Assembly (NCBI GenBank): GCA_038058635.1
Contig: JBBUAP010000002.1
Coordinates: forward strand, 20,948-84,947
DNA length: 64,000 nucleotides
Source: Patescibacteria group bacterium
GTDB taxonomy: Bacteria; Patescibacteriota; UBA1384; 2-12-FULL-50-11
Direction of reading: 5' to 3'
In this document: positions 1 through 64,000 of the stretch, one piece after another
How the letters are laid out: each line of letters begins with the position of its first letter
Numbering within the stretch: the first letter of the stretch is position 1
Notes under the pieces: model-generated
Seen by the model: the letters and a program-made list of their open reading frames with translations, nothing else
Told to the model about the DNA's origin: nothing
Databases searched by the model: none
Position numbers and translations under genes: made by a program

Positions 1-66
1 TCCCATTCTCCTGGCCGGGTTTGAGTATTGAGCGGATTCAAGTTCGGGCGCTTCGGCGCCCACTTT

Positions 67-498
67 TTAATATTTTGAGAGGATAGCTACTCCTAACAAT
101 GCGAATAAGATACCAACGATTTTTACTGGCGACATCGGCTCATGCAAAAAGATGGTCGACATAATTACGGCTAGCGCTACTGCCAAAGCGAAAATCAGCG
201 GCAAGACAACATTTAGTGATTGACCGCGGGAAAACAGTATTAGGTACAGCAGGTCGGCGACACCCGTTGCAATTCCAGCGAGGATAATGAAGGTTAACCC
301 GCTTTTACTAGTTTGGACAACCGGCAGATAATTCAGTGCCCGTAAAATTAGCAAGGTTATACCACTAACAACAGTTGCGGTTAAGGTTAGGTAGAATACT
401 GCCAAAAAGGGGTTGATCTTGTCGGCCGCGACCTTAAGAAAGAAGTTGTAAAGGGCGAATCCTACTGAAGTCGTTAGCGCCAGTGCCAGCCAATTCAT
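67..498 (-). CDS. small integral membrane protein, EamA/DMT-like (4 TM)
   Basis: 143 aa with four hydrophobic helices. Family assignment rests on composition only. Confidence 0.4.
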   Translation of the reverse strand: MNWLALALTTSVGFALYNFFLKVAADKINPFLAVFYLTLTATVVSGITLLILRALNYLPVVQTSKSGLTFIILAGIATGVADLLYLILFSRGQSLNVVLPLIFALAVALAVIMSTIFLHEPMSPVKIVGILFALLGVAILSKY

Positions 499-586
499 AC
501 TCCCATCCTAGACAATGGAAGGCTTTCTATCAAATCGAATGGGTTTGGTTTGTGCGAGCCTTACTTTCCCCCTAATATAGATATTC

Positions 587-2455
587 ATGTCAGAGTCCAA
601 AGATTTATTTGAGGGTTTGAACCCGCCACAGCAAGAAGCAGTTAAGACAACCGAAGGGCCAGTCTTGATTTTTGCTGGGGCTGGCTCGGGTAAAACTAAG
701 TGCCTGACACACCGATTGGCCTATTTGATCGAGCAAAAATTGGCCGCGCCCGATCAGATCTTGGCTATAACATTTACGAATAAAAGTGCCGGTGAACTTG
801 CGCAGAGAATTCTTAAGCTTCTTGGCCAAGAGCACTTACTAGAGGTGAAGCACAGTCAGCTGGCCATTCGCCGGCTCTTACCCTGGGTTGGGACATTCCA
901 CTCCATCTGCGTTCGGATTTTACGCAACGAAGCGACCAATATTGGGTTAAATCAGAACTTTACTATTTACGACACCACTGACACCCTGTCGCTAATCCGC
1001 CAGATTCTAAAGGAAATGAATCTAGACAGTAAGCAGTACTCGCCGCAGGCCATTAAGTCGATCATTGGTTCGGCCAAAAACGAGCTAATGAGCCCCGAGC
1101 AGTACGCTCCGTACGCGGAAGGGCATTTCCAGGGAATCGCGCTCGAGGTCTACAAAAAATACCAAGCCGAACTCAACAAGGTTGGGGGATTGGATTTTGA
1201 CGATTTAATTATGCGGACAGTCAAAATGCTGGAATCCGACAGTACTATTCGGGCGCAATATCAGGAGCGATTCCGTTATGTGATGGTCGATGAGTATCAA
1301 GATACCAACCAAGCCCAGTATCGTTTGACGGCACTCTTGACCAATCCCACCAGCCGTAATCTTTGTGTGGTCGGGGACGACTTTCAAAGCATTTACTCCT
1401 GGCGGGGGGCCAATTTCCAGAACATTTTGAACTTTCAAAAAGATTTTCCTAACACCCAAGTCTTTAAGCTTGAACAAAACTATCGTTCGACTAAAACTAT
1501 TCTCTCTGGCGCTGGCCACATCATCGAACGCGTCAAGCGTAAGAGTCAAAAGAAACTTTGGACCGATAACGAAGCCGGTCCGCCGATTACTATTTTCGAA
1601 GCCAACAACGCCTACAGTGAGGCCGATTTTATCTGCAGTGAAGTCCGGACACTCCGAGGTCTGGGTTATGACTGGAACGATTTTGCCGTTTTATATCGAA
1701 CCAACGCCCAATCGCGGGTTTTGGAAGAAGTCCTGCTGGCCGAAGGTCTGCCGTACCGTCTTGTCGGCGCCATCCGTTTCTACGAGCGTAAAGAAGTCAA
1801 AGATATGCTGTCGTACCTGCGTTTTATCTTTAACCCAGATGATTCCGTCGCAATGAGCCGCATTGTCAATGTCCCGCCACGAGGAATTGGGCCGGTTGCC
1901 CTCAAAAAGGGTGGCTCGAAATTGGAAGGTTTTTATGAGGCGATGGCCAATGTTAGAGACAAGGCCTTGTCAGTCACTCCACTAGCGGCGCTGGAGCTGA
2001 TAATAAAGGAAACTAAGTACCAAAAGTTTCTCGATGACGGTTCGCCAGAAGGCGAGGAGCGTTGGCAGAATGTCGAGGAGTTACTCAATTTAGCCAGTGA
2101 ATTTGAGCGGGTAGAAGAATTTTTGGAGCACGTCGCGTTGGTGAGTGATGTTGATAACTACGATGGCTCGTCTGACGCCGTTACTTTGATGACTTTGCAC
2201 TCATCCAAGGGATTAGAGTTTACGGTTGTTTATATGACCGGTTTGGAAGAAGGGCTGTTTCCTCATATGCGCTCGCTCGAGGACGACAACGAAATGGATG
2301 AGGAGCGACGGCTTTGCTATGTCGGCATGACTCGGGCTAAGAAACGGCTCTATATGACTCACGCCCGTAGCCGTATAATTCACGGCGGTCTAACCGCCAC
2401 CATGCCCAGCCGATTCTTGCGCGAAATCGACGAAAGCCTATTAGATCGGGTTTAA
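587..2455 (+). CDS. uvrD: UvrD/PcrA/Rep-family ATP-dependent DNA helicase (short form, 622 aa)
   Basis: Walker A GAGSGKT, helicase motifs TFTNKSAGEL and VDEYQDTNQAQY, and QNYRST, followed by a C-terminal UvrD_C-like region. Confidence 0.9.
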   Translation: MSESKDLFEGLNPPQQEAVKTTEGPVLIFAGAGSGKTKCLTHRLAYLIEQKLAAPDQILAITFTNKSAGELAQRILKLLGQEHLLEVKHSQLAIRRLLPWVGTFHSICVRILRNEATNIGLNQNFTIYDTTDTLSLIRQILKEMNLDSKQYSPQAIKSIIGSAKNELMSPEQYAPYAEGHFQGIALEVYKKYQAELNKVGGLDFDDLIMRTVKMLESDSTIRAQYQERFRYVMVDEYQDTNQAQYRLTALLTNPTSRNLCVVGDDFQSIYSWRGANFQNILNFQKDFPNTQVFKLEQNYRSTKTILSGAGHIIERVKRKSQKKLWTDNEAGPPITIFEANNAYSEADFICSEVRTLRGLGYDWNDFAVLYRTNAQSRVLEEVLLAEGLPYRLVGAIRFYERKEVKDMLSYLRFIFNPDDSVAMSRIVNVPPRGIGPVALKKGGSKLEGFYEAMANVRDKALSVTPLAALELIIKETKYQKFLDDGSPEGEERWQNVEELLNLASEFERVEEFLEHVALVSDVDNYDGSSDAVTLMTLHSSKGLEFTVVYMTGLEEGLFPHMRSLEDDNEMDEERRLCYVGMTRAKKRLYMTHARSRIIHGGLTATMPSRFLREIDESLLDRV

Positions 2456-2797
2456 AATCGTCGCCCCGACCGGTGAAGGCCGGGGCGCTTGAAAAAGGAT
2501 GGCTAACCGCCGCAGAAGCACGGCGGCCTGATCCACTTCAAGGCCTGCCTCACCATCAGTTGGTGACGAAGCGGCATCGATGGTGGAGGCCGTTCCCGGA
2601 AACGGCTGGGTGCAATGCAGTAAGGTTCGAAGTCGAAGTCCAAACAAGCTAACGCAAAAGCAAAGTGTGCAAAAATTGACATACTCGCGCTTTCCCTCCC
2701 TTGGGATAGTTAGTATTCTATGCCTGTTTGTCAAATTTTTCCAGCGATTGGCTTGACACCATCCGCTAGTCGGCTAGTGTAGATAGTACGCAATAAT

Positions 2798-3796
2798 ATG
2801 ACGACCACGAAGAAGTGGGGGGTGGGAACTTTATTGATTTCAGCATTAGGCCTACTGGCCTTTTTCACTGTCACCTCACCCGAAGGTAACGGCAGTGTAA
2901 CATTCGCCCAAGACGCCACGCTGATTAGTGCCGCGACCGATTTTCATCCGACCGAAGTTTTCTCGGTTTTTCATCAAGCTAATTCGCTCCTAGAAGCATT
3001 TCAGGCGGCCGGAGTCGAATACTTCCCCGAAGATAAAATCGCCTATTTTCCCGACCCGAGTTTGGGTATCGGGACTGTCATCACTGCCCAGCGCGCTCTG
3101 CCGGTAACCGTCATTGACGGTAAGAGAACCAAGGTCTTACGAACCTGGGTGACGACTGTCGGCGAACTATTGAATGAGAAAAAGATCGAACTCGGCACCG
3201 ACGACAAAATCGCCCCGACTCTTGTCACACCTTTGGCCAAAGATACGGTCATCACCATCACCCGAGTCGCTCGCACCAACGTCACCGAGACTGAAGTCGT
3301 CCCATTCAAGACTACTATCGAAAAAGATTACAGTCAGTTCGTCGGTCCACAAACAGTGGTCAAAGCCGGGGCTAACGGCCAGCTGGAAAAAATATATCTT
3401 CTAATTAGAGAAGACGGTGAATTGGTCAGCAAGACTCTAGTTTCCACCAAAACGACCAAGCCAGCCGTCACGGCACAGGTGCGTCAGGGTGGGTTGAACC
3501 CGGTGCCGAAGCAGTGTCTGTCGATGAAAGACTGGGTGGTTGATGCCAGCACCAAAAACAAAATCGATCCAAACGCTCTCTTCTATCGAATTGTTCGCGA
3601 AAGCAACTGCCATCCAAACTCGTCTGGGGCCGGCGGGAAGTATTTAGGGCTTTTACAGTACGATCCTTATTTCTGGAATTCAGTCTCTGCGAAGGCGGGT
3701 TATCCGGGTGGTGACATTTGGGATGCCCGAACCCAGATTTATGTGACCGCCTGGGCTTGGGCACATGGTTTCCGCGGCCGCTGGCCAGCGCCGTAA
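2798..3796 (+). CDS. RpfB-like secreted cell-wall protein (DUF348 + G5 + transglycosylase-like C-terminal domain)
   Basis: N-terminal TM anchor. DUF348-like segment VTVIDGKRTKVLRTWVTTVGELL...ITITRV. G5-like segment TETEVVPFKTTIEKDY...VRQG. C-terminal CHPNSSGAGGKYLGLLQYDPYFW resembles the Rpf lysozyme-like domain. Confidence 0.55.
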   Translation: MTTTKKWGVGTLLISALGLLAFFTVTSPEGNGSVTFAQDATLISAATDFHPTEVFSVFHQANSLLEAFQAAGVEYFPEDKIAYFPDPSLGIGTVITAQRALPVTVIDGKRTKVLRTWVTTVGELLNEKKIELGTDDKIAPTLVTPLAKDTVITITRVARTNVTETEVVPFKTTIEKDYSQFVGPQTVVKAGANGQLEKIYLLIREDGELVSKTLVSTKTTKPAVTAQVRQGGLNPVPKQCLSMKDWVVDASTKNKIDPNALFYRIVRESNCHPNSSGAGGKYLGLLQYDPYFWNSVSAKAGYPGGDIWDARTQIYVTAWAWAHGFRGRWPAP

Positions 3797-3885
3797 ACGG
3801 CAGAATCAAGATTTAAGAATCTAGATTTAAGAGCAAGAATCCGAGCGCCCCTTCTTGAATCTTAAATAATAAATCTCTATTCTTC
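3797..3885. repeat. AT-rich imperfect palindrome of AGATTTAAGA / TCTTAAAT words between the rpfB-like gene and rsmA
   Basis: gaatcaagatttaagaatctagatttaagagcaagaatc...cttcttgaatcttaaataataaatctctattcttc. Confidence 0.45.
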
Positions 3886-3889
3886 TCCT

Positions 3890-4705
3890 ATGAAGCCCGC
3901 TGAGATTCTACGAGACTTGAAGAAATTCCCGAAAAAGCTTTTGGGGCAGAATTTTTTGGTGGACGAATCGGTTATTCGCGATATGATTGCCGCAGCCGAG
4001 ATTACGCCAGAGGATACTGTCGTCGAAATTGGTCCGGGTCTTGGGGCGCTGACCGACGAGCTGGCAAAAAGCGCGAGGCAAGTGCTGGCAATCGAAATGG
4101 ATCAGGAGTTGGCAGATTACTTACGGCAGAAAAAACGACGCCAGGTCAAAATTATTCACGGTGACGCCTTGAAAATAGATTGGGCAGTGACACTCGACGG
4201 TCCGTACCGGATCGTTGCCAACATTCCGTACTCGATCACCTCTCCGCTGCTCCGGAAAATATTTAGCATAGAGAATCGGCCGACTAAGGTCGTTCTGCTG
4301 GTTCAAAAAGAAATGGCCGTTCGAATTACGGCCGAGCCTGGTTCGAGCGAGCGCGGATTTTTAACCTTGCTTTGCGAAGCCGCCGCCAAAGTTAAAATTA
4401 TTCGAACCGTCAAACCAGGCAGTTTTTATCCTAGTCCCAAAACCGATTCGGCCATCATTGCGCTGACATTACTGCCAGAAAACCGAGCCGATCAGATCTA
4501 CTGGCCAGCTATCGAAGCTGGTTTCAGTCACAAGCGCCAAACCCTTTGTAACGGCATCAATAAAGATTTGAAAATTTCCAAAGCCGAAATCATCGCCATT
4601 TTGGAATCTGCCAAGCTCGACCCGCTCATTCGTTCCCAGAACCTGTCCTTTGACGACTGGATAATCGTTTCCAGACGGATTGAAAAGTTGATAAAAAAGA
4701 GTTAA
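3890..4705 (+). CDS. rsmA: 16S rRNA (adenine1518/1519-N6)-dimethyltransferase RsmA/KsgA
   Basis: LGQNFLVDESVI, SAM motif VVEIGPGLGALT, and catalytic NIPYSITSP. Confidence 0.9.
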   Translation: MKPAEILRDLKKFPKKLLGQNFLVDESVIRDMIAAAEITPEDTVVEIGPGLGALTDELAKSARQVLAIEMDQELADYLRQKKRRQVKIIHGDALKIDWAVTLDGPYRIVANIPYSITSPLLRKIFSIENRPTKVVLLVQKEMAVRITAEPGSSERGFLTLLCEAAAKVKIIRTVKPGSFYPSPKTDSAIIALTLLPENRADQIYWPAIEAGFSHKRQTLCNGINKDLKISKAEIIAILESAKLDPLIRSQNLSFDDWIIVSRRIEKLIKKS

Positions 4706-4733
4706 TATTCTCTCGAAGCCGAAAGGCGAGGAG

Positions 4734-5201
4734 GTGGATATGAACAGTACAATTGACTCGTGGGCGGAAATCTTAATCGCTCTGGTTGTTGGCGTTATCG
4801 TGGCCGGCTTGGCCAGCTGGCTTTGGCTGGGCTCGTTCAGTCCGCCAGTGCTAGTCATTTTCGTCAGCGTGACCGTTTTGGTGATGTTGTGGTTTGCTCT
4901 GCCGAGACGACCCATGAAGAGGCGTTATCAAGGATCAAGAGCTCGAGCGAATCTTGAAGATCGAGGAGGCAGGAAAGTGAAGAAAATCAATAAGCATCAT
5001 ACCGCCTTATTTGGCCGGTTGATCGTCTCGACGATTGTGGCGGTGGTTGTCTGGGTCATCGCCTGCTTGTTCGCTGACTGGTGGACGCGACCGAGTACGA
5101 TCGCCTTCGTGGTCGCATTCTTGATTGCCTACATCCTTCTGACAAAGTTGGAAGCGGTTATCGACCGCGAAGATCAGGCGGCCAGGGGCGAGCTGGTTTA
5201 G
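4734..5201 (+). CDS. hypothetical membrane protein (4 TM)
   Basis: 155-aa ORF with an AGGAGG SD (gcgaggaggtggatATG) and hydrophobic helices. It overlaps the upstream part of the rsmI ORF. Confidence 0.35.
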   Translation: MDMNSTIDSWAEILIALVVGVIVAGLASWLWLGSFSPPVLVIFVSVTVLVMLWFALPRRPMKRRYQGSRARANLEDRGGRKVKKINKHHTALFGRLIVSTIVAVVVWVIACLFADWWTRPSTIAFVVAFLIAYILLTKLEAVIDREDQAARGELV

Positions 5202-5266
5202 CCACGTTTCGTTGTCCCAAGACCGGCCTGATGACTTCGGGCCGGTATTCTCCTATACTAACGCTA

Positions 5267-5917
5267 ATGCTTTACATCATCGCCACACCGATTGGTAATT
5301 TGGGGGACATTACATTTCGAGCAATCGAAACGCTCAAAAGTGTTGAAAAAATTTATTGCGAAGATACTCGCCGCACCGCCAAACTATTGGCCCATTTTGA
5401 GATTAAAAAACCGCTCGAAAGTTTTCACGAGCATTCGGAAGGCAAGATCGAGCGAATTGTGACCGAACTCAAACAAGGCGGCGAGATTGCCTATGTTTCT
5501 GATGCCGGAACGCCCGGCATTAACGATCCTGGCGGCAAACTGGTCGCCGCCGCCCGCGCAGCCGGAATTGATATTTCGCCGATTCCTGGCGCCTCGGCTG
5601 TGACAGCACTGCTTTCGGTTGCCGGTATCGCCGCCGACAAGTTCTGCTATATGGGTTTTGTGCCGACTAAAAAAGGTCGCGAGACATTCATCAAAAAAAT
5701 GCTCTCCTCCGAGATGTCGGTGGTTTTCTTCGAAACCGCCCCACGGCTACCCAAACTTTTCGACCAATTAATCGCTCTGGGCGGAGAGAGCCGAACTCTA
5801 ATCGTCGGCCGCGAGCTAACAAAGAAGTTTGAAGAAATCCAAACTGGCACACCGGTCGAGCTAAAAGACTACTTCTCCAAACCCCTCGGGGAATTCGTCC
5901 TTGTCTTAACAACTTAA
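5267..5917 (+). CDS. rsmI: rRNA small subunit 2'-O-methyltransferase RsmI (tetrapyrrole methylase fold)
   Basis: MLYIIATPIGNLGDIT...IYCEDTRRT...AYVSDAGTPGINDPG. Start chosen at the internal Met that fits the family N-terminus. Confidence 0.8.
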   Translation: MLYIIATPIGNLGDITFRAIETLKSVEKIYCEDTRRTAKLLAHFEIKKPLESFHEHSEGKIERIVTELKQGGEIAYVSDAGTPGINDPGGKLVAAARAAGIDISPIPGASAVTALLSVAGIAADKFCYMGFVPTKKGRETFIKKMLSSEMSVVFFETAPRLPKLFDQLIALGGESRTLIVGRELTKKFEEIQTGTPVELKDYFSKPLGEFVLVLTT

Positions 5918-6019
5918 TTTCAGGCATAATACAGGGGTGAAAAACACTTATATCACCACCAGCATCGCTTACTGGAAAAGCTTGTACCAACAAGTCTTTT
6001 CAAGATGTGATGGAGAATA

Positions 6020-7390
6020 ATGAATAAATTATATATCACTACCTCTATTGCATATGTTAATGCCGAGCCACATATCGGTTTTTTGTACGAGCTCTTGGCG
6101 GGGGATGTATTAAAGCGCTACCACCAATCTCTGGGAGAGGAAGTCTTTTTCCTGACCGGCACCGATGAGCATGGCATTAAGGTCGCTCAAGCGGCGGAAA
6201 AGTCCGGCCTAGAACCGCAACAATTCGTCGACGAAATTTCCAAAAAGTTTGAACAATTAGGCCAGGATTTTAACATAGGTTTCGACTACTTCATCCGCAC
6301 TACCAATCCCGACCATCAAAAATTCGTTCAAGAAAAGTGGCTACAACTGGAAAAAGCCGGGGTCTTGGAAAAGAAAAAATACAGCGGTCTTTATTGCTCC
6401 GGTTGCGAGGCGTTCAAAACCGAAGGCGAGATCGAGGACAGTAAATGCACGATCCACGAAAAAGCACTCGAGTTGGTTGAGGAAGAGAACTGGTTTTTGG
6501 TAATAGCGAAATACAAATCACGAATAACGGATTGGATTAATGAATCGGTTTTTCCAGAGAGTCGCCGACAAGAGGTGATAAACATTCTCAACTCGGGTGC
6601 TTACGACAAGGTGTCGCTGTCGCGTTCGCGCGAGCGCTACGGTTGGGGCGTGCCAGTGCCGGGCGACGAAAGCCAAGTCATGTATGTCTGGGCGGACGCT
6701 TTGTTCAACTACATTTCGGCCCTGGAAATAAACGGCAAAACTGATTTATGGCCGGCGGATATTCAGATTGTCGGTAAAGATATTCTAAAGTTTCACGCTA
6801 TTATTTGGCCGGCCTTGCTGTTGGCCTGCGGCTATGAACTACCCAAGAAACTACTGGTGCACGGGTTTATTAATGTTGACGGCAAAAAGATGTCTAAAAG
6901 CTTGGGTAATGTTATCGCTCCCCAACAGCTACTCGAGCGCTACGGTGTGGAGGCAACGCGTTACCTAATTTTCCGCGGCCTGTCCTTTGACGACGATAGC
7001 AATTTTACCTGGGAGGATTTCGATCACTTATATAACGGAGAGTTGGCTAACGGGCTAGGTAATTTGGTCGCCAGAGTTATTGGGATTGGTAAAAAAGCCG
7101 GTAAATTTGCGTTACCCAAGAGGGCAGAAACGGCGAACGAAACAGAATTTAGTTTCAAATCTTCGCTCGAGAAGGCCAATGCTCTAATAAACCAAGCAGA
7201 TGGAGTCATCACCGCCGAGAAACTCTGGGAAAACCCCAGCGACAAAATCGCGAAGCTTGAGGAAGCTGTCTGTTGCTTGCTACAAGCTACTAACCATCTC
7301 GCCCCCTTTATGCCTGATACCGCCAAAGAAATCCACCGCCAATTGACCGAGCTGGACTCCCAGCCTCTCTTCCCTCGACTAGTAAAGTAA
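6020..7390 (+). CDS. metG: methionyl-tRNA synthetase (class I, short core form)
   Basis: HIGF (HIGH variant) near the N-terminus, LTGTDEHG, and KMSKS. SD ggagaataATG. Confidence 0.85.
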   Translation: MNKLYITTSIAYVNAEPHIGFLYELLAGDVLKRYHQSLGEEVFFLTGTDEHGIKVAQAAEKSGLEPQQFVDEISKKFEQLGQDFNIGFDYFIRTTNPDHQKFVQEKWLQLEKAGVLEKKKYSGLYCSGCEAFKTEGEIEDSKCTIHEKALELVEEENWFLVIAKYKSRITDWINESVFPESRRQEVINILNSGAYDKVSLSRSRERYGWGVPVPGDESQVMYVWADALFNYISALEINGKTDLWPADIQIVGKDILKFHAIIWPALLLACGYELPKKLLVHGFINVDGKKMSKSLGNVIAPQQLLERYGVEATRYLIFRGLSFDDDSNFTWEDFDHLYNGELANGLGNLVARVIGIGKKAGKFALPKRAETANETEFSFKSSLEKANALINQADGVITAEKLWENPSDKIAKLEEAVCCLLQATNHLAPFMPDTAKEIHRQLTELDSQPLFPRLVK

Positions 7391-7475
7391 AAGGGGAGGA
7401 TTAATCCTCCCAAGATTCCTTCATTCTTAAGTCTTAATTCCTAAATCGTAAATCTTGCTCTACTATTAGTAGAGA

Positions 7476-8324
7476 ATGTTCTCTGCACTCATCTCCGCGG
7501 TTTCGGCCGCGGGGGGCTTGATTATAGACAAAATCATCCTGTCTCGGCGGAGCGTACCCTTGCGGATTTTTATTCCTGTCGTTTTCACCTTTCTGTTTGC
7601 TTTCACCATCATTTTCACCCCGCTCTTTGGCTTCATCGATTGGCAGACGGCTCTCTTGCCCAACAACCTCTTTCTTACCCTACTGATGATCGTGATCGCC
7701 GTTGCTTGGAATGTCTTGGCCTACCAAAGCTTGCAGCGCGAGTCGGTTCACCAACACGAAGTCATTCTAATGACCGGGCCGATTGTGACGATATTGCTAG
7801 CGGCGCTGTTCTTCCAGGAAGAATTTAACCTCGTAATTTTCATTCTCGGGTTGGTCGCCAGCTTGGCGATGTTGATTGCTCGAACAGAGAAGCACCATTT
7901 TAAGTTCGACAAGATTACTTACAATCTTTTCTTGGCCGTTATTCTGATGTCGATTGAAAGTATTATTATTCGGGAGCTGCTCTATTCCTACTCGCCGATT
8001 TCGCTCTACGCCATCCGGACTTTCTTTTTGGCGGGATTTTTCTGGCTCTATTATCACCCGAAGCTTCCGGAAGTTGGTCGGTCGCCGGTCTGGCTATTAG
8101 GGCTGTCCGGAGCTGTTGGGGCGTTGTCGATGATTACCCGCTTTTACGCCTTTGGTTCGCTTGGCGTCATTTTCACTACCCTCATTTCGACCCTAGCGCC
8201 AATCATTGTTTTCATCGGCTCGTGGGAGATTCTTCACGAACGAATCCGACCGCGTGTGATTGTCGCCTCGATAATTATTTTAATCTGTGTGGCAGTGGCA
8301 ACAGCGCTGACTAATATTCTCTGA
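7476..8324 (+). CDS. polytopic membrane protein (about 10 TM, possibly DMT/EamA-like)
   Basis: 282 aa, hydrophobic throughout. Confidence 0.4.
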   Translation: MFSALISAVSAAGGLIIDKIILSRRSVPLRIFIPVVFTFLFAFTIIFTPLFGFIDWQTALLPNNLFLTLLMIVIAVAWNVLAYQSLQRESVHQHEVILMTGPIVTILLAALFFQEEFNLVIFILGLVASLAMLIARTEKHHFKFDKITYNLFLAVILMSIESIIIRELLYSYSPISLYAIRTFFLAGFFWLYYHPKLPEVGRSPVWLLGLSGAVGALSMITRFYAFGSLGVIFTTLISTLAPIIVFIGSWEILHERIRPRVIVASIIILICVAVATALTNIL

Positions 8325-9106
8325 TGCGCGCTATCGACACCCACGCCCATCTAGATTTTCCGCAGTTTGACGAGGATCGAGCTGCCCTGATTTCCCAACT
8401 GGCCGAGGAAGAAATCGGGGTGATTAATATCGCTACTGATTTTGAATCTAATCAAAAGGTCATTGACTTAGCCAGTACCAACAGCTTAATTTGGGCGACG
8501 GTTGGCATTCATCCAACAGAAATCAACTCTACTACTCTGGCTGGTCTAGCCGATCAATTAGAATCGCTAAAAGCCCTGGCTGAATCTAGCCCAAAAGTGG
8601 TTGCCATTGGTGAGGTTGGGCTGGATTACTACCGAAAAGAATCGGCTAGTCAGGCCGAGACCCAAAAAGCGGTTCTGCGTCAGTTTCTAACACTCGCCAG
8701 CGAAATAAATTTACCGGTAGTTTTTCACTGTCGTGAAGCTTACGGCGATTTACTAACGATGTTGGCGGATTACCCGGGCACAAGAGGGGTGATGCACTGC
8801 TTCACCGGTACAGTCAAAGAAGCCAAAAGTTTCTTGGATCTGGGAATGTATGTCTCGTTCACGGCCACGGTTACCTACCCGGCAAACGATACCCAACGCG
8901 AAACAATCGCCAGCGTGCCACTAGAAAAAATGTTCCTAGAAACTGACTGTCCTTTCTTGGTTACTCAAGCGCGTCGGGGAACTCGCAACGACCCCCGAAC
9001 CATCTTTGAAGTCGCCCAAACAATCGCCGCGGTTAAGAAAATAAGTGAGGAAGAGGTTTTGAAACAAACAACGCAAAATGCGATAGCATTTTTCGGTTTA
9101 AAATGA
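8324..9106 (+). CDS. tatD: TatD-family metal-dependent hydrolase/DNase
   Basis: IDTHAHLD at the N-terminus, EVGLDYY, HCF/HCR motifs. Confidence 0.85.
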   Translation: MRAIDTHAHLDFPQFDEDRAALISQLAEEEIGVINIATDFESNQKVIDLASTNSLIWATVGIHPTEINSTTLAGLADQLESLKALAESSPKVVAIGEVGLDYYRKESASQAETQKAVLRQFLTLASEINLPVVFHCREAYGDLLTMLADYPGTRGVMHCFTGTVKEAKSFLDLGMYVSFTATVTYPANDTQRETIASVPLEKMFLETDCPFLVTQARRGTRNDPRTIFEVAQTIAAVKKISEEEVLKQTTQNAIAFFGLK

Positions 9107-9110
9107 CAAT

Positions 9111-9150
9111 TCCTTACTTCAGACTTCAGCCTTTAGACTTTAGACTTCTG
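9111..9150. repeat. solo 3'-arm of the AGACTT-word element
   Basis: cttacttcagacttcagcctttagactttagacttctg, between tatD and the CvpA-CAP gene. Confidence 0.5.
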
Positions 9151-9164
9151 CCCGGAGGGCAGTC

Positions 9165-10139
9165 ATGAACTGGGTTGACCTTCTTATTCTCGGAGCGTTT
9201 CTGTTCTACTTCTTCGAAGGTATTCGTCGAGGATTTATTGAGCAATCACTGGAACTGATCGGGTTTTTCATCACCATTTTTCTAGCTCTGCTTGGCTATC
9301 ACTACTTTGGGGCCGTAGTGATGGAAAAAACCGGCATTCAAAAACAAGCGGCCGACCCGATTGCTTTTATTATTCTTTGGTTCATTTACCAAGTTATATA
9401 CTCGCTGATATTACGCTACAGCTACCCCAACATTCCGGCCCGGATCCGCAATACCTTGCCCAATAAGCTAGCGGGATTGATTCCAGCGTTTCTGAAAGGG
9501 ATGGTTATCCTTTCGGTGATACTGACCGTGGTTATCTCCGTACCAGTACCTCCGAAGCTGAAATCGGAAATCAGCAACTCATGGCTCGGCAGTCGATTCA
9601 TCAACAATTCGGCCACGGTCGAGCAGTATATTAATACCATTGTCGGTGGCGATTTAAAGGAGTCGTTAACATTCTTGACGGTTCCGGCTCAAACCGAACA
9701 GATTATCGACCCGAGCGAAAAAGTCGATCTAAAATTTACTACCACCGAAACAACAGTTGATGCCACTTCCGAAAGTAAAATGTTCCAATGGGTTAATGAG
9801 GAGCGAGCCAAGGCCGGCGTCAAACCGTTAGTAGTCGATGCTGGGTTAACAGGAGTGGCTCGAGCGCACTCAAAGGATATGTTCAATCGCGGCTTTTTTG
9901 CCCACGAAAACCCCGATGGCCTCTCGCCATTTGATCGAATGGATAAGGGTGGTGTCAGTTTCCAAGTCGCCGGTGAGAACATTGCTTACGCCCCAACAGT
10001 TGAACTGGCCCATAACGGCCTGATGCGCTCGCCTGGGCACCGAAAAAATATCTTGAGTCCGGATTACGGCCGAGTTGGCTACGGCATCATCGACGCCGGC
10101 ATCTACGGCAAGATGTTTGCGCAAGAGTTTGCGGACTAG
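9165..10139 (+). CDS. CvpA-like membrane domain fused to a CAP/SCP (YkwD-like) extracellular domain
   Basis: N-terminal 4-TM region (CvpA-like) followed by a CAP domain (HSKDMFNRGFFAHENPDG...GENIAYA...GHRKNIL). Confidence 0.6.
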   Translation: MNWVDLLILGAFLFYFFEGIRRGFIEQSLELIGFFITIFLALLGYHYFGAVVMEKTGIQKQAADPIAFIILWFIYQVIYSLILRYSYPNIPARIRNTLPNKLAGLIPAFLKGMVILSVILTVVISVPVPPKLKSEISNSWLGSRFINNSATVEQYINTIVGGDLKESLTFLTVPAQTEQIIDPSEKVDLKFTTTETTVDATSESKMFQWVNEERAKAGVKPLVVDAGLTGVARAHSKDMFNRGFFAHENPDGLSPFDRMDKGGVSFQVAGENIAYAPTVELAHNGLMRSPGHRKNILSPDYGRVGYGIIDAGIYGKMFAQEFAD

Positions 10140-10272
10140 GTTTTAGTAAAAACCTTCTTACTTCGCGGCTTGCAGCCGCCTGGCTTCAGCGAGAACCAGG
10201 GGGCTAATTTGCGAAGCCGCCCCCTAAGTTCTCGCGCTCTTTACCCCCGCACGCTACCCTTTGGGGAGAGGT

Positions 10273-10325
10273 GAAAAACCGCTCGCTGACCTGCTTTTGA
10301 TGGGTCATGGCTCGCGGTTTTTCGG
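10273..10325. repeat. 53-nt conserved hairpin element (copy A), shaped like a bidirectional terminator
   Basis: gAAAAACCGC-tcgctgacctgcttttgatgggtcatggctc-GCGGTTTTTc. A 10-bp outer stem and an inner TGACC/GGTCA stem. Lies between convergent genes. Confidence 0.6.
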
Positions 10326-10410
10326 TTAGTTAGGATAAAAGAAGGGCCGGGCGAGACTTGCGTTCCGTCCGGCCTGATGAACCAAGATAGTGTTCTTGAA
10401 TTGAGACCCC

Positions 10411-10758
10411 CTAGGAATATTTCTCGGCTTGGGCAATAGCCGACTCGCACCATTCGCGCTCTCCATCAGAGAGCTCTATGAGCGATTCTTCGCCGAGATC
10501 CCAGTAACCTACCCAGTTTCGACTGCGTTCAGTGGCGCCTTCTGGCCCGACTCCGCCGATTTCGCAAGTAAAAAACTGGAGTTTTCCATCCCTCCGTCTC
10601 AGGCAGAGTAGGTTCGTGTCGAGCGCTAGTGTGACCCCCGGCCTGAACCCTAAACTTTTCTCCGCCTTGTCGAGAACTCTCTCGAACAATACATTGACAT
10701 GCTCCCGAATCTCATCAGCTTCCAATAACGGTGCTGGTATTAAGGGACGAGTTTCCAT
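10411..10758 (-). CDS. hypothetical protein
   Basis: 115-aa ORF with a strong SD (GGAGGTGATGG immediately before the ATG) in an unusually GC-rich segment. No recognisable motif. Confidence 0.45.
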   Translation of the reverse strand: METRPLIPAPLLEADEIREHVNVLFERVLDKAEKSLGFRPGVTLALDTNLLCLRRRDGKLQFFTCEIGGVGPEGATERSRNWVGYWDLGEESLIELSDGEREWCESAIAQAEKYS

Positions 10759-10845
10759 CCATCACCTCCATGACGACTTGCCGCAACTATAGGGGTTTAC
10801 CGTCTTACTGACAATCCCCAAATCTTCAGATACAATTGACATCAA

Positions 10846-12144
10846 ATGTCACGGGTGGCGATGTTAATGAGTGGGGGAGTAGATTCTTCGGTTTCGGCCG
10901 CGCTTTTAAAGGAGCAGGGCTACGAAGTGATTGGCTTCTACATTTTAGGGTGGCTTGGCACACCGGAATTTCCGTGTCCGTGGCAGAAAGAGGAGAAGGA
11001 TGCCCGGGCCGTCGCCGATTTGCTTGGTATTCCATTTCACACCATCAATCTGTCGAAAGTTTACGAGCGTGAAGTAATTGACAGGTTCTTTGCCGGCTAT
11101 CAGGCCGGGGTAACACCTAATCCGGATATTTTATGTAATCGAGAGATTAAATTCAAAGCTCTCTGGCAGGCGGTCCGGCAGTTTGAGTGCGATTTCTTGG
11201 CAAGCGGGCATTACGCCCGTTGCCAACAAGTTCCAAGTCTCAAGGCTAAAGTCTCATTTGTCGCTGGCGCTCGCTTTTCACCGCCTCCGCCAGTTGGCGG
11301 AAGGCGATCGGTTCAAAGTAAGGCTCAAGTATCAAGTATTAAATCAAATGACAACCATCCACACTTCAGACTTCAGACTTCAGACTTAGAGCCTTCTTAT
11401 CCAGCTATTTTCAAGCCCGCGGATAAGGAAAAGGACCAGACCTATTTTCTCTGGGGGATTGAGAAGGCGATGTTGCCGAAAATCATTTTCCCTCTCGGCG
11501 AGCTGACCAAGCCGGAAGTTCGCCAACTTGCTAAGAAATATAAGCTCCCGACTGCTACCAAGAAGGATAGTCAGGGGATCTGTTTTGTCGGGCCACTGAA
11601 AGTTCGGCAGTTTCTCGCTTCCAGAGTCAAAACCAAACCTGGCGATGTCTACTTAACTGACGGGCGGAAAGTGGCGACTCACGAGGGCGTTGAACTCTAC
11701 ACCATCGGCCAGCGATTAGCCGCCGGTTCGGTCGACTGGACAGGCGATGTCCCGCCGCTGTTCGTGATCGCTAAAGACATTACCAATAATCGTTTGATTG
11801 TCGGCGCCGATTCCCAAACATTCGGCATCAAATTAACGGCGGGCTCGTTGATTTGGCTGTGCGACTCACCCTTCGATTCCGCTCAGGGTGGCTTTCACCA
11901 CGAAATTGTGGCGAAAGCCAAAATCCGGTATCGTCAAGAAGATGAAGCCGTTCACATCCGCCAAGTTAACGCCAAATTATCAGTTGAATTTGTCAGGCCT
12001 GTCCGCGCCCTTACGGCCGGTCAATCAATCGTTTTCTACTCAACTGAAGGACAATTACTCGGCGGCGGAATTATCGAACTAGTACCAGAGCAAGATGAGA
12101 CAGTTCAACAACTTACCAAGGCTCTCGACCAAACCAAAATTTAG
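10846..12144 (+). CDS. mnmA: tRNA-specific 2-thiouridylase MnmA, carrying a roughly 55-aa in-frame insertion
   Basis: PP-loop SGGVDSS, CNREIKF, GHYAR, DQTYFLW and the C-terminal beta-barrel. The segment between GHYAR and DQTYFL is about 50 aa longer than in canonical MnmA and is encoded by a repeat element (see repeat at 11232). Confidence 0.88.
   Translation: MSRVAMLMSGGVDSSVSAALLKEQGYEVIGFYILGWLGTPEFPCPWQKEEKDARAVADLLGIPFHTINLSKVYEREVIDRFFAGYQAGVTPNPDILCNREIKFKALWQAVRQFECDFLASGHYARCQQVPSLKAKVSFVAGARFSPPPPVGGRRSVQSKAQVSSIKSNDNHPHFRLQTSDLEPSYPAIFKPADKEKDQTYFLWGIEKAMLPKIIFPLGELTKPEVRQLAKKYKLPTATKKDSQGICFVGPLKVRQFLASRVKTKPGDVYLTDGRKVATHEGVELYTIGQRLAAGSVDWTGDVPPLFVIAKDITNNRLIVGADSQTFGIKLTAGSLIWLCDSPFDSAQGGFHHEIVAKAKIRYRQEDEAVHIRQVNAKLSVEFVRPVRALTAGQSIVFYSTEGQLLGGGIIELVPEQDETVQQLTKALDQTKI
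11232..11395. repeat. AGACTT-word palindromic element (MITE/RPE-like), copy inserted in-frame in mnmA, inverted relative to the intergenic copies
   Basis: ccaagtctcaaggctaaagtctca...gcgctcgcttttcac...ggttcaaagtaag...cacttcagacttcagacttcagactt matches the reverse complement of 13285..13427 arm-for-arm and core-for-core, plus an extra 28-nt GC hairpin. Confidence 0.7.
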
Positions 12145-13273
12145 ATATCTTCGCCAGCTTCTTTTAACCTTAGTGCTGGTGCTAGTCCTCGGAGCCGGCT
12201 ATGTTCTGGGCACGACCGCCACCAATGCTCGCCAGCAACTGGATTTAAATCAATTCTGGCAAGTATACGACATCATTAATCGACGCTTTGTCGGTTCATT
12301 GGATCAGTCCAAGGCCTCCGAGGGCGCGGCAATTGGGTTGGTTCAAAGTCTCGGCGATCCTTACAGTATGTATTTACCCGCCCAGGCCAGGAAAGACTTA
12401 GACGCAGAACTTAAGGGCGAATTTGAGGGCATCGGCGCCGAATTAACCCAAAAGGACGGCCTAATTACGGTTGTGGCACCACTCGATAGCTCACCAGCGG
12501 CCAAGGCCGGATTGATGCCTCAAGATATAGTATTGAAGATCGGCGACGAATCGACCGAAGGCATGACGATCGATGTAGCAGTCAGTAAGATTCGTGGCCC
12601 CAAAGGCACAACCGTCACTCTGGAGGTGGCTCGCCTCAAAGTTAACGAGCCGCTGAAGCTGGCGATTACTCGCGAGGCCATTCATATTGACAGCGTGGAG
12701 TACAAGATGCTCGAAGGCAATATCGGCTACCTAGAAATTCGCCAATTCGGTGATGACACAGTCGATTTAGTCCAAAAGGCGGTGGCCGAGTTAGCCAAGA
12801 GCCAGCCCAAAGCCGTTATTATTGATTTACGCAACAACCCCGGCGGTTATTTGGACGATGTTGCCCCGATTGCCGGCCAGTTTATCGCTCCTAATGTCGT
12901 CGTTAAAGAACGATACAAAGACGGCCGAACTGATTTGCTCCGTTCAACCGAAGTGCCGGTTCTGCCCAACACCCCGCTCTACATTTTGGTTAACGGCGGC
13001 TCGGCTTCAGCGGCCGAGATATTGGCTGGCGCCCTGCAGGATTACAAACGAGCAACCTTGGTCGGACAAAAGACCTTCGGCAAGGGCTCGGTTCAAGATA
13101 TTATCCCACTCAAAGCTGGTGCCGCCTTGCGGCTGACAATTGCTGAATGGCTGACGCCCAACGATCGTCAAATCAGCAAGAAAGGCATCGATCCCGATGT
13201 CGTCGTTGAGGGGAACAAGTCGTCCGACAGCGATCCGGTGTTGGCGAAAGCGCTCGAGCTGGCAGGCAAGTAA
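12095..13273 (+). CDS. ctpA: C-terminal processing (tail-specific) peptidase, family S41, with PDZ domain
   Basis: GFEGIGAEL, PDZ segment, IDLRNNPGG, GGSASAAEIL, and the catalytic Ser/Lys context. N-terminal TM. Confidence 0.85.
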   Translation: MRQFNNLPRLSTKPKFRYLRQLLLTLVLVLVLGAGYVLGTTATNARQQLDLNQFWQVYDIINRRFVGSLDQSKASEGAAIGLVQSLGDPYSMYLPAQARKDLDAELKGEFEGIGAELTQKDGLITVVAPLDSSPAAKAGLMPQDIVLKIGDESTEGMTIDVAVSKIRGPKGTTVTLEVARLKVNEPLKLAITREAIHIDSVEYKMLEGNIGYLEIRQFGDDTVDLVQKAVAELAKSQPKAVIIDLRNNPGGYLDDVAPIAGQFIAPNVVVKERYKDGRTDLLRSTEVPVLPNTPLYILVNGGSASAAEILAGALQDYKRATLVGQKTFGKGSVQDIIPLKAGAALRLTIAEWLTPNDRQISKKGIDPDVVVEGNKSSDSDPVLAKALELAGK

Positions 13274-13284
13274 CCAGCAGTGAT

Positions 13285-13427
13285 CAAGTCTGAAGGCTAA
13301 AGTCTAAAGTAAGTCTTAATTATCAAGTTTCAAGTAAATAACACTTGATACTTGTACTTACTTTGAACGAAGTGAAAAGCGAGCGCTAGAGACAAATCAG
13401 ACTTCAGACCTGAAGCTTTAGACTTGT
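13285..13427. repeat. AGACTT-word palindromic element, intergenic copy 1 (12 nt after the ctpA stop)
   Basis: 5' arm caagtctgaaggctaaagtctaaag. Conserved core tacttactttgaacgaagtgaaaagcgagcgctagagac. 3' arm cagacttcagacctgaagctttagacttg. The arms are imperfect inverted repeats. Confidence 0.7.
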
Positions 13428-13477
13428 CGGTAAAATGATGGGTTGCTTATTGCGGTCATATTACCGATGATAAACGT

Positions 13478-13708
13478 ATGGCAGAATCACTCATTACTCT
13501 CCGTGAGGCGGATGAAATTGTAAGCGCCCCAACTGGTGCGGCTAAACAGCTTCGAACCCCAATGATGGTTATTCTGGGTGCGCTGATGATAGTAATAGCC
13601 ACCCTCCTAATTTTGGTCATCTTATCTCTGATTGGCTCGCGAACTGGTTGGGAGTCGATTCTGCCCTTTTTAGATTCCCAGCCGACCAACAGCTTGCAAA
13701 CAAATTAG
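13478..13708 (+). CDS. small hypothetical membrane protein
   Basis: 76-aa ORF with one long hydrophobic helix, immediately upstream of lemA. Confidence 0.3.
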   Translation: MAESLITLREADEIVSAPTGAAKQLRTPMMVILGALMIVIATLLILVILSLIGSRTGWESILPFLDSQPTNSLQTN

Positions 13709-13728
13709 CGAACAACTAAAATCATAAT

Positions 13729-14283
13729 ATGACAACAACGATTTGGATTATTCTCGGTTTAGTCGTTCTCTTTCTCCTTTGGCTCGTCGCCACCTACAAT
13801 AGCTTGGTCCGCCTCAAGAATCGAACCGACGAAGCGGCCAGCGATATTGATGTCCAAACCAAGCGTCGTTATGACTTAATTCCGAATTTGGTTGAAACTG
13901 TTAAGGGCGTCGCCAAGCAAGAGCAGACTGTTTTCATTAAAGTCACCGAAGCTCGAGCTGCCGCTATGGGAGCGCACGGAATGGCCGATAAAGCCGAGAA
14001 GGAAAATATGTTGAGCGAAACGCTGAAGTCGTTGTTCGCTGTTTCGGAAAACTATCCTGATTTGAAATCGTCCCAGAACTATCTTCAGCTTCAAACCGAA
14101 TTAACCGATACCGAGGACAAAATTCAGGCCTCAAGACGTTTCTACAACGCCAATGTCCGCGATATCAACATCAAGATCGAGCAGTTTCCAACCTCGATCT
14201 TTGCTGGCATGCTCGGCTACATTAAACGCGAATTCTTCGAAGCCGCCGGCGCGGAAAAAGAACCAGTCAAAGTTGCGTTCTAG
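13729..14283 (+). CDS. lemA: LemA-family membrane protein
   Basis: N-terminal TM, then YNSLVRLKNRTDEAASDIDVQTKRRYDLIPNLVETVK...FIKVTEARA, typical of LemA. Confidence 0.85.
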   Translation: MTTTIWIILGLVVLFLLWLVATYNSLVRLKNRTDEAASDIDVQTKRRYDLIPNLVETVKGVAKQEQTVFIKVTEARAAAMGAHGMADKAEKENMLSETLKSLFAVSENYPDLKSSQNYLQLQTELTDTEDKIQASRRFYNANVRDINIKIEQFPTSIFAGMLGYIKREFFEAAGAEKEPVKVAF

Positions 14284-14405
14284 TTTTTGAGGCGGTGGAG
14301 GTGGCGGCGGGAGCTAGTGAAGCCCGGTCACAGCTGAATCAAGTTCACGTCTAGACAGTATGAAGCGACGCCTCGCTGAAGCGAAGCGTCGTTGTGTTGG
14401 TCGGG

Positions 14406-14606
14406 CTACGACCCCGTTGGTATGTCGCTGCCGTCGTCGGGCAACTCCCTTTCCATGATTGTGAAGTGGATTTGTTTGTCGGGGTTCGATTCACCGTTCG
14501 TACCATAGCCCGCAAGCCTGAAACCTTCGCTGCCACTTTCGTTGAGTTGCCTCTCTAACGACCCAGCATTATAAGCCTCAAGGACCTCGAATTGAAACTT
14601 CCTCAT
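14406..14606 (-). CDS. small hypothetical protein (DUF4177-like?)
   Basis: 66-aa ORF with a perfect AGGAGG SD 5 nt upstream of the ATG. Confidence 0.4.
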   Translation of the reverse strand: MRKFQFEVLEAYNAGSLERQLNESGSEGFRLAGYGTNGESNPDKQIHFTIMERELPDDGSDIPTGS

Positions 14607-14663
14607 CTCGCCCTCCTGGACAGAATGTCCTTCGAATAGTACCTCAAAACAGGTAGAATATCA

Positions 14664-17880
<3,217 letters not shown>

Positions 17881-17888
<8 letters not shown>

Positions 17889-19185
17889 AGATCTTAATAT
17901 CTTTCTTCATAAAGATCTAGAGCCGATTGAGGGCAGTGAGGGCACTCTTAAGGGAGTGAAGCTGGCGATTAAGGATAATCTAATGGTTAAGGATTGGCCG
18001 GCTACAGCCGGGTCAAAGATTTTGGAGGGATTCGTGGCGCCGTACGACGCTACGGTCATTAAGCGCTTGAAAGCGGCCGGTGCGACGCTGATCGGTAAAA
18101 CTAACCTGGACGAGTTCGCCATGGGCTCGAGCACCGAAAACTCGGCTTTCGGACCAACCAAAAACCCGTGGGATCCAAAACGCGTCCCAGGCGGTTCGTC
18201 AGGCGGCTCGGCCGCCGCCGTTGCTGCTGATTTGTGCGATGCCTCGCTCGGTTCCGATACCGGCGGATCAATCCGTCAGCCAGCCGCTTTCTGTGGTGTC
18301 ACTGGACTCAAACCGACCTACGGCTCGGTCTCACGCTACGGTTTAATCGCTCTGGCCTCATCGCTCGATGTTATCGGCCCGATGGCTCGCGACGCTGAAA
18401 CCGTCGAGAAAGTTTTCGTCGCCATCTCGGGTGCTGACAACAACGACCAAACTACTTTTGACTATACTTACAAACCCGTCGATACCGACCTAGCTAAACT
18501 AAAGGTTGGTTTACCCAAAGAACTTTGGGATCTCGAGATTGACCCAGAGATTAAGACCGCCGTCCGAACTGTTGTCGACTGGTTGGCCGCCAAAGGGGCG
18601 AAAATCATCGATGTTTCCTTGCCGTCAGTTGTCTACGCCCTACCGGCTTACTATGTTATTCTGCCGGCCGAGGCCTCGGCTAATTTGTCGCGCTACGACG
18701 GCATTCGCTCCCGCCAGTCGGTGATGAAAGATGGCCAAAAATTGCTTGAGCGCTATATGGACACCCGGGCCCTGTTTGGCAGTGAGGTCAAGCGCCGAAT
18801 TCTAATTGGCACTTTTGCCTTATCGGTCGGTCATTACGACGCTTACTACCAAACGGCTGTTAATGTTAAAGACAAAATTGCCGCTGATCACGAGCGGGTT
18901 TTTAAGGAAGTTGATGTTCTATTGACGCCAACGACGCCCGGTTTACCGTTTGAGTTTGGCGCCAAAAGCGATCCGGTCGAAATGTACAAGTCTGATTTAA
19001 TGACCGTCGCCGCCAATTTGGCCGGAGTACCAGCAATTTCATTACCGTGCGGATTTAGTCAGAGCAACCTGCCGATTGGGGCGCAGTTGATCGCCGCCAA
19101 CGCTCAAGAGAACTTGCTACTATCAGTTGTCAAGAAATATCAAAAAGAAACTGATTATCATTTGAAAAAACCGGGTAATATCTAA
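17881..19185 (+). CDS. gatA: Asp-tRNA(Asn)/Glu-tRNA(Gln) amidotransferase subunit A (amidase family)
   Basis: Amidase signature GGSSGGSAAAVAA, with the Ser-cisSer-Lys triad context. Confidence 0.9.
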
Positions 19186-19406
19186 TGGGAAAAAGAGCCA
19201 GACTAAAAAAACAGGCGAAAATTGAAAAGATTCTCGAGCAAAGACAGCAAATTGAGCAACGAAAAGTTGTCGCTCGTTCGCCGATGATCCATATGCTGAA
19301 GCGTTTGTTGCTGGTGGTGATTGTGACTCTCGCCCTGCTTTATGTTGGTCAAACTGTCAACCAGAAGATTGCTAAAGCCGAAAGTAAAATTGAGGTTACA
19401 AAATGA
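19185..19406 (+). CDS. small hypothetical protein with C-terminal TM helix
   Basis: 73 aa, basic N-terminus. ATGA overlap with the next ORF. Confidence 0.3.
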   Translation: MGKRARLKKQAKIEKILEQRQQIEQRKVVARSPMIHMLKRLLLVVIVTLALLYVGQTVNQKIAKAESKIEVTK

Positions 19407-19792
19407 TGTCTTTCTTGCGTTGGCTTTTTGGTATCGGGAAAACGACGAAGGCCAAAATTGATTGGCTTGAAATCGAATCTCGACAGAGGCAGATCGACGC
19501 CATAGCGGCCCAAAACAACCAGCTGGCTTTTAAGCAAACGATTATCGAGTCAGACAAACTGATTGACTCGATAATGAAGAATTTAGCAGCGGGAGCAACT
19601 TTTGCTGATCGGCTCAAGGCGCTCCGACCCAAATTCCCCCGCGGGTCTTACGACCAGCTCTGGAAAGCTCATATCAAACGGAATGAATTGGTTCACGACA
19701 ACGGTAGTTTTGTGGCTGATTGGGAACTCTCGACTCATATGCGGACATACAGAGAGATCGTGTCGGTGTTGAGAGGAATTAGCTTAGGATGA
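19403..19792 (+). CDS. hypothetical helical protein with an Rx4H (KRNELVH) motif, possibly HEPN-like
   Basis: 129-aa ORF inserted between gatA and gatB. Contains R-N-x3-H near the C-terminus, the HEPN RNase motif pattern. Confidence 0.35.
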   Translation: MMSFLRWLFGIGKTTKAKIDWLEIESRQRQIDAIAAQNNQLAFKQTIIESDKLIDSIMKNLAAGATFADRLKALRPKFPRGSYDQLWKAHIKRNELVHDNGSFVADWELSTHMRTYREIVSVLRGISLG

Positions 19793-19794
19793 GA

Positions 19795-19905
19795 AAATCC
19801 CAAATCCCAAATCCCAAATCCCAAACAAAAAACAAACTCCAAATCTCCAAATATTTGGATAATTTGAATTTCGGTAATTGGGATTTGTTTGGTGCTTGGG
19901 ATTTT
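19795..19905. repeat. long imperfect palindrome built from AAATCCC / GGGATTT words
   Basis: (aaatccc)x4...caaactccaaatctccaaat | atttggataatttgaatttcggtaattgggatttgtttggtgcttgggattttggtgattggagttt. Roughly a 50-bp imperfect stem inside the gat operon, just upstream of gatB. Confidence 0.6.
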
Positions 19906-19910
19906 GGTGA

Positions 19911-21272
19911 TTGGAGTTTCCGATGAGTCAATACAAATTGACCATCGGCTTGGAGGTTCATGTTGAACTAAAAACTAAAACAAAAATGTTTTGTGGTTGT
20001 GCCAACGATCCTTTTGACTCAAAACCCAATGTTAACGTTTGTCCGGTCTGTTACGGCCTACCTGGGTCATTGCCACTATTAAACAAGGAAGCGATTAGGC
20101 TGACAGTTGAATTGGGCCAAGCTTTAAACGGCCAGATTGCCCCGGCTACTTTTTGGGCGCGAAAGAATTATTTTTACCCCGATCTGCCGAAGGGCTATCA
20201 GATTTCTCAATCTACTGCGCCAATCGTCGAGCATGCCAGTATTGAAATCGATGGTGTCAAACATAATATTCAACGGATTCATCTGGAAGAAGATGCAGGC
20301 AAGTCGGTTCACCAAGCCGACCAATTGGCTTCACTGGTGAATTTTAATCGTGCCGGGGTGCCACTCATGGAGATGGTGACCGAACCAGATTTCCATACGG
20401 CCGAAGACGCCAAACGCTTTTGCCAGGAAATTCAACGAATTGTTCGTGCGCTCAATATTTCTGACGCAGATATGGAAAAAGGCCAGATGCGCTGTGAGGC
20501 CAATATATCAGTGTCAAAAACAGAAAAACTTGGCGAAAAAGTTGAGGTCAAAAATATTAATTCCTTTCGAGCTGTTGAGAAAGCCATTACTCACGAGTAC
20601 GAGCGACAAACGGAATTGTTAGACAAAGGAGGGTCTGTTACACACGAGACTCGTACCTGGGACAGTATTGCTAGCAAAACAGTATCTATGCGCTCCAAGG
20701 AGACCAGCGCCGACTACCGTTACTTTCCTGAGCCAGACTTGCCGATCGTAGAGATAGAGGTTGGGGCGGTAAAAAGTGCGCAGCTTCCGGAAGATCGACG
20801 TCGAGCACTGGAGGCGATTGGTACTCCAGCGGCGATCGCTCAATCTTTGGTAGATAAACAACTCGACAGTAGAGTACTGGTAATCAACAACCGAGAGCCC
20901 GAGTTAACTAAAGAAGCGGCTCATTTGATGTTAGAGTCGACGGCCTTCGCTAGTTTGGATCTTGAAGATCAGACCAAGCTCTTAAGCGCCAAGAAGTCGG
21001 GCGGTTGGACAAAAGATACCCTCGCCGTCGCGATGAAAGAGATCGGTATCGGCAAGACAGCCGAAGAGGTAATCGCTACCTACTCCGAGAAGTTTGTACT
21101 GGAACCGATTATTGTTGAGGCGATCACGGCCAACCAACCAGCTGTCAATGACTACACCGCAGGCAAAGAGAACGCTCTCCACTTCTTGGTGGGTCAGGTG
21201 ATGGCCAGAACTAAGGGTAAGGCCAATATTAACGAAGTTCGAACTCAATTGAAGGATATTCTCGACCGGTAG
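19911..21272 (+). CDS. gatB: Asp-tRNA(Asn)/Glu-tRNA(Gln) amidotransferase subunit B
   Basis: KLTIGLEVHVEL, CPVCYGLPGSLP, and a GatB/YqeY C-terminal domain. Confidence 0.9.
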   Translation: MEFPMSQYKLTIGLEVHVELKTKTKMFCGCANDPFDSKPNVNVCPVCYGLPGSLPLLNKEAIRLTVELGQALNGQIAPATFWARKNYFYPDLPKGYQISQSTAPIVEHASIEIDGVKHNIQRIHLEEDAGKSVHQADQLASLVNFNRAGVPLMEMVTEPDFHTAEDAKRFCQEIQRIVRALNISDADMEKGQMRCEANISVSKTEKLGEKVEVKNINSFRAVEKAITHEYERQTELLDKGGSVTHETRTWDSIASKTVSMRSKETSADYRYFPEPDLPIVEIEVGAVKSAQLPEDRRRALEAIGTPAAIAQSLVDKQLDSRVLVINNREPELTKEAAHLMLESTAFASLDLEDQTKLLSAKKSGGWTKDTLAVAMKEIGIGKTAEEVIATYSEKFVLEPIIVEAITANQPAVNDYTAGKENALHFLVGQVMARTKGKANINEVRTQLKDILDR

Positions 21273-21300
21273 CGGTATGCTTGTGGTACGCTGTTAATTA

Positions 21301-21822
21301 ATGGCAGTCACATCTTTTTCCGATCGGATTTTTGAGCTGTTGGCCAAATCGTGGGATCGATTACCCCAGTTATTGCTAACCATCGTCGTTGGCTACATTA
21401 TTATTAAGTTAATTAAGGCCTTTCTGCGAGGCTTGATTGGCTACTCAAAAGCCAATTCGGCGCTCAAGGGGATTGTCTTGTCAGTTCTAGACGTGGCCCT
21501 TTGGATTTTTCTAATAGCGGCGCTCTTACAACAGGTTGGCTTGACCCAAATATCATTGGCGCTATCCGGTACGGTCGCTATTTCGGCGCTGGCCTTATCG
21601 GCCGGTTCGACGGCCTTCATTCAAGACTTGGTAGCTGGTATTTTTCTGGCTCAAGACCCAGACTTTAGCGCTGGTGATCGGGTGAAGGTTGACGAAGTCG
21701 AGGGCATTGTGGAGCGGATGGATGCCCGCAAAATTCGCTTGCGTGACGACAAAGGCATCCTCCACATCTTTCCCAATTCACATTTCGACCGCACGGCTTG
21801 GATGGTTCTGAAAAAACGCTAA
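21301..21822 (+). CDS. small MscS-like mechanosensitive channel family protein
   Basis: 3 TM, then GDRVKVDEVEGIVERMDARKIRLRDDKGILHIFPNSHF (MscS beta-domain pattern). Confidence 0.5.
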   Translation: MAVTSFSDRIFELLAKSWDRLPQLLLTIVVGYIIIKLIKAFLRGLIGYSKANSALKGIVLSVLDVALWIFLIAALLQQVGLTQISLALSGTVAISALALSAGSTAFIQDLVAGIFLAQDPDFSAGDRVKVDEVEGIVERMDARKIRLRDDKGILHIFPNSHFDRTAWMVLKKR

Positions 21823-21840
21823 AATGGTTTTAGGAGGTAG

Positions 21841-22116
21841 ATGTTAACAGAAGACTGGATTAACTGGCTTTCGATCATAGTTTTGCTCGGTTTTTTGGTG
21901 GCCCTGATCTACTTTATTGTTGTGCTCCATCGAGCCAATCGCGTCATTACCCGCCTGGATAACCTGACTGGGACTTTTGGAGGATTTGTGCAAGAAATTG
22001 TCCCAGCGATTGTTAATATGGGTACTGTCGTGACTGCCGTGCAGTCGATTTTGCGTCACTTAGTTGTTCAGGACGACGACCAGAAGAAAGTTAAGAAATT
22101 AGGAGGTAAAAAGTAG
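21841..22116 (+). CDS. small hypothetical membrane protein
   Basis: 91 aa, AGGAGG SD, one TM, Lys-rich tail. Confidence 0.35.
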   Translation: MLTEDWINWLSIIVLLGFLVALIYFIVVLHRANRVITRLDNLTGTFGGFVQEIVPAIVNMGTVVTAVQSILRHLVVQDDDQKKVKKLGGKK

Positions 22117-22118
22117 CA

Positions 22119-23330
22119 ATGCAATTAAATTCGACTCAAAAACTGAAACCGTGGCAATCATTTAACAGTAACCACAAAGCCAAGTGGTGGAAATTTTTTG
22201 GTGGGGTACTGGTAGTAATTGCCATCGCTTTTGCCGGTTCGCTTTGGACTCTTTATATGCTTTCCGGCACGGCCGGAGGCGCGAAATTACGCGAACAGCT
22301 AGGTATTAACAGTGTCAATGGCATTAATGTTCAATCGACTCGAACCGACAAAATTATTATTGAAGAATCTTCGGCAATTATCGACGCTTCCAAAAAAGTC
22401 GGTCAAGCGGTTGTTAGTATCACTAGTACCAGTAACGCCACCCGGGATGTGTTTGGCTTCGGCCAGATTCGAGCCCCCCAGACTAGCGGTACTGGCTTCA
22501 TCGTTACAACCGATGGTCTGATCGCCACCAACAAGCATGTTATTTCCTCTGGCGATACCTTTACCGTTACCACCGCTGAAGGCAAAACATTTGACGGCAA
22601 GCTAGTCGCCAAAGACCCGACCAACGATTTGGCCCTGTTGAAAATTGAAGCTCGAGGATTGCCAGTTGTGGAGATCGGGGATTCGGATAAGGTTGAAGTT
22701 GGCCAGTGGGTGATTGCTATCGGCAACGCCTTAGGGGAGCTGCAAAACTCCGTCACCGTTGGCGTTATTTCGGCTAAAGAACGCGTTGCCACACCATCAG
22801 ATGGGGCTGGCAATGTCGAAAATTTGGCCGGACTATTCCAAACCGACACCGCTATCAACCCTGGTAACTCCGGCGGCCCGCTTCTGACTCTGGCCGGTCA
22901 AGTGATTGGCATCAATACGGCTGTGGCTGGCAACGCCCAGAATATCGGCTTTGCTATTCCGGTTATGGACTTGAAGAAAGATCTAGAGTCGTACAACAAA
23001 AACGGCAAAATTATCCAGCCGTATATTGGCGTAAATCACCAGCCAATTACCAAAGTCATTGCCAAGAACTACTCCTTACCAGTGGAGCAAGGGGCGTGGC
23101 TAGTGACTGGCGACGGGACAACGGCTATTGCCGTTAATTCTCCAGCTGCTGCGGCCGGATTGAAGGATAACGACATCATCACCAAGATTAACGACGACAA
23201 AGTGACCGAGACAACGCCGTTGGCGCGTCTGGTACGAAAATATAATCCGGGCGACACTGTCACCCTGACGGTCTTGCGAGATAAAGCGGAGATTTCTGTC
23301 AAACTGACGCTTGGTTCGCTGGGGCAGTAA
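22119..23330 (+). CDS. htrA: HtrA/DegP-family serine protease with PDZ domain
   Basis: N-terminal TM, His/Asp context, GNSGGPL catalytic Ser motif, and a C-terminal PDZ. Confidence 0.88.
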   Translation: MQLNSTQKLKPWQSFNSNHKAKWWKFFGGVLVVIAIAFAGSLWTLYMLSGTAGGAKLREQLGINSVNGINVQSTRTDKIIIEESSAIIDASKKVGQAVVSITSTSNATRDVFGFGQIRAPQTSGTGFIVTTDGLIATNKHVISSGDTFTVTTAEGKTFDGKLVAKDPTNDLALLKIEARGLPVVEIGDSDKVEVGQWVIAIGNALGELQNSVTVGVISAKERVATPSDGAGNVENLAGLFQTDTAINPGNSGGPLLTLAGQVIGINTAVAGNAQNIGFAIPVMDLKKDLESYNKNGKIIQPYIGVNHQPITKVIAKNYSLPVEQGAWLVTGDGTTAIAVNSPAAAAGLKDNDIITKINDDKVTETTPLARLVRKYNPGDTVTLTVLRDKAEISVKLTLGSLGQ

Positions 23331-23402
23331 CTTGAGTTTGTATTGGGGGAGAGTAAGCTTGGGGTAGTTTGTTGTGGTCAGAGGCCATAACGAGGAGGTT
23401 CG

Positions 23403-23628
23403 AGTGGATTGGTTCATTAATCATCAGTGGGAATGCTTCGGAGCACTAATACTCGTCGAGGCCCTTATTGCCCTTATAGCGTTCCGTTACGCGAACTCGG
23501 ATGAACATCGGCGTCGGGGGGAGCGTCAGGATCAAAAACCAGAGCTCCAGGGGACAATGTTTGGTTACATGGATCCAGTCACAGGCGTAGTGACCGAGCT
23601 GCCTCGTGAGCAGATACGGGATCTATAG
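23403..23628 (+). CDS. hypothetical small protein (GTG start after a GAGGAGG SD)
   Basis: The ORF track begins at 23374. A GAGGAGG SD sits 5 nt before the GTG at 23403. Confidence 0.3.
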
Positions 23629-23645
23629 GTTGACGGCATCATTCT

Positions 23646-23677
23646 GGCCGGCGCATGAGCGCCGGCCTTTACTTTGT
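23646..23677. terminator. bidirectional intrinsic terminator between convergent genes
   Basis: ggccggcgc-atga-gcgccggcc followed by tttactttgtt. It overlaps the prmC stop. Confidence 0.6.
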
Positions 23678-24331
23678 TGGGCAAGCAAAGCAAAAGCGGT
23701 CTCTGCGGGCTAAATCCTGTTCAACAGTGACCTTGTGGTTCGGTAGGGCGGATTGAAGGAGCTTCTGAACTCGCGGACCGTGGGTGTCGTCTATTTCTAA
23801 AGCAACTAAGCTTCGCTTATTGAGGTACGGGCCAACTTGCGCGCAAAACCGTCTGATCCACTTCAAGCCGTCTCTACCAGCAATAATGGCATCCTTTGGC
23901 TCGAAATCTCGAACCTGACTTTCGAGAAATCTCCAGCGAGCGGCCGGAACATAGGGCAGATTAGCGATTATTAAGTCAAATTTACCTTTGATCGGCTCAA
24001 ACAGATTACCGCTCTGAAAAGTTATCTCCACTTGATTCGTTTTGGCGTTTGCTCTTGCCGTTTCAAATACCGTTAATGATATATCCGTCGCCTGTACCAC
24101 GGAATTAGGCAATAGCTTTTTCAAGGTGATTGCTATCACGCCCGAACCTGTCCCAACATCGAGAATTCGTGGGTGGTCGGAAAGATATTTTTTTACCAAT
24201 ACAACCGTTTTCTCCACTAGTTGTTCCGTTTCTGGACGGGGGATGAGGGTATGCTTATTGACGACGAAATCGTAACCGTAGAAGTTAGCAGTTCCTTCAC
24301 GATAAGCCCGTGGAGTAGAATTAAGAATCAT
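23669..24331 (-). CDS. prmC: release-factor glutamine N5-methyltransferase PrmC/HemK (short form)
   Basis: SAM motif LDVGTGSGVIAI, NLPYV (NPPY-type), located immediately downstream of prfA. Confidence 0.8.
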   Translation of the reverse strand: MILNSTPRAYREGTANFYGYDFVVNKHTLIPRPETEQLVEKTVVLVKKYLSDHPRILDVGTGSGVIAITLKKLLPNSVVQATDISLTVFETARANAKTNQVEITFQSGNLFEPIKGKFDLIIANLPYVPAARWRFLESQVRDFEPKDAIIAGRDGLKWIRRFCAQVGPYLNKRSLVALEIDDTHGPRVQKLLQSALPNHKVTVEQDLARRDRFCFACPTK

Positions 24332-24400
24332 GAATTTAGAATTAAGAATAATTGGATCATCTTCTCCCTAATCTTAATTCCCGATTCTAGATTCTTAATT
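24330..24400. repeat. inverted repeat tagaattaagaat ... attcttaattcta between prfA and prmC
   Basis: 13-bp perfect arms separated by about 45 nt. The AATTAAGAAT word is reused. Confidence 0.55.
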
Positions 24401-25282
24401 CTTCTCGGCTTCGGCGAAGCCGAGATTTGCTTCTTGGAGAGATTCAACTATTTGCTCAATAGCACCATCCATTATTCTTTCAATATTGTGCCAGGATTTA
24501 TTGATGCGATGGTCAGTCACCCGGCTTTGGGGAAAATTGTAAGTTCGAATTTTGTCACTTCGGTCGCCGGATTTGATCATGGCGCGGCGAGTATCGCCGA
24601 TATCTTGGTTTTGTTCGGCCCGAGCCGCCTCCCAAAGTTTACTGCGTAAGACGGCCATCGCTTTGGTTTTATTTTTCAGTTGTGATCGTTCATCTTGGCA
24701 GGCGATGACGATGCCAGTTGGAATATGGGTGATTCGAACGGCCGAGTCGGTAGTGTTGACGGACTGGCCACCAGCGCCGCTGGAGTGGTAAACATCAATC
24801 CGTAAATCGCCCGGGTTAATATGGACATCAACATCTTCGGCTTCAGGCATTACAACGACTGAAGCGGCCGAAGTGTGAATGCGACCAGACTTCTCGGTTT
24901 TTGGGACGCGCTGGACTCGATGTACGCCACCCTCGAACCGCAAAGCGGCGTAAGCCCGAGGTGATTTAACTAGCATTGTGGCCGATTTTACCCCGCCAAT
25001 CGAATTATTACTTTCGTCAACTAATTCAATTTTCCAACCCTGTTGCTCGCTGTAGCGCTGGTACATTCGGAGCAATTCAGCGGCAAAAAGCTCGGCTTCA
25101 TCGCCACCCGAACCAGAACGAACCTCAATAATAGCGTTGCGCTGGTTTTCCGGCTGGCTCAAATCAACCTGCCGGCGCAATCTTAAAATCTCTTCGCGAG
25201 CCAATTCCTTAATGTCTTTGTCTTCCGTCTGCTCAAAAAGTGTTTCGGCTTCTTTGAGTTGACGCAACATTTCTTTGTCCAT
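24395..25282 (-). CDS. prfA: peptide chain release factor 1 (short N-terminus)
   Basis: GGQ motif (SGAGGQSVNTTDSAVRITHIPTGI) and an RF1-type tripeptide region RVQRVPKTEKSGRIHTSAASV (PxT). Confidence 0.8.
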   Translation of the reverse strand: MDKEMLRQLKEAETLFEQTEDKDIKELAREEILRLRRQVDLSQPENQRNAIIEVRSGSGGDEAELFAAELLRMYQRYSEQQGWKIELVDESNNSIGGVKSATMLVKSPRAYAALRFEGGVHRVQRVPKTEKSGRIHTSAASVVVMPEAEDVDVHINPGDLRIDVYHSSGAGGQSVNTTDSAVRITHIPTGIVIACQDERSQLKNKTKAMAVLRSKLWEAARAEQNQDIGDTRRAMIKSGDRSDKIRTYNFPQSRVTDHRINKSWHNIERIMDGAIEQIVESLQEANLGFAEAEKN

Positions 25283-25497
25283 CCCTGTTATTTTACCAGA
25301 AACACACCTGGAAGTCAGTAATATTTAATGGGCCGGGCGCGAACGCCCGACCCACGACCCATTCGGGCGTCTATCAACCGATAAGTTGGATACACGCCCC
25401 GAATAACCCGATACTATCCATCGACCCAAAGATTGTCAAACAAGCATCCGGGTGTTGAAGGTACGCATCTGGTTTGATACAATTGCTAAAGCAAATC

Positions 25498-25707
25498 ATG
25501 AAGAAAGAGATTCATCCCGAATATTTTCCAGAGGCCAAAGTCACATGCTCATGTGGCAACACTTTCACGCTTGGCGCCACTGTTTCAGAAATGCGGGTGG
25601 AAATTTGCTCTAACTGCCACCCACTCTACACCGGTAAAATGAAACTTGTTGATACTGCCGGCCGAGTTGATCGATTCAAAATGCGACAAGAAAAAGCCAA
25701 AAAGTAA
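25498..25707 (+). CDS. rpmE: 50S ribosomal protein L31
   Basis: [23 protein letters not shown]...[10 protein letters not shown] zinc ribbon. Confidence 0.88.
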
Positions 25708-25710
25708 TGC

Positions 25711-25800
25711 AAAACTCAAAGCTCAAAGCTCAAAACTACAACTCAAAACCAACTAGTTTTAAGTTAGTAGCTAAAATTTTGACTTTTGACTTTTGCGTTT
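25711..25800. repeat. imperfect palindromic word repeat (CTCAAAG / TTGACTTTT words)
   Basis: gcaaaactcaaagctcaaagctcaaaac...ctagttttaag...aaattttgacttttgacttttgcg. The arms are approximately reverse-complementary. Lies between rpmE and rpsB. Confidence 0.5.
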
Positions 25801-25831
25801 TAACTTATCTTCAAACCGGAGGTTTTTACTA

Positions 25832-26683
25832 ATGTTGCCAACCTTAATTGAACTAGCAAAATCTGGAGCCCATTACGGTCATCACCGCTCTTTTGTTTAT
25901 CCCAAAGCCCAGCGCTTTGTTTTTGGGGTTCGTAAGAATATCGCTTTAATTGACCTCGAGAAAACCCTCGAACAACTGACCGAAGCCCAAAAAGTGATCG
26001 GGGCGAATCGCGCCGAGGGCAAGACTGTCCTATTTGTTGGCACTCGCCGTGGCGTCAAGGAAATCGTCAAGAGAGTCGCTGAAGAGTTCGGGGAGCCGTA
26101 TGTCACCGAACGCTGGCTCGGCGGATTCTTAACCAACTTTGAAGGCATCCACGAGAATATCAAGAAAATGAACGAGTTGGACGAATACTTGGCCAGCGAG
26201 CATTCCAAGGGCTTGACCAAAATCGAGCGATTGCGACAAACCAACAAACTGGCTCGCTACCACCGCTTCTTGGCTGGTGTTACTAAACTTAATGCCGTAC
26301 CTGGTTTAATGGTGATGGCCAGTGCCAGCGAAGACAAAATTGCCCTCAAAGAAGCCAATTTACTCGGTATCCCAGTCATTGCCATCTGCGACACCGATAC
26401 CAATCCCGACAAAATCACCTATCCGATTCCGGCCAACGACGACGCCGCAACAGCCGTCGAGCTGATTCTACGAGCGCTAGTCGCGGCTCCCATTAAAACA
26501 GTTAAAGCGACGAAAGTTGAAGGCGAAGTATCACCAGCTGAAGAACCGGTCGTGGAGACTGCCACTAAAAAGATTCTAAAGCCAAAAGCAGTCAAGAAAA
26601 TTACAGCCAAAAAAGTTACCTCGGAGAAAAAATCGACTGCCAGAACCAAGCCCGTAGCCAGAAAAACCAAATCTTCAATCTAA
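25832..26683 (+). CDS. rpsB: 30S ribosomal protein S2 with a Lys-rich C-terminal extension
   Basis: MLPTLIELAKSGAHYGHHRSFVYPKAQRFVFGVRKNIALIDLEKT. GGAGG SD before the internal Met chosen as start. Confidence 0.9.
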   Translation: MLPTLIELAKSGAHYGHHRSFVYPKAQRFVFGVRKNIALIDLEKTLEQLTEAQKVIGANRAEGKTVLFVGTRRGVKEIVKRVAEEFGEPYVTERWLGGFLTNFEGIHENIKKMNELDEYLASEHSKGLTKIERLRQTNKLARYHRFLAGVTKLNAVPGLMVMASASEDKIALKEANLLGIPVIAICDTDTNPDKITYPIPANDDAATAVELILRALVAAPIKTVKATKVEGEVSPAEEPVVETATKKILKPKAVKKITAKKVTSEKKSTARTKPVARKTKSSI

Positions 26684-27138
26684 TGACAGTCACTGTCGAA
26701 CAGATCAAAAATCTTCGAGCCAAAACCGGCCTGGGTATTCATGATGTTAAGAATGCCCTCGAGGAATCCGGCGGCGACGAAACCAAAGCCTTGGCCTGGC
26801 TCAAAGAAAAAGGTCTATCAACTGTGGCTAAAAAATCCGATCGAGCGACTTCCCAGGGCCTGGTCGAATCGTATGTTCATGGCGGCCGTCTCGGCGCAAT
26901 GGTTGAAGTCAACTGCGAGACCGATTTTGTGGCTCGTAATGAGGAGTTCAAACAATTCGTTAAAGATATTGCTATGCAAGTGGCCTCGATGAATCCGGAG
27001 AATATTGACGAACTCTTGAAGCAAGATTATTTCCGCGACCCCTCGATGACCATCCAGGATTTACTTAACGATACCATCACCAAAATCGGGGAGAATATCA
27101 AAATCTCCAAAATCTCCCGTTTCGAATTGGGAGTGTAG
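26683..27138 (+). CDS. tsf: elongation factor Ts (short, 151 aa)
   Basis: UBA-like N-terminus VEQIKNLRAKTGLGIHDVKNALEE, TDFVARNEEF, and GENIKISKISRFELG. Confidence 0.8.
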   Translation: MTVTVEQIKNLRAKTGLGIHDVKNALEESGGDETKALAWLKEKGLSTVAKKSDRATSQGLVESYVHGGRLGAMVEVNCETDFVARNEEFKQFVKDIAMQVASMNPENIDELLKQDYFRDPSMTIQDLLNDTITKIGENIKISKISRFELGV

Positions 27139-27173
27139 TTGCTTGTTGGCTAAATTTAAGAAAAGATATATTT

Positions 27174-27914
27174 ATGGCTAAATTATCAATCGGACAAGCT
27201 CTTAGAATCAGCTGGCAGAGTAGCAAGCGTGATTGGCGCATCTGGCTATTAGTCTCACTGATATTTATGTTGGCGAACCTACCCGGAGCGATATTCGACC
27301 TCAATAAAGTTGATGTATTTTCGTTTCAAAGCCTGCTTTGGCTAGCCGTTGGGCTGGTGATAATGGCATTGTTCTCGCCCGGTATCCAACAGAATGGCCT
27401 ACTGGTCGCCCGTGGTAGCGTCCCAACCATTCAGACTCTGACCGGACAGTTTAAATTAGCTGGCAAGTTTGTATTATTCTACTTGCTTTATGCTTTGATC
27501 ACGACACTTGGTTTTATTGCATTGATCATTCCTGGCCTGTACTTGATGGCTCGTTACTCAATGACACCATTTATTATGCTTGATAACCCGACCTTAGGAG
27601 TTGCTGAAGCGATGAGCCAGAGCTCGAAACTGACGAAGGATAAAATTTGGCAATTGTTTGTGGCCTATTTTGTGATTGGAATCACCTATATGGTATTAGC
27701 CACAGCCAGCGGACTGATTTTAGGCATATTCCTGGCATTCTTTATTGATGGAAACACCGTCACTAACTTAATTATTTCCAATATCCTCTTTTTGATCCCG
27801 TCGGCGCTGATTATGCCTTTCAGTACCGTCGGTCCGGCCTCAATCTACGAGCAGGTAAAATCCCAGCCGACAACCGTCGCAACAGCCGACCCCGTTACAG
27901 CTGCCGCTGTCTGA
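27174..27914 (+). CDS. hypothetical polytopic membrane protein
   Basis: 246 aa, 5-6 TM. Sits between tsf and frr where pyrH is usually found. Confidence 0.4.
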   Translation: MAKLSIGQALRISWQSSKRDWRIWLLVSLIFMLANLPGAIFDLNKVDVFSFQSLLWLAVGLVIMALFSPGIQQNGLLVARGSVPTIQTLTGQFKLAGKFVLFYLLYALITTLGFIALIIPGLYLMARYSMTPFIMLDNPTLGVAEAMSQSSKLTKDKIWQLFVAYFVIGITYMVLATASGLILGIFLAFFIDGNTVTNLIISNILFLIPSALIMPFSTVGPASIYEQVKSQPTTVATADPVTAAAV

Positions 27915-27956
27915 ATCTTGGCATTATCCTCAATTCTCGGTTAAGATAAGGCGGTA

Positions 27957-28505
27957 ATGACAATATCTACTATTAAACAAGAAATGGAGAAAGTTTTGCA
28001 GTTGCTCGAGGGCGACCTACGGACTTTGCGCCCTGGGCGAGCCAGCGGCGAGCTAGTTGGGACGCTGCCAGTGGAATGTTACGGCAGTTCGATGCCGCTC
28101 AATCAAGTCGCGTCGATATCGGCCAACGAGCAGGGCCAGATTATCATTGCTCCGTTTGACAAAGCCGTCATTGCCGCCATTGATACCGCTATTCGTCAGA
28201 GCCAACTCGGCTTTTCTGTCGTTAACGAAGGAGCCCAACTTCGCTTGAGCGTCCCGCCATTAAGCCAAGAACGCCGAACCGAAATGGTTAAGTTAGTCGG
28301 TCAAAAAGGCGAAGCGGCCCGAATTCAATTACGCCAATTACGGGGTGATGCCCACCAAAAAGCGACAAAAGAGAAAACGGCTGGCACCATGCGCGAAGAC
28401 GAACTCAATCGCTTCACTAAAGATATAGACGAAGCAATTGCGGGGTTCAATACCAAAGTCAAAGAGTTAGTTGAGCGCAAAGAAAGAGAACTGATGACCG
28501 TTTAA
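27957..28505 (+). CDS. frr: ribosome recycling factor
   Basis: Full-length RRF pattern (LRTLRPGRASGELVGTLPVECYGSSMPLNQVA...VPPLSQERR). Confidence 0.9.
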   Translation: MTISTIKQEMEKVLQLLEGDLRTLRPGRASGELVGTLPVECYGSSMPLNQVASISANEQGQIIIAPFDKAVIAAIDTAIRQSQLGFSVVNEGAQLRLSVPPLSQERRTEMVKLVGQKGEAARIQLRQLRGDAHQKATKEKTAGTMREDELNRFTKDIDEAIAGFNTKVKELVERKERELMTV

Positions 28506-29596
28506 TGATCATTACCCTCCTCGTTTTTCTCGCCGTACTTGGCTTTATGGTATTTGTTCACGAGTTAGGGCATTTTCTAGTCGCCAAAAAGAGCGGGGTT
28601 ATGGTCGAAGAATTCGCCTTCGGCTTTCGACCAAAACTTTGGAGTAAAAAGATTGGCGAGACAACTTACGCCATCAATCTAATTCCGTTAGGTGGCTATG
28701 TAAAGATGTTTGGGGAAGCTGACGGTAAAACCGGTCCCAGGTCGTTTAAGTCTCAAAAACCGTTTTCGCGCTTAGCAATTCTTGTGGCTGGAGCAACAAT
28801 GAATCTGCTGATGGCCTGGATTATTTTTACAATTTTGTTTATCACGGGCTTTCAGCCTTTTGCCCCTAACGCGGCAAGAAACCCGTTCATTTCCGAGCGA
28901 CCGACTCCCACTATTGCCAAAATTGTCGAGGATAGCCCAGCCGAAATTAGCGGATTCCAACTCAATGATCAAATATTAGCCGTCAACGGCCAACAACTAG
29001 ATGGCGGAGCAGGTTTCGTTGAGGAAATACGCGCTCTGAATGGCCAAAGCGCCACCGTCACAATCAGACGCGGCGAGGATACGTTAGATTTAACGGTCAC
29101 GCCGAGGGTAAATCCACCAACCGGCCAAGGAGCGATTGGAGTGGCTATCGGCCAAACCGGAGAGGTCAGATCTCTTTGGTACAAGGCGCCGGTTGCCGCC
29201 CTTTACGAAACAGGAAGGATAATTGGAATCTCGGCAGTTGGATTTGTGGATTTTATAAAGAATTTTGTGATTAAGCAGGAAGTGTCCGAAGATGTCACAG
29301 GAATCGTCGGCGTCGGAGCGCTGACCGGTGTGGCTAGACGAATGGGTTTTGAATACCTGGCTCAATTAGTCGCGTTAATATCAATCGGCTTGGGCGTAGT
29401 TAACTTGATGCCAATTCTGCCGCTTGATGGTGGCCACATAGCGGTCTTGGCCTACGAGAGAGTCACTCGACGACCACTCACCGAGCGACAGTTCTCCATT
29501 TTTGCAACGGCTGGATTAGCTTTCATCTTGCTAATGTTCGTTGTCGTCACCCTTAAGGACTTTATACGCTTCGATGTCTTCGGGAGGTTGTTCTGA
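28505..29596 (+). CDS. rseP: RseP/Eep-like site-2 protease (M50) with PDZ domain
   Basis: HELGHFLVAKK (HExxH) in TM1, a PDZ region, and C-terminal TMs with an LDGGH motif. Confidence 0.85.
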   Translation: MIITLLVFLAVLGFMVFVHELGHFLVAKKSGVMVEEFAFGFRPKLWSKKIGETTYAINLIPLGGYVKMFGEADGKTGPRSFKSQKPFSRLAILVAGATMNLLMAWIIFTILFITGFQPFAPNAARNPFISERPTPTIAKIVEDSPAEISGFQLNDQILAVNGQQLDGGAGFVEEIRALNGQSATVTIRRGEDTLDLTVTPRVNPPTGQGAIGVAIGQTGEVRSLWYKAPVAALYETGRIIGISAVGFVDFIKNFVIKQEVSEDVTGIVGVGALTGVARRMGFEYLAQLVALISIGLGVVNLMPILPLDGGHIAVLAYERVTRRPLTERQFSIFATAGLAFILLMFVVVTLKDFIRFDVFGRLF

Positions 29597-30819
29597 TGAG
29601 GTTGAGCAATTTCTACACCAAAACCCGTCGCTCGATGGCGGCGCAAGATTCAAAAAACGCCTACTTGCTCGAGAAAGCCGGCTATATTAGCCAGGTCGCG
29701 GCTGGGGTCTACGCTTTCTTACCGCTTGCGGTGCGCTCACTCCAAAAGATCGAAACTATCGTTCGAGAAGAAATGAACGCTCTTGGTGGCTCGGAAGTTA
29801 TATTTTCCGCTCTCCAACCGAAATCCACCTGGGAAAAATCCGGGCGCTGGGAAGATAAAAACTTCCGCCAGATTGTTTATCTAGACCCAGAAGCCGATAT
29901 GACTTTTGGGGCGACGCACGAGGAGCCGATGACCATTGCCCTTAAACAAAGCGTCCAGTCGTACCGCGATCTGCCAGTTATTCTTTTTCAGTTTCAAACT
30001 AAGTTTCGCAAGGAATTGCGGGCCAAATCCGGCCTGCTACGAGGGAGAGAGTTTCGAATGAAAGACCTATATAGCTTTCACCCAGACGAAGAATCTCATC
30101 ACAAATTTTATGAAGACGCCGCCAAGACCTACTTAAAAGTATTCGAGCGACTAGGACTCGATGCTTATCGGGTCAAAGCCAGTGGCGGTGTATTTACCGA
30201 TGAATTTTCTGACGAGTTCCAGGTAATCTGTGAAACTGGCGAGGACGAGATACTGGTTAACCACAAAACAAAGACTGGTTTCAACAAAGAAGTTGAGGAT
30301 AAGTTGAAAGAAACGGACAAGAAGAAACTGGAGCGAGTGAAGGCCATCGAAGTAGGGAATATTTTTCCTCTTGGAACCAAGTATTCTGACGCTTTTGACC
30401 TAAAATACCTCGATGCCTCCGGCGATCGACAATCGGTTTGGATGGGTTCGTACGGCATCGGCATTAGCCGGTTACTTGGGACGCTGGCGGAACTTTTCAA
30501 CGACGAGCACGGCCTAAAACTACCGAGTCAAGTCGCGCCGTTTGAAGCAGTTGTTATCAATCTTACCAGCTCTAAAACAGGCGAGAAGATTTACAGCGAT
30601 CTTACGGAGCAGGGTGTGGAAGTGTTACTCGATGACCGAGACGAGATGGCCGGAACAAAATTGGTTGATGCCGACTTAATCGGCTACCCAATCAGGTTGG
30701 TTTACAGCGCCAAAACGGCGCAGGATGGCAAAATCGAGATTAAAGAGCGCGGCTCTGGCAAAGTGACGCTGGTTAATTTGGAAGATGTTGTCGGGCGGGT
30801 GCAGAAACTACTGTCGTAG
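29596..30819 (+). CDS. proS: prolyl-tRNA synthetase (class II, short form)
   Basis: Class II motifs. N-terminus MRLSNFYTKTRRS...YLLEKAGYISQVAAGVYAFLPLAVRSL is typical of ProRS. C-terminal anticodon-binding domain. Confidence 0.85.
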   Translation: MRLSNFYTKTRRSMAAQDSKNAYLLEKAGYISQVAAGVYAFLPLAVRSLQKIETIVREEMNALGGSEVIFSALQPKSTWEKSGRWEDKNFRQIVYLDPEADMTFGATHEEPMTIALKQSVQSYRDLPVILFQFQTKFRKELRAKSGLLRGREFRMKDLYSFHPDEESHHKFYEDAAKTYLKVFERLGLDAYRVKASGGVFTDEFSDEFQVICETGEDEILVNHKTKTGFNKEVEDKLKETDKKKLERVKAIEVGNIFPLGTKYSDAFDLKYLDASGDRQSVWMGSYGIGISRLLGTLAELFNDEHGLKLPSQVAPFEAVVINLTSSKTGEKIYSDLTEQGVEVLLDDRDEMAGTKLVDADLIGYPIRLVYSAKTAQDGKIEIKERGSGKVTLVNLEDVVGRVQKLLS

Positions 30820-30832
30820 GCTAAAAAATCTT

Positions 30833-30990
30833 AAGTCTAAAGGCTCAAGTCTAACTTAAGTTCCAAGTAATAATTTCCAAGTAATGAGCCCCAAATACTT
30901 AATACTTAAAACTTGTTACTTACTTTGAACGGAGTGATAAGCGAGCACTAGCGACAAATTAGACCTTAGACTTGCCACTTTAGACTTGAC
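30833..30990. repeat. AGACTT-word palindromic element, intergenic copy 2 (about 12 nt after the proS stop)
   Basis: Arms taagtctaaaggctcaagtctaac / agaccttagacttgccactttagacttgac. Core ttacttactttgaacggagtgataagcgagcactagcgac is about 90% identical to the copy-1 core. Confidence 0.7.
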
Positions 30991-31084
30991 AGTACCCCCA
31001 ACCTGTTGTTACTCTGTAAAAAGGTAAGCGCCCGATCAGGGCATCCCCGCAAATTCGCGGGGGTTAAATGTTAAGGAGGTTCAT

Positions 31085-31243
31085 ATGAATCCAGACGAGA
31101 CACCAGCAGTAGATACGGAAGAAACCCCAGTTGACGGTGTTGAAACACCAGAAGTCAAAGAAGACGGTGACGAAGAAGAAACAGCTCCAGAAGCCGGCGC
31201 AATGCCAGCTGAAGACGGCGACAAGTCAGACGCCGCCATCTAA
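31085..31243 (+). CDS. small highly acidic protein (52 aa)
   Basis: Perfect SD (taaggaggttcatATG). MNPDETPAVDTEETPVDGVETPEVKEDGDEEETAPEAGAMPAEDGDKSDAAI. Followed by an intrinsic terminator. Below the ORF-track length cut-off. Confidence 0.45.
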   Translation: MNPDETPAVDTEETPVDGVETPEVKEDGDEEETAPEAGAMPAEDGDKSDAAI

Positions 31244-31263
31244 GTAAAGCTTTTTAGAAAAAG

Positions 31264-31290
31264 GCCTCCTAACACGCGGAGGCTTTTTCG
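31264..31290 (+). terminator. rho-independent terminator
   Basis: gcctcc-taacacgc-ggaggc followed by ttttt. Confidence 0.7.
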
Positions 31291-31407
31291 TTTGGGCTCG
31301 TCCCGCACCTCGAAACCTGATTGCAAATTTCTGACATCAGAATATTGCCAGAGGTTGAGCTGGTGTAGGGGCTTTTTTGTTTCCTCAAAACCATCTAATC
31401 TGAAGAT

Positions 31408-32187
31408 ATGAACAAGCTAATTGTTGGCAACTGGAAAATGTATCCAACCCTGTCGGATTCGCTAGTTCTGGCCGCGTCTCTCAAGAGATCTCTCGAAGAC
31501 ATTAACGGTGTTGAGGTTGTGCTAGCGCCACCGACGGCTTGGTTAGTGCCGATTGCCGAATCTTGGCGCCATAAACCCCAACATATATCTCTGGCCGCCC
31601 AAAATGTCTGGCCAAACGATCAAGGAGCTTACACCGGAGAAGTTTCGGCCTATATGCTTCGCAACATCGTCCAATACGCTATTGTTGGCCATTCCGAGCG
31701 TCGAGAGTACGCTGGTGAGGACAACGACCTGATCCATCAAAAAATGCAGGCCTGCCTGCAGTGGGGGATTAAACCAATTCTTTGTGTTGGCGAAAACAAG
31801 CGGATGATCGACTCTGAAGGTGTTTTTGACGCTTACCAGCTGGGTAAGGTAGTCGAGCAGTTGCTTGAGGGTATGAACGCGGTCAAGAAGGACAATTTTG
31901 ACAAAGTAACGGTCGCTTACGAGCCGATCTTCGCGATCGGGACCGGTGAGGCGGCGACGCCCGAGTACACCTTAAGGGTTATAACTAAGCTGAAAGAAAA
32001 ATTAACCGACAAATTTGGCGAGGGTCCGGCCGGAATGGTTCGCTTTATCTACGGCGGTTCGGTCACCACCACCAATGCCGCCGAGTACTTACGTTACCCG
32101 GACATTGCTGGTCTGCTCGCCGGCGGCATCTCTGTCAAAGCCCAAGATTTTATTAAGGTGTGCCAAATTGCTTCTAAGATTTCCTAA
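31408..32187 (+). CDS. tpiA: triosephosphate isomerase
   Basis: LIVGNWKMY, HSERR, AYEPIFAIGTG and IYGGSV motifs. Confidence 0.9.
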   Translation: MNKLIVGNWKMYPTLSDSLVLAASLKRSLEDINGVEVVLAPPTAWLVPIAESWRHKPQHISLAAQNVWPNDQGAYTGEVSAYMLRNIVQYAIVGHSERREYAGEDNDLIHQKMQACLQWGIKPILCVGENKRMIDSEGVFDAYQLGKVVEQLLEGMNAVKKDNFDKVTVAYEPIFAIGTGEAATPEYTLRVITKLKEKLTDKFGEGPAGMVRFIYGGSVTTTNAAEYLRYPDIAGLLAGGISVKAQDFIKVCQIASKIS

Positions 32188-32244
32188 ATTAATCGCTGAC
32201 GCTCATGATTTACTCACTTAGCGTTCGCCAAATGGAGTCGAGCA

Positions 32245-33222
32245 ATGCGTAAAAGCGTTGTCATCGTTGGCGACTCACCGCTATCGGTTCTAGTCGCGAG
32301 AATCCTTGATCGCGATCTAGCGCGAGAAACTCACCTGGAAGTTACCCATCTAACCCGAGACGACTCATTTATCTATACACCGGCGCTAGCGACTCTGTTA
32401 GGACGCAACACCTTTCCGTCAAAAAGTAAGTTGTATGGCAATGTTAATTGCCAAAAAACTACGGTCAAACAAATCAATCTAATTGACCGTCGAGTAATTA
32501 CGACTAACGGAGTGCTTGATTACGACTGTTTGTTCCTAGACTTAACTCCAAGCTTTCTGTCACCAGAAATAACCAAGATGTCCCAGCAGGCGGCTCGTCT
32601 TATTAGCGAAGTTAAAGCCAAGCTAAATACCGGTCGCCAACTGCGGGCAAGGGTCACTTTTGCCGGTGTGGACGCGATGTCGTGGCAGTTGGCCCTGGCC
32701 TTAGCCACTGATATCAGCGCCTACCCAGCCGCTGTTCAGAGGGCGATAACTGTTCAAGCGCAGTACCCAGCGATCGCAAAACTGAAAGACTTTTTAACCG
32801 AAAACGGCGTACTTTCTCGCAAATCCGTGGCTCTACTCCCCGGGCTGACGATTAATGCCCCAACTACACCTGTTAAAAGCCGTCTGGTGCGAGGCGCGCT
32901 GTTAGACGAGAAAGGCAATTTTGTGCTTCGCGACACCCTTAACCCCGAAGGGCATCCAGAAACCATCGTCATCGACGGTAACGGGAGAAGCCAACAAAAC
33001 ATTCTCCGAGTCGATCAAACTCTGGCTGTCCAAATCGCGGCCAATATCGAACGCTTTTTAGCTGGTGACCGACAACGAACCATTAGTCACCCACGACCTT
33101 CGGGGATTTTGAAGGGTCAGGCCGGCAAATTTGTTTGGCTGGGCGCGCTCCAGAGTCGACGCCTAAAGGCGAAGATAATCTCTACTCTTGATAGTAAATT
33201 TTACAGACAACTGATCGGCTAG
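32245..33222 (+). CDS. hypothetical protein
   Basis: 325 aa with no confident motif. Confidence 0.3.
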   Translation: MRKSVVIVGDSPLSVLVARILDRDLARETHLEVTHLTRDDSFIYTPALATLLGRNTFPSKSKLYGNVNCQKTTVKQINLIDRRVITTNGVLDYDCLFLDLTPSFLSPEITKMSQQAARLISEVKAKLNTGRQLRARVTFAGVDAMSWQLALALATDISAYPAAVQRAITVQAQYPAIAKLKDFLTENGVLSRKSVALLPGLTINAPTTPVKSRLVRGALLDEKGNFVLRDTLNPEGHPETIVIDGNGRSQQNILRVDQTLAVQIAANIERFLAGDRQRTISHPRPSGILKGQAGKFVWLGALQSRRLKAKIISTLDSKFYRQLIG

Positions 33223-34184
33223 CTCTTGGGTACCAGCGTCGCGTGGTGGATTTTGCTAATAATTCCTAGCACCAACAACGCCACGCCGGAGACTAAAAAG
33301 CCAATACTGATGTTGCCCATCACCGTTTTCATGGCGCCAAGAATCACCGATGCCAAATCGATTACTATCGGCGCAATCGATTTTGCTTCGCCCGAGCCAC
33401 CCACAAAGTCACCAATCGTTTTAGTGATCCAATCCCAGCCGACCAAACTGAAGGCAATTTGGAGTAACCCGACCAAGAGAAAACAAATAGCGAGCGAAAT
33501 AAATCCCGCAGAGCGAAATATTAGTAAGTACAACAGTCCCAATAAGAGCGTTGCCCCCCAAATGGCGTAGATGATTTTAAAGGCCAGCGCCACCTTTATC
33601 TTTGCAGCCGCCAGCGAGGGCGATACTTGACTAGCCGAGAGCGTGTCGGGTAAAGCTTCAGTCAGTTTGGAAGCGGCTACATTAGTTGAGTTGGTGATAC
33701 TTTTTGCCTGGAGAGTGCCGGCGGCTAATTGGCAGGAGGGCAAACTGTTCTCAAAACTCCAGTTTCTAAGCCCAGCGGTAGTACAAAGCGGTAAGCTGTA
33801 ATACTTGGCCGAAAGTTTGGCAGCAGTTGCACCCTCCAGCTTTTGTTTCACTCCGCCTAGCGGGTAGCTGTAAGCGAGCGAATCGGTCTGACCGGTCAGC
33901 CACGGTAGATACGCACCGAGAACCACCCCAGTTAAATCGTAGAACTGTTCGCCATCAAAGCCGGATTTCAAAATGTCTGTGACATCAGCATTTGTTAAGC
34001 CAAAACTTTTCAATTCCTCGGAGGGGATGAACTGCCCGACATTGCCGACCAAACGCCCGTAAAGATTAACTGAACGGGCTTGCGAAATAACAAATTCGGG
34101 GTCTTGGAGTCGGTAGACCACATAGCCCAAACTGGCCAAAAACAACAGGATAGTCAAAAGAAAGATGAAGAATGATTTGATCAC
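33219..34184 (-). CDS. hypothetical polytopic membrane protein
   Basis: 321 aa. N-terminal TM, an extracellular region, then a C-terminal 4-5 TM bundle. Confidence 0.4.
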   Translation of the reverse strand: MIKSFFIFLLTILLFLASLGYVVYRLQDPEFVISQARSVNLYGRLVGNVGQFIPSEELKSFGLTNADVTDILKSGFDGEQFYDLTGVVLGAYLPWLTGQTDSLAYSYPLGGVKQKLEGATAAKLSAKYYSLPLCTTAGLRNWSFENSLPSCQLAAGTLQAKSITNSTNVAASKLTEALPDTLSASQVSPSLAAAKIKVALAFKIIYAIWGATLLLGLLYLLIFRSAGFISLAICFLLVGLLQIAFSLVGWDWITKTIGDFVGGSGEAKSIAPIVIDLASVILGAMKTVMGNISIGFLVSGVALLVLGIISKIHHATLVPKS

Positions 34185-34427
34185 CTTAATAGCATATCAA
34201 AAGTTAACTATGTCCGGTTCCATCGGCAAAGGTTTGCGACTGCGTCGCGGCTTTTTTGTGAGGGTGGAGGGGGTAAAGCCAAAGGAACCCGGGGCTTCGG
34301 CATTCTTTCAGAATAGGCCTCAGCCCGTTCGACCGGTTCGAACTAAAGCAGTTTAGTTCTCTACTGCGGTCTCACCCCTAGCCCCCTCACACCCCATACC
34401 CTGTCACGCTTCTCACAGAGGTAAGGA

Positions 34428-34480
34428 GAAAAACGGCTCGCTGACCTGCTTTTGATGGGTCACGGCTCGCGGTTTTTCGG
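34428..34480. repeat. 53-nt conserved hairpin element (copy B), 51/53 identical to copy A
   Basis: gaaaaacggctcgctgacctgcttttgatgggtcacggctcgcggtttttcgg, with about 30 nt of additional upstream similarity (cacgct...gaggt..ggag). Lies 45 nt upstream of pgk. Confidence 0.6.
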
Positions 34481-34524
34481 CTAATCATAGTGGGAATGAG
34501 AATGACAGCTGGTATATTAAGAAT

Positions 34525-35637
34525 ATGAGGTCTTTGGAGGATGCGGCGCTAGCAAGTAAAGTAGTTTTAGTTCGGATCGACGCCGATGTTCCGTTGACGT
34601 TCGGCGATTCAGTCGAGGTGGCCAACGACTACCGCCTACAAAGGTTACTACCAACCATCTTCTTTCTAATGAACCACCGAGCCAAGATTATTCTCTGTGG
34701 TCATGTCGGACGGCCACTGGCGAAAGTCGACCCAAAATTGAGCATGAAGCCGGTTTTTACCCATCTATCGGCGTTGACTAACAAAAAAATCTTGTTTGCC
34801 ACCGACCCCTTCTCGCCCTTAACCAAGAAAACGATTGACGAGCTCAAAGAAGGAGAAATGATCGGGCTAGAGAATATTCGCTTTTTTAAAGGCGAAGAAG
34901 ATAACTCTCGTACCTTTGCTCGTAAACTCGCTAATCTTGCCGATATCTATGTTAACGACGCTTTCGGCACCTCGCACCGTGAAGCGGCCTCCGTGGTGGC
35001 AATAACGGAGTTTCTACCATCGTACGCTGGCTTACAGCTTGAACGGGAAATGGAAGTGCTGACAAGTTTAACTCGCCACCCCGCCCATCCGTTTATTGCT
35101 CTCGTCGGTGGGGCCAAGATTTCTGATAAATTACCAGTGATCCGAAACCTTCTACCTAAGGTTGATCGAGTCATTGTTGGCGGAGGAGTGGCTAACACCT
35201 TTTTAGCTAGCCAGGGCGTAGACATAAAAAACTCTAAGGTAGAGAAAGACTATGTTGACCGGGCTGGCGAAATGCTCAAGAATTCTAAGGGCAAAATCGT
35301 TCTCCCGGCCGATTATGTTTGGGAAAATGACATGATCCTTGATGTCGGCGAGAAATCGACGCTCCAAACTATTCAATACATAAAATCGGCCAAAACCATC
35401 CTCTGGAGCGGCGTGCCCGGCAAAATTGAACAGCCACCGTTTGATAAGGCATCTACTGCCATTGCTAAAGCTATTGCCAACTCACCGGCCACCAGCATTG
35501 TCGGTGGCGGCGATACCGTCGGTTTCATTGACGGCTTGGGATTGGCCCACAAGTATTCCTTCGTTTCGACCGGTGGCTCAGCTCTGCTCGAGCTATTGGG
35601 TGGGCGGGCTCTGCCCGGCATCCGGGCCTTGGGGTAA
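34525..35637 (+). CDS. pgk: phosphoglycerate kinase (short form)
   Basis: VLVRIDADVPL N-terminal substrate motif, the GGAKISDK hinge region, and VGGGDTV near the C-terminus. Confidence 0.85.
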   Translation: MRSLEDAALASKVVLVRIDADVPLTFGDSVEVANDYRLQRLLPTIFFLMNHRAKIILCGHVGRPLAKVDPKLSMKPVFTHLSALTNKKILFATDPFSPLTKKTIDELKEGEMIGLENIRFFKGEEDNSRTFARKLANLADIYVNDAFGTSHREAASVVAITEFLPSYAGLQLEREMEVLTSLTRHPAHPFIALVGGAKISDKLPVIRNLLPKVDRVIVGGGVANTFLASQGVDIKNSKVEKDYVDRAGEMLKNSKGKIVLPADYVWENDMILDVGEKSTLQTIQYIKSAKTILWSGVPGKIEQPPFDKASTAIAKAIANSPATSIVGGGDTVGFIDGLGLAHKYSFVSTGGSALLELLGGRALPGIRALG

Positions 35638-36552
35638 GGCGGGCGAAGTCACCTCGGGAGTTTGCAGGGCCAGGCCCTCCGTAGGGCCTGGCCCTGTGGG
35701 AGGTATGAGAGGCGTGGGTAGTGCAGGTGGTGGGGTCGGCGATTCGATCTGTCGGACCTCCTGTTCAATAACGGCCGCGGTTTGGACAACCCGGCTTTCT
35801 AGCTGGTAAATTTTTGCCAGCAACTCCTGTTCTTTGGCTAGGGCCAGTTTTTCAGCCGCGAATCCGCGACGAACCTTGCGGCTCAAGCGCAGAATCAAGA
35901 TAATCAGGACTGGTTCGGTCAAGAAGAAGAGAATGATGACCAATAAAACCCAAAATGGTATTTGCAGCTCCACATCGGTGTTAACCAGTCGTTCGTTGGC
36001 TGGTTTCGAGGGTTTGGGTTTAGCCGGCTCGAGTACTGTTAACTGACCACCGCCAGGAAGATTTATTTTAATTGTTAAATTAGTTAGAAACGGCAGGGGG
36101 GTGAATGTGACCGTTGGTTTATCATCGAGCGTCACCCCTTCGGCAACAGCGGTGAAGGTGGAGTTGCCAGGCACTTCGGAGCTTGCAGCACAACGAGCCT
36201 TACCCTCGGTATCGGTAACGGTCGCTCGGCTGTTGGTGAGGGTACTGCCTGAGTAGCAAAGAATAGTATCGACATCGCCTCGATTAGAGCTAACAGACAC
36301 CTGCTTGTTCGGTAGGGCCAGACCCTCTTTAGATAGGATAGTGGCAGTCAAAACGACGGCCGATTTACCATCGGCCGGTAACTGGACAATGTCGCTAACA
36401 AAAGTGGAAATCCCGGCATTGACCGACGAGACAACGGTGGCATTAACCGTTGTGTTTTGAGCCAAGACAATTGCTGGGATAACGACCAGGAAAGCCAGTG
36501 TCGCCAGAGAAAGCCTCGCACTTAAAGATTGGAAGCAGGTTTTGAGCTTCAT
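35593..36552 (-). CDS. secreted Ig-like (Big-like) domain protein with TM anchor, cytoplasmic coiled-coil and Pro-rich tail
   Basis: Signal peptide, then a roughly 130-aa beta-rich domain resembling bacterial Ig-like folds (SAVVLTATILSKEG...ATVTDTEGKARCAASSE), a TM helix (FWVLLVIILFFLTEPVLIILIL), KVRR, a heptad-like region, and a P/T-rich end. Last gene of the minus-strand surface operon. Confidence 0.5.
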   Translation of the reverse strand: MKLKTCFQSLSARLSLATLAFLVVIPAIVLAQNTTVNATVVSSVNAGISTFVSDIVQLPADGKSAVVLTATILSKEGLALPNKQVSVSSNRGDVDTILCYSGSTLTNSRATVTDTEGKARCAASSEVPGNSTFTAVAEGVTLDDKPTVTFTPLPFLTNLTIKINLPGGGQLTVLEPAKPKPSKPANERLVNTDVELQIPFWVLLVIILFFLTEPVLIILILRLSRKVRRGFAAEKLALAKEQELLAKIYQLESRVVQTAAVIEQEVRQIESPTPPPALPTPLIPPTGPGPTEGLALQTPEVTSPALPQGPDAGQSPPTQ

Positions 36553-36554
36553 CG

Positions 36555-37532
36555 CTAACGAATCACAATCCTGGGTGGTGCTGAAATAGTGGTCGGTGGT
36601 GGGGGAGGCGGTAAAACAACTGTCTTCTGGCGGCGTTTTTTGTAAACTGCAAAAGCAATTCGCAGAGCCAACAATGTCAGCGCGACAATGAACCAGATCG
36701 GAATGATCACAAAACTGCGAGTGGCAAGGAGTTGCTTTTCCTCGGTTCCGTAGTAGAGGGCAGTGGTAGCAGTATATTTACCAATCGCTTTCCAGTTAAA
36801 GCCCCAACTGGTTTCAAAGCGTCGTTTACTGTCTGGCAAGACATTACCTTCGCCCTCATTTATTTTGATGGCGGCAGAAGTGTCGCCAAACCAGTTTCTG
36901 ATCTTCAGCTCTCCCTTCGGTCGGAGGTGAATATTGCCGGTATTAGAAAACAGGACCGAAAAATTAGCCGGTGGCGCAATTAAGATTCTGGGGGCAACAA
37001 ATTCTTCCAGCGTTAGTCGCTCGATGATATCGCCCGGGACTTTGGCTAACATTAGCGTTCCAACTAGGCCGACTACTCCGATCTGGCTGACATCCTCTTC
37101 TAAGGATGGTGCTTCGGTTGAAAACAAAACCGCGGCGTAGTGGCCGCCCGGATCGGCGTTTTCTGGGACGGTGATGGTGACATCGAATTTCTCGTCCTCG
37201 CCTGGTGTCACCCGAATAAAGGGTTTGGAGAAAGTTATCCACTGAGACATCGTCCAGCGCGAGGTTTTGTCCTTGGGGGTAAAGAAACTTGGCTGACCTT
37301 TATTGTTGTCGGTGTGAAAGTCCAGAGCTCTAGGGTAAAGAGTAACTTCCTTGGCAACAGGGTTTATCACTCGCAGAGTTCGGGTGGTTACTTTGCCTGG
37401 GACAACATCAAAAGTTTCAGTGACTGGGGTGACGGTAATACCGGCGGCGTCTTGGGCCTTAATGCTCGATTGGGGCGCAATCAAAATAATCGCTAACACT
37501 CCTAGGAGTAACAGCCGGTTAAGAAACCTCAT
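36555..37532 (-). CDS. secreted protein with C-terminal TM anchor and poly-Pro cytoplasmic tail (DUF916-like architecture)
   Basis: Signal peptide (LLLGVLAIILIAPQSSIKAQD), a roughly 260-aa extracellular domain, a C-terminal TM (IIPIWFIVALTLLALRIAFAV), then YKKRRQK and PPPPPP. Start codon lies 2 nt after the upstream gene's stop. Confidence 0.5.
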   Translation of the reverse strand: MRFLNRLLLLGVLAIILIAPQSSIKAQDAAGITVTPVTETFDVVPGKVTTRTLRVINPVAKEVTLYPRALDFHTDNNKGQPSFFTPKDKTSRWTMSQWITFSKPFIRVTPGEDEKFDVTITVPENADPGGHYAAVLFSTEAPSLEEDVSQIGVVGLVGTLMLAKVPGDIIERLTLEEFVAPRILIAPPANFSVLFSNTGNIHLRPKGELKIRNWFGDTSAAIKINEGEGNVLPDSKRRFETSWGFNWKAIGKYTATTALYYGTEEKQLLATRSFVIIPIWFIVALTLLALRIAFAVYKKRRQKTVVLPPPPPPTTISAPPRIVIR

Positions 37533-37533
37533 G

Positions 37534-38772
37534 CTAGTAAGTCGCTGTGCAAACGTAGGTAATAGTGTCGGTATAGGATCCCGCCGGTGCCAAACCTGAA
37601 ACAGCGGCTTTATGGACGATGGTCAGGACTCTACTGGCTAGAGCACCGGTGGAAGCAGCGATGGGAACTGCAGCGCCTGCCCCAACTTCCAGGCCACCCA
37701 TCTCGTTAGCACCGCCAGAAGCGTCGAAACGACCATCAACCGTTAAGGCGGCACCGGAACCACTGGCACTGGAGGCCGATACCCCAAAACCATCGGTTCC
37801 AGCCGCCAGTGTGGCGGTATTAGCGTAAGACGAATCGGCTGAACCGATTAAGTATGTTGTCGTGGATGATTTATATAAGCCTGGGTTGGTAGTATCTCCG
37901 GCGTCATAGACGATGATATTCAAACCGCCCTGACCGTTAGAGCTGGCGGTGATGGTAGTACTAGTATCAGAAGTTGAGACTGCGCCAGTCGTCAGCGAGG
38001 AAAAAGTGGTGGTTAGTCCGGTGAAAGTACAAGTGATGGAAGGATCGACAGTGGCGTTAACTGTCACATCGTTGTCGGCGATGACTTCGAGGGCCAGGGT
38101 GCCAGTATCAGTAAAACCACCACCGCCGGTTAGGGTGACTTTAGCGTCAGTGACATTTTGGGCCGCTGATTGGTTGGTGATTTGGTCGTTACCAGCCGAG
38201 CCACTAGTAGCATTAGTGCCAATTTCAATGGTGACGACTGATGAGGCAGCAATAGTGGCGTCAGTAGCACATCGAGTAAAAGTAAAGCCAATTGGGTCGA
38301 TGATATCGGCAGTGGTAATTTCAATCTCAATGGCCGCTCCAGAACAACCGCCGCTAGCAACCATTGTTTGATCTACTCCGTCATCAGTGACATCAAAATC
38401 TTCTGGTTCACTGTTCAGAAACCCAGCCGCACTAAAACCAGCCGGAAAAGCTAGCGCCAAGGTTTCACCAGCCACCCAAGTGTCGGCAATGGTAAAGGTG
38501 AAGGTATGGTTGGCGACAACGGACTCCTTCATCGTCGACAAGACATCAGAAAACGATGTTACCGGGGCGGCAAAAGCCGAGGGTGTATAAGGTAAGAGTA
38601 AGCTAAAAGTCACGACCAGTACCACCAGTCGAGTCAACTTGACCCACAGATTGTTCTTTCCCCCTCGTCGCATTCTTGTACTCAGCTTCCTGCTCTTTAT
38701 TGAGAATGTCAAGGGTTTTTGAAGAAATTTAATTGGTAATCCGCCTCCGACCGGTTGGCGGATGGCAGACAA
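37534..38772 (-). CDS. secreted T/S/G-rich surface protein sharing a C-terminal 32-aa motif with the giant protein
   Basis: Sec signal peptide (likely real start at Met34, about 38673: MRRGGKNNLWVKLTRLVVLVVTFSLLLPYTPSAFA|AP), a low-complexity T/S/G/A-rich body, and a C-terminus ...RVLTIVHKAAVSGLAPAGSYTDTITYVCTATY. Confidence 0.5.
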   Translation of the reverse strand: MSAIRQPVGGGLPIKFLQKPLTFSIKSRKLSTRMRRGGKNNLWVKLTRLVVLVVTFSLLLPYTPSAFAAPVTSFSDVLSTMKESVVANHTFTFTIADTWVAGETLALAFPAGFSAAGFLNSEPEDFDVTDDGVDQTMVASGGCSGAAIEIEITTADIIDPIGFTFTRCATDATIAASSVVTIEIGTNATSGSAGNDQITNQSAAQNVTDAKVTLTGGGGFTDTGTLALEVIADNDVTVNATVDPSITCTFTGLTTTFSSLTTGAVSTSDTSTTITASSNGQGGLNIIVYDAGDTTNPGLYKSSTTTYLIGSADSSYANTATLAAGTDGFGVSASSASGSGAALTVDGRFDASGGANEMGGLEVGAGAAVPIAASTGALASRVLTIVHKAAVSGLAPAGSYTDTITYVCTATY

Positions 38773-38787
38773 AATTCAAAACTCCGA

Positions 38788-38816
38788 GATCTTCAAAGGC
38801 CTGGCCTTTGAAGATC
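38788..38816. repeat. REP-like perfect palindrome (type a) between the giant gene and the downstream operon
   Basis: gatcttcaaaggcc-t-ggcctttgaagatc, a 14-bp stem. Same family as 53806 and 54546. Confidence 0.8.
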
Positions 38817-38874
38817 CTTCCCCCTCGTCGCATTTTTAATCCAGCGTTGCTCTCCTCGCTGAATCTGTCAAGCA

Positions 38875-41800
38875 TCAGAATGTCCCGGTCAATATATATA
38901 GTACCTCTGTTGTATACGGATTGGCTTCTTGAAGTTCGCTAACCGAGACTTTGTGGGTGATGGTGAACGCTTCGTTGGTGACAGGACCGCTGGTGCCGTC
39001 AACGGCGGTGGTGTGATCGGCGATGATATCGCCAAAGGCCGTCAGACTTAACGGTGCGTAGAGCGTGCCGGTGCTAAACTTGTTGACACCCTGAATGGTG
39101 GTGTCGTCCGAGGTGTAGCCGTAGCCACAGTTGGTGCTAGGCGTACAAGTACCACCTGGCCAGGCGCCGGGTGAGGCGTAGGTGCCACCCTCAAACATCG
39201 GAATGGTTTTGACGCCTTTAGTCAGGAGGGAGCTAGCGTATTGGCGAATAACATAACCGCCGTAGGCGTTAGTGCTGGAGGTCAAGACCAAGGTCTTGGA
39301 GTCGCTCCGATTATTACCGTTATTGAGGTTGGCGAAGGTAATTGTAACCGCGCCGAGCGACAAGCTAATCGTTGGCAGAACCGACTGGCCGTTCGATGAA
39401 GTGACGCCCGAAGTATTGGTGGCGTTGTCGACCGCTCGAACATTGAAGAAGTAATTCTGGTTGGTTCGCAGAATCAAGCTACCCGATGTGACCGATTCGG
39501 TCGTCGAGTTATCGGTCCAGGCCTTGATATCGGTCCCACCGCTAGTCGTACCAATAGAGTATTGATACTTATTCAACCCGGAAACGGTGCAGGTGAAAGC
39601 ATCCCAGTTAGCCGAGACGGCAGTGAGCGACCCATCGTTATATGAAGCGTCAACATCTTCGACCGTGCCATCATAGATACTTGAGCCGTAAGTGCAGGCG
39701 GTCGTGTCAACGCCAAAGTCACGATTGGCCTCTGGATTGGCGCCAAACGAGATCCAACCAGAGTAGCCACCAAAGGTATCCTTAACTCTGGCTTGCCAGT
39801 GGTACTCGTTGGCATCAGTGATTCCGGCAATAGTAAGGACGACCGTTACTGGTGTGCCAGAGTAGGCGACACCCGAACCGCAGGAATCCTCGGTGTTGGC
39901 AAAAGCATCGGCGATCAGATCTTTCTCGACACACAAGTACAAAGTGTCGGGATTGTCGGTATCCGAGGCGGTGGCGGTGAACTTAACTGAAGTCTCGTTA
40001 GTCCAATCCCCAACGGCCAAAACCGTGTCGTCGGTCTTCTTTTGGGCCAGGGCAGAGGGATCATTCGGGTTGGTGTTAACTTGCCAGTGGAGGAAACCAA
40101 GACTATCGCTACCGCCGTCTCCGGTGTCGGAATCGGAGGCTTCACAATCGCTCCAGCCGGTACAGGTGGAAGGATACAAGGCCCAGTAGTTGCCAGCCGC
40201 TGGAGCGCCGGTGGCTGTTTGAGTAACGGAGTATTCTGGGACATTGTCAGAGGCCTCAAGGAAGGTCATATTGTCCCAAGTTTTGGCTGGAGCACCGGTG
40301 CCTATTAACGAGCCGTGGACTGTGATGTAGGTATCGGTTGCCCCGACATTCTGGAAGTTATCGAATTCGCCGTCATCAAGATTGGTCAGCGTCGCCCCAG
40401 ATTGAAGGTCGAGGCCGTTACCGCCGCTGGTACCGCCAAGGTAACTAAATTTGTAGTACTGGGCGTCGATTGTTCCGGCCACATCGAAGTGGTAGCCACC
40501 GGAGGCCCCACGAGTAACAGTGGAGAGATTAGTTGAAGTGGTTTGGCCTTTCAGCTCGAGTGTTTTGCCCGAGCCAACGGTGAAGATGTCGCCATCCTGC
40601 ATCATCGTCATTGGCTTAATGGTCGAGGTAGAGTTGTCGGCGTCAAAGGCAGCGAAGGTGTAAGTGGCGTTTAGAGCGTAGGGAGTGGCACCACAGTCAA
40701 CGGTGAACTTGGTATTAACGGCACCAGTCGAATCAGTGAACAATGTCCCGGTCGTTAGATCACCAACATCGGTACCGTTCCGGTAAACATCCATTACCGC
40801 TTGGCTAGTGACACAGCTGGCTCCGACACCGGCGGTTTTGGTGACAAGCATGTAAGCATACGGACCGGCCGACAAGTCAGCCGGAGCCGACAGGTCGTAA
40901 GCAAGGTTCGTGTCTTCGGTGCCAGTCCCAGAATACCCGTGCGCCGTAACCGATTTTTCCCACAAATTGTTGGCGTAGTTGAATTTGTCAGTACTCTCCA
41001 CTTGTGGCGTTTCGGCTGTATCGGCCGGAATGGCATACTCGCCCCAGAGCTTGGTTGCGCCAGCCGAGGTGTCGTGCTTGCGAGAAACAATATATGCCCC
41101 AGCAACAGTTACCCCAGTCACTTCAGTAGAAGAAGAGAGAGTGGTGTTGTAGAGAGAAAGGGTGTGAGCGTTAGTTCCGGCAAAAATAATGTCCGCCGTA
41201 GTATTGGCAGTTGCGCCATAGACATCATTAATGATGACATTGCCGGTTGAGGCAGTATTGTCGCTAACATATAAACCATACGACTGACCGCCGCTCTGAT
41301 TTCCGATTAATGTGTTGTTGTTAGAGATACTAAGACGAAAGCCCCAGCTGCCGTTACCCGTGGAAGTATTGGAACTTAATATATTATTACTGGAGCTGAC
41401 ATTCAGGAGAAAACCAGATGAAATATTGCCGGTGGCAGAGTTGCTCATTAGGATATTGTTGGTGGAAGTAGTGATAATAAACCCATATAGACTGTTGCCA
41501 ATAGCGGTATTAGATGTCAGGGAGTTATTTGAGCTAGAGTCGATAAGGAAACCGTAGTTAACATTGCCGGTGGAGGTATTAGATGTCAGGGTGTTATTGT
41601 TGGCGCTGGAGTCGATACGGAAACCGTAGGAGGCGTTGCCAGTGGCGGAATTGGAAGTCAGGGTGTTATTGGCGCTGGCGTTGAGATAAAAGCCAGCAGT
41701 AGTATTACCTATAGCCGTATTGCTCGTCAGGGTATTGCTATTGGAGCTGACCTGAAGGTAGAAGCCGTAGCTGGTATTACCCGAAGCGATATTGTTAGAC

Positions 41801-44800
41801 AAGGTATTGCTGTTGGCACTGCCGTTGAGATTAAATCCATAGAGAGTGTTACCAGCTGCCGAGCTGTTAGTGATACCCTTAGCGTTAGCGGTGTTGTTGT
41901 TGAGGGAGGCGGACAGTCGAGCGCCACGGTGGCCACTTCGTAAGCGCGATCGGTCAATGGTCACACCCTCGCTGGCGTTGGCGCCGTTGACAGAGTCGAA
42001 TGTTACCCCAAATTTTAAGCTAGCATTGCGGCCTAGATCACAGACATCGGCGTAATTCATAACTGTTTCCGAACCAGCGTTGGCATGAATATAACTTTCG
42101 CCAGCCTCATCATTCGTTGCGGTACAGGCAACGCCGTCTTCGGCGGTGACATTGGCGTAGTCATAAATTTCAAAATTATCTCCAGGTCTAACTCCGTCAG
42201 AGATATCTACCGTATCTCCGGAAGTGAAACCGGAGAAAACATCGGGGGACTCAACGACTTTCAGAAGATCGTTGGTACCGGTACAAGAGGCATCGTCATT
42301 AGCCGAGTCAACAATTTGGAAGTAGCCCTTGGTACCGGTGAAGTCACGCATATACGAGCCAATTTTTTGATTATCAGCGGTGATCGAGTCGGGAATACAG
42401 ACACTCATTATGCCGTTGTTGTTGGAGAGAGTCTTACTAGCACTAACGACACTAGCGGTTGAGGTATCGGCGCGGGTGATGGAGTCGTGGGTGCCGGTAT
42501 CGCACTGGGCATCGTCAGTGGTGGTGGCGGTAATCGCGTAGATCTGACCGATGGCTAGACCGCTCGTTGTTCGAACATGTTTGCTAGTGTAGCCAACTGA
42601 GAAATCTGCATTAGCACAGATTTTTGTTTCGCGGTTGTCGTAGTCGGTAATGGCAGTGGAAGAAGTGGCAGCTAGTGAGAGGGCACCGGTGACATTAAGT
42701 TTGCCAGTTGAGGCGACTTCAACACCGGTGTCAGATGCGGTGGCACTCGATTTAGGAATTAGTTTCAAGATTCCGTTTTCGTTTATCGTTAAGGTGCCTT
42801 GGCCTGATCCTGATGAGGCCCCAACATCAACAATGCAGTTAGCGCATTGAGTAGAAGTATCTTTGTTGACTTGGAGGGTAATCGTACTGCCTTCAGCCAG
42901 TGCGTCCATCGTTTGCAAAATTGCAGTTTGGTCAGCGGTTGTGGCGATGTCAATCCCGCCATAAACCAACAAGTTGTCGGCGTCGCCGTTTCCGACAGTA
43001 ACCGTACCGTTACTAACTACCAATGTATCCGCTGCCGGAGTACCGGCTGAAGTATCCACCAACATCGGATCCTGGATCGTCCATGCTCCAGCAACCCCGT
43101 TAAAGATGACTTTGAAGAAGGCCGAAGTACCGTTTAGAGTTCCGGAGAGAGTGTTACCGGAGTCAGTGGCGTTGAAAGTGACAGTGCCAGAACGAGCGGT
43201 GAAGGTGCCGATGTTACTGTAGTTCCCGCCGATCGTTAGCCCCCAGTTGGAACCGGAGACAGTGTCTAATGTTGCCGGCACATCAATGGTGAGATCGTTC
43301 GTCACGGTCGTATTTCCCTCAAGATCGTAGGTCTCGATACAAAAAATATTCAAGCAGCCAGTATTTAAATTATAGTAAGTCGCAACTTGAACCGTTGTAT
43401 TACCTCCAGCGTTATTACCCCAGAAGCTGAAAGTAGAGGTGGCGGGAGTTAAGACTGCGGCCGGCGAAGCTAGCAGTTGGAACGGATCGCCGGCAGTACC
43501 ACTTAAAATCCAGGTGCGGTTACCGGCATTGAGAGTTGTTGTCGCTCCAGCGGCATCACCAGAGGCGCCGACCAAAAGGATTGAGGATACTGTGATTCCA
43601 CCAGAACCTCCAGTCTGGGTAGTTACGGTGAACGGACTAGAGGCGTGAGAATTCGAGAAAGTGAGACTGACGAAAGTCCAGGCATTAGAGCCACTAGTGG
43701 TGCCAAAATTTTTACTCGCCCCCACCCGTTGAGTAAAGAGACTCGAACCGCTCATTGTAATCGCCCCAACTCCCGTGGCACTGCCGTTGACGGTCACATC
43801 AACCCCGCCGCTCATCGTCCCACCGGCATTAGACAAATCGTTGGCAACTTGCAGTGCTGTCGTGCTGAGAGATAAGATACTGGCCCCAGAGTGAGTGAGA
43901 TTATAGAACTGCTTAGTACTACCAGTACCGCCAGTAATGACCGTTTGAGTACCACTAGTGCCGGCAAAATCAACCGTACTGGTGTCGGCGTTGAATACAG
44001 CGGCATTAGAGTTGGTCCAATTGCCCTTAACCGTTAAATTGGCGGCGCCCATAGTCAGAATAGCAGTGGTAGTAGTGAAGTCGATATTACCATTGACGGT
44101 GACAGTTTGACCGTTGAGGTTGGTAATATTCGCAAGACTACAGCAGCCACCAAGTGACATATTGCCAGTGAAAGTCGTAGTGCCCTGGAATATAATACTG
44201 TAGGTACTTGGTAATTGATTGACGAATCCGGAGTTATAGGTATAGGCAGGAAAATTGGTGTTAGCGGATCCCCCAAAGATGTAGATTTGCCCGTTGCCGG
44301 TTCCCCAAGTTCCCGAAAGAGAAAGGGGGTTTGTCGGAGGGGACTGTAAATAGAATGTTTTAGAGTTCAAATCGAAAGTACCAGCCCCTAATGTCAAAAC
44401 ATTATCTATACCGAACGATTGTAGCATCTGAGTGGTCTTGCCACCGGCTTGGCCGACATTGAGGTTGTAAAAACGAGGTTCATACGTATTTGTCACCCCG
44501 GTCGTTATTGTTTTAGTGCCAGCTCCGTCCATTATTACTGTCGATGTTCCTTCAACGATACTTAAGCTATCTGTCGCCACCGCCGAGGTATCCCAGTTGC
44601 CGGAAACGGTAATCGTTGAGGCCCTTTCGGTCAGTGACCAAGTACCGGCGTTACCAGTCAGGTTTCCACCAATAGTTAGCGCATAGTTAAAGGTGGTATT
44701 TGTATCGAAAGTGCCGTTAGTAATATCAAAGTTATTAGTAACGCTCATTGCGTCTTGCAATGTCCAACCCCCACCAACCCCATTAAACACAAGGTTGTAA

Positions 44801-47800
44801 AAACTCTGCCCGTTGGAGGTAATGGTTTTGCCAGTGGCGACAGCAGTCATATTAACCGTTGATGTTCCCGGATTGACATTGACGGTGCCTGTTCCATTTA
44901 AGAATTTAGTACTTCCATAAATATTGAAGGTAGAAGTCTGTAAGTTAAGCTGATTCGAAGTCCCACCGTTACTTACCACATAAAGTGAGTCACCAGTTGA
45001 GGTCAGGGTGACCGTGCTTGAACCAAAGTTGTGCGTAGTATCTCCTTTATAAGCCGTCGACGAGTTGATACCCATATAACTGGCATTGATGGCATAATTT
45101 TGAGTATTAAATATGTATCCGGTCAAACCGGTTGTAGCTCCGGTACGAACACCATTAGTTGTAGTTAAATCGCCACCTAGCTGAAGGACAGAATTGTTAC
45201 CACTCGATCGATTATTTAAATCGAGTAACCAGGAGCCGTAATTTCCTCCGGCGACTGTGTTAGTAATTGAGGCCGAGTTATTGATAAATGCCATATTGGT
45301 ACTGCCAGTAATTGTGGTGGCGCTGGCGAATACAACTGATGAACCGGTCGTCGTCCTGTATAAATCGATATAATTCTGTCCTGCACCGGCTACCGTACCG
45401 CCATTGAAGGTGAGCGTCCCATTGTTAAGTCTAAAATCCGCACCAGTTAATGTAGTAGTAAATCCTGTATAGCCAATAGACAAGTTATAGAAGTCGTAAC
45501 CCGATACCGTGGTAATGGTGCCAGTTCCATTAGCCGTAACTGTCGAAGTGCCATAAACAAATTTCTCGCCTGTATCCGTATAATGTCGGCTGACTGTAAT
45601 AGTCGAGCTCCCCGCCGTGTAGCTAACTCCCGCGGTATTGGCCAGCGTAAAGTCTCTCGTTACAGTTAGGGCTAAGTTGTTGGCTGTTACGGCGCCGTTG
45701 GTAACAGTGAAATCGTTGGTGGCGGCGACAGCATTGCTGTAAGTCCAACCACCAGCCACACCATCAAAGGTTAGGTTGTAGAACGAACTTGCACCGGTCA
45801 TTGTCCCAGCTAAGGTTTTGCCCGTAGCAGTGGAAGTGAAGGTAGTGGTGTTTGATGCCGAGGTAAAGGTGCCAGCATTGTTGTAAGAGCCGCCGATCGA
45901 AAGAGCATTACCACCCATACTAAGGGTGCCGACTATATGTAGGTCTCCGGCCAATCCAGTGGTGACGGTTCCACCCGGAGTGAAGGTCTTACCAGTTGTA
46001 ATGTGGAGCGCTTTACCGGCCGTCACACTTAAGTTTCCTGTCGTCACCGTAAAGAGCATATCGGTAGCGTTCTGATCGATGTCGTAAAGATCTAGTCCCG
46101 TATTTGTTTGCGGTCCAGCGTTGTCGTGTCTAACTGCAACTTGGTCGATGTAAATGTCGACGCCGGTTTCAGTAACGGCATTAGAAAGAGTAACGGCATT
46201 ACCCTTACTGGCGGAAGTTAAGTAGATCGTGACGGTCTGTCCGGCCGTTGGGGTTATTGCCAAGTAAACGGTGTAGGCGGCGGTGGAGGCAGAACAGGTA
46301 GCGGTGGCGGCCGATCCACCGTTGACCCTAGCGGTGATGATGGCGGTTGAGCCATCGCACGGCCCACCGTTACCAGAGGTGCCGATGGTCGATTCGTTCG
46401 TTAAGTAGACGATACCCTGGATACTAATACTGGAAGAGAAGTGTAAGAAGCCATAAGTATCTGCTCCGCCGTCACCGGTATCGGAATCAGAAGCTTCACA
46501 GTCCGTCCAGCCAGTACAGGTCGAGCCGAAGAACGACCAGTAGTTCCCAGCCGCTGGAGCGCCGGTGGCGGTTTGGGTGACGGTGTACTCTGGGACGTTG
46601 TCGGATGCTTCGAGGAAAATCATATTGTCCCAGGTCTTGGCTGGAGCGCCGGTCCCGATCAATGACCCATGAACCTTTATGTATGTATCTGTTGCGCCAA
46701 CATTCTGGAAGTTGTCGAACTGACCATCATCCAAATTAGTTAGCGTTGCCCCGCTTTGCAGATCCAAGCCATTTGCCCCACTGGTTCCACCAAGATTACT
46801 AAATTTGTAGTACTGGGCGTCAATGGTTCCAGCGACATCGAAATGGTAGCCGCCAGTGGCGCCACGAGTCACAGTTGTCAGGTTAGTGGCGGTCGTTTGG
46901 CCTTTCATCTCTAAAGTCTTTCCGGACCCAACCGTAAAGATGTCACCGTCAGTCATCATCGTCATGGGTTTGATGGTTGAAGTGGAGTTGTCGGCGTCGT
47001 AAGCAACAAAAGTGTAAGTAGCATTCAAGGCATACGGGGTGGCACCGCAGTCAACGGTGAATTTAGTGTTAACAGCCCCAGTCGAGTCGGTAAACAATGT
47101 CCCGGTGGTTAAGTCGCCAACATCAGTACCGTTACGGTAGACATCCATCACTGCTTGAGAAGTCACACAGCTGGCTCCGACACCAGCGGTCTTGGTAACA
47201 AGACGGTAGGCGTACGGGCCGGCCGACAAATCAGCCGGAGCCGACAAGTCGTAGCTCAAATTAGTATCTTCGGTGCCGGTGCCAGAATATCCGTGAGCGG
47301 TCATGGACTTCTCCCACAAATTGTTGGCGTAGTTGAATTTGTCAGTACTCTCCACTTGTGGCGTTTCGGCTGTATCGGCCGGAATGGCATACTCGCCCCA
47401 GAGCTTGGTTGCGCCAGCCGAGGTGTCGTGCTTGCGAGAAACAATATATGCCCCAGCAACAGTTACCCCAGTCACTTCAGTAGAAGAAGAGAGAGTGGTG
47501 TTGTAGAGAGAAAGGGTGTGAGCGTTAGTTCCGGCAAAAATAATGTCCGCCGTAGTATTGGCAGTTGCGCCATAGACATCATTAATGATGACATTGCCGG
47601 TTGAGGCAGTATTGTCGCTAACATATAAACCATACGACTGACCGCCGCTCTGATTTCCGATTAATGTGTTGTTGTTAGAGATACTAAGACGAAAGCCCCA
47701 GCTGCCGTTACCCGTGGAAGTATTGGAACTTAATATATTATTACTGGAGCTGACATTCAGGAGAAAACCAGATGAAATATTGCCGGTGGCAGAGTTGCTC

Positions 47801-50800
47801 ATTAGGATATTGTTGGTGGAAGTAGTGATAATAAACCCATATAGACTGTTGCCAATAGCGGTATTAGATGTCAGGGAGTTATTTGAGCTAGAGTCGATAA
47901 GGAAACCGTAGTTAACATTGCCGGTGGAGGTATTAGATGTCAGGGTGTTATTGTTGGCGCTGGAGTCGATACGGAAACCGTAGGAGGCGTTGCCAGTGGC
48001 GGAATTGGAAGTCAGGGTGTTATTGGCGCTGGCGTTGAGATAAAAGCCAGCAGTAGTATTACCTATAGCCGTATTGCTCGTCAGGGTATTGCTATTGGAG
48101 CTGACCTGAAGGTAGAAGCCGTAGCTGGTATTACCCGAAGCGATATTGTTAGACAAGGTATTGCTGTTGGCACTGCCGTTGAGATTAAATCCATAGAGAG
48201 TGTTACCAGCTGCCGAGCTGTTAGTGATACCCTTAGCGTTAGCGGTGTTGTTGTTGAGGGAGGCGGACAGTCGAGCGCCACGGTGGCCACTTCGTAAGCG
48301 CGATCGGTCAATGGTCACACCCTCGCTGGCGTTGGCGCCGTTGACAGAGTCGAATGTTACCCCAAATTTTAAGCTAGCATTGCGGCCTAGATCACAGACA
48401 TCGGCGTAATTCATAACTGTTTCCGAACCAGCGTTGGCATGAATATAACTTTCGCCAGCCTCATCATTCGTTGCGGTACAGGCAACGCCGTCTTCGGCGG
48501 TGACATTGGCGTAGTCATAAATTTCAAAATTATCTCCAGGTCTAACTCCGTCAGAGATATCTACCGTATCTCCGGAAGTGAAACCGGAGAATACATCGGG
48601 GGATTCGATGACTTTCAGGAGATCGTCGGTACCGGTACAGGAGGCAGAGTCGTTAGCGGAATCGGTGATCTGGAAGTAGCCCTTGGTGCTGGTAAAGTCA
48701 CGCATATACGAACCAATCTTTTGGTTATCTGCAGTAATGGAGTCAGGGATACAGACAGCCATAATGCCGTTATTGTTGGAGAGAGTTTTACTAGCGCTGA
48801 CAACGGAAGCGGTTGAGGTATCGGCTCTAGTAATGGAATCATAAGTAGCTGTATCACACTGAGCATCGTTGACGGTTGTGGCTGTGATGGCGTAGATCTG
48901 CCCGACAGCCAGACCACTTGTTGCTCGAACATGATTACCGTTGAACTGACTACTGGTGAAGGTGGAATTTGCGCAGAGCTTTGTTTCCCGGTTGTCGTAG
49001 TCGGTTATGGCGGTGGAGGTAGTTTCCGTAAGTGAAATTGCGCCGGTGACATTAAGTTTTCCGGTGGAAGCGACTTCCACACCGGTGTCAGATGCTGTCG
49101 CAGAGGATTTTGGAATGAGTTTGAGAATACCGTTTTCGTTGATGGTGAGAGTTCCTTGACCGCTACCGGAGCTTGCGCCGACATCAACTATACAGTTAGC
49201 GCATTGAGTGGCAGTATCTTTGTTGACTTGAACGGTGATGGTACTGCCTTCCGCCAGACCGTCTTTTGTTTGTAAAGTACCCGTTTCATTAGCGACGATA
49301 GCGATGTCAATACCGCCGTAAACAAGTAGGTTGTCGCCGTTACCATTACCAACCGTCACTGTACCGTTACTAACAACTAAGGTGTCAGCCGCTGGCGTAC
49401 CGGCTGAAGTGTCAACCAACATCGGGTCTTGAATGGTCCAAGCCCCAGCGACCCCGTTAAAGATAACTTTGAAGAAGGCCGAAGTACCGTTCAAAGTTCC
49501 GGAGATGGTATTACCGGCGTCAGTAGCGTTGAAGGTAATCGTACCGCTTCTGGCGGTGAAAGTGCCGGAGTTAGAGTAATTATTTCCTATTGTTAGAGCG
49601 TAGTTAGAAGCTGTCACATCCAAAATGGCGCTGGCATGGGTGATGGTTAAGTTGTTGGTAACGACGGTGTCGCCCTCCAGAACGAAAGTGTCGGCGGCGT
49701 TAAGTTCCAGATCGTAATACGAACTGGTCATAGATTGAATTGTGGTATTGCCTCCAGCATTGGCGCCGGTGTAGTAGAACTTGGAGGTGCCACCGACCAG
49801 AGCGCCGGCTGGGGAAGCGAGGAGTTGGAACGGATCGCCGCCGGTCCCGGAAAGAGTCCATGTGCGGTTACCGGCATTGAGGGTGGTTGTCGCTCCAGCG
49901 GCATCACCTGATTTACCAACCCTTAGAATATCCGAAACAGTAACACCTCCCGTCCCACCAGTTTGGGTGGTAACGGTAAACGGTGAAGAAGCATGGGAGT
50001 TAGAGAATGTTAAATCGTAGAAAGTCCAGGCAGTTGAACCAGAAGTAGTTCCGAAGTTCTTGGCCGCTCCAATTCGTTGTTCGAATGTCCCACCGGTCAA
50101 TGATATTATCCCGGCCGTCCCCGCCACCGCCCCATTAACAGTCACATTCTGCGTGCCATTCAGGGTTCCTGCGGTCATGGTCAGGTCGTTAGTAGCAATA
50201 AGAGCATCTTGGGGCGTCCAGCCACCACCCGAGCCGTCAAAGATGATGTCATAGAAAGACTGAGCGTTGGAAGTGATGGTTTTACCAGTGGCGACGGCGG
50301 CATAGGTAACGGTAGAAGTCCCTGGGGTTAAGGTTATTGTGCTACTGGAGTTGACGAATTTGGTGTTGCCGTAAACAGTAACGGAAGAGGTTTGGAGATT
50401 AAGGGCGTAGGCCGTGGTGCCAGTGGCGGTTGGTAGAAGCGAGTCGGTAGTGGAAGTCAGCGAAACGGTACTTGAACCAAAATTGGCCGTCATAGCGCCG
50501 ACACGAGAAGCGGTGTCACCCAGCTGAAAGTAACTGGCGGTCAGACTGAAGTTTCCAGTATTGAAGATACTACCGGTAACTGCGTTAGCCGCAACAGGAA
50601 TAAAATATCCAGTGGTGGTGACATTGCCAGAGAGCTGAGTCGTTGAGCCGTTACCCGAAGTGTGAAAAGCATATAAGTTCCAAGAACCGTAATTTCCAGC
50701 TGGAATACTGACGGTGATTGCAGCGGCGTTGGCGTAGCTAGCTAGCTGTCTCGTTCCTGTCAGCGTAGTGGCGGAAGCAAAAGCAATTGGGGTATTGCTG

Positions 50801-52818
50801 ACATTATTATAGATCTCGGTGTAGCTACTGGCGGAAGTGGCCGTACCGCCATTGAAGGTAAGAAGCGGAGTATTGCCGCTCGAACAGGCTAGGGTCTGGT
50901 AGCTGGAGAGCGTAGTGGTAAAGCCGGTGTAGGCAATGGAAAGTTTACAGAAGTATCCGTTAGTAATAGTGCCAGTGCCGTTCATTATCACCTGGTTTGC
51001 CCCCGAAGTATTGGCTTTTTGACCGACATCACTCCAGCTACCGCTAACGGTGATAGTGGAGCCACGGTACAAGAAACCAACGCCGGCGGTATTGGCGACG
51101 GTGACCGTGCCGGTGACGGTCAGGGCATAACTAGAAGTGCCGTTGGTATCGAATGAGCCGTTAGTAATGTCGAAATTATTGGCTGCTTCTAGAGCAGCGT
51201 TAAGGGTCCAGCCACCGGCGACGCCGTTAAAGACGATGTTGTAGAATTTTCCGGTAGCGCCGGTCATCGTGCCAGCTAATGTTTTGCCGGTAGCGGTGGA
51301 AGAAAATGTGACCGTACCGGTGGCGGCGGTGAAAGTGCCGGAGTTGGACCAGTTGCCGCTAACGGTGATGGCGTTAGTGGTGGAGACGGTAAGAGTTCCG
51401 CCAACATCAATCGTCACTCCTGCCACCGTGACCGAAGCGGTATCTTCAGTGATGTTGTGAGTATTTAATATCTGAACGGTATCTGCCGCTTGGGGAACCG
51501 TACCGCCACAGTTTTGCCATGATCCAGTCGCACTCCAGTTACCAGTGGCAAGTGACTGACAAGCGTTATCGGAAGCGATGAGCCAACTTCTGGGCTCCAC
51601 CCACTTCGTGGGATTGTTAGTTTCTAATACTTCTGAAGGACCTAACTCAAATAAATATGGTGATATATTAGGAGTTTTAAAGGTGTATGTCAGTGGGTAA
51701 GTTTGACCGGCCTTGGCATCGATATTCCAGCTCAACTTAGTTGGGCTATCCGCAGTCTTGGTTACTTCTGCTTTGGTATCTTTAATCTCAAAATTGCTGG
51801 GAACAAATTCATCCAAGCTGTAACTGCCGGCTTTCTTAGCTTCAAAATTCAAGGTGTAGTCGTAGTCGACTGGCGGGTAAGTTCTGGTGACGCCGACTCG
51901 TTGGAGGTAGAAATCTTGATTGGCTTTGACGCTGAACTGGTCGTGAAGGGTTCTGGTGCCTTCGCCGGCTTTGGCAATAATTTTGACCTCGTAGTCACCC
52001 TCAACCGATGGTTTGAAGTTGGCTTCGTAGTCGGGTCGATCAGTTTTACCGTAAACTTCACAGTCTTTGTTGACCCGAACGGTACCATCGGCAGTGTTGA
52101 GCGTTGTGGTTCTGCCGTTTGGATCGGTGACTTCAACAGTCATTGCGGCTGTACAGACCATTTTGCCACGATCATCGAGCACCGCCAGACTGAAGAAAGC
52201 ATCTTTGCCGACAGGGTAAACGGCGTAGTCGGGGTTGAAAGCTAACACTCCCCAAAGAACTTTTTGGTCGTTGAGGACAATGCCTGAATCTTTTTGGACT
52301 GTCTCGACTTTATAGGCGCCGGCTGTCAGCCCTTGATCTTTTGACTCGATAGTTAAGGCGTCTTCAGTTGTTGAAACAGAAATATCTTTGGTTCGGTCTT
52401 CAGCGCCGACTTCTTTGACAAGCTTAACTTCGGTCTGACTGATATTAGTGTCGGATTTCTCGAGCTTGATAGTATCTTCGGCTGGTACGACTTCGTAATT
52501 ACCCTCGAAATATTCGTTGGGCTGGCTGCTACGGGCGGTAACTTCGGCAACAGAGAGAAACTGTGAGTCGATATCGGTAGTTTCTACGATCTTGATTTGG
52601 CTCGTATTGTCAGGATTAACTGCCTTGTCGATTTGAGCTCGGATCGGACCAAAATAGGCCAGCACCCCAAGCCCAATAACTAGAGCAAAGAAGATTGAGA
52701 AAAATCTAACTGGATGATAGGCGTATTCAGACAACACCGTTGCCCGGGTCTGTCGGTAGATACCATCAAGACGAGTTTTGGCTTTTTCAACCCGCGCCGT
52801 CATCTGGCTTTCTCCCAT
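38875..52818 (-). CDS. giant (4,647 aa) membrane-anchored parallel beta-helix (PbH1/NosD-like) repeat surface protein with an internal 2,118-aa tandem duplication
   Basis: Uninterrupted 13.9-kb ORF. Probable start at Met6 (52803) after a GGGAGA SD. N-terminal TM (FFSIFFALVIGLGVLAYF). Two large repeat units, each containing T/S/G/N-rich beta-rich modules and 10 or more PbH1-type 22-23-aa repeats (NTLTSNTAIGN-x-YGFYL...). C-terminus ...EAFTITHKVSVSELQEANPYTTEVLYILTGTF. Confidence 0.8.
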   Translation of the reverse strand: MGESQMTARVEKAKTRLDGIYRQTRATVLSEYAYHPVRFFSIFFALVIGLGVLAYFGPIRAQIDKAVNPDNTSQIKIVETTDIDSQFLSVAEVTARSSQPNEYFEGNYEVVPAEDTIKLEKSDTNISQTEVKLVKEVGAEDRTKDISVSTTEDALTIESKDQGLTAGAYKVETVQKDSGIVLNDQKVLWGVLAFNPDYAVYPVGKDAFFSLAVLDDRGKMVCTAAMTVEVTDPNGRTTTLNTADGTVRVNKDCEVYGKTDRPDYEANFKPSVEGDYEVKIIAKAGEGTRTLHDQFSVKANQDFYLQRVGVTRTYPPVDYDYTLNFEAKKAGSYSLDEFVPSNFEIKDTKAEVTKTADSPTKLSWNIDAKAGQTYPLTYTFKTPNISPYLFELGPSEVLETNNPTKWVEPRSWLIASDNACQSLATGNWSATGSWQNCGGTVPQAADTVQILNTHNITEDTASVTVAGVTIDVGGTLTVSTTNAITVSGNWSNSGTFTAATGTVTFSSTATGKTLAGTMTGATGKFYNIVFNGVAGGWTLNAALEAANNFDITNGSFDTNGTSSYALTVTGTVTVANTAGVGFLYRGSTITVSGSWSDVGQKANTSGANQVIMNGTGTITNGYFCKLSIAYTGFTTTLSSYQTLACSSGNTPLLTFNGGTATSASSYTEIYNNVSNTPIAFASATTLTGTRQLASYANAAAITVSIPAGNYGSWNLYAFHTSGNGSTTQLSGNVTTTGYFIPVAANAVTGSIFNTGNFSLTASYFQLGDTASRVGAMTANFGSSTVSLTSTTDSLLPTATGTTAYALNLQTSSVTVYGNTKFVNSSSTITLTPGTSTVTYAAVATGKTITSNAQSFYDIIFDGSGGGWTPQDALIATNDLTMTAGTLNGTQNVTVNGAVAGTAGIISLTGGTFEQRIGAAKNFGTTSGSTAWTFYDLTFSNSHASSPFTVTTQTGGTGGVTVSDILRVGKSGDAAGATTTLNAGNRTWTLSGTGGDPFQLLASPAGALVGGTSKFYYTGANAGGNTTIQSMTSSYYDLELNAADTFVLEGDTVVTNNLTITHASAILDVTASNYALTIGNNYSNSGTFTARSGTITFNATDAGNTISGTLNGTSAFFKVIFNGVAGAWTIQDPMLVDTSAGTPAADTLVVSNGTVTVGNGNGDNLLVYGGIDIAIVANETGTLQTKDGLAEGSTITVQVNKDTATQCANCIVDVGASSGSGQGTLTINENGILKLIPKSSATASDTGVEVASTGKLNVTGAISLTETTSTAITDYDNRETKLCANSTFTSSQFNGNHVRATSGLAVGQIYAITATTVNDAQCDTATYDSITRADTSTASVVSASKTLSNNNGIMAVCIPDSITADNQKIGSYMRDFTSTKGYFQITDSANDSASCTGTDDLLKVIESPDVFSGFTSGDTVDISDGVRPGDNFEIYDYANVTAEDGVACTATNDEAGESYIHANAGSETVMNYADVCDLGRNASLKFGVTFDSVNGANASEGVTIDRSRLRSGHRGARLSASLNNNTANAKGITNSSAAGNTLYGFNLNGSANSNTLSNNIASGNTSYGFYLQVSSNSNTLTSNTAIGNTTAGFYLNASANNTLTSNSATGNASYGFRIDSSANNNTLTSNTSTGNVNYGFLIDSSSNNSLTSNTAIGNSLYGFIITTSTNNILMSNSATGNISSGFLLNVSSSNNILSSNTSTGNGSWGFRLSISNNNTLIGNQSGGQSYGLYVSDNTASTGNVIINDVYGATANTTADIIFAGTNAHTLSLYNTTLSSSTEVTGVTVAGAYIVSRKHDTSAGATKLWGEYAIPADTAETPQVESTDKFNYANNLWEKSMTAHGYSGTGTEDTNLSYDLSAPADLSAGPYAYRLVTKTAGVGASCVTSQAVMDVYRNGTDVGDLTTGTLFTDSTGAVNTKFTVDCGATPYALNATYTFVAYDADNSTSTIKPMTMMTDGDIFTVGSGKTLEMKGQTTATNLTTVTRGATGGYHFDVAGTIDAQYYKFSNLGGTSGANGLDLQSGATLTNLDDGQFDNFQNVGATDTYIKVHGSLIGTGAPAKTWDNMIFLEASDNVPEYTVTQTATGAPAAGNYWSFFGSTCTGWTDCEASDSDTGDGGADTYGFLHFSSSISIQGIVYLTNESTIGTSGNGGPCDGSTAIITARVNGGSAATATCSASTAAYTVYLAITPTAGQTVTIYLTSASKGNAVTLSNAVTETGVDIYIDQVAVRHDNAGPQTNTGLDLYDIDQNATDMLFTVTTGNLSVTAGKALHITTGKTFTPGGTVTTGLAGDLHIVGTLSMGGNALSIGGSYNNAGTFTSASNTTTFTSTATGKTLAGTMTGASSFYNLTFDGVAGGWTYSNAVAATNDFTVTNGAVTANNLALTVTRDFTLANTAGVSYTAGSSTITVSRHYTDTGEKFVYGTSTVTANGTGTITTVSGYDFYNLSIGYTGFTTTLTGADFRLNNGTLTFNGGTVAGAGQNYIDLYRTTTGSSVVFASATTITGSTNMAFINNSASITNTVAGGNYGSWLLDLNNRSSGNNSVLQLGGDLTTTNGVRTGATTGLTGYIFNTQNYAINASYMGINSSTAYKGDTTHNFGSSTVTLTSTGDSLYVVSNGGTSNQLNLQTSTFNIYGSTKFLNGTGTVNVNPGTSTVNMTAVATGKTITSNGQSFYNLVFNGVGGGWTLQDAMSVTNNFDITNGTFDTNTTFNYALTIGGNLTGNAGTWSLTERASTITVSGNWDTSAVATDSLSIVEGTSTVIMDGAGTKTITTGVTNTYEPRFYNLNVGQAGGKTTQMLQSFGIDNVLTLGAGTFDLNSKTFYLQSPPTNPLSLSGTWGTGNGQIYIFGGSANTNFPAYTYNSGFVNQLPSTYSIIFQGTTTFTGNMSLGGCCSLANITNLNGQTVTVNGNIDFTTTTAILTMGAANLTVKGNWTNSNAAVFNADTSTVDFAGTSGTQTVITGGTGSTKQFYNLTHSGASILSLSTTALQVANDLSNAGGTMSGGVDVTVNGSATGVGAITMSGSSLFTQRVGASKNFGTTSGSNAWTFVSLTFSNSHASSPFTVTTQTGGSGGITVSSILLVGASGDAAGATTTLNAGNRTWILSGTAGDPFQLLASPAAVLTPATSTFSFWGNNAGGNTTVQVATYYNLNTGCLNIFCIETYDLEGNTTVTNDLTIDVPATLDTVSGSNWGLTIGGNYSNIGTFTARSGTVTFNATDSGNTLSGTLNGTSAFFKVIFNGVAGAWTIQDPMLVDTSAGTPAADTLVVSNGTVTVGNGDADNLLVYGGIDIATTADQTAILQTMDALAEGSTITLQVNKDTSTQCANCIVDVGASSGSGQGTLTINENGILKLIPKSSATASDTGVEVASTGKLNVTGALSLAATSSTAITDYDNRETKICANADFSVGYTSKHVRTTSGLAIGQIYAITATTTDDAQCDTGTHDSITRADTSTASVVSASKTLSNNNGIMSVCIPDSITADNQKIGSYMRDFTGTKGYFQIVDSANDDASCTGTNDLLKVVESPDVFSGFTSGDTVDISDGVRPGDNFEIYDYANVTAEDGVACTATNDEAGESYIHANAGSETVMNYADVCDLGRNASLKFGVTFDSVNGANASEGVTIDRSRLRSGHRGARLSASLNNNTANAKGITNSSAAGNTLYGFNLNGSANSNTLSNNIASGNTSYGFYLQVSSNSNTLTSNTAIGNTTAGFYLNASANNTLTSNSATGNASYGFRIDSSANNNTLTSNTSTGNVNYGFLIDSSSNNSLTSNTAIGNSLYGFIITTSTNNILMSNSATGNISSGFLLNVSSSNNILSSNTSTGNGSWGFRLSISNNNTLIGNQSGGQSYGLYVSDNTASTGNVIINDVYGATANTTADIIFAGTNAHTLSLYNTTLSSSTEVTGVTVAGAYIVSRKHDTSAGATKLWGEYAIPADTAETPQVESTDKFNYANNLWEKSVTAHGYSGTGTEDTNLAYDLSAPADLSAGPYAYMLVTKTAGVGASCVTSQAVMDVYRNGTDVGDLTTGTLFTDSTGAVNTKFTVDCGATPYALNATYTFAAFDADNSTSTIKPMTMMQDGDIFTVGSGKTLELKGQTTSTNLSTVTRGASGGYHFDVAGTIDAQYYKFSYLGGTSGGNGLDLQSGATLTNLDDGEFDNFQNVGATDTYITVHGSLIGTGAPAKTWDNMTFLEASDNVPEYSVTQTATGAPAAGNYWALYPSTCTGWSDCEASDSDTGDGGSDSLGFLHWQVNTNPNDPSALAQKKTDDTVLAVGDWTNETSVKFTATASDTDNPDTLYLCVEKDLIADAFANTEDSCGSGVAYSGTPVTVVLTIAGITDANEYHWQARVKDTFGGYSGWISFGANPEANRDFGVDTTACTYGSSIYDGTVEDVDASYNDGSLTAVSANWDAFTCTVSGLNKYQYSIGTTSGGTDIKAWTDNSTTESVTSGSLILRTNQNYFFNVRAVDNATNTSGVTSSNGQSVLPTISLSLGAVTITFANLNNGNNRSDSKTLVLTSSTNAYGGYVIRQYASSLLTKGVKTIPMFEGGTYASPGAWPGGTCTPSTNCGYGYTSDDTTIQGVNKFSTGTLYAPLSLTAFGDIIADHTTAVDGTSGPVTNEAFTITHKVSVSELQEANPYTTEVLYILTGTF
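39400..51400. repeat. intragenic tandem duplication, period 6,354 bp (two copies), with a 1.28-kb block of apparent nucleotide identity
   Basis: Antisense ORF pairs are offset by exactly 6,354 nt (40801/47155, 41312/47666, 41727/48081, 41846/48200, 42085/48439) with identical translations over 40960..42238 vs 47314..48592. The flanks are diverged but homologous. Confidence 0.85.
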
Positions 52819-52825
52819 TCCGTGC

Positions 52826-52853
52826 TTGACATTTTGTGTCTATTTAGTATAAT
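52826..52853 (+). promoter_or_regulatory. consensus sigma70-type promoter TTGACA-N16-TATAAT on the plus strand, with no plus-strand ORF downstream
   Basis: cTTGACAttttgtgtctatttagTATAATtc. Followed at +13 and +25 by a C(UUCG)G hairpin (52866..52876) and a GAAA-loop hairpin gcctctac-gaaa-gtagaggc (52878..52897). Confidence 0.45.
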
Positions 52854-52936
52854 TCTCTTACAAAGGGCTTCGGCCTCGCCTCTACGAAAGTAGAGGCAAA
52901 CTCTCACTCTAGTTAGGGCTTTTTTACATCCTGATA

Positions 52937-52965
52937 TTGACATTTTTTGTGATAGGGGATATGAT
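52937..52965 (+). promoter_or_regulatory. second promoter-like element TTGACA-N17-TATGAT on the plus strand
   Basis: atTTGACAttttttgtgataggggaTATGATaa. It points into the 3' end of the minus-strand DUF3800 gene. Confidence 0.35.
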
Positions 52966-53080
52966 AACTGGGAAATAGCAACTGAATACTGCCCGTATCG
53001 GGTGGGTGGTCGTCGCAAGACAACATAGGTTGTTCCTCCCTCTGCCCTGGGCTGAAATGTCCGACGGTACGGAGGTTTTT

Positions 53081-53683
53081 TCATAGGTTTTTAGCTAAAT
53101 TATCTTTAACCATTTTTTTAACAATATCTTCAATCTCTTTGCCACCAGTATCTTTGTGGCGAATCAGACCGGCGATACTATCAGCCAACCTGATTAAGGC
53201 ACTACTTTGATCTTTGAGACCTCTAACTTTTCCGTGAATTCCGGCCCGATGCAGAATTTTGCTGGTCTTTTGTCTTTCCCTCTCATTTAGACCATCAACG
53301 ATAACCGTCGCTTTGTAGCTCTTGATATGGCGTGATTGGGCGTAGAGATTAAGGGCTTGAGTAATAACAATCGCTGTCAAATCTTGGTAGGATTTGGTGT
53401 CTGTGTATTCGCGATAGAATATTTTACCCTTAAGCCAGGTCGGCTTGAGTGAGAGTTCTAGATATTTGATTCGGCGGTCGGGTTTGGTATTTGTCCATTT
53501 GATCTTTCCTCGTCCGCTCTCATGTTCGCATCGCTCCAAAAACTCCTCTATTTTTTCTTTTTCCGTTCCCGTTACAACAGCAACTACAATAAAAAGCTTT
53601 CCAAGAGTATCTTGTCCTGTTTCGTCAACAAAACAGTAAAGCTTTTCAGTTTTCGAGGACGGCGACTTTTTTGACACAGTCAT
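53081..53683 (-). CDS. DUF3800-family protein
   Basis: N-terminus LYCFVDETGQDTLGKLFIVVAVV matches the DUF3800 DESG motif region. 200 aa. Confidence 0.55.
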   Translation of the reverse strand: MTVSKKSPSSKTEKLYCFVDETGQDTLGKLFIVVAVVTGTEKEKIEEFLERCEHESGRGKIKWTNTKPDRRIKYLELSLKPTWLKGKIFYREYTDTKSYQDLTAIVITQALNLYAQSRHIKSYKATVIVDGLNERERQKTSKILHRAGIHGKVRGLKDQSSALIRLADSIAGLIRHKDTGGKEIEDIVKKMVKDNLAKNL

Positions 53684-53805
53684 ACTCTAAAACTCCCCCT
53701 CTCCCCTGTAAGTGGATAAATTCAAACCCTCCATGTATATTTACCATGCCTACTTTTCTCGGGGTCGTCAACTAAATTAACAGGTTCAAAAAAAGAGATA
53801 CAACC

Positions 53806-53834
53806 AATCTTCAAAGGCCAGGCCTTTGAAGATT
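53806..53834. repeat. REP-like perfect palindrome (type a), abutting the stop of RAYT-like gene 1
   Basis: aatcttcaaaggcc-a-ggcctttgaagatt, a 14-bp stem. Confidence 0.85.
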
Positions 53835-53835
53835 C

Positions 53836-54522
53836 TTAATCAAGAGTCAAATGCTGGATTACCTCGAGATCGTCCTGTGCTTTGGCGTAGTCTTCGATGA
53901 AAAATTGATAATTACGACTGGTAGATCGTAGATCCCTCTTATCTTTAGCGGCAAATAACCCAAGAGGAATCCCTGGGTCTAGCCAAGGATTTTCGCGTCG
54001 TTCTAAGTAGTTCGCATATGAACAGTAGGGATAGTCGCGAAGTTCGTCTAGGGAAACGCCAAGATCTAAGGGGTTTAAGTTAATATAGCGCGATAAATGT
54101 GCTAATTGCTCATCGGTTTTTACCAGCACCGCCTTATACCTTCCTTGGAATAAACTACCGACTCGTTCGTAGCGCTTATTGAAGTAGACGCAATATCGAG
54201 ATGATAAGGACTGCAAGAAATCTTTCATTGCAGTCATATTGCTTTGATGAACAAGAAGGTGGAAATGGTTTGGCATTAAAGCGAATGCTTCAAGTGTTAT
54301 TACATCACCGTAGTTTCGTCGAGAATAATAATCTCCGCTCGTCTTGAGCTGGTCTTGCTTGGCATCGTTGAGAATCGGCTGGGATAGGTACTCTCTCAGA
54401 TAATTCAAAAAGACTTTATAGTCCTGAGGAGAGGCGAATATCTCCCTTTTTTCAACACCCCGATTATAGACATGATAATGGCCGTGTTCGACATATGTCT
54501 TTCGTGAATTTTTCTGAGGCAT
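53836..54522 (-). CDS. REP-associated tyrosine transposase-like protein (IS200/IS605 TnpA-like HuH Y1 family, COG1943-type), copy 1
   Basis: HuH motif in MPNHFHLLVHQ. C-terminal helix GSLFQGRYKAVLV...LSRYINLNPLD with the conserved Tyr, comparable to HVDYIYINPVKHG of RAYTs. N-terminus GHYHVYNRGVEKREIF. Flanked on both sides by palindromes. Confidence 0.75.
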   Translation of the reverse strand: MPQKNSRKTYVEHGHYHVYNRGVEKREIFASPQDYKVFLNYLREYLSQPILNDAKQDQLKTSGDYYSRRNYGDVITLEAFALMPNHFHLLVHQSNMTAMKDFLQSLSSRYCVYFNKRYERVGSLFQGRYKAVLVKTDEQLAHLSRYINLNPLDLGVSLDELRDYPYCSYANYLERRENPWLDPGIPLGLFAAKDKRDLRSTSRNYQFFIEDYAKAQDDLEVIQHLTLD

Positions 54523-54545
54523 ATATCCATATTAGTCAGGATTCT

Positions 54546-54578
54546 CCAATCTTCAAAGGCCTGGCCTTTGAAGATTGG
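54546..54578. repeat. REP-like perfect palindrome (type a), 24 nt upstream of the RAYT-1 start and 5 nt after the PEBP stop
   Basis: ccaatcttcaaaggcc-t-ggcctttgaagattgg, a 16-bp stem. Confidence 0.85.
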
Positions 54579-54582
54579 GTTT

Positions 54583-55263
54583 TTACTTTTTTGCGCGGGT
54601 GTAGCTGGCGGTGATCTTGTATTTGGCGATTGAGTTGTTTTCGATAACTTTTTTGGCTTCGGTCAGGCCGACATCGGAAGTAATGGGCAGAGAGTCTTTT
54701 TCAATGAAATATAGAGCGAAGACATACTTGTGGGTTTCGCCTTCTGGTGGGCAAGGACCGCCGTAAGCAAAATTGCCGAATATATTGCGACCGATCGTGC
54801 CAGGAGGACGAATGCCTTGGGTAAATTTTGTTGTAGAGGCGGGAATATTCCAAACCATCATGTGAGCTCGGTAAGGGGAGTCGGCAAACTCTTTCTTGTC
54901 CAAGTCTTGATCTTCGACGATAAAAGCCAAGCTCTTGGCTTCCGCGGGGGTATCCTTGATAGTGAACTCGGGACTAAGATTGTCGCCATCACAGGTAAAC
55001 TGGGCGGGCAGTGTACCACCATTTTTGAAGGAAGGACTACCGAGTTTATTTCCCGTTTCGGAATCGGCTTCACGCTGATTATTCCACGCCATACCAGAGA
55101 AACCGATTATCACAATCAAAATCAGCATAGCGATGTTGTAGGGGTTTCGGAAAAAACGAACTATCCATATCTGAGGTCGTCTCGGTAACCAGGTCAAAAT
55201 GATGGCTATGTTAGTCAGCCTCGGCAGTCGTAATTTTGGAAATGGTACTTTCGGTAGTCGCAT
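54583..55263 (-). CDS. YbhB/YbcL-type phosphatidylethanolamine-binding protein (PEBP/RKIP) family, membrane-anchored
   Basis: GGTLPAQFTCDGDNLSPEF...SLAFIVEDQD...VWNIPA...GPCPPEGETHKYVFALYF is the bacterial PEBP signature. N-terminal TM. The likely start is an internal Met (MLILIVIIGF...). Confidence 0.7.
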   Translation of the reverse strand: MRLPKVPFPKLRLPRLTNIAIILTWLPRRPQIWIVRFFRNPYNIAMLILIVIIGFSGMAWNNQREADSETGNKLGSPSFKNGGTLPAQFTCDGDNLSPEFTIKDTPAEAKSLAFIVEDQDLDKKEFADSPYRAHMMVWNIPASTTKFTQGIRPPGTIGRNIFGNFAYGGPCPPEGETHKYVFALYFIEKDSLPITSDVGLTEAKKVIENNSIAKYKITASYTRAKK

Positions 55264-55317
55264 GTTCTTAAGTAACCTTAACCAGCACTAAAGCACAAGC
55301 TGTATGGTTGCCTCAGA

Positions 55318-55360
55318 AAGTACCACACCATAAAGGCCAGGCCTTTATGGTGTGGTACTT
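55318..55360. repeat. REP-like perfect palindrome (type b), overlapping the stop codon of RAYT-like gene 2
   Basis: aagtaccacaccataaaggcc-a-ggcctttatggtgtggtactt, a roughly 21-bp stem. Same AAAGGCC-N-GGCCTTT core as type a. Confidence 0.85.
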
Positions 55361-56028
55361 AATCAATTATTAAGTGCTTAATAATTTCCGATTGTTTATT
55401 GTCTTCACCCTCAACAAACTGTCGGTAGAACCTCTCTGGAGTGCGATTCGCATTACCCCGAAACAGATCTAGAACGATATTCTTGTTCAGCCACGATTGG
55501 TGACGCTTGCCTAAATAGCCGGGGTATGAGGAGTATCTGAAGTCTTCAAGAGAGGTCACCGATTTGTCTAAATCGATCGGGTTCAGGTGAATATATCTCG
55601 AAAGATGGACAAGTTGCTCATCTGTCTTAACTGTAACCGCCTTGTACCTACCCTGGAATAAACTCCCAACCCGATCGTAGCGCTTATTGAAATAGACGGT
55701 GTAGCGCGTGGAGAGAGACTGAAGAAACTCTTGCATCGCATCGATGTTTTCTTGTCGAATCAATAAATGAAAGTGATTTGGCATTAAGACATAAGCTCCA
55801 AGCTGGATGACGTTGGTATAGCATTTTATCTGATAGCGTTTCTCGTTTGTATGAATATCATTACTCGAAGTGTCTAGAATGGGTGGGGAAAGATATTCAC
55901 GGAGGTAAGTTAGAAAAACTTTATAGTCTTGCTCTGAGTCAAAAATATTTCTCTTCTCAACACCTCGGTTGTAGATATGGTAATAACCATGCTCTAAATA
56001 TGTTTTGCGAGAATTGCGCTGAGGCATA
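55359..56028 (-). CDS. REP-associated tyrosine transposase-like protein (HuH Y1 family), copy 2
   Basis: MPQRNSRKTYLEHGYYHIYNRGVEKRNIF...MPNHFHLLIRQ...GSLFQGRYKAVTV...LSRYIHLNPIDL. About 65% identical to copy 1. The track ORF extends to 56141 through the upstream palindrome. Start set at the Met homologous to copy 1. Confidence 0.75.
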
Positions 56029-56045
56029 ATTAAATGGTACACCAT

Positions 56046-56088
56046 ACCACCACACCATAAAGGCCAGGCCTTTATGGTGTGGTGGTAG
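56046..56088. repeat. REP-like perfect palindrome (type b), upstream of RAYT-like gene 2
   Basis: taccaccacaccataaaggcc-a-ggcctttatggtgtggtggta, a 21-bp stem. Confidence 0.85.
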
Positions 56089-56126
56089 TAGAGACAGATA
56101 GGGTCACCTCTGTTACTATTGGTTGA

Positions 56127-57302
56127 ATGGAAATCAAGCATCAGCTGTTACCCAAATCACGACTTCAATATGTTGTTGAGCTCACAGCCGAGGAAGTAGC
56201 AGTGCATTTTGAGCACGCTCTTGAGCTTCTATCCAAGTCAGTTAAGTTAGCTGGTTTCCGTCCTGGTAAAGCCCCGGCTAATTTAGTCAAAGAACAGATC
56301 GAACAGACTAAACTTCGTGAAGAGGCGTACAGCTTAGCGGTACAAGCCGCTTGGCGCGAAATAATAAAAGACATAAAAGAAATTCCCATTCAGGATCCGG
56401 AAGTTGAGTTAAGAGACTTTGAAGATAATAAAGAAGCGACGATTGTTTTTGCTTTTGATGTCCGGCCGGAGGTTAAAGTTGGCTCGTGGCAAAAAATCAA
56501 ACTCAGCAAAACCAAAGAGGAAGAGGTGAACGACGCCGAAGTCAATGAACTGATTGATTCGCTCCGTCGAGCTCACGCCAAAACAATTGCTAAACTCACT
56601 CCCGCCGCGTCGGGCGACAAAGTCCATGTCAATTTCACCGGAGCACTTGGTGGTGTACGTCAAGATAAACTATCAAGTAAGGAGTTCCCTTTAATAATTG
56701 GCCAAGCTAACACCATCCCGGGTTTTGATGAACAAGTCATCGGGCTGAAAAAAGGCGACACCAAAAAGTTTGCACTAACCTTCCCTAAAGACCATTTTGA
56801 TAAAACTCTAGCGGCCAAGTTAGTCGATTTCGAAGCCGAAGTGACCGAAGTATTTGATGTTATTTTGCCGGAACTAAACGACGAGTTTGCCAAGCGTTTT
56901 GGCCATACAAAAGCCGAACAATTAATTAAAGCCATCCGAGAGGATATTGGTAACCGAAAGAAAGACGAACAATTTATTAGTCAAAAAGCTCGCTGGTTGT
57001 CAGAGTTTGAAAAGCTAGTGAAATGCGACTTGCCGGAATCATTGATTGCAGCCGAAGTGGAGCGCTCACGCGAGGCCTGGCGAGCATTTTTACAAGAGCG
57101 ACATATAAATGAGGGCGAGTGGCTGAAGACTCGGGAGATTACATTAGAGCAGTTAGAAAAGGATTGGCATAAGGCCGCTGAGTCCTCTGTTAAAATTGGC
57201 TTAGGTCTGGCGGAAGTCGCCAAAGAGATGAAGAAAGAGATGAAGTCCAACGAGGAATTTCAGGCACTTCTCGACGACCTCGTCAAGAAAGCGATTCAGT
57301 AA
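56127..57302 (+). CDS. tig: trigger factor (short, 391 aa)
   Basis: N-terminal ribosome-binding signature AGFRPGKAP, a PPIase-like middle domain, and a C-terminal helical arm. Confidence 0.9.
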   Translation: MEIKHQLLPKSRLQYVVELTAEEVAVHFEHALELLSKSVKLAGFRPGKAPANLVKEQIEQTKLREEAYSLAVQAAWREIIKDIKEIPIQDPEVELRDFEDNKEATIVFAFDVRPEVKVGSWQKIKLSKTKEEEVNDAEVNELIDSLRRAHAKTIAKLTPAASGDKVHVNFTGALGGVRQDKLSSKEFPLIIGQANTIPGFDEQVIGLKKGDTKKFALTFPKDHFDKTLAAKLVDFEAEVTEVFDVILPELNDEFAKRFGHTKAEQLIKAIREDIGNRKKDEQFISQKARWLSEFEKLVKCDLPESLIAAEVERSREAWRAFLQERHINEGEWLKTREITLEQLEKDWHKAAESSVKIGLGLAEVAKEMKKEMKSNEEFQALLDDLVKKAIQ

Positions 57303-57324
57303 CGGTTTGTGCTAAAATAACCTC

Positions 57325-57591
57325 ATGAGCAGAGAAGCGACTAAATTACTGCGTTACCGAGCGATTTTTCGACCCGAACCAGAAGGCGGCTTTACCGTGA
57401 CGGTGCCGTCGTTACCCGGTTGCATTACCTATGGTGAAAATTTAATCGAGGCCAAAGTTATGGGTCAAGAAGCAATCGAGCTTTATCTGGAAGATTTACA
57501 ATCTCGCAATGAGTCATTGCCAAACGACAACGATGCCTACATGACTGATATCGAGGTAGTTAGTCCCGAAAAAGTTCCGGCGCATGCCTGA
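57325..57591 (+). CDS. hicB: HicB-like (UPF0150) antitoxin-fold protein, copy 1
   Basis: YRAIFRPEPEGGFTVTVPSLPGCITYGENLIEAKVMGQEAIELYLED matches the UPF0150/HicB N-domain consensus. ATGCCTGA overlap with the following hicA reading frame. Confidence 0.6.
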   Translation: MSREATKLLRYRAIFRPEPEGGFTVTVPSLPGCITYGENLIEAKVMGQEAIELYLEDLQSRNESLPNDNDAYMTDIEVVSPEKVPAHA

Positions 57592-57941
57592 TTCATTGAC
57601 ATCAAGCCAGGTGATTAAGTTGCTCAAGCAAAATGGTTTTCTAGAGCTTGCTTACAATCTCATCAGATAGCTACAAACGGCTAATTTTGGCTACAAAATG
57701 CGAATTAATCGTCGAGGTAGTTACGACTATCACTCCTCATAATTCATCATTTTTCGCTCAAAATTATCTCGTTTTCGCTTCAAGAAAAGATTGTAAACAA
57801 GCTCTACTGACTCGCCAAAAAGGTAGTCATCAAATTTTCTACAACTCTACCACTAAACGACGAGTCACCGTCCCGTTTCACCGTCGCGATCTACCCAAAG
57901 GCACGCTCAACGACATTCTCAAACAAGCGGGTCTAAAGTAA
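57583..57941 (+). pseudogene. hicA: hicA-like toxin gene disrupted by a roughly 140-150-bp insertion with frame change
   Basis: N-terminal part MPDSLTSSQVIKLLKQNGFLE (57583..57645) ends at a stop. The C-terminal HicA part LTRQKGSHQIFYN...[27 protein letters not shown] continues in another frame (57648..57941) after inserted sequence. Confidence 0.5.
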
Positions 57942-57982
57942 TTCCATTGACCCATTGTCAAGTTTGCTTTACAATTTTCACC

Positions 57983-58579
57983 ATGCCTAAAGAGATTCAA
58001 AATCAGATACTAGTGCCGATGGTCATTGAGAAAACCCAGTTTGGCGAACGGGCTTACGATATCTTTTCCCGTCTGCTGAAAGACCGGATTATTTTTGTCG
58101 GAGGTGGGATTGACGATCATGTCGCTAATTTAATTATGGCCCAGCTACTCTTTTTGGAATCAGAAAATTCCACCAAAGATATCCAAATGTATATTAATTC
58201 CCCCGGCGGTTCAGTTTCGGCTGGCTTGGCGATTTACGACACGATGAACCACATCAAGCCGGATATTTCGACAATTTGTATGGGAATGGCCGCTTCGATG
58301 GGGGCATTTTTGCTCGCTGGCGGTGCAGCCGGTAAGCGTTTTTCACTGCCGAACGCGCGGATGATGTTACATCAAGTCGCCGGTGGTATGGAAGGTCAAG
58401 CCAGTGACATTGAGATTGAAGCCAAGGAGATCGTCCGGATTAAAAAGCTGATGAACGAAATCTTGGCCAAAAACACCGGCCAAAAACTGACCAAAGTGGA
58501 ACACGACACCGATCGAAATCTCTGGATGTCGCCCGACGAAGCCAAGACCTACGGGTTGATTGATAAAGTGCTGAGTTAG
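57983..58579 (+). CDS. clpP: ATP-dependent Clp protease proteolytic subunit
   Basis: [41 protein letters not shown]...[11 protein letters not shown] (Ser)...MLHQVAGG (His)...catalytic triad context. Confidence 0.92.
58521..58575. repeat. direct repeat copy 1 (clpP 3' end)
   Basis: tctggatgtcgcccgacgaagccaagacctacgggttg... is repeated at 59070 (41/42 identical, then more diverged). Confidence 0.8.
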
Positions 58580-58628
58580 CACCTCTTCCATATATCGAAC
58601 CAAAGATTTCTGTTAGCATAAAGCCATA

Positions 58629-58835
58629 ATGAAGCTATCAATTACTCTTTTTAAGGACGAGGACGGGATTTTTATTGCCGAGTGTCCTTCAATTCCTGGT
58701 TGTATTAGCCAAGGCAATACCGAAACAGAGGCATTGCGTAATGTTCGAGAGGCCATTAAAGATTGCTTAGAAGTTCGAGCGGAGCTCGGTCTTCCCAGCA
58801 CAGTTGCGACTAGGCAAGTTGAAGTCAGTGTCTAA
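58629..58835 (+). CDS. hicB: HicB-like (UPF0150) antitoxin-fold protein, copy 2
   Basis: MKLSITLFKDEDGIFIAECPSIPGCISQGNTETEALRNVREAIKDCLE. TAATG overlap with hicA. Confidence 0.6.
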   Translation: MKLSITLFKDEDGIFIAECPSIPGCISQGNTETEALRNVREAIKDCLEVRAELGLPSTVATRQVEVSV

Positions 58836-59062
58836 TGCCTTCCGTTCCGGTTTTGAAACCCCGGCAAGTCGTCAGGGCGTTTGAGAATCTGGGTTGGGAA
58901 GTTGCGAGACAAAAAGGTAGCCACATCATTTTAGTTAAGGAAGGGCAGATCGCGACTCTGTCAGTGCCGAATCACTCCGAGGTTGCCCGAGGGACTTTGA
59001 GAAGTTTAATTAACAGAGCTGGATTGACCATCGACGAATTTCTGATGGCTATCAAAAAATAA
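58835..59062 (+). CDS. hicA: HicA-family mRNA interferase toxin (intact)
   Basis: VVRAFENLGWEVARQKGSHIILVKEGQIATLSVPNHSEVARGTLRSLINRAGL matches YcfA/HicA. Confidence 0.7.
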   Translation: MPSVPVLKPRQVVRAFENLGWEVARQKGSHIILVKEGQIATLSVPNHSEVARGTLRSLINRAGLTIDEFLMAIKK

Positions 59063-59069
59063 TAAGAAT

Positions 59070-59128
59070 TCTGGATGTCGCCTGACGAAGCCAAGACCTA
59101 CGGGTTGGTAGACAAAGTTTTTTCTAAA
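59070..59128. repeat. direct repeat copy 2: displaced duplicate of the clpP 3' end (would encode ...[22 protein letters not shown])
   Basis: tctggatgtcgcctgacgaagccaagacctacgggttggtagacaaagtt. Brackets the 0.49-kb hicBA-2 cassette. Confidence 0.8.
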
Positions 59129-59143
59129 TTATGGCTATAAAAA

Positions 59144-59461
59144 CTACAAACACCCGATCCCATACGCACAGCCAACAAGTAGAAGAATTAACCACGATAC
59201 CGGGACAAGTATAAGGTTAAGTATAGCCAGCCACTTGAACGATTTTTTGATCGTCGCAGCAATGCTAAAGGCCAATGTGAGTGGTAGCAGAATGCTCGAC
59301 ATAATCTTGAAATCGAAGGCTTCACCATATGGAAGAAACATTGATTTAAGCGAAGTTATAAAGTAACCGAGCACAAAAATGGTGCCCAAAATCGCATACC
59401 ACCTTGAATGGTCCGTCTTGGCTGATTCTTGAGGGGGTCGAGTACTATCTTGTGAATCCAT
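59144..59461 (-). CDS. small hypothetical membrane protein (3 TM)
   Basis: 105 aa. Confidence 0.3.
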   Translation of the reverse strand: MDSQDSTRPPQESAKTDHSRWYAILGTIFVLGYFITSLKSMFLPYGEAFDFKIMSSILLPLTLAFSIAATIKKSFKWLAILNLILVPVSWLILLLVGCAYGIGCL

Positions 59462-59469
59462 ACTTTGCT

Positions 59470-59560
59470 AAATAATAGCTTGCATTTATATAAATTATAT
59501 AATAACTGAGAAGTGGGCGAAACAGCCCCTTGACGACTCGCTTTATATCTAATAAACTTC
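59470..59560 (+). promoter_or_regulatory. AT-rich putative rRNA promoter region (TTGCAT ... TATAAT; TTGACG ... TAATAA)
   Basis: Hexamers are visible but with sub-optimal spacing. Assignment is tentative. Confidence 0.3.
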
Positions 59561-59881
59561 TACTAAGTTCTAAGTCCTTTCCGACCACGGGGCCGAAACG
59601 GAATTACAATTAGCTTATTAACAATTGACACAACCGTCAGTTGAGTGTTTTCTGCCCCCGCAGAATCATTCAAGCATTTGGCGGTTGCAAGAATGCCAGT
59701 TTACGAGAATGGTTATTCTTCGCTTCATGCGAAGAAGATGCACCAAGGGCGTAAGCCCCTGGAGCATTATTTAACTCGTACCCCTGCGCAAAGCGCAGAG
59801 CTGCTAGCCACTGGCTGGTGGCTTCTAGCTGAGTACAGGGTGCACGGAAGCTTTATGCTTCTATATATGAGAGTTTGATCA

Positions 59882-59913
<32 letters not shown>

Positions 59914-60210
59914 AACATGCAAGTCGAATGGGTTAGACCCATGGCGAACGGGTGAGTAATGCACAAGAACTTGCTCCGAAGTTGGGGATATCCCCTCGAA
60001 AGAGGGAGTAACACCCAATGGTCTCAGCCCCAGTTTAAGGAAGAGACTACCAATAATTTGGTTAGTCGTTGCTTTAAACTGGAGCTGAGTAAAAATTTAT
60101 TGCTTCGGAAGAGGCTTGTGTCCTATCAGCTAGTTGGTGAGGTAATGGCTTACCAAGGCGATGACGGGTAGTTGGTCTGAGAGGATGACCAGCCACAGTG
60201 GAACTGAGAT

Positions 60211-60951
60211 AAAATTTTGTCTCCATGGTAAAGAAATTTCCATGTAAAATTTGGCTAATAACGGTGAAACCCTACTTCATATCAGGTATACTGATATGAG
60301 TATGAGGGCAATACCGTGGGAAGTCGGATGCATAAGTTAGGTAGTGAAAAGTTAGCCTACATTGCGGGGTTTCTTGACGGCGATGGCTGTATTGCCATCA
60401 ATTATGAAAAACGAGAAACCTGCAAATTAGGCTATCGAGTTAGGGTGCGAGTGAGTTTTACCCAAATCTCTACTCGCAGGAAAGTGCTTGATAAACTGTT
60501 TTCCTGGATTAAGTCGGGAACAGTTGATGAATATGAGCACAATCATATGGCGGAGTATGTTATTCGCGATCAGCAGGTTGTGAATAGCCTGCTCAACGAA
60601 TTATTACCCTTTCTCATTGTTAAGAAGGAACATGCGAAATTAGCACTGAAAGTTCTGGAACTAAAACAGGAAAAATACAGTGTCAAATCGCTCAATGAAA
60701 TGCGGCAGTGCGCCATTTCATTGCGAAGTTTAAATCACTACCCCAAACGAATCCATCTTGACCCCGTAACGACTGAGGCTTAAGTGCCGAGACTTCGACA
60801 ATTCGTTGTCGGGGTAAGACGCCAACCCCTCCTCCATACTCAAATATGGAAAGGGTGAAGATATACACTTCTAGCGAAGTGGTTTCTTCACTCCACGGTA
60901 GTGGAGAGGGTGAAGATATAGTCTGCGCCACTAGTAATAGTGGGTAACGTG
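60211..60951 (+). mobile_element. 16S intron 1 (after about E. coli position 328), group-I-like (5' exon ends in U, intron ends in G)
   Basis: Exon sequence ...GGAACTGAGAT | ... | ACGGTCCACACTCCTACGGG. Contains a repeated gggtgaagatata motif downstream of its ORF. Confidence 0.75.
60316..60783 (+). CDS. LAGLIDADG homing endonuclease (single-motif, homodimer type), intron 1
   Basis: LAYIAGFLDGDGCI motif. 155 aa. Confidence 0.8.
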   Translation: MGSRMHKLGSEKLAYIAGFLDGDGCIAINYEKRETCKLGYRVRVRVSFTQISTRRKVLDKLFSWIKSGTVDEYEHNHMAEYVIRDQQVVNSLLNELLPFLIVKKEHAKLALKVLELKQEKYSVKSLNEMRQCAISLRSLNHYPKRIHLDPVTTEA

Positions 60952-61019
60952 ACGGTCCACACTCCTACGGGAGGCAGCAGTTGGGAATCGTCGGCAATGC
61001 CCGAAAGGGTGACCGCGCG

Positions 61020-61057
<38 letters not shown>

Positions 61058-61114
61058 TCTTTTATGAGGGATGATTATGACAGTACCTCAAGAATAAGGG
61101 GCTGCTAACTACGT

Positions 61115-62078
61115 GAAACTTGAAATAAAGTTTGGCGCGTAGAAACCTGGTAACAGGTTAGAGAAAATTCCACTATATGCTGGAACACTCTGGAAATGAA
61201 CAAATACTCGCCCACCTGGGCAGTGAAAATTTTGTTTAAACCCGCAAAGTCCACCGCTGGACAGCAATGGGTTCTGGAGCAATCAGCAGGGAAGAGCATC
61301 TCGCTTGAAAAGCGAGGGTAAACTCCCCCCAGAGACTACACGTGGAACCCGATAATGCTAGGATGGTGATATGTCGCTGTTAACACAGCTCGTATCATCG
61401 TTCGATGATGATATGTCGCCGCTTTGCGGCTCGTATCATCACCTCGAGCACTCGGTGATGATATAGTCCAAGCAAGAAGAATGACAGAAAGAGTGAAAGA
61501 GATATTGATTGGTGTAACCCTAGGTGACGGATATTTAACGTCTTTTAGTGGGAAGAGCCAAAAATCCAGCCTAGATATGAAAGTGGCTGAAGATAAATAT
61601 CAGTATCTAAATTGGCTCCGTCACGAGCTCGCAGAGCTAGGCGGATCCGGACTGACTAAAAGAAGTGATAATAATCAATTCCGGCTAGTCACCCAAAGAA
61701 ATTTGGAGATTGGTCGAATACGAACACTTTTCTATCCTAACGGAAAGAAATGTATTCCAAGTAACATCGACCAACTTCTAATCAGTCCGTTAACATTGGC
61801 GATATGGTATCAGGATGATGGTACGCTCGATTATCGAGATAAGTATCATTACAACGCCTTGTTTGCCACTCACCGTTTCTCGCATTCCGGTTGCGAATTA
61901 TTGACATCGGCTCTTCAAAAAAACTTCGGACTTGATGTTCGAGTTTGCCGATGCCAGATGCGAGGCAAAGTTAATTATAGACTTTATGTCGTGTCGAAAA
62001 GCATGGATCGTTTTCTTGGCCTAATTCGGCCATATATCCATCCTTGCTTTCAATATAAAATTCGTGATCTGAAAGCAA
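61115..62078 (+). mobile_element. 16S intron 2 at the S516-equivalent site (CGU|GCCAGCAG)
   Basis: ...GGGGCTGCTAACTACGT | ... | GCCAGCAGCAGCGGTAATAC. The 5' end of the intron carries repeated tcgtatcatc / gatgatat hairpin words. Confidence 0.75.
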
Positions 62079-62095
62079 GCCAGCAGCAGCGGTAA
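61481..62095 (+). CDS. LAGLIDADG homing endonuclease (double-motif), intron 2. The ORF runs into the downstream exon.
   Basis: ILIGVTLGDGYL and LAIWYQDDGTL motifs. The stop TAA lies inside the exon sequence GGTAATAC. The track ORF starts at 61424. Confidence 0.75.
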   Translation: MTERVKEILIGVTLGDGYLTSFSGKSQKSSLDMKVAEDKYQYLNWLRHELAELGGSGLTKRSDNNQFRLVTQRNLEIGRIRTLFYPNGKKCIPSNIDQLLISPLTLAIWYQDDGTLDYRDKYHYNALFATHRFSHSGCELLTSALQKNFGLDVRVCRCQMRGKVNYRLYVVSKSMDRFLGLIRPYIHPCFQYKIRDLKASQQQR

Positions 62096-62351
62096 TACGT
62101 AGGCCCCGAGCGTTATCCGGAATTATTGGGCGTAAAGTGCGCGTAGGTGTTTTTGTAAGTCGGTCGTTAAATCTCACAGCTCAACTGCGAGACCGCGAGC
62201 GATACTACAAGAATTGAGTTTTGCAGGGGCTAGCAGAATTTCTGGAGTAGGGGTGAAATCCGTTGATACCAGAAGGAATACCAATGGCGAAGGCAGCTAG
62301 CTGGGCAATAACTGACACTGAGAGCGCGAAAGCGTGGGGAGCAAACGGGAT

Positions 62352-63421
62352 CGATGGTATCTGGTCCCCCGGTACGGTGACGTATCGGTAAAAATCTGTC
62401 TGTCTGGGTGCGATTTTCGCAAGAAAATTAAAATCCAGAAGACTGTAGTTTGTGCGAGAGCACAGACACAGGCTATATGCTGGAATCTCTGGTGTACTTA
62501 AGGAGCAATCCAACAAGTGCTTCTGTCGCAAGACGGGAACCAGACAATCAGCAGGAAACCGTTACTGATATGATAAAAGTAATGGGATCCTCAGAGACTA
62601 CACGCCAGATGACTCACATGAACCAGAAACTAGCTATGCTGTTAGGATTTCTCTATACAGATGGCTGTGTTTCTCCGAAAGGGAAGAGTTGGCGAATCTA
62701 TTTTGCCGTAAAATCTCAAGAATTAGTCGACTTGTTTCGGGATTGCGTAGTTACAACTTTCGCAATCGATCCGAAACGAGTTCGAGTGAGAGTTAGAACT
62801 TCAGGCCTAACGGCCGCTGTAGTTGACTCGAAGTCTATCGGCACCTACCTAACGACACGATTCGGAACATTCCGAACCTTGAAGTTTGAAAATGGTGACT
62901 TACCGAAGACGAAATTGCCCGTATCCGCCCTGAAAAAGAGTGGCTACGTGGAGGACTTCTTGAGAGTCGCATTCAGCTGTGACGGAGGCGTAAGTCTTTA
63001 TCCAGCAATGCGAAACAGCAAAAACGGAAAAACCAAATGGTTGATTAGAACGGTTTTTATCTCTTGTGCCCATCCACAGATGCGATCGGATTATCTAGCT
63101 TTATTAAAAAGTCTGGGTATCTATGTTCGCAATGTAGCAACGGATGGCAAGCTTAAGATTGAGCGAGAACGAGATATTCGTCTCTTCGCTAAAAAAATCG
63201 GCTTCGTTGATGGAGTGAAAGCAACGCTAGACTCCAAGTTCTGGAGTGGATACGAGAAAAATGAAGTTCTACGGATCCTCATCAACTCGTACGGCCAACC
63301 AGCAACAATCTATCAACTACCCAAATTCAGTGAGTCAATGATATAGTCCGACCTCTGCAGCGATGCAGAGAGATGCGACAATTACCGCAAGTCGTGTCCA
63401 TCGAAAGATGTAACAATATTG
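62352..63421 (+). mobile_element. 16S intron 3 at the S788-equivalent site (GGAU|UAGAUACCC), group-I-like
   Basis: ...GGGGAGCAAACGGGAT | ... G | TAGATACCCCGGTAGTCC. 5' exon ends in U and the intron ends in G. Confidence 0.8.
62450..63346 (+). CDS. LAGLIDADG homing endonuclease (double-motif), intron 3
   Basis: LLGFLYTDGCV and FLRVAFSCDGGV motifs. The real start is probably an internal Met (about 62570, MIKVMGS...). Confidence 0.7.
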   Translation: MCESTDTGYMLESLVYLRSNPTSASVARREPDNQQETVTDMIKVMGSSETTRQMTHMNQKLAMLLGFLYTDGCVSPKGKSWRIYFAVKSQELVDLFRDCVVTTFAIDPKRVRVRVRTSGLTAAVVDSKSIGTYLTTRFGTFRTLKFENGDLPKTKLPVSALKKSGYVEDFLRVAFSCDGGVSLYPAMRNSKNGKTKWLIRTVFISCAHPQMRSDYLALLKSLGIYVRNVATDGKLKIERERDIRLFAKKIGFVDGVKATLDSKFWSGYEKNEVLRILINSYGQPATIYQLPKFSESMI

Positions 63422-63918
63422 TAGATACCCCGGTAGTCCACGCCCTAAACTATGTCTACTAGCGATAGGAAGAGTCGACCCTTTCTGTCGCGAAGCTAAC
63501 GCGTCAAGTAGACCGCCTGGGAAGTACGATCGCAAGATTAAAACTCAAATGAATTGGCGGGGGCTCGCACAAGTGGTGGAGCATGTGGTTTAATTCGACA
63601 GTAAGCGAAAACCTTATCCCAGATTTGACATCTAGCGAATCCCCAAGAAACTGGGGAGTGCCCGTAAGGGAGCGCTAAGACAGGTATTGCACGGTCGTCG
63701 TCAGTTCGTGGCGTGAGCTGTGAGGTTAAGTCCTTAAACGAACGAAACCCTTGTCCTATGTTGGATTTTCATAGGAGACTGCCCTGGTAACAGGGAGGAA
63801 GGTGGGGATGACGTCAGATCCGCGTGGTCTTTATGTCTGGGGCTACACACGTGCTACAATCCTATCGACAATGGGTCGCCAAGCCGCAAGGCGGAGCTAA
63901 TCCCATCAAAAGATAGGT

Positions 63919-63963
<45 letters not shown>

Positions 63964-64000
63964 ACTAGTAATCGTGGATCAGAACGCCACGGTGAATACG

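Follow-up and report, generated by a model that had tools for sequence, protein, structure and literature searches.

An in-frame palindromic AGACTT-word repeat at a recurrently occupied loop of MnmA in Patescibacteria

Introduction

Palindromic repeats that lie in-frame within essential genes have so far been described largely from Rickettsia, together with a few enterobacterial and cyanobacterial cases. The Rickettsia palindromic elements (RPEs; Ogata et al. 2000, via PMC10969869) lie in-frame in housekeeping genes at positions compatible with the protein fold. As summarized in that source, an RPE is a dispersed palindromic repeat of ~ 150 bp that occurs both between genes and in-frame within housekeeping genes, adds a peptide at a fold-compatible surface position, has no transposase of its own and resides in a reduced host genome; each of these traits has an observed or predicted counterpart at the locus described here.

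Three further groups of repeats also resemble the present element in part. Bacterial MITEs (Correia/NEMIS, ERIC, BOX/RUP/SPRITE and the cyanobacterial Nezha) are small non-coding sequences that end in inverted repeats and whose transcripts form stable hairpins, and their dispersed copies lie mostly at gene ends, at times within genes and in-frame, and nested or clustered with other repeats. REP/REPIN sequences, which RAYT (Y1 HUH) transposases mobilize, are hairpin-forming inverted doublets that sit at gene 3' ends without target duplications. Short arrays of 7-nt units, mostly intergenic and occasionally inside ORFs, form the third group, of which the cyanobacterial STRR are heptanucleotide tandem repeats. 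TAACTGA heptamer repeats are described from Beggiatoaceae, Cyanobacteria and Bacteroidetes (PMC4679880). In the literature searched by full text, no description of such elements in Patescibacteria/CPR was found.

The DNA analyzed here, termed the window, is a 64-kb stretch from a member of the Patescibacteria. The host is an ultra-small groundwater bacterium. A first-pass annotation of the window had proposed that a palindromic, 'MITE/RPE-like' element is inserted in-frame within mnmA, and that proposal was followed up computationally.

Results

An in-frame insert in mnmA

The features of mnmA, its insert and the related copies in the window are as follows.

10846 to 12144, + strand: mnmA, tRNA 2-thiouridine(34) synthase, 432 aa, ORF intact, insert-bearing
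11230 to 11400, + strand: in-frame insert VPSLKAKV...SDLEPSY, 171 nt or 57 codons, from codon comparison with insert-free L019/P0006
11220 to 11390, - strand: homolog of the AGACTT-word palindromic element, in the orientation opposite to both intergenic copies of the window
11233 to 11256, + strand: 5' arm in gene orientation, words CAAGTCT CAAGGCT AAAGTCT, predicted to base-pair with the 3' arm
11256 to 11281, - strand: conserved core GTGAAAAGCGAGCGCCAGCGACAAAT, from the alignment of copies and a pattern scan
11282 to 11306, + strand: GC hairpin cgcctccgcc-agtt-ggcggaaggcg, one match in the window
11362 to 11387, + strand: 3' arm (CAGACTT)x3, translated as FRLQTSDL
13285 to 13426, + strand: intergenic copy 1, starting 12 nt past the ctpA stop codon, with stops in six frames
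30833 to 30988, + strand: intergenic copy 2, starting 14 nt past the stop of ORF 29596-30819
9111 to 9147, + strand: solo array of the AGACTT heptamer word in the tatD-cvpA spacer

The identity of the gene product was established by several approaches. Pfam matched PF03054 (4e-67), PF20259 and PF20258, giving the PP-loop HUP domain, PRC-barrel and C-terminal barrel of MnmA, with the PF03054 match split into two stretches, residues 3-128 and a later one. The protein is 100% identical to P0001, which carries the NCBI name MnmA in a 'Patescibacteria group bacterium' MAG, and its PP-loop SGGVDSS (aa 9-15) and the catalytic cysteines Cys97 and Cys246 occupy invariant columns of the MnmA ortholog alignment. 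An AlphaFold2 model (mean pLDDT 83, 264 residues at 90 or above) superposed on the crystal structures 2hma and 2der with target-normalized TM scores of 0.87-0.89, and Foldseek returned the same structures with E values of 1e-35 to 1e-39.

The protein had been described as ~ 60 aa longer than canonical enzymes, and this was confirmed both against the structures, in which 9 residues face the 61 residues 128-188 of the query, and against L019/P0006, which lack 57 of its codons. The coordinates first proposed for the insert, 11232-11395, were thus about right. Its translation had also been read correctly, being in-frame and free of stops, and includes the peptides SNDNHPHFR and LQTSDLEPSYPAIFKPADK. 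In the AlphaFold2 model only aa 134-180 had a pLDDT below 50, and these residues emerge between strands 125-130 and 184-189, that is, from the tip of a β-hairpin, in keeping with the surface loop that had been anticipated; in the E. coli enzyme this tip corresponds to residues ~ 135-138. On the basis of the model, the insert probably adds a floppy, disordered surface loop of 57 residues to an otherwise intact MnmA fold. When the 57-aa peptide of the insert was compared by HMMER with 1.84 billion representatives (50% clusters), no real homologs emerged: the matches were CRISPR arrays in translation and, through 'PPPPVGGRR', a repeat protein of low complexity. The insert is therefore not a recognizable domain.

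The relationship between the insert and the intergenic elements at 13285 and 30833, of which it had been called a copy, was studied by three-way alignment and was upheld by four inverted matches: 11220-11281 with 13372-13433 (62 nt, 79%), 11227-11281 with 30934-30988 (55 nt, 80%), 11308-11342 with 30899-30933 (35 nt, 83%) and 11363-11387 with 13286-13310 (25 nt, 88%). The alignment also bore out that the core within mnmA is the reverse complement of the intergenic core. The sequence AGACTTCAGACTT occurred seven times in the window at up to one mismatch, compared with 0.08 expected, and the 21-nt core three times at up to three mismatches, compared with none expected. The mnmA copy was closest to the copy in L009 (98% over 47 nt) and not to its neighbors in the window.

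The reading frames of the copies were then compared. The mnmA copy is open in one frame only, which is the frame of the gene, while all seven intergenic copies of the AGACTT element contain stops in all six frames. In L008 and L009, the homologous frame reads ...LKAKVSFVASARFSPP... but is interrupted by stops. That the copy in mnmA is open in the gene frame alone while the other copies are closed fits selection for translatability, and speaks against removal of the insert by splicing.

Anatomy and location of the AGACTT element

Eight distinct core-bearing copies were aligned, comprising the three of the window and those of L008-L010 (a 'Saccharibacteria'-labelled Hainich MAG), L011 (a 'Berkelbacteria'-labelled MAG) and L016. 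The element is a hairpin-forming sequence of ~ 160 bases, the copies ranging from 142 to 171 nt. Across the eight copies it starts with a left arm of three to four AAGTCTN units, followed by an inner hairpin of AAGTnnn/nnnACTT words, the sequence CTTACTTTGAACGR, an optional GC hairpin, the core GTGAAAAGCGAGCGCYAGCGACAAAT, which hardly varies, and a right arm of NAGACTT units. The core measures ~ 26 nt and contains the motif AGCGA-N5-AGCGA. The GC hairpin had been regarded as an addition peculiar to the mnmA copy. It is indeed absent from the two intergenic copies of the window; however, shorter, 14-nt versions (CCGCCAGCTGGCGG) were found at the same position of the element in L008, in L009 and twice in L004:1-100, and its presence in intergenic copies of other genomes marks it as a subfamily trait and not a private addition.

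The predicted RNA fold of the mnmA copy had a free energy of -49.6 kcal/mol (z = -3.85), and that of intergenic copy 1 a free energy of -42.5 kcal/mol (z = -3.2). In these folds the AAGTCTN and NAGACTT arms pair with each other, and 14 outer pairs are kept in all eight copies; no informative covariation was detected in those 14 pairs among the eight aligned sequences. Some AGACTT hairpins lack the core, such as one in L004 whose site is orthologous to that of copy 1, and the core adjoins arrays of other words in L008 (~ 3906) and L004 (~ 16493). Together with the optional GC hairpin, these observations indicate that arrays, core and GC hairpin are separable modules.

The window holds three core-bearing copies and one solo array, and the element is also present in at least three other Patescibacteria assemblies (L008-L011, L016). 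Every one of the seven intergenic copies abuts a stop codon. Five are preceded by a co-directional ORF, and the remaining two, in L010 and L011, lie against the stop of an opposite-strand gene, for which reason the idea of a fixed orientation relative to the upstream gene was dropped.

Several known classes of sequence were considered for these elements. No Rfam family matched them at the gathering threshold, and at a relaxed threshold the only match was to a miRNA-precursor hairpin, below threshold and on both strands. An intrinsic terminator was rejected, as no stem followed by a T-run was predicted at the elements. A phage link was likewise set aside, the 37 matches to the core pattern in viral contigs being at chance level and having no adjoining heptamer arrays. 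TIGR arrays, which are known from Patescibacteria, have a unit of ~ 36 nt, whereas the elements here have three to five units of 7 nt in inverted arms, and we infer that the two are distinct.

Evidence of mobilization was also sought. At the ends of the eight copies no shared direct repeat is visible that would represent a target-site duplication, the boundaries being left uncertain by the terminal arrays, and a scan of ORFs in the 64-kb window revealed no cognate transposase with AGACTT ends. RAYT-like (Y1) genes are present at 53836-54522 and 55361-56026 of the window and at L008:900-1484. These were rejected as partners of the element, since the palindromes on either side of them bear no relation to AGACTT arms.

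A wider class of heptamer-armed palindromes

Other heptamer-armed hairpins lie in the window at 19791-19915 (AAATCCC/GGGATTT), 24313-24406 and 25705-25806 (CTCAAAG/CTTTTGA). A lag-7 scan identified the words AGACTTN, AAATCCC, CTCAAAA, CAGCCAT, GAAAATT and GAAATTC, and the tatD-cvpA spacer, which carries the solo AGACTT array in the window, is occupied in L004, L005 and L006 by arrays with other words. Heptamer-armed palindromes, the class to which the AGACTT family belongs, are common in this Patescibacteria lineage and as a rule abut the 3' ends of genes.

Translations of the arrays matched the 7-aa periodic peptides that were predicted for them. A loop of GatB is likewise occupied in L001 and L002, by the word found in the mnmA loop of the respective genome, and is thereby lengthened by 5 and 4 aa. 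The occurrence of one word in both mnmA and gatB is direct evidence for the spread of arrays within genomes and for their ability to enter more than a single coding loop. A heptamer-like stretch in metG of L005 was rejected as an insertion because the length of the protein is unchanged, and this case demonstrates that a period-7 signal alone is no proof of an insert.

The same loop in MnmA orthologs

The length of the loop was scored in 118 MnmA orthologs as the segment GHY...KDQxY. It measured 23-29 aa in 75 orthologs and 30-80 aa in the other 43; the window protein, at 80 aa, was the longest of the 118, and that of P0119 has a loop of 78 aa. Where the DNA of relatives was fetched, the loop inserts proved to be heptamer arrays or array-armed palindromes, with words that differ between genomes.

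L001 and L003, mnmA loop: word CTCAAAA, peptide LKTQNSK
L002, mnmA loop: word CAGCCAT, peptide AISHQ
L004, mnmA loop: word GCCAGTA
L005 and L057, mnmA loop: word GAAAATT-type
L006, mnmA loop: word CGAAATY, peptide EIRNSKF

Loop peptides of further orthologs, such as PNPKSQIP, correspond to the translation of a heptamer array, here (AAATCCC)n, the DNA being deduced solely from the peptide periodicity. Judged from their sequences, most of the 43 expanded loops read as translated heptamer arrays with differing words. The inserts of relatives are unrelated to that of the window in both protein and DNA, and so a homologous peptide encoded by unrelated DNA, which would have spoken against the proposed insertion of the element, was not encountered.

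In a neighbor-joining tree, the window MnmA clusters with P0002-4, whose loops contain a CTCAAAA array, and the sister group of this cluster contains the insert-free P0006. Fitch parsimony on the same tree gave at least 21 changes of loop state and an insert-free root. L004 has AGACTT elements between genes, yet a GCCAGTA array in its mnmA. This, together with the other content of the nearest relatives' loops, indicates that the AGACTT copy in mnmA is specific to the window lineage. The suggestion that the insert might be lineage-specific therefore holds for the AGACTT copy itself, but not in the sense of a simple, one-off hit in a naive site.

The junctions of the insert were compared between orthologs. 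On the right, TCT-TAT-CCA-GCT...PADKEKDQ (S-Y/H-P-A-IFKPADKEKDQ) is common to the window, L057 and L005, and on the left ARCQQ is common to the window and the orthologs with CAGCCAT arrays. L057 and L005 have homologous GAAAATT-type palindromes, with 68% identity compared with 63-67% for the flanking gene, and because insert and flanks have diverged alike this palindrome is taken to be an old, inherited insert. Since the window shares its right junction with orthologs that carry other inserts, replacement of an older insert, or nesting within it, is as likely as de novo insertion.

With 43 of 118 loops expanded, differing words and an insert-free close relative, the MnmA loop is a recurrent hot spot, possibly one refilled in situ. 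It is a permissive site that has been repeatedly filled, emptied or refilled in related lineages.

Discussion

Comparison with described repeats

The comparison with RPEs is one of functional analogy only. The host here belongs to the Patescibacteria, the arms are built of tandem 7-nt words, and a single in-frame, core-bearing copy has been seen. As RPEs are portrayed in the source cited above, they encode a conserved peptide, whereas the intergenic copies here are closed in the homologous frame; lacking a common open frame, the element cannot be filed as an RPE. Moreover, elements of differing words have entered or refilled one and the same loop of MnmA on many occasions.

With regard to form, the element has the features of a MITE in being below ~ 300-500 bp, non-coding, bounded by terminal inverted repeats and dispersed in multiple copies. 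As to two defining features of MITEs, no target-site duplication is recognizable and no parent insertion sequence with the same ends was found among the ORFs scanned in the window; the ends of the element are arrays with fuzzy boundaries. The 'MITE' half of the initial label therefore stands as a resemblance only, while the RPE-like behavior is retained. The window encodes two RAYT-like genes, a point of likeness to REP/REPIN systems; however, these genes and that of L008 are bracketed by their own GC-centered palindromes, and the arms of the element are AT-rich heptamer arrays in place of a single REP. STRR and TAACTGA repeats differ from the present ones in their words, and also in arrangement and position: here each genome contains several words, arrays face each other as the inverted arms of hairpins, in some cases around a conserved core, and their location tends to be 3' of genes and not just upstream of starts. 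By analogy, the element is best described as RPE-like in behavior and MITE/REPIN-like in form.

Origin of the insert

The interpretation that we favor, and consider probable, is that a non-coding palindromic repeat occupies the tip of a hairpin in MnmA, where its translation yields a disordered loop, and that it is retained because this site tolerates it and stops are selected against. One copy of the element, in inverted orientation, would sit in the turn of a β-hairpin of the PP-loop domain, where it would be transcribed and translated with mnmA to give a disordered surface loop of ~ 57 aa that the enzyme tolerates. The insert would then be selfish or near-neutral DNA with no functional domain, kept open by purifying selection against stops. 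It may have arrived by transposition-like insertion, or an older array may have taken it up by recombination, and hairpin-mediated slippage could account for the frequent, precise losses of inserts from the loop.

A closely related possibility, to which we give somewhat less than an even chance, is turnover in situ. Here the AGACTT element would have nested into, or recombined or undergone gene conversion with, an older palindromic heptamer-array insert, or an allele made up of insert plus flank would have spread between co-occurring lineages. This is compatible with occupation of the loop by a tolerated, translated repeat, and differs in the arrival of the element only. It would explain the right junction common to the carriers of the GAAAATT-type palindrome, whose insert looks old and inherited, the left junction common to the CAGCCAT-array orthologs, and the occurrence of arrays with different words in orthologous spacers of different genomes; pneumococcal repeats, too, are reported to insert into each other (PMC10969869). 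Note, however, that the likeness of the junctions amounts to ~ 13 nt plus conserved coding sequence, that no remnant of another word is visible within 11230-11400, and that the insert-free P0006 and P0016 are nested among insert-bearing orthologs under a root inferred to be insert-free.

It could be that the insert has been co-opted, either as a loop that contacts a protein partner or tRNA, or as an mRNA hairpin of about -50 kcal/mol that controls how the mnmA-ctpA transcript is translated or decays. The significant stability of the hairpin, the maintained reading frame and the expansion of the loop in more than one-third of orthologs are in line with this. We nevertheless regard co-option as improbable, given insert sequences that are unrelated between lineages, close relatives with no insert at all, a predicted lack of order and a peptide without homologs.

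Removal of the insert as an intron or intein, leaving canonical MnmA in the cell, is brought to mind by the group I introns in the 16S rRNA gene of this genome, yet is very improbable: a scan of the window at the Rfam gathering threshold matched those 16S introns and nothing in mnmA, Pfam gave only MnmA and PP-loop families with no Hint/intein domain, 171 nt is too small for known self-splicing introns, and an insert that is in-frame and stop-free while the other copies are closed would be expected only if it is translated. Finally, repeats are known to promote misassembly, but a chimera at the repeat, like decay of mnmA to a pseudogene, can scarcely be credited when the ORF is intact with all invariant residues present and the identical 432-aa product is encoded on nine contigs of several assemblies (ENA Hainich H43, Logan ERR3858133 and an NCBI MAG), one of them 182 kb long at 80x coverage.

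Implications

What is new here is the recurrent, word-variable occupation of one enzyme loop across a CPR clade. About one-third of the sampled MnmA orthologs have repeat-derived loops at a single β-hairpin tip, which implies that selfish repeats shape proteins even in extremely streamlined genomes. The orthologs also constitute a natural allele series of the type 'same site, different insert', in which the arrival, replacement and loss of elements can be studied. For annotation, the finding carries a warning, as a CPR protein loop that is lineage-specific and of low complexity may be a translated repeat and not a functional domain.

A broader and more doubtful proposition is that these elements represent an undescribed class in Patescibacteria, consisting of mobile or self-renewing hairpins with inverted, genome-specific 7-nt arrays, some with the core AGCGAGCGCYAGCGACA, that repeatedly enter or overwrite a few permissive sites. 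If so, hairpin- or array-targeted insertion, or templated replacement of arrays, would be a mechanism unlike known transposition, and new peptide segments would be made continuously in ultra-small genomes. Such sites would include loops of MnmA and GatB, both housekeeping enzymes, as well as intergenic spacers that are entered time and again. The combination of a conserved core with genome-specific heptamer words points to a putative mobilizing or binding factor.

RAYT-like genes and their palindromes

Two paralogous RAYT-like Y1 genes (IS200-like, or REP-associated tyrosine transposase) were found in the window, with NCBIfam scores of 44-49 bits, below the curated cutoff of 80. Each has a separate perfect palindrome on both sides (AATCTTCAAAGGCCWGGCCTTTGAAGATT in one case, ACCACACCATAAAGGCCWGGCCTTTATGGTGTGGT in the other), and one of these palindromes has an additional solo copy elsewhere in the window. 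The genes and their bracketing palindromes form a classic REP-RAYT layout, here in a Patescibacterium.

53836-54522, minus strand, RAYT-like Y1 gene
55361-56026, minus strand, RAYT-like Y1 gene
53806-53834, 54548-54576, 38789-38815, 55322-55356 and 56049-56083, palindromes

In-frame inserts in mnmA and gatB

A further in-frame insert of 8 amino acids was observed in mnmA at window 11869-11900 (MnmA residues ~342-352, PFDSAQGGFHH). It is common to the window, the related loci L005 and L006 and the MnmA ortholog P0002, reading PFDSLxLAQG in the last three and being duplicated in P0002, and L001, L003 and L019, which are the nearest relatives, lack it. When reverse-complemented, the core of the AGACTT-word element is similar to the insert's DNA in L006 (TCGCTAGCGCTTGCT). 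The last 50 nt of mnmA (window 12095-12144) overlap the start of the ctpA-like S41 peptidase gene that lies downstream, an arrangement kept in all syntenic loci, L001-L006.

Short in-frame heptamer arrays were also present in gatB, within the GatB loop ISVS|KTEKLG, at L001:19980-20015 and L002:21108-21145. The array word is in each case that of the same genome's mnmA loop (CTCAAAA in L001, CAGCCAT in L002); this GatB loop carries no insert in the window or L003.

Intergenic hairpins and a dispersed repeat

Further intergenic hairpins with heptamer-array arms lie in the window, their arm words differing (AAATCCC/GGGATTT; AATTAAG-type; CTCAAAG/CTTTTGA), and the orthologous spacers of relatives hold arrays built from still different words.

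7425-7454, 19791-19915, 24313-24406 and 25705-25806, heptamer-armed hairpins

Another conserved dispersed repeat, of ~100-130 nt and with a GC stem-loop and then a T-run at its end, gave no Rfam match and occupies differing locations across several related genomes.

10200-10345 and 34360-34500, window copies
L001:2984-3115; L002:9375-9477; L004:9264-9296; L005:3081-3159, 9213-9248 and 19419-19475, copies in relatives

Giant ORF and 16S rRNA gene

A giant ORF of 4647 aa (window 38875-52818, minus strand) contains an internal duplication of ~6.35 kb, at 72-78% identity with certain blocks 100% identical, together with tandem repeats of 69-72 nt. The 16S rRNA gene (window 59871-64000) is split by at least two group I introns, and LAGLIDADG endonuclease ORFs were also located.

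61105-61479 and 62392-63370, group I introns
60316-60783, 61424-62095 and 62450-63346, LAGLIDADG endonuclease ORFs

Follow-up and report, generated by a model that had tools for sequence, protein, structure and literature searches.

The 64,000-nucleotide window analyzed here carries three full copies of a dispersed palindromic repeat. Two of them follow protein-coding genes, namely ctpA (product S41 C-terminal processing peptidase, by gene-name check) and proS (TIGR00409, 383 bits against a cut-off of 307). The third lies inside mnmA (NF001138, 359 bits against a cut-off of 284), and a solitary arm of the same type occupies the junction between tatD and cvpA. These features are listed below, and the three copies are referred to as wA, wB, and wC.

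9116 to 9148, plus strand: solo 3'-type arm at the tatD-cvpA junction, reading ACTTCAG ACTTCAG CCTTTAG ACTTTAG AC
10846 to 12144, plus strand: mnmA, host gene of wC
11229 to 11395, minus strand: full copy wC, inverted within the mnmA ORF, core at 11254-11325
11282 to 11307, minus strand: GC-rich hairpin nested in the wC core, TCGCCTTCCGCCAACTGGCGGAGGCG on the element's own strand
13283 to 13430, plus strand: full copy wA, 12 nt past the ctpA stop codon (TAA, 13271-13273)
13286 to 13310, plus strand: outer 5' arm of wA, AAGTCTG AAGGCTA AAGTCTA
13311 to 13354 (approximate), plus strand: inner hairpin of wA
13355 to 13397, plus strand: core of wA
13398 to 13427, plus strand: outer 3' arm of wA
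30830 to 30992, plus strand: full copy wB, 13 nt past the proS stop codon (TAG, 30817-30819), core at 30917-30959

A sequence-only reading of the window had placed copies at 13285..13427 and 30833..30990, each starting about 12 nt past a stop codon, and a solo 3' arm at 9111..9150. Both copies are present at these sites, with the first AAGTCT word 12 nt past the stop of ctpA and 13 nt past that of proS, and the solo arm was found at 9116-9148. The copy reported inside mnmA exists as well, but its description as rearranged was wrong: it is complete, lies in the opposite orientation, and has a 26-nt GC hairpin nested in its core.

Several searches delimit the family. A profile built from the copies returned three full-length matches in the window (E = 1e-39 to 1e-51) along with the solo arm, matched at 9100-9148. 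The 39-nt core pattern occurs exactly twice in the window (13355-13393 and 30917-30955) against no occurrence in 100 shuffles, and AAGTCTAAAG-type words number 17 where 5.0 +/- 2.1 are expected. Although the inner hairpin of wB is 14 nt longer, wA and wB are 81% identical end to end, beyond the core alone. The dispersed family is real.

Seven further full copies, all core-bearing, were located elsewhere, for a total of ten. They come from Hainich aquifer contigs and MAGs, plus one MAG labelled Berkelbacteria, that is, only from related groundwater CPR genomes, and the copies as a whole are dispersed over non-homologous loci in at least three genomes. A sister genome holds at least five copies with the core and at least two without it, and a high genomic copy number, as proposed in the sequence-only reading, is no more than a possibility. 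Full copies measure 146-198 nt, and the order of modules is identical in all ten. When metagenomes were scanned with the core pattern, 12 of the 18 matches were chance hits without arms, all outside the Hainich aquifer contigs. A phage, plasmid, or viral origin was rejected, since no matches of that kind were obtained.

Arms, core, and nested hairpins

Every copy combines an outer stem of AAGTCTN/NAGACTT heptamers with an inner stem of AAGTNNN/NNNACTT heptamers. The core is an asymmetric 38-nt insert on the 3' side, between the two stems, and its consensus runs through CTTACTTTGAACGRA, GTGAAAAGCGA, GCGCYAGC, and GACAAAT in that order. Folding agrees with the proposal that the arms, built of a shared word, form hairpins: all seven copies folded (three from the window, four from other genomes) reach -40 to -63 kcal/mol and outdo their dinucleotide shuffles, with z from -2.2 to -5.8. 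The core folded alone is unstructured (z = +0.54). Identity between copies is 91% in the core, 68% in the 5' half, and 74% in the 3' arm, the first figure being inflated by the recruitment of most non-window copies through the core pattern. The same contrast between core and arms appears in the copies L009b and L017a, which were recruited by proximity, and in the independently found window copies, so that the conserved core of the earlier description stands. The arms differ among copies in unit number and register.

A separate observation concerns the persistence of this segment. The core is kept even where MnmA identity between genomes is no higher than about 68-76%, which is more than simple junk DNA predicts and fits a functional recognition site; alternatively, the conservation could stem from recent transfer between co-resident genomes.

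The core itself accepts further insertions. A GC hairpin of the wC type sits at the equivalent core site in L003, L004, and L017a, and L017a has another at a second core site. These hairpins fold significantly (z = -2.1 and -3.1), are optional, and occur at two fixed core points. In the DNA compared, the nested hairpin CCGCCANCTGGCGG was encountered only inside elements and never as an independent dispersed repeat. A coding role for the core was discarded, given a nested insert of 13 nt, not a multiple of three, and the closure of all frames in the intergenic copies. Complementarity between the core and other window sequence, including the 16S gene, was limited to chance-level 10-11-mers.

The arms have a wider context. 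Among tandem-repeat rows from 11 loci of the clade, 61 of 108 have a heptameric period (52 of period 7 and 9 of period 14), as do 15 of the 25 rows in the window, and exact period-7 runs number four against none in shuffles. The words include AAGTCTN, AAAACTC, AAAATTG, AAGAATT, and others. This vocabulary is common to the genomes rather than drawn from local flanks, and orthologous sites carry different words. The window provides five further examples:

3802 to 3876: hairpin of the words AGAATCN/AGATTTA, starting 6 nt past a stop codon
7425 to 7456: degenerate heptamer array (TCTTAAG-type) between a class I tRNA synthetase gene and eamA
19795 to 19918: hairpin of AAATCCC x4.4 paired with GGGATTT, starting 3 nt past a stop codon
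24313 to 24406: hairpin of AGAATTA words between two minus-strand genes
25710 to 25806: arrays of CAAAACT x5.9 and TTTTGAC x4.3, jointly a hairpin

At the site orthologous to 7425..7456, L029 bears a hairpin of the AAGTCT type; L026 has TTTTGAG x7 there, and L028 has words of the GAAAATT type. Arrays of different words likewise occupy the mnmA loop, the tatD-cvpA junction, and the tRNA synthetase-eamA junction in many genomes. The arms are members of a class of tandem-heptamer hairpins that extends across the clade. Two explanations for these words were set aside. AAATCCC cannot be obtained by rotating TTTAGGG, the telomere repeat of plants, and a HutP/TRAP-like binding periodicity (NAG-N4) finds AG in most words on one or the other strand, but at the frequency expected by chance.

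Comparison between genomes separates the core from this background. The colinear orthologous hairpin after ctpA in a sister genome (L029:10393-10513) lacks exactly the approximately 38 nt that form the core in wA, and a second core-less member lies at L024:871-968. Conversely, a relaxed core pattern yields three extra matches, against about 0.05 estimated by chance, and these are diverged cores in hairpins of other heptamer words (L027:696-735, L003:3906-3945, L029:14493-14509). The L027 core matches at about 30 of 38 positions by eye, despite different arms and a diverged host. Because the orthologous hairpin exists without the core and diverged cores exist in hairpins of other words, the core is a separable inserted module.

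The same data bear on whether any movement needs to be invoked. Heptamer arrays could turn over in place by replication slippage, with the copies resembling each other through convergent expansion of similar words, and the different-word arrays at shared sites, the purely heptameric solo arm, and the variable unit number and register of the arms all agree with that process. Slippage cannot, however, generate one 38-nt non-repetitive core with a nested GC hairpin at ten or more unrelated loci. Nor does it explain the end-to-end identity of wA and wB, the single module order of the ten full copies, or a vocabulary not taken from local flanks. As an account of the core-bearing family this explanation is largely refuted and hardly credible, but slippage is a possible route of arm expansion and contraction.

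A different possibility is that the core serves as the recognition or cleavage site of a trans-acting protein, for example, an HUH/Y1 enzyme of the RAYT or IS200-like kind or another nuclease or recombinase, acting on extruded single-stranded hairpins in a REPIN/RAYT-like system of new architecture. The core is conserved in sequence rather than in structure, even in the diverged L027 example, and its GCGCYAGC segment fits the motif GCGNNAGC, described in PMC13037366 as a very stable DNA mini-hairpin. This fit holds for six of the nine canonical copies that retain the segment and for two diverged cores, but it rests on six specified bases; in L017a, a longer GC hairpin replaces the segment. Lineage-variable hairpin words and missing target-site duplications recall REPIN behaviour (PMC3116915). 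Against this, the surroundings of the copies showed no gene for a candidate enzyme, the GTAG or CGTC tag by which REPs are recognized (PMC3733652) is missing from the copies, and the present evidence does not distinguish recognition of DNA from that of RNA. A protein-driven system of this kind is, in our estimation, distinctly improbable.

Gene ends and the copy within mnmA

All nine intergenic copies adjoin a stop codon. Most start 0-20 nt past it, L017a being the furthest at about 45 nt, and about 50 nt or more separate them from the next start codon where this is known. No orientation bias relative to flanking genes emerged: six of the nine lie in the same orientation as the flanking gene and three in the opposite one, and wC is antisense within a coding sequence. 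Against the orthologous tatD-cvpA junction of L026, the solo arm, a pure heptamer array, stands out as a clean insertion of 30 nt. A hairpin after ctpA is retained in two or three diverged genomes, including the window genome and L029; in L026, a canonical GC hairpin and its T-run come after ctpA instead. Host usefulness could account for the persistence of this hairpin.

Extending that idea to the family gives a host-beneficial 3'-end module. Here, a hairpin in the upstream mRNA would bring RNA polymerase to a stop or a pause, or would keep out 3'-5' exonucleases, and dispersal would be secondary to selection. REP sequences are known to stabilize upstream mRNA in E. coli. The uniform placement after stop codons, the comparable position of other window heptamer hairpins 3-6 nt past stops, and the stability of the folds favor this reading, as does the conserved post-ctpA hairpin, which L026 seems to exchange for a canonical terminator as if the two structures were interchangeable. 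Other observations weigh on the opposite side. In a compact genome with co-directional genes, nearly any tolerated intergenic insertion follows a stop. L009b and wB have separate small hairpins beside them, and termination at these two sites may not be due to the element. The module does not explain a conserved unstructured core, the in-frame mnmA copy, or copies in the opposite orientation, though a palindrome works both ways. A terminator scan placed no site within wA, wB, or wC or at their ends. None of the three combines a G+C-rich stem with a T-run directly behind it: their stems are rich in AT, and the flanks past the 3' arm are GTCGGTAAAA and GACAGTACCC. The earlier suggestion of a terminator module, in its classical sense, is not supported by this result, and the broader notion of a useful 3'-end module appears unlikely.

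The copy inside mnmA differs from the intergenic ones in its reading frames. Whereas the nine intergenic copies have stops in 54 of 54 frames, wC is in frame with mnmA, has no stop in the frame of the gene, and is read as ...QVPSLKAKVSFVAGARFSPPPPVGGRRSVQSKAQVSSIKSNDNHPHFRLQTSDLEPS... A run of 55 stop-free codons at its base composition has a chance of about 2%. Within its arms, AAGTCTG and AAGTCTC words replace the TAA-containing combination AAGTCTA AAG. The insertion adds about 57 residues to a loop whose length varies among MnmA orthologues, and the site is empty in orthologues P0006, P0015, and P0016. Alignment with solved MnmA structures covers residues 2-127 and 189-413, and the insert falls in the gap. 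Given the stop-free frame and the variable loop, the insert is most likely translated as part of MnmA. A diverged core likewise lies within an ORF at L003:3856-4695. A protein search for other in-frame insertions with the translated wC insert returned no match, although it also failed to recover the source protein itself.

Evidence of conventional transposition was sought around the copies. No consistent flanking direct repeats or target-site duplications occur in 13 members, whose termini are not sharply defined. About 390 kb of DNA from the clade showed no cognate IS or transposase, and the Y1 transposase Pfam family is absent among the called genes of the loci examined. Thirteen small ORFs neighboring the copies share no similarity with one another, and two neighboring ORFs scanned against Pfam gave no match.

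RNA-level tests and mode of spread

A structured noncoding RNA, either a small RNA or a cis-regulatory element, would place the core strands at a junction held by helices P1 and P2 from the arms, with optional P3 and P4. The single-stranded segments are conserved while optional or variable hairpins occur at fixed points, a pattern that does look RNA-like. Moreover, the core-forward strand is about 3-13 kcal/mol more stable than its complement in five of seven copies, and a small core hairpin, UUACUUU-GAAC-GAAGUGA, relies on G-U pairs available only on that strand. The comparison of arms nevertheless gave no covariation above shuffles: 93.4% of cells pair against 92.2%, with a covariation score of 0.092 against 0.079. 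Arms pair no better with their own partners than with those of other copies, and 11 G-U pairs against 7 A-C mismatches show no strand asymmetry.

Further results oppose the RNA model. The core is unstructured on its own, core-less members exist, and orientation relative to flanking transcription is mixed, with wC antisense in a coding sequence. Scanned over its full length at Rfam gathering thresholds, the window matched no family, and E-value scans of the regions near the copies produced only sub-threshold chance matches such as mir-971. No promoter consensus was detected in the elements. Inspection by eye rejected a ribozyme, as neither a hammerhead nor a twister core is present and the segment that would form stem II is entirely missing from four to six copies. 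The small structured RNA proposed at first thus loses its support, and we consider an RNA of this kind very unlikely.

Taken together, the elements are probably non-coding selfish palindromic repeats confined to one clade of groundwater CPR (Patescibacteria) genomes labelled Saccharibacteria-like, closest to RPEs, MITEs, and REPINs. Copies located just past stops, together with one in frame in mnmA, argue for selfish-DNA behaviour rather than for a structured RNA or a classical terminator. The element may be described as a composite of three layers, in which a heptamer hairpin scaffold carries the 38-nt core and optional GC hairpins. Scaffold and core would spread at the DNA rather than the RNA level, because orientation is mixed and covariation is lacking. 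Likely routes include recombination, gene conversion, or template switching between heptamer hairpins, an enzyme recognizing the core, or both. The palindromic arms would permit insertion in either orientation, which would also account for the absence of target-site duplications. Copies would persist only at harmless sites, either just past a stop codon or in frame within a permissive protein loop. In transcripts, the intergenic copies probably appear as 3'-UTR hairpins, and any effect on transcript ends would be a by-product.

A more ambitious and doubtful extension holds that hairpins from the shared heptamer vocabulary are actively generated or re-seeded at gene 3' ends and in one MnmA loop, with the 38-nt core and its mini-hairpin acting as the recognition element of a hairpin-targeting enzyme or RNA. 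The repeats would then be no decayed derivative of an IS but mobile or templated DNA elements of a new class, and a regular source of protein insertions with a seven-residue period.

Comparison with known repeat families

Mobile DNA is generally held to be scarce in the small, streamlined genomes of CPR bacteria, and a search of the literature on palindromic repeats or MITEs in Saccharibacteria and CPR brought up no account of a family like this one. The spread of a layered palindromic repeat in genomes of this kind is of interest for this reason. In practical terms, CPR MAGs with these elements will show broken assemblies, overlong predicted proteins, and spurious ORFs, and the elements could serve as strain markers in aquifer time series.

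Small modules within larger repeats have a possible precedent in the SDRs of Nostoc, which Elhai et al. are said to have reported in 2008 as hairpin-type modules of 21-27 nt nested in other repeats at conserved structural contexts. The 38-nt core and the 13-30-nt nested GC hairpins recall them, but sequences, sizes, and hosts differ, and the likeness is a lead only. For the heptamers, the nearest parallels are the cyanobacterial STRRs and the TAACTGA repeats of Beggiatoaceae, which are intergenic 7-nt tandem arrays with few copies each, occasionally found in ORFs (PMC4679880). Their origin is unexplained, and that of the clade-wide heptamer excess described here is equally so. Period 7 also dominates in this clade, and its arrays are mostly intergenic. 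Nevertheless, TAACTGA forms direct repeats that lie mostly just upstream of start codons, whereas the present arrays are hairpin-paired and lie just past stops. The words and the phylum also differ from those of both groups, and a conserved core is embedded in the present elements.

REPINs usually lack target-site duplications, reside in genomes over the long term, and have lineage-specific sequence variants (PMC3116915). The present elements resemble the REP/REPIN-RAYT system in their hairpin-forming doublets, missing duplications, and lineage-variable words. Neither the GTAG nor the CGTC tag, the hallmark of REPs (PMC3733652), occurs at the element ends or in the nested hairpins. Heptamer-array arms replace the two REPs of 20-40 nt, no RAYT gene was seen in the loci examined, and copy number appears low.

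Bacterial MITEs may insert into one another, and their target-site duplications decay with age (PMC10969869). Like the Correia, ERIC, and QMITE families, the present repeats are small (within a criterion of about 50-500 bp), non-coding, AT-rich, dispersed, and mostly intergenic, with inverted-repeat ends and a stem-loop fold. The MITE label is the nearest of the three suggestions made in the sequence-only reading, but the strict definition applies only by half, as neither a target-site duplication nor a related IS or partner transposase was found. In addition, the place of terminal inverted repeats is taken by heptamer arrays of low complexity and variable length, whose conservation (68-74%) is below that of the interior (91%). 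For a transposase-driven MITE, the opposite is expected, with ends more conserved than the interior.

RPEs are palindromic repeats of about 150 bp that can lie in frame in conserved housekeeping genes and be translated as an extra surface segment (PMC10969869). Nine of the ten copies described here are instead intergenic, with stops in all six frames and no conserved-peptide ORF (0 of 54 frames open). The two families share no sequence relationship, and heptamer arms, a separable core, and nested hairpins set the present elements apart, as does a CPR host rather than an alphaproteobacterium. The likeness lies in dispersed palindromes of similar size within a small genome and in wC, where an in-frame element appears to have been absorbed into the conserved enzyme MnmA as a most likely translated loop, in parallel with the RPEs of Rickettsia.

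Anatomy of the element and tests of a structural RNA

The element family is real, fairly unusual and of the palindromic selfish-repeat kind. The points of most interest are a probably translated copy within mnmA, a separable conserved core and a clade-wide heptamer phenomenon. The palindromic copies reported by the sequence-only reading at 13285-13427 and 30833-30990 match their description, with the first word lying 12 nt after the ctpA stop codon and 13 nt after that of proS. The names of the flanking genes are correct: proS scores above the TIGR00409 cut-off, ctpA encodes an S41 C-terminal processing peptidase, and mnmA was confirmed. The proposed 39-nt core pattern has two exact matches in the window and none in 100 shuffles, and the two copies align end to end at 81% identity. 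Words of the AAGTCTAAAG type are over-represented (17 in the window against 5.0 +/- 2.1 expected). A profile built from the copies recovers three full-length members (E-values 1e-39 to 1e-51) and one partial match, in line with the solo 3' arm noted at 9111-9150. The mnmA copy, formerly described as rearranged, is a complete element in reverse orientation.

Profile matches in the window
30830-30994, plus strand, full-length, after proS
13282-13432, plus strand, full-length, after ctpA
11223-11391, minus strand, full-length, inside mnmA
9100-9148, partial

Two neighbouring genes have features of their own. The ORFs of mnmA and ctpA share 50 nt (12095-12144), an arrangement kept in relatives. 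ProRS (29596-30819) has only 407 aa and passes TIGR00409 as two separate stretches; by implication, it lacks the bacterial insertion (editing) domain.

Read on the strand where the core runs forward, the element opens with an outer 5' arm of three to five heptamers (AAGTCTN or AAGGCTN). Next come AAGTNNN heptamers as the inner 5' arm, and a short loop separates these from the NNNACTT heptamers of the inner 3' arm. The core (CTTACTTTGAACGRA-GTGAAAAGCGA-GCGCYAGC-GACAAAT) then precedes the outer 3' arm, whose heptamers are NAGACTT. The hairpin thus has two tiers, with the core inserted asymmetrically on its 3' side, and the terminal AAAT of the core pairs with ATTT of the 5' arm. Mean pairwise identity reaches 91% over the 38 columns of the core and is lower elsewhere, at 68% for the 5' half and 74% for the 3' arm; this comparison is biased by the discovery of most non-window copies through the core. 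The same contrast holds in the three window copies together with L009b and L017a, two copies from related groundwater genomes that were found only by proximity.

In some cores, further GC-rich hairpins are nested at two fixed positions. The first lies between GAACGRA and GTGAAAAG; it is occupied by CCGCCAGCTGGCGG in the related loci L003, L004 and L017a, and the mnmA copy has a version of 26 nt there. At the second, GCGCYAGC is replaced in L017a by a 30-nt version clearly related to the hairpin of the mnmA copy. Folding is significant for these nested hairpins (z = -2.1 and -3.1) and not for the plain core (z = +0.54). The motif CCGCCANCTGGCGG was absent outside elements in the window and the fetched DNA of relatives.

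All seven copies analyzed fold better than dinucleotide shuffles (-40 to -63 kcal/mol, z -2.2 to -5.8). The suggestion that they form a small structured RNA is not supported. RNAalifold predicts 32 pairs with an unfavourable covariation term (+0.88). Paired cells make up 93.4% on this structure and 92.2% once partners are shuffled (a value as high as the observed one arises in 30 of 500 shuffles), and the covariation score is 0.092 against 0.079 (68 of 500). In an alignment-free test, the 5' and 3' arms of one copy average -27.1 kcal/mol, compared with -30.3 when 3' arms come from other copies. Since own arms do no better than foreign ones and covariation is not in excess, pairing stems from the shared word and not from compensated change. 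Orientation is likewise mixed: relative to the gene whose stop codon adjoins, six copies run in the same direction and three in the opposite one, in addition to the antisense copy in mnmA. A terminator module had also been considered; no window copy combines a G+C-rich stem with a T-run, and none contains a promoter consensus.

Distribution, the separable core and the heptamer background

The window MnmA protein is encoded on a 182-kb contig of a Hainich groundwater metagenome (well H43, 0.1-um fraction), under the NCBI label 'Patescibacteria group bacterium'. A strict core pattern, scanned against one genome for each of 185,579 species, matched only four places, three of them in a MAG named 'Candidatus Saccharibacteria' and the fourth in one labelled 'Candidatus Berkelbacteria'. 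A looser pattern found 18 loci in the metagenome collection, with real elements only on Hainich contigs; the remaining loci are bare chance matches devoid of arms, and the contig of the window itself was not among the matches. Viral contigs, phage records and plasmids gave no match. The family comprises 10 distinct full copies along with three members that lack the core and a single solo arm, and its statistics rest on few, closely related copies mostly ascertained through the core. Literature searches on Saccharibacteria or CPR for palindromic repeats or MITEs found no account of a family like this one.

The window also contains an interrupted 16S rRNA gene (59871-64000; Rfam SSU model matches at 59871-61155 and 63326-64000), a feature typical of CPR bacteria. 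Rfam also matches group I introns at 61105-61479 and 62392-63370, and the ORFs within these introns (223 aa, 61424-62095; 298 aa, 62450-63346) presumably encode homing endonucleases.

Syntenic loci of relatives, fetched via MnmA homologues, show that the core is a separable module. After ctpA, the hairpin of the sister Hainich genome (L029) consists of the same words as the window copy and is colinear with it, with TTTTTT where the window has its ~38-nt core. L026 retains no more than a solo 3' arm at this site, and L025 and L028 have no element there. A second core-less member lies at L024:871-968. Diverged cores, conversely, occur inside heptamer structures of other words; a relaxed sub-core pattern gave three extra matches against ~0.05 estimated by chance in the sequence searched.

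Diverged cores in heptamer structures of other words
L027:696-735, TTTTCAG and CTGATAA words, ~30 of 38 positions as in the canonical core by eye
L003:3906-3945, CAGCAAT and AAAGCTG words, inside an ORF
L029:14493-14509, TCAGTTT words, partial

The element arms are one instance of a much wider heptamer phenomenon. Tandem-repeat rows have a period of 7 or 14 in 15 of 25 cases in the window and 61 of 108 across 11 clade loci. Exact period-7 runs number four in the window against none in shuffles, and exact runs of any period from 8 to 15 are absent. Hairpins of other words lie just past stop codons at 3802-3876, 19795-19918 and 24313-24406. The genomes share a vocabulary (AAGTCTN, AAAACTC, AAAACTG, AAAATTG, AAGAATT, AAATCTT and others), and the same orthologous site holds different words in different genomes. 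For example, at the tRNA synthetase-eamA junction L029 has a hairpin of the AAGTCT type, L026 seven TTTTGAG units, L028 words of the GAAAATT type and the window a degenerate array. At the tatD-cvpA junction, the window has a clean 30-nt AGACTT-type insertion relative to L026, L029 an AGAATTA hairpin, L028 CTGAAAA repeats and L027 a core-bearing hairpin.

Other repeats and variable sites were observed. A single 4647-aa ORF (38875-52818, minus strand) has an internal duplication of ~6.35 kb, in which mirrored ORFs and 72-nt tandem repeats occur twice, at 41495-41671 and 47849-48025. A second palindrome family, unrelated to the heptamer element, lies between or at the ends of minus-strand genes (54546-54578, 55318-55360, 56045-56087), with perfect 16-21-nt arms and a GGCC-N-GGCC centre (...CCATAAAGGCC A GGCCTTTATGG... 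twice, CCAATCTTCAAAGGCC T GGCCTTTGAAGATTGG once). The intergenic DNA of the window at 10130-10420 has a high G+C content and strong structure (-114 kcal/mol). The UvrD-like helicase of a relative (L031:1-1721) contains an intein by PF14890 match. The cvpA-mnmA slot (10139-10846 in the window; counterparts in L026-L032) holds a different minus-strand gene in several relatives, and no gene was called there in L031 and L032.

Minus-strand gene in the cvpA-mnmA slot
Window, 115 aa
L026, 221-aa methyltransferase
L027, 302 aa
L028, 196 aa
L029, 176 aa

The copy within mnmA

Of the 432 residues of the window protein, 2-127 and 189-413 align with solved MnmA structures, which leaves ~52 in between unmatched. 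In an alignment of 17 close homologues, the GHYA-IFKP segment ranges from 6 residues (homologues P0006 and P0016) to 63 in the window protein. At the DNA level, this loop contains a heptamer array in every lineage examined, each with a different word, yielding 7-residue periodic peptides such as KIENSKL and KAESRKL. L027:3191-3358 and L028:8454-8627 hold a different hairpin element in the same loop, with AATTTTC/GAAAATT heptamers and their own shared centre, ATGAATCAAKTTCCAAACA, unlike the element core. In-frame heptamer hairpins are thus recurrent there.

Each of the 54 frames of the nine intergenic copies has 1-9 stop codons, and the frame used by mnmA has none; an open frame of 55 codons at this base composition has a probability of ~2%. 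The arms of the mnmA copy use AAGTCTG and AAGTCTC units, not the stop-containing AAGTCTA AAG. Judging from these frames, the copy is most likely translated and purged of stop codons. Rickettsia palindromic elements are known for in-frame, translated genic copies, which the mnmA copy would resemble in both translation and loss of stops (PMC10969869).

Elsewhere in MnmA, a second length-variable segment with motif (E/S)PFDS(L)xLAQG (columns ~400-470 of the MnmA alignment A3, window protein residues ~338-358) looks like the translation of yet another in-frame repeat; P0002 has it in duplicate, and P0013 and P0029 have an extended form. An ORF of a relative (L003:3856-4695, no Pfam match) opens with translated heptamer arrays and a reverse-oriented core (...HQQSAISNVAGARSSSGIQSQQSA...KAESRKLKAES...). 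It shares the QQSA and KAESRKL periodic peptides with the MnmA loop of P0005 and P0014.

Spread and comparison with known systems

Copies are dispersed to unrelated loci in both orientations, are polymorphic for the presence of whole arms, core and nested hairpins, and persist only beside stop codons or in frame in a permissive loop. We infer spread at the DNA level. Heptamer hairpins would supply microhomology and can form slipped or cruciform structures, and recombination, gene conversion or template switching between them could copy a core across hairpins. With palindromic arms, such copying could occur in either orientation and leave no target-site duplication. Hairpin-to-hairpin copying alone is insufficient, as cores in different-word hairpins and core conservation between genomes whose MnmA proteins are ~68-76% identical stay unexplained. 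Together, these two features suggest a putative trans-acting factor recognizing the core, or recent exchange between co-resident genomes. GCGCYAGC fits GCGNNAGC, which PMC13037366 presents as a very stable DNA mini-hairpin motif, in six of the nine canonical copies retaining the segment, and a long hairpin substitutes in one copy. This fit is a weak hint that the core may be recognized on single-stranded DNA. A putative host role as a 3'-UTR hairpin is possible.

Several known systems resemble parts of this picture. Rickettsia palindromic elements share size, palindromic form and in-frame genic copies, whereas most copies here lack an ORF. The MITE reading proposed earlier holds for size, non-coding nature, dispersal, inverted ends and stem-loop form. 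However, no target-site duplication was found at the copies, no transposase, partner IS or repeated neighbouring ORF was seen there, and the ends are less conserved than the interior. REPIN-RAYT systems share the hairpin form, but the element has no REP tags and no RAYT gene was seen. The small dispersed repeats of Nostoc, attributed to Elhai in 2008, are reportedly very small nested modules, and the nesting within the core recalls them. Cyanobacteria and Beggiatoaceae also have repeats with a 7-nt period and an unexplained origin; unlike the element, those are direct and lie near start codons (PMC4679880).

Follow-up and report, generated by a model that had tools for sequence, protein, structure and literature searches.

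What does an operon make when a secreted protein of several thousand residues and a much smaller neighbor end in the same module? This question is raised by a 64,000-nucleotide stretch of bacterial DNA (the window), for which the initial annotation had proposed a giant beta-helix protein and a small secreted subunit attached to membrane-anchored partners through a common C-terminal signature. The 16S rRNA in the window is split by two group I introns, and the homologues of the operon proteins are all from Patescibacteria, mostly Berkelbacteria. On this sequence evidence the window is from a CPR bacterium with Berkelbacteria-like relatives.

A conserved cell-surface operon

Four co-directional genes were located and translated on the minus strand at 35593-52818, as initially described. 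These genes and the spacer behind the first one are:

38875..52818, minus strand: giant protein gene (ORF call; 4,647 aa, secreted)
38674..38874, minus strand: giant-pilin spacer (201 nt; sequence read)
37534..38673, minus strand: proposed shaft pilin gene (379 aa)
36555..37532, minus strand: chaperone-like protein gene (325 aa)
35593..36552, minus strand: proposed base/anchor protein gene (319 aa)

The small secreted protein is real, but its first assigned length of 412 aa was based on an upstream TTG start. In the public annotation and in all homologues the start is the ATG at 38673 (MRRGGKNN...), which gives a protein of 379 aa that is 100% identical to NCBI AAB669_02995. Because of this start, the gap between the giant and the pilin gene is 201 nt and not 102 nt. 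The other gaps of 1 and 2 nt are correct, and there are three gaps instead of four. Reading the spacer sequence reveals a hairpin formed by TCTTCAAAGGCC and AGGCCTTTGAAGA (about 38789-38813) as well as a TTGACA box; at 38832 the pilin start occurs once more (ATGCGACGAGGGGGAA), as the remnant of a duplication. The spacer may act as an attenuator or internal promoter.

The operon is flanked by housekeeping genes (TIM, PGK, trigger factor, ClpP), DUF3800 and RAYT-like genes. Two upstream ORFs were rejected as operon members: 52800-53084 is probably spurious, and 53081-53683 is a cytoplasmic-looking DUF3800 protein. No usher or other envelope machinery gene is present in the four-gene operon, and none of the four proteins contains an LPXTG motif followed by a transmembrane (TM) segment.

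The four-gene block was expected to be conserved in related genomes, and the order of tip, pilin(s), chaperone-like protein and base protein is indeed kept across diverse CPR lineages; it is a conserved cell-surface operon. Across 79 loci, an acceptor-only protein (a giant or a protein of about 230-330 aa) is followed by one to three pilins and the chaperone-like protein. The pilin genes are tandemly multiplied in relatives, and the chaperone-like gene accompanies the pilin domain in 61 of the 65 loci that carry it. In about 17 further CPR loci the pilin gene is immediately preceded by a giant ORF that also carries the C-terminal domain, while in others the tip position is taken by domain-only proteins of 230-330 aa. 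In a complete Berkelbacteria genome, the orthologous giant ends in YTITHRVAVDALQEAKTYQTEVLYIVTGTF, and the genes after it encode three pilins, a 329-aa protein homologous to the 325-aa one and a Big_1/TM protein of 326 aa.

The shared C-terminal domain of the giant protein and the proposed pilin

The relevant features of the two proteins are:

52648..52710, minus strand: N-terminal hydrophobic segment of the giant (residues 37-57; read from the translation)
46440..50079, minus strand: super-repeat copy 1 (minimum extent; tandem unit of about 2,118 aa within the giant)
40086..43731, minus strand: copy 2 of the super-repeat (direct repeats; minimum extent)
38878..39384, minus strand: putative C-terminal acceptor domain of the giant (residues 4479-4647; from profile match, BLASTP and linker table)
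38878..38964, minus strand: C-terminal signature of the giant (TITHKVSVSELQEANPYTTEVLYILTGTF-COOH)
38041..38076, minus strand: pilin segment proposed as donor strand (DNDVTVNATVDP, residues 200-211; with hydrophobic side chains in alternation)
37537..38040, minus strand: putative C-terminal acceptor domain of the pilin (residues 212-379)
37537-37623, minus strand: C-terminal signature of the pilin (last 29 residues, TIVHKAAVSGLAPAGSYTDTITYVCTATY-COOH)

The giant and the small secreted protein do share a module that reaches the last residue. The signature in their last 32 residues is common to both, with 13 of 32 positions identical rather than the 14 first counted. The likeness is, however, not limited to these 32 residues but comprises a whole domain of about 170 aa. 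With BLASTP, 175 residues of the two C-termini could be aligned (24% identity, E 2e-5), and a profile of the pilin C-terminal domain (CTD) matches the last 169 residues of the giant over profile positions 9-175 (hmmsearch, 60.3 bits, E 1.3e-20). The module also recurs in relatives: in the 79 CPR loci, 124 of 128 domain-bearing ORFs end within three residues of the domain end. The locus ORFs were searched using hmmsearch with --max, as the HMMER bias filter otherwise drops all giants. In the pilin family the end motif is conserved as ...HKAxxSxLxPAGSYTDTLTYxATGxF-COOH, with Y367 and T376 invariant.

The 379-aa pilin consists of a signal peptide (residues 1-35), an N-terminal beta-sandwich (about 36-199), the linker and the C-terminal domain. 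This two-domain architecture is also found in its AlphaFold2 (AF2) model (pLDDT 93.2), where strands at 41-194 and 213-377 are separated by an unpaired, non-strand linker at 195-212. Cys215 lies in the first and Cys375 in the last strand of the C-terminal domain. Few segments of the family, which counts 5,755 cluster representatives, are as well conserved as the linker and the C-terminal strand. Among the proteins examined, a linker of the DNDVTVNATVDP type occurs in every shaft pilin and in no tip protein. The domain of the giant begins right at its first strand (SVLPTISLSL), and no ADDxVxVxATV segment precedes the domain in the giant or in any other tip. The tip protein PamT of the Pam pili of Candidatus Mycosynbacter amalyticus (Saccharimonadia) likewise contains no linker (Troman et al. 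2026, bioRxiv 10.64898/2026.03.03.709456). By analogy to the PamA and PamB structures in the same paper, the pilin linker would act as a donor strand.

A relation to the Pam pilins was also found at the sequence level. Residues 231-379 of the window pilin match the NCBIfam model NF058581 (CPR_Pam_pilin_C) with 20.1 bits (E about 4e-4 to 5e-4), which is below the curated cut-off of 55 bits, and the C-terminus of the giant does not match this model. Fifteen of the 25 pilin family members do match it at E<=0.01 (best E 1.6e-14), and one family member matches NF058579 (PamT). The link to PamA/B is therefore transitive, through the family members, and the kinship is real but distant. Searches of PDB sequences returned nothing useful for the pilin, neither with the single sequence nor with the family profile. 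Its fold matches include the CsuA/B, CfaB, CsuE and CfaE pilus subunits.

The shared module represents the last strands of an incomplete Ig-like pilin domain of about 170 aa, related to the CTD of the Pam pilins. The signature would border the strand-accepting groove (final beta-strand region), which explains why it is conserved and always forms the protein end. Of the sorting, docking or donor-strand signal that had been suggested for it, donor-strand-type docking is retained, in the form of a strand-accepting domain; a short sorting signal is not. A PEP-CTERM/LPXTG-type sorting signal was rejected, since neither C-terminus shows a TM-plus-basic tail. The two proteins are probably also not simply hung on membrane partners, as the small one contains a donor linker and the giant does not.

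The giant itself is composed of right-handed beta-helix/NosD-type repeat blocks, Ig/FnIII-like domains and the C-terminal acceptor domain. It matches Pfam Beta_helix and NosD in four stretches (E 3e-30) and NCBIfam para_beta_helix in eight. Its N-terminal hydrophobic segment is followed by GPIRA and Q and is probably a signal peptide with a long n-region, for which the -3/-1 rule predicts cleavage between A and Q. The copies of the super-repeat are spaced 6348-6357 nt apart, and self-comparison of the protein gives 70% identity across 1,868 columns. Within copy 2, 40958-42237 is exactly identical to 47312-48591; this 1,280-nt exact repeat could reflect an assembly problem.

The chaperone-like protein and the proposed base protein

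The features of the two remaining proteins are:

37038..37082, minus strand: candidate strand-donating segment of the 325-aa protein (residues 151-165, IGVVGLVGTLMLAKV; closes domain 1 behind a loop modeled with low confidence)
36642..36707, minus strand: TM helix of the 325-aa protein (AF2 model, translation)
36624-36641, minus strand: KKRRQK of the 325-aa protein (after the TM, cytoplasmic side)
36594-36611, minus strand: PPPPPP of the 325-aa protein (after the TM, cytoplasmic side)
36421..36456, minus strand: strand resembling a donor, at the N-terminus predicted for the mature 319-aa protein (NTTVNATVVSSV)
36100-36405, minus strand: Big_1 Ig domain of the 319-aa protein (Pfam E 1.7e-8)
35884-35961, minus strand: TM of the 319-aa protein (residues 198-223)
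35743-35859, minus strand: heptad-like helix of the 319-aa protein (read from the translation)
35596-35742, minus strand: Pro-rich tail of the 319-aa protein (read from the translation)

The signal peptide, the single C-terminal TM and the KKRRQK and PPPPPP stretches first noticed in the 325-aa protein are all in its sequence. The AF2 model (pLDDT 89.6) contains two beta-sandwich domains and a helix at 279-302. The suggested likeness to DUF916 proteins also holds: 21 of 35 family members match Pfam PF06030 (best E 1.9e-9), and close homologues are named 'DUF916 domain-containing protein' at NCBI. The window protein itself scores 18.9 bits, below the gathering score of 27.3. In PDB sequences, nothing useful was found with the single sequence, while the family profile gave EfmWxLIP1 (9i25_C, 9i1y_A) as the only significant matches (E 5e-5). 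The Foldseek search with the AF2 model likewise places the E. faecium WxLIP structures 9i1y/9i25 on top (E 4e-12 to 2e-11), followed by RbmA and by the chaperones CsuC, CfaA and Caf1M (E 1e-10 to 1e-8). For DUF3324 no Pfam match was obtained, and the second domain aligns only weakly with that of WxLIP (3 bits). By sequence and modeled fold, the 325-aa protein is a WxLIP homologue.

The gene of this two-domain, PapD/FimC-like protein, which keeps its C-terminal TM, is separated from the pilin gene by 1 nt. The protein may represent a membrane-anchored two-domain chaperone of the WxLIP/DUF916 type, comparable to PamC/D. The pLDDT dips at residues 140-160 and a strand follows at 157-165; L160 and G167 are invariant in the family. 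Residues 151-165 are a candidate for the donated strand, by analogy to the G1 strand of PapD-like chaperones and to the WxLIP hairpin that completes WxL (PMC10599100).

In the 319-aa protein, the Ig-like domain, TM, coiled-coil (heptad-like) and Pro-rich parts are present as first described. Its mature N-terminus NTTVNATVVSSV has the hexapeptide TVNATV in common with the pilin linker, and the likeness is also seen in orthologues. An 18-column donor-linker profile is too short for this comparison and gave no significant E-values on the anchor N-termini, so a positional enrichment test was used in its place. The linker motif directly follows the signal peptide in 11 of 60 ORFs just downstream of the chaperone gene, versus 9 of 3205 others (Fisher p 4.6e-15). 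Orthologues of the 319-aa protein occupy the same operon position in six of the loci. The equivalent gene of other lineages encodes a product with a dockerin in place of the TM at its end, which fits a role in cell attachment. The anchor PamR is RbmA-like, with an N-terminal strand and a C-terminal TM (bioRxiv 10.64898/2026.03.03.709456). The 319-aa protein has a putative N-terminal strand and a TM as well, but its ectodomain is Big_1 and not two FnIII domains. It is proposed to be a donor-only membrane anchor or base subunit.

The proposed pilus, its relatives and its rivals

Taken together, we consider it likely that the operon encodes a chaperone-assisted donor-strand-exchange pilus, a divergent, Berkelbacteria-like version of the Pam type. 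All four products would be exported by Sec. The 325-aa protein, held in the cytoplasmic membrane by its C-terminal helix, would act as a PapD/WxLIP-type chaperone and lend its own strand, transiently completing the incomplete Ig-like CTD of newly exported subunits. The giant is proposed as an acceptor-only tip adhesin: with an acceptor domain and no donor strand, the distal end is the only position it could take, where its roughly 4,400 adhesin residues, beta-helix and Ig-like, would be on display. Beneath this tip the pilin would polymerize head-to-tail, as it possesses both the donor linker and the acceptor domain. Finally, the 319-aa protein, with a donor-like strand, an Ig spacer and a TM and no acceptor domain, would stop growth and tie the fiber to the membrane. 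What the sequences show directly is which genes are present and in what order, the homologies of their domains, which protein class has a linker or an acceptor, and how far all this is conserved. Predicted from these features are the groove, the register of the donor and the strand of the chaperone, just as strand exchange, assembly order, chaperone function and adhesion.

The same division of roles was reported for Pam pili: PamT is the tip, PamA, PamB and PamE are pilins, PamC and PamD are TM-anchored chaperones and PamR is the anchor (bioRxiv 10.64898/2026.03.03.709456). Both systems are restricted to CPR and have Sec-exported two-domain pilins with paired cysteines, in which the linker serves as donor for an incomplete Ig-like CTD (here by prediction). 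Both also have an acceptor-only tip, a two-domain chaperone that keeps its C-terminal TM helix and a base protein, in the window a proposed one, with an N-terminal strand and a C-terminal TM. Neither operon contains an usher or envelope machine, and the Pam paper describes an inner membrane only. It mentions neither WxL nor DUF916 nor a giant tip. The Pam tip is a single small domain, whereas in the window the tip domain is part of a beta-helix protein of 4,647 aa. The window base has Big_1, a cytoplasmic heptad helix and a Pro-rich tail where PamR has two RbmA-like FnIII domains. Unlike Pam, the window operon has one pilin and one chaperone gene, and its flanks are housekeeping genes in contrast to the ATP synthase/CorB neighborhood reported for pam.

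In the classical and archaic chaperone-usher pili of Gram-negative bacteria (Pap/Fim, Csu, CFA/I, Caf1), incomplete Ig-like subunits receive a strand from a two-domain chaperone before donor-strand exchange. As proposed for the window, their tip adhesin has no donor strand and the conserved subunit C-terminus borders the groove. Structurally, CsuC, CfaA and Caf1M resemble the 325-aa protein, and CsuA/B, CfaB, CsuE and CfaE the pilin. [quoted passage not shown] Neither an outer-membrane usher nor a soluble periplasmic chaperone was found among the four genes and the flanks. TasA fibers, archaeal thread and bundling pili and TasA-like proteins are also built from beta-sandwich subunits by donor-strand complementation in cells that have no outer membrane. 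However, their donor strand is N-terminal, they have no TM-anchored two-domain chaperone gene and no acceptor-only giant tip, and the match is at fold level only. A sortase-assembled pilus was rejected, as neither an LPXTG signal in the pilin nor a pilin-specific sortase gene was found.

The best surviving alternative, which we nevertheless regard as unlikely, is display of the WxL (csc) type without any fiber, in which a membrane-anchored DUF916/WxLIP-like protein would bind the giant and the 379-aa protein individually and non-covalently. This is essentially the reading of the initial annotation, with the WxLIP-like protein inserting a strand into each CTD. The WxL clusters of Lactobacillales, reportedly described by Siezen in 2006, encode a small and a large WxL protein, a WxLIP (DUF916-DUF3324-TM) and a small LPXTG protein. 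The WxLIP homology of the 325-aa protein in sequence and fold fits such a display, as does the cluster layout of a small protein made up mostly of the CTD, a large one in which this CTD follows N-terminal binding domains, and one WxLIP (PMC10599100). In both systems the helper has two Ig-like domains between a signal peptide and a TM helix, and its strand is predicted to complete the partner; for WxLIP, completion of the WxL sandwich was predicted by Hassan et al. (2023, PMC10599100). The C-terminal motif also resembles the distal WxL motif: the end motif Y-x3-[ILV]-x-[YWF]-x-[LC] is of that kind, and some proteins of genuine WxL clusters have Y or F in place of W, e.g. QYTTTITYNLTADP.

The equation of this ending with the distal WxL motif, and of the CTD with the WxL domain, could not be demonstrated. 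No Pfam WxL match was obtained in 65 family members, and none in the window proteins, although a WxL cluster would have the domain (PF13731, two Trp-x-Leu motifs) in at least two proteins. For a direct comparison, 12 WxL domains from seven genuine WxL clusters on plasmids were aligned. With hhalign, the CTD profile scores 20.6 against them (P 0.009), above all 200 column shuffles. However, the CTD scores 20.5 against the pilin N-domain, WxL scores 19.1 against the chaperone family and unrelated beta-rich pairs score 18-20.5. Since such unrelated pairs score alike, no homology of CTD and WxL is claimed; their motif-by-motif likeness by eye is a lead. No WxL chain is among the pilin fold matches listed. 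The window operon further lacks Trp in the motifs, a small LPXTG partner and a Pfam DUF3324, and its host is a CPR bacterium whereas that of WxL clusters is from the Bacillota. Further differences from WxL clusters are the additional N-terminal domain and the donor linker of the small window protein, and the donor-only anchor gene next in line. A conserved pilin linker that is absent in the tip, tandem pilins and a donor-only base are not needed for simple docking. Moreover, NCBIfam models of Pam pilins match the family, and cryo-EM has demonstrated the polymerization of Pam pilins (bioRxiv 10.64898/2026.03.03.709456).

Quite improbable is a reading in which the 379-aa protein would assemble into a sheath or two-dimensional surface layer, with the giant as an independent enzyme or adhesin and the CTD binding the envelope (peptidoglycan or membrane lipid). 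The pilin is rich in T, S and G like many S-layer proteins, the NosD/beta-helix repeats of the giant are often found in polysaccharide-active enzymes and WxL domains have been described as peptidoglycan-binding (PMC10599100). This reading leaves the acceptor-only, donor-plus-acceptor and donor-only pattern and the co-conserved chaperone-like gene without a role, and the domain is of the Pam-pilin type and always at the extreme C-terminus. The idea that the terminal motif is a signal for outer-membrane beta-barrels (BAM) or for another kind of C-terminal sorting can be dismissed: the ends ...TYVCTATY and ...LYILTGTF do alternate hydrophobics before a terminal aromatic, like an OMP beta-signal, but CPR bacteria are monoderm, and we consider the idea refuted by the AF2 model, a soluble two-domain beta-sandwich with no barrel, and by the extent of the domain, as the motif is the end of a conserved domain of 170 aa.

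If the operon does encode a donor-strand pilus, its family follows a simple grammar in CPR bacteria of acceptor-only tip, donor-plus-acceptor shaft, donor-only base and tethered chaperone, and beta-helix proteins of several thousand residues can occupy the tip position. Against the pilus reading stand the low score of the window pilin on NF058581, the Big_1 type of the base protein, the 1,280-nt exact repeat in the giant gene and the size of the tip: to our knowledge, 4,647 aa far exceeds the tip of any known donor-strand pilus. No description of giant CPR pilus tips was found in the literature searched.

Tentatively, and with some doubt, Pam pili and WxL/csc clusters could be regarded as two branches of one ancient monoderm system, in which WxLIP and PamC/D are the tethered chaperone and the acceptor domain of Pam is equivalent to the WxL domain. 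In the pilin family, TNAxxGYxV and YTDTLTYxxT would then be the counterparts of the proximal and the distal W-x-L motif. If true, WxL proteins would be strand-complemented and possibly polymerizing rather than simple peptidoglycan binders, and giant adhesins could be mounted on fibers via an acceptor-only domain. We know of no WxL protein that polymerizes, and no paper linking DUF916 or WxL with CPR or donor strands was found in the literature searched.

The WxL loci of Enterococcus, Listeria and Lactobacillus are associated with virulence and colonization, and their mechanism is debated. The homology of the chaperone-like protein to WxLIP ties the proposed CPR pilus to these loci and suggests a re-reading of the WxL mechanism in terms of chaperone and donor strand. 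CPR bacteria, in turn, are ultrasmall episymbionts that attach to hosts. For them, the operon offers a concrete and testable picture of how giant adhesins may be shown at a distance from the cell without an outer membrane and without sortase pili.

Gene layout and the shared C-terminal domain

The four minus-strand open reading frames proposed in the initial annotation were all confirmed and translated, and the gaps of 1 and 2 nt between the later genes are as claimed. For the second protein, however, a 412-aa product from a TTG start is unsupported. The public annotation gives 379 aa from an ATG at 38673 (MRRGGKNN...), the form that is conserved, so that 201 nt instead of 102 nt separate the giant gene from the pilin gene.

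38875-52818 (-): giant protein, 4,647 aa
38674-38874 (-): giant-pilin spacer, containing a hairpin (12-bp stem) and a duplicate of the 16-nt pilin start
37534-38673 (-): pilin, 379 aa
36555-37532 (-): chaperone-like protein, 325 aa
35593-36552 (-): 319-aa protein

The second pilin start in the spacer (ATGCGACGAGGGGGAA) opens a 34-codon ORF (MRRGGRIF...) and looks like what remains of a tandem pilin copy since lost; relatives carry two to three pilin genes.

The signature noticed at the C-termini of both the giant and the pilin is real, although the identity over the last 32 residues is 13/32 and not 14/32. It is where a complete domain ends. The two C-termini align over 175 residues in BLASTP (E 2e-5), and a profile made from 25 pilin homologues, cut to their C-terminal halves, matches the giant's final 169 residues (60.3 bits, E 1.3e-20). 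In the pilin family, the ending ...HKAxxSxLxPAGSYTDTLTYxATGxF is conserved and terminal in every case. Across 79 loci (one genome per species), the domain ends at most 3 residues from the ORF end in 124 of the 128 ORFs that bear it. The family comprises 5,755 representatives of 50%-identity clusters at E<=1e-3. The module clearly recurs in relatives and the operon partners are retained there; the non-recurrence or partner loss considered in the initial annotation was not observed. The top-scoring representative library-wide (P0263, 3,077 aa) matches only the N-terminal domain of the pilin, ten times in tandem.

Relation to Pam pili and putative subunit roles

Pam pili were described in 2026 by cryo-EM of filaments from Ca. 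Mycosynbacter amalyticus (bioRxiv 10.64898/2026.03.03.709456). Each of their pilins has two domains, and its inter-domain linker strand fills the open C-terminal Ig-like domain of the neighboring subunit. PamT is a domain-only tip, PamC/D are TM-anchored PapD-like chaperones and PamR is a terminator that is anchored by a TM helix and has an additional strand at its N-terminus (same source). The two-domain and linker layout of the Pam pilins is exactly what AF2 models for the window pilin (pLDDT 93.2): segment 195-212 (DNDVTVNATVDP) lies unpaired between the beta domains, and residues 371-377 of the signature make up the last strand. The NCBIfam model NF058581 ('Pam pilus system pilin subunit') matches its C-domain weakly (20 bits, cut-off 55). 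It also matches 15 of 25 pilin family members, with E 1.6e-14 at best; the PamT model matches one member.

Donor-strand-exchange pili share the logic of acceptor-only, donor-plus-acceptor and donor-only subunits with a tethered chaperone-like protein, and the subunit pattern of the window operon corresponds one-to-one to the Pam model. The operon quite probably encodes a Pam-like donor-strand-exchange pilus. By this correspondence, the giant beta-helix protein would be the distal tip adhesin and the 379-aa protein the shaft, with the 325-aa protein as chaperone and the 319-aa protein as membrane anchor. We infer strand exchange, its register and the assembly order. A position beside the strand-accepting groove would explain why the terminal signature is conserved. 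In chaperone-usher pili, the PapD-type chaperone grips the C-terminal strand of the subunit and its free carboxylate; by analogy, the signature might be gripped likewise here.

The giant is composed of Beta_helix/NosD blocks, Ig/FnIII-like domains and two super-repeats of ~2,118 aa. In the gene, these repeats are identical throughout 1,280 nt (47312-48591 and 40958-42237, -) and about 78% identical elsewhere, reflecting either recent gene conversion or a collapse/chimera of the metagenome assembly.

Resemblance to WxL systems

For the 325-aa protein, the DUF916 analogy of the initial annotation was right. In its AF2 model (pLDDT 89.6), a signal peptide is followed by two beta-sandwich domains and then by a TM helix. 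The closest structural neighbors in the PDB are E. faecium WxLIP (9i1y, 9i25) and then RbmA, with the chaperone-usher chaperones CsuC, CfaA and Caf1M ranked below. EfmWxLIP1 is the only significant match of the family profile among PDB sequences (E 5e-5), and Pfam DUF916 matches 21 of 35 family members. At family level, the tethered chaperone-like protein is clearly homologous to WxLIP/DUF916 of Bacillota.

The operon layout also runs parallel to that of WxL clusters, where a small and a large protein with a common C-terminal domain accompany one WxLIP, which is predicted to complete the common domain with one of its strands (PMC10599100). The initial annotation loosely likened the aromatic-x-[LC] pattern at the extreme C-termini to the distal WxL motif. 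By eye, WxL domain and Pam-like C-domain have three collinear motifs in common. In genuine WxL clusters fetched for comparison with the C-domain, some proteins have a distal motif with Tyr or Phe for Trp (QYTTTITYNLT, TYTANITFDLR, TYSGTIDYNIS); two of these are annotated merely as hypothetical or BspA-family.

L084 5032-5748 and 6857-11335, L086 5219-5800: Tyr/Phe distal-motif proteins of Enterococcus and Lactiplantibacillus WxL clusters

The profile and fold comparisons, however, do not bear out this resemblance of the C-domain to WxL. Pfam WxL matches none of the window proteins or family members searched, and the fold-search lists contain no WxL chains. In hhalign, C-domain against WxL domains scores 20.6 (P 0.009), which is higher than for column shuffles but on a par with unrelated beta-rich profile pairs. 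Homology of the two domains appears possible, though rather doubtful.

Operon grammar, putative base proteins and host

All ORFs of the 79 CPR loci were scanned with three profiles, two for the N- and C-domains of the pilin and one for the chaperone-like protein. The recurrent gene order is a C-domain protein without pilin N-domain, one to three pilins and the chaperone-like protein. The first gene is a giant ORF in about 17 loci (often truncated at the 10-kb flank, at >2,000-3,300 aa) and elsewhere a domain-only protein of 230-330 aa. The motif (I/V)ADDxVxV(T/N)ATVDP directly precedes the first C-domain strand in every shaft pilin; tips, giant or small, all begin directly at that strand. Some short tips (L005 9277-9975, L007 9028-9858, L012 9833-10558, L029, L035, L061) have a conserved ~55-aa segment of three S-(S/T)-T-N-Y-x-L repeats between signal peptide and acceptor domain, to which Pfam gave no match.

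The protein encoded 3' of the chaperone gene has a predicted mature N-terminus that copies the pilin linker: NTTVNATVVSSV in the window (pilin linker: DVTVNATVDPSI), FDVTVTATVVDE in L015 and IDISVTATVPSP in L017. The linker motif occurs in 11/60 ORFs after the chaperone gene versus 9/3205 other ORFs (p 4.6e-15). In the window lineage, the linker-like strand of the 319-aa protein is followed by a Big_1 domain and a TM helix, after which come a heptad-like helix and a Pro-rich tail. Other lineages combine a signal peptide, the donor-like strand and Ig-like domains with a type I dockerin (Pfam 30-36 bits, over threshold). Both versions fit a base subunit attaching the fiber to the cell. Uhrbacteria-type loci encode, after the chaperone gene, proteins of 700-1,260 aa with pilin N-domain and donor linker (e.g. 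DDSVSVSATV) and without acceptor domain, which could represent large base or cap subunits of the donor-only type.

L015 12140-12997, L016 13101-14012, L017 12089-13063; also L011, L018, L020, L050: dockerin-bearing genes
L037, L039, L040, L042, L045, L051, starts about 9900-10000: 700-1,260-aa ORFs
L053, L054, L059, L062, L069, L074, starts about 9900-10000: further 700-1,260-aa ORFs

The window stems from a CPR/Patescibacteria genome, and the homologues belong without exception to Patescibacteria, the nearest to Candidatus Berkelbacteria. Several CPR-type operons come from MAGs assigned to Gammaproteobacteria, Bacteroidia, Methylococcaceae or Nanoarchaeia (L012, L015, L029, L037, L052, L054, L058, L064, L068, L071, L078) and probably lie on mis-binned or mis-labelled CPR contigs. 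The surroundings of the operon in the window are:

53081-53683: DUF3800 gene
53836-54522 and 55359-56141 (-): two paralogous genes resembling REP-associated tyrosine transposases (NCBIfam E 1e-11 and 4e-13, under cut-off), a short way upstream of the operon
54583-55263: YbhB/PEBP-family gene between these two
59871 to window end (64000) (+): 16S rRNA gene, which contains two group I introns
61105-61479 and 62392-63370 (+): the group I introns
61424-62095 and 62450-63346: 223- and 298-aa ORFs in or near the 16S inserts, which may be homing endonucleases

Systems of this kind have been described before, in one 2026 preprint and through NCBIfam models, and the window operon is a distant variant. 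That work does not mention giant adhesins fused to an acceptor-only tip domain, donor-only base proteins anchored by either a TM helix or a dockerin, or homology of the tethered chaperone to WxLIP/DUF916. Giant acceptor-only tips are widespread among CPR, and a dockerin at the pilus base would imply a cohesin-type cell-surface receptor for the base.

Follow-up and report, generated by a model that had tools for sequence, protein, structure and literature searches.

Intragenomic gene conversion and concerted evolution are known for bacterial paralogs, for example, tufA/tufB and the rRNA operons, and a review by Santoyo and Romero reportedly treats both processes among bacterial paralogs. Phage tailspikes are known for the modular exchange of β-helix domains that serve as receptor-binding or depolymerase domains. 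In Trypanosoma brucei, the GAF-A domain of TbrPDEB1 was copied into its tandem paralog TbrPDEB2 by gene conversion (PMC2689650). The giant proteins of Omnitrophota, 30 to 85 kaa in length and containing HEAT, TPR, and dockerin domains, have been proposed to help their bearers adhere to other cells or attack them (bioRxiv 10.1101/2023.11.21.568195).

Here, we describe a giant gene in a 64-kb stretch of DNA (the window) from a Berkelbacteria-like member of the CPR/Patescibacteria. We propose, with a probability of about 80%, that 1,280 bp were recently copied from one onto the other of two ancient paralogous modules of this gene by nonreciprocal homologous recombination, as an intragenic gene conversion. 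As in conversion of the tufA/tufB type, a perfectly identical, sharp-edged tract is found in diverged duplicates, and along the sequence the phylogenetic signal changes from orthology to identity between paralogs; the difference is that the two modules reside in one open reading frame (ORF) 6.35 kb apart, that the tract corresponds to one structural domain, and that the host is an uncultivated CPR bacterium. The TbrPDEB1/TbrPDEB2 case (PMC2689650) shares the domain-sized, sharply bounded tract between neighboring paralogous coding sequences but concerns a eukaryote, two separate genes, and an intracellular enzyme. Like the Omnitrophota giants, the protein described here is very long, repeat-rich, and presumably membrane anchored and largely extracellular, and in both cases the repeats fragment assemblies; unlike them, it measures 4.6 kaa, contains a NosD-like parallel β-helix, and belongs to another phylum. 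The kind of event is already known and constitutes an ordinary example of gene conversion, while the setting is new.

Results

The giant gene and its neighborhood

The giant gene and its surroundings comprise the following features.

38875..52818, minus strand: giant gene, a single ORF of 4,647 aa (4,642 aa counted from the second Met)
52651..52710, minus strand: N-terminal hydrophobic segment, aa 37 to 56, the sole hydrophobic 20-mer of the whole giant protein
35593..38772, minus strand: three co-oriented genes downstream of the giant gene (412, 325, and 319 aa)

An exact look-up with the 4,642-aa form identified the product as NCBI MEK7202473.1, [quoted passage not shown]; the 4,647-aa form gave no match because public gene calls begin at the second Met. 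No publication turned up in a literature search on the accessions of the run, the assembly, and the protein. The hydrophobic segment is presumed to be a membrane anchor, and the protein beyond it, which is rich in Thr, Gly, Ser, and Asn, would presumably be extracellular. Pfam domains of the Ig-like fn3_5 and Big_1 types were found in the 325- and 319-aa downstream genes. On contig MEZX01000002.1 of "Candidatus Berkelbacteria" RIFCSPLOWO2_01_FULL_50_28 (here, Rifle), the ortholog of the giant gene is followed by ORFs of 390 and 322 aa and then by a convergent ORF at the place that PGK occupies in the window, a match that is by size and order alone. The giant gene and the downstream co-oriented genes probably form a surface-protein operon whose gene order is kept in the Berkelbacteria genome.

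Two diverged core modules

A core module of about 1,200 residues is present twice, in diverged form, in the giant protein.

46440..50079, minus strand: core module 1, upstream of the two copies of the well-aligned segment (gene nt 2740 to 6379, aa 914 to 2126)
40086..43731, minus strand: core module 2 (gene nt 9088 to 12733, aa 3030 to 4244)
43732..46439, minus strand: inter-module segment, consisting of a linker (aa 2127 to 2290) and then stalk 2, made of sub-repeats

The well-aligned segment spans 3,655 nt with 83.9% nucleotide identity between the modules. The sequence-only reading had divided most of the ORF into two tandem units of 2,118 aa, but a simple tandem duplication of one such unit was rejected, as neither a single constant register nor comparable similarity extends across it. 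The register of 6,348 to 6,357 nt holds only for gene nt 2740 to 6379; upstream of this segment, weaker similarity continues to approximately aa 500 at an offset of 6,444. In the stalk, a second register aligns aa 470 to 908 with aa 2293 to 2730, because the stalk itself is built of sub-repeats. The linker is particular to the downstream side of module 1, and nothing equivalent follows module 2 (24% identity). Protein identity between the modules declines with distance, being 71% at aa 914 to 1099 and about 50% in the stalk. The motif F-Y-x-[LIV]-x-F-x-G-x-x-G-x-W-T occurs three times in each half of the protein, the copies at aa 2346 and 2673 being located inside the inter-module segment. The inter-module segment, used as a query for homologs, returned distant proteins only (at most 53% identity), and close relatives were absent among the matches of module 1.

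An identical block of 1,280 nt with abrupt edges

The longest mismatch-free run at an offset of 6,354 nt measured 1,280 nt (0 mismatches in the assembled sequence) and is placed in the two modules as follows, together with the ORF pairs on the opposite strand.

47312..48591, minus strand: identical block, module 1 copy (gene nt 4228 to 5507, aa 1410 to 1836)
40958..42237, minus strand: identical block, module 2 copy (gene nt 10582 to 11861, aa 3528 to 3954)
40801..41250 and 47155..47604, plus strand: antisense ORF pair, offset 6,354
41312..41557 and 47666..47911, plus strand: antisense ORF pair, offset 6,354
41846..42055 and 48200..48409, plus strand: antisense ORF pair, offset 6,354
42085..42462 and 48439..48816, plus strand: antisense ORF pair, offset 6,354

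These edges are 1 to 2 nt away from the block that had been proposed from such ORF pairs (40960..42238 versus 47314..48592), and careful alignment did not render it shorter than the ORF track had implied. All four pairs were recovered at the expected offset; the antisense ORFs within the giant gene were taken as by-products of the repeat and not as genes. A blastn search of the block against the window returned two copies only, at 100% identity. Given flanks that are about 80% identical, the chance of a perfect run of this length is approximately 0.8^1280, or roughly 1e-124.

Outside both edges, mismatches set in at once at a rate of one per 3 to 10 nt, and the adjoining repeat sequence showed 74 to 83% nucleotide and 87 to 92% amino acid identity between the modules. 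An earlier estimate of 60 to 85% protein identity for the flanks is too low for the immediate flanks (87.4% at aa 1100 to 1409 and 91.7% at aa 1837 to 2126); only further out does identity drop to the values given above. The two flanks displayed dS values of 1.32 and 1.88 and dN values of 0.097 and 0.065 (dN/dS, 0.03 to 0.07), with 70 to 78% of the mismatches at third codon positions. Saturated dS at such a low dN/dS bears the sequence signature of long purifying selection, not of acceleration. Within the block, dS was 0.003. Since synonymous sites are identical as well, selection for protein identity was ruled out as the cause of the identical block. A near-identity tract that has abrupt edges and includes synonymous sites is what gene conversion is expected to leave.

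Relatives date the duplication

The syntenic Rifle ortholog also comprises two modules, whose cores are 75% identical at the nucleotide level and do not contain an identical block. Its block-equivalents differ from each other with a dS of 1.43 and a dN of 0.28 (64% amino acid identity), and those of P0026, another two-core homolog, share 51% of their amino acids. Site patterns in the quartet of four sequences were 147:0:0 (concerted to orthologous to cross) inside the block and switched to 13:2:1 in favor of orthology just downstream of it (aa 1846 to 1896; one 50-codon window with 13 sites). At aa 1051 to 1199, the ratio was 67:7:6 (concerted to orthologous to cross). Taken together, these patterns place the duplication before the species split and point to other, older tracts besides. 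That the module duplication predates the split is shown, at the level of sequence comparison, by the diverged outgroup paralogs and by the orthology outside the tract, the latter signal coming from one short window. The diverged Rifle modules, the contrast in dS between flanks and block, and the switch in site patterns bear out the proposal of recent gene conversion within an older duplication.

A scan of JGI metagenomes found the Rifle locus again and nothing else (L019 was 100% identical to L010). A further strain, represented by contig L002 (GCA_964366935.1, CAYIVM010000005.1), has flanking DNA that is 98% identical and an allele that is built differently, without a first core at the equivalent position. 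This allele lends indirect support to the suggestion of ongoing copy-number variation, but the contig stops inside the gene. The two Rifle helices are about equally distant from the block (67% and 69% amino acid identity), and therefore the Rifle comparison does not allow inference of the direction of conversion or identification of the donor module.

The block encodes a β-helix that varies between relatives

As had been claimed from the translations, the block encodes a parallel β-helix array, which Pfam places within both copies.

47449..48333, minus strand: right-handed parallel β-helix in block copy 1 (approximately aa 1496 to 1790), PbH1/NosD-like, repeat family D1
41095..41979, minus strand: the same β-helix in block copy 2

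The coils measure 23 to 24 aa, with a DNA period of 69 to 72 nt. The Pfam models Beta_helix (PF13229) and NosD (PF05048) scored 105.5 bits each (cutoffs, 25.9 and 23.6) in four stretches. An AF2 model of the core (aa 1100 to 2126; 8-sequence alignment) is unreliable outside the β-helix (mean pLDDT, 51.6); the β-helix itself (model residues ~430 to 610) was predicted with a pLDDT of about 75 to 93 and a regular E-E-E pattern. Foldseek matched the epimerases AlgE4 and AlgG, NosD, and phage tailspikes (E values, 1e-5 to 1e-3), as well as polysaccharide lyases. The model suggests a β-helix of the polysaccharide-binding or polysaccharide-processing kind, and by analogy the giant protein may bind glycans on another cell. 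With the CASH-type proteins NosD, AlgG, and AlgE (PF05048 and PF13229), the window helix has in common an HMM score far over the threshold and a confidently predicted β-helix; what is shared is the fold alone, the match to AlgG in a PDB sequence search being marginal (E value, 0.003).

The helix interior (aa 1520 to 1700) occurs in three types among five modules, with 52 to 58% amino acid identity between types, and the window type is neither of the Rifle types. The L002 interior groups with the Rifle module 2 type (79%), and its left shoulder groups with the window modules (90 to 93%). Judged from aligned sequences, these comparisons show that the β-helix is hypervariable, with three or more types in close relatives, and lies between conserved shoulders. 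Phage tailspikes resemble this arrangement in presenting a right-handed parallel β-helix in discrete hypervariable types between conserved, recombining shoulders. The tailspikes matched by Foldseek (CBA120, Sf6, HK620, and P22) had only 9 to 17% sequence identity. In contrast to them, the protein described here would be a cellular, membrane-anchored giant protein and not a virion fiber, and the predicted likeness pertains to the fold, not to a demonstrated trimer or enzyme.

Discussion

An assembly artifact, in which the copies would be only near-identical or the number of modules would differ, with variants collapsed or a graph loop mis-traversed, is improbable. It would agree with an exact repeat that exceeds usual short-read inserts, with short-read contigs breaking at the block, and with the sibling MAG contig L002 ending within the gene. 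However, the inter-module segment begins in the block end and finishes in the block start, and therefore a linear genome that includes this segment must contain two or more copies of the block. In the Logan contigs, which are per-run k=31 assemblies (four runs), contig L003 (ERR3858135) ends at gene nt 4257, i.e., at block start + 29 in copy 1, and contigs L006 to L008 (ERR3858133, ERR3858116, and ERR3858118) start at gene nt 11832, i.e., at block end − 29 in copy 2. Two of the four block junctions, namely, the upstream flank of copy 1 and the downstream flank of copy 2, are graph break points, and breaks exactly k−1 = 30 nt inside the identity edges are what a de Bruijn graph is expected to show where a genuine repeat begins or ends. 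Six contigs encode exactly the 4,642-aa product, including ENA NODE_180 (gene 100% identical at the nucleotide level); at 57.8 kb, NODE_180 is too short to have supplied the 64-kb window, and thus at least two assemblies agree. Bubble popping is unable to turn approximately 80% identity into 100% and would hide a handful of differences at most. The earlier caveat of an assembly error is thereby reduced to two points: the copies could differ at a few masked sites, and graph topology alone does not settle how often the loop formed by the block and the inter-module segment is traversed.

Separate import of both helix cassettes from one and the same outside source, be it another strain or a paralogous giant gene, is highly improbable. 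The helix interior does behave like an exchangeable cassette, as seen in L002 with its Rifle module 2-like helix in window-like shoulders, and the window type is unlike both Rifle types, but two events with nucleotide-exact same endpoints in both modules would be needed, no third copy of the block exists within the window, and one intragenic event is more parsimonious. We find it scarcely credible that a fresh unequal crossing-over produced the second module, with flank divergence due to accelerated evolution: the tandem layout and the near-constant offset of the cores would suit such an origin, but the flank dS is saturated at low dN/dS, two modules already exist in a different species, and there is an orthology signal. 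A diversity-generating retroelement was also rejected, as a TR/VR pair is expected to span ~100 to 150 bp and to differ at template adenines, and the repeat found here spans 1,280 nt without differences; no reverse transcriptase was found among the 11 window ORFs scanned against Pfam.

The gene carries two ancient paralogous stalk-plus-core modules, each with a right-handed parallel β-helix in its core. Under intragenic gene conversion, homologous recombination, presumably of the RecA type, would have had its endpoints in shoulder sequence conserved between the modules. The copied tract would comprise the β-helix plus about 85 and 45 shoulder residues, its interior being the most divergent part in relatives, and the outcome would be two identical β-helices where relatives have two different ones.

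Contact with other cells is something that CPR bacteria depend on. The large proteins at their surface are the foremost candidates for making it and are, to our knowledge, essentially uncharacterized. Our results point to a β-helix of the glycan-binding type as the part of one such protein that evolves fast and recombines, which nominates the helix as the specificity determinant. One lineage appears to have given up one helix type and to carry the other one twice instead. We consider a wider speculation rather unlikely, in which the bacterium would be an episymbiont and the β-helix an exchangeable cassette that sets the specificity of a protein in contact with the host. The conserved shoulders would act as recombination handles, and cassettes would move between modules, as in this window, as well as between strains or species, as in L002. 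If true, intragenic conversion would form one arm of a system that switches host range or valency and would not be a neutral accident. The 1.28-kb exact repeat also marks a spot at which short-read assemblies of the population break or may be mis-resolved, and helix type and copy identity may provide a testable marker for strain-level adaptation in time-series metagenomes.

Genomic context of the giant gene

The giant gene is a minus-strand ORF of 4,647 aa (38875..52818). NCBI lists its product as MEK7202473.1 and gives a "Patescibacteria group bacterium" MAG as the source; among the genomes of the GTDB species set, Candidatus Berkelbacteria bacterium RIFCSPLOWO2_01_FULL_50_28 (here called Rifle) is the closest. 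Three co-oriented genes, two of them with Ig-like domains (fn3_5 and Big_1), and then a convergent PGK gene lie 3′ of it. The Rifle giant gene is trailed by ORFs that, compared by size and order alone, are similar. Just upstream of the giant gene (53836-56141), two IS200-like Y1 transposase-family genes (228 and 260 aa; 59% mutual amino acid identity) bracket a PEBP-family gene, with a DUF3800 gene (53081..53683) between this group and the giant gene. At the window end (59871-64000), at least two group I introns interrupt a bacterial 16S rRNA gene, an arrangement typical of CPR bacteria. In a matching public contig, the genes in the 16S insertions are annotated as LAGLIDADG_1, LAGLIDADG_2, and LAGLIDADG_3 homing endonucleases.

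Features of the window
47312..48591, minus strand: block copy in module 1 (gene nt 4228-5507, aa 1410-1836)
40958..42237, minus strand: block copy in module 2 (gene nt 10582-11861, aa 3528-3954)
61105-61479 and 62392-63370: Rfam matches to Intron_gpI in the 16S rRNA gene
60316..60783, 61424..62095, and 62450..63346: ORFs inside the 16S insertions

An identical block inside an older duplication

The sequence-only reading had claimed an identical block at an offset of 6,354 nt, and both register alignment and blastn bore this out: the longest mismatch-free run at that offset measures 1,280 nt (40958..42237 versus 47312..48591). A blastn search across the 64-kb window returned these two matches only and no third copy. 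Beyond the block, identity in the same register falls to 74-83% per 100 nt, and the edges are abrupt, with one mismatch per 3 to 10 nt up to either boundary. Assuming a background identity of about 80%, the chance probability of such a run is about 1e-124. The antisense ORF pairs with the same offset are also present; antisense ORFs of 66 to 180 aa within the giant gene (51703..52245 on the plus strand and plus-strand ORFs in 40801-48816) were copied together with the repeat and show no sign of being genes.

The gene had further been described as consisting largely of two 2,118-aa units, which proved too simple. The well-aligned duplicated segment (gene nt 2740-6379 versus 9088-12733; 83.9% identity over 3,655 nt, offsets of 6,348-6,357) comprises the two core modules. 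Protein self-alignment gave a main register (aa 500-2127 versus 2652-4245, 75%) and a second one (aa 470-908 versus 2293-2730, 50%), the latter because the stalk preceding each core consists of sub-repeats. These bear the motif F-Y-x-[LIV]-x-F-x-G-x-x-G-x-W-T, three copies per protein half. No counterpart of aa 2127-2290 was found behind the second core (24% identity). Therefore, the gene comprises two stalk-plus-core modules and is not a clean tandem. Protein identity between the modules is 71% for aa 914-1099; beside the block it reaches 87.4% in aa 1100-1409 and 91.7% in aa 1837-2126. The only hydrophobic segment of the protein is N-terminal (aa 37-56), and the remainder is rich in Thr, Gly, Ser, and Asn.

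Synonymous divergence separates the block from its surroundings. Between the modules, dS is 1.32 (dN 0.097) in the left flank and 1.88 (dN 0.065) in the right flank, with 70-78% of flank mismatches at third codon positions, versus a dS of 0.003 in the block. Protein-level selection as the source of the identity was rejected, since synonymous sites are identical as well. The syntenic Rifle ortholog (at least 5,238 aa in locus L010; 6,296 aa as protein P0023) likewise has two cores. Comparison of these over 2.7 kb gave 75% nucleotide identity and revealed no identical block; over the block equivalent, their dS is 1.43 and dN 0.28 (64% amino acid identity). The corresponding value for P0026, a more distant two-core homolog, is 51%. 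In a four-sequence codon alignment of the two window and two Rifle modules, sites supporting concerted, orthologous, and cross groupings numbered 147:0:0 in the block, 13:2:1 directly downstream (aa 1846-1896), and 67:7:6 at aa 1051-1199. Together, the two Rifle cores and these sites place the duplication before the split of the two organisms, so the older duplication proposed beneath the block stands. From these alignments, some segments appear to retain orthology and others to have been homogenized earlier within each lineage, the block probably being the latest such event. Family-wide, proteins carry one or two cores. Single-core homologs (P0001-P0004, about 1,440 aa) align with 86% of the core at 42-44% identity and begin with roughly 400 aa of different N-terminal sequence; the core thus behaves as a self-contained unit open to combination with other domains.

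Origin of the block

We consider recent intragenic gene conversion, in which one β-helix was overwritten by the other, the best-supported account (probability of roughly 80%); the abrupt edges, the near-zero block dS, and the shift in quartet sites agree with this proposal of the sequence-only reading. An assembly artefact is improbable and would be limited in extent, with a handful of true differences masked by bubble-popping or the loop miscounted. The giant gene is 100% identical in nucleotides in ENA contig NODE_180 (ERZ1292638, 57.8 kb), from which the 64-kb window cannot derive, so at least two assemblies agree; six contigs, the longest of 423 kb, bear the exact 4,642-aa product. A unitig running into a repeat halts k-1 nt within it, i.e., 30 nt for the per-run Logan contigs (k=31). 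One such contig ends at gene nt 4257, block start plus 29 (ERR3858135), and others start at nt 11832, block end minus 29 (ERR3858133, ERR3858116, and ERR3858118). Therefore, in four runs the reads truly branch at the identity edges; these branch points cover two of the four junctions and coincide exactly with the block coordinates of the window. Moreover, the inter-module segment begins in the block end and closes in the block start, and a linear genome with this segment needs at least two block copies. A further ERR3858118 contig (L004) stops at gene nt 104, away from any repeat seen; one explanation may be that strains in that sample differ at the gene start. Independent import of the same helix into both modules is unlikely, at very long odds, and a fresh duplication even more so.

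Conversion would act as homology-dependent replacement of a divergent helix cassette with endpoints within conserved sequence. As this predicts, nucleotide identity between the Rifle modules is 77-82% at the tract endpoints and 53-57% in the region spanned.

Helix variation and predicted function

A sibling strain contig (L002; GCA_964366935.1, CAYIVM010000005.1) matches the window at 98.1% identity across 11.8 kb of flanking DNA (1-11827) and the initial 1,169 nt of the gene, beyond which identity collapses abruptly. In its allele, the stalk runs for about 2,548 aa, without the first core at the equivalent position; a core comes next, and then the contig ends. This marks the giant gene as hypervariable between strains and places a sharp recombination breakpoint within it. 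The left shoulder of the L002 core (aa 1100-1409) is nearest the window modules (90-93% amino acid identity; Rifle modules, 79-84%), and its helix interior (aa 1520-1700) is nearest Rifle module 2 (79% amino acid, 77% nucleotide identity) and shares only 55% amino acid identity with the window block. The remaining interior pairs are 52-58% identical; thus, at least three discrete helix types exist among five modules, whose shoulder and interior relationships are incongruent. The P0022 fragment from another sample (SRR3989344) has a module-1 right flank with module-2-type residues in its first 125 or so aa, a weak hint of further exchange tracts. The N-terminal region and stalk repeats of the window protein recur in a second Rifle giant gene about 40 kb from the ortholog (L011 8450..21538, in MEZX01000002.1; 4,362 aa), and blastp found no core module match in it at an E value of ≤1e-20.

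In the block region, Pfam Beta_helix and NosD matched with 105.5 bits each in four stretches, and the DNA period of 69-72 nt found by repeat search equals coils of 23-24 residues. AlphaFold2, run on an 8-sequence alignment, modeled aa 1100-2126 poorly overall (mean pLDDT, 51.6) and the β-helix confidently (75-93). Foldseek against the PDB matched mannuronan C5-epimerases (AlgE4, AlgE6, and AlgG), phage tailspikes (CBA120, Sf6, HK620, and P22), NosD, and polysaccharide lyases; by sequence, solved structures matched only marginally (AlgG; E value, 0.003). The module is thus predicted to be a generic right-handed β-helix of the polysaccharide-binding or -processing kind, a class assignment from which activity cannot be read. 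The protein is most likely extracellular and membrane anchored, presenting two glycan-recognizing β-helices on long stalks, and plausibly contacts the envelope of another cell. That recombination handles form a cassette system switching host specificity is a doubtful extension, drawn from three genomes. Each element has precedents: gene conversion between paralogous repeats, hypervariable β-helix receptor modules, and repeat-rich surface proteins of giant size. Finding them together in a CPR bacterium adds a new case and no new kind. After conversion, the specificity of both helices would be identical.
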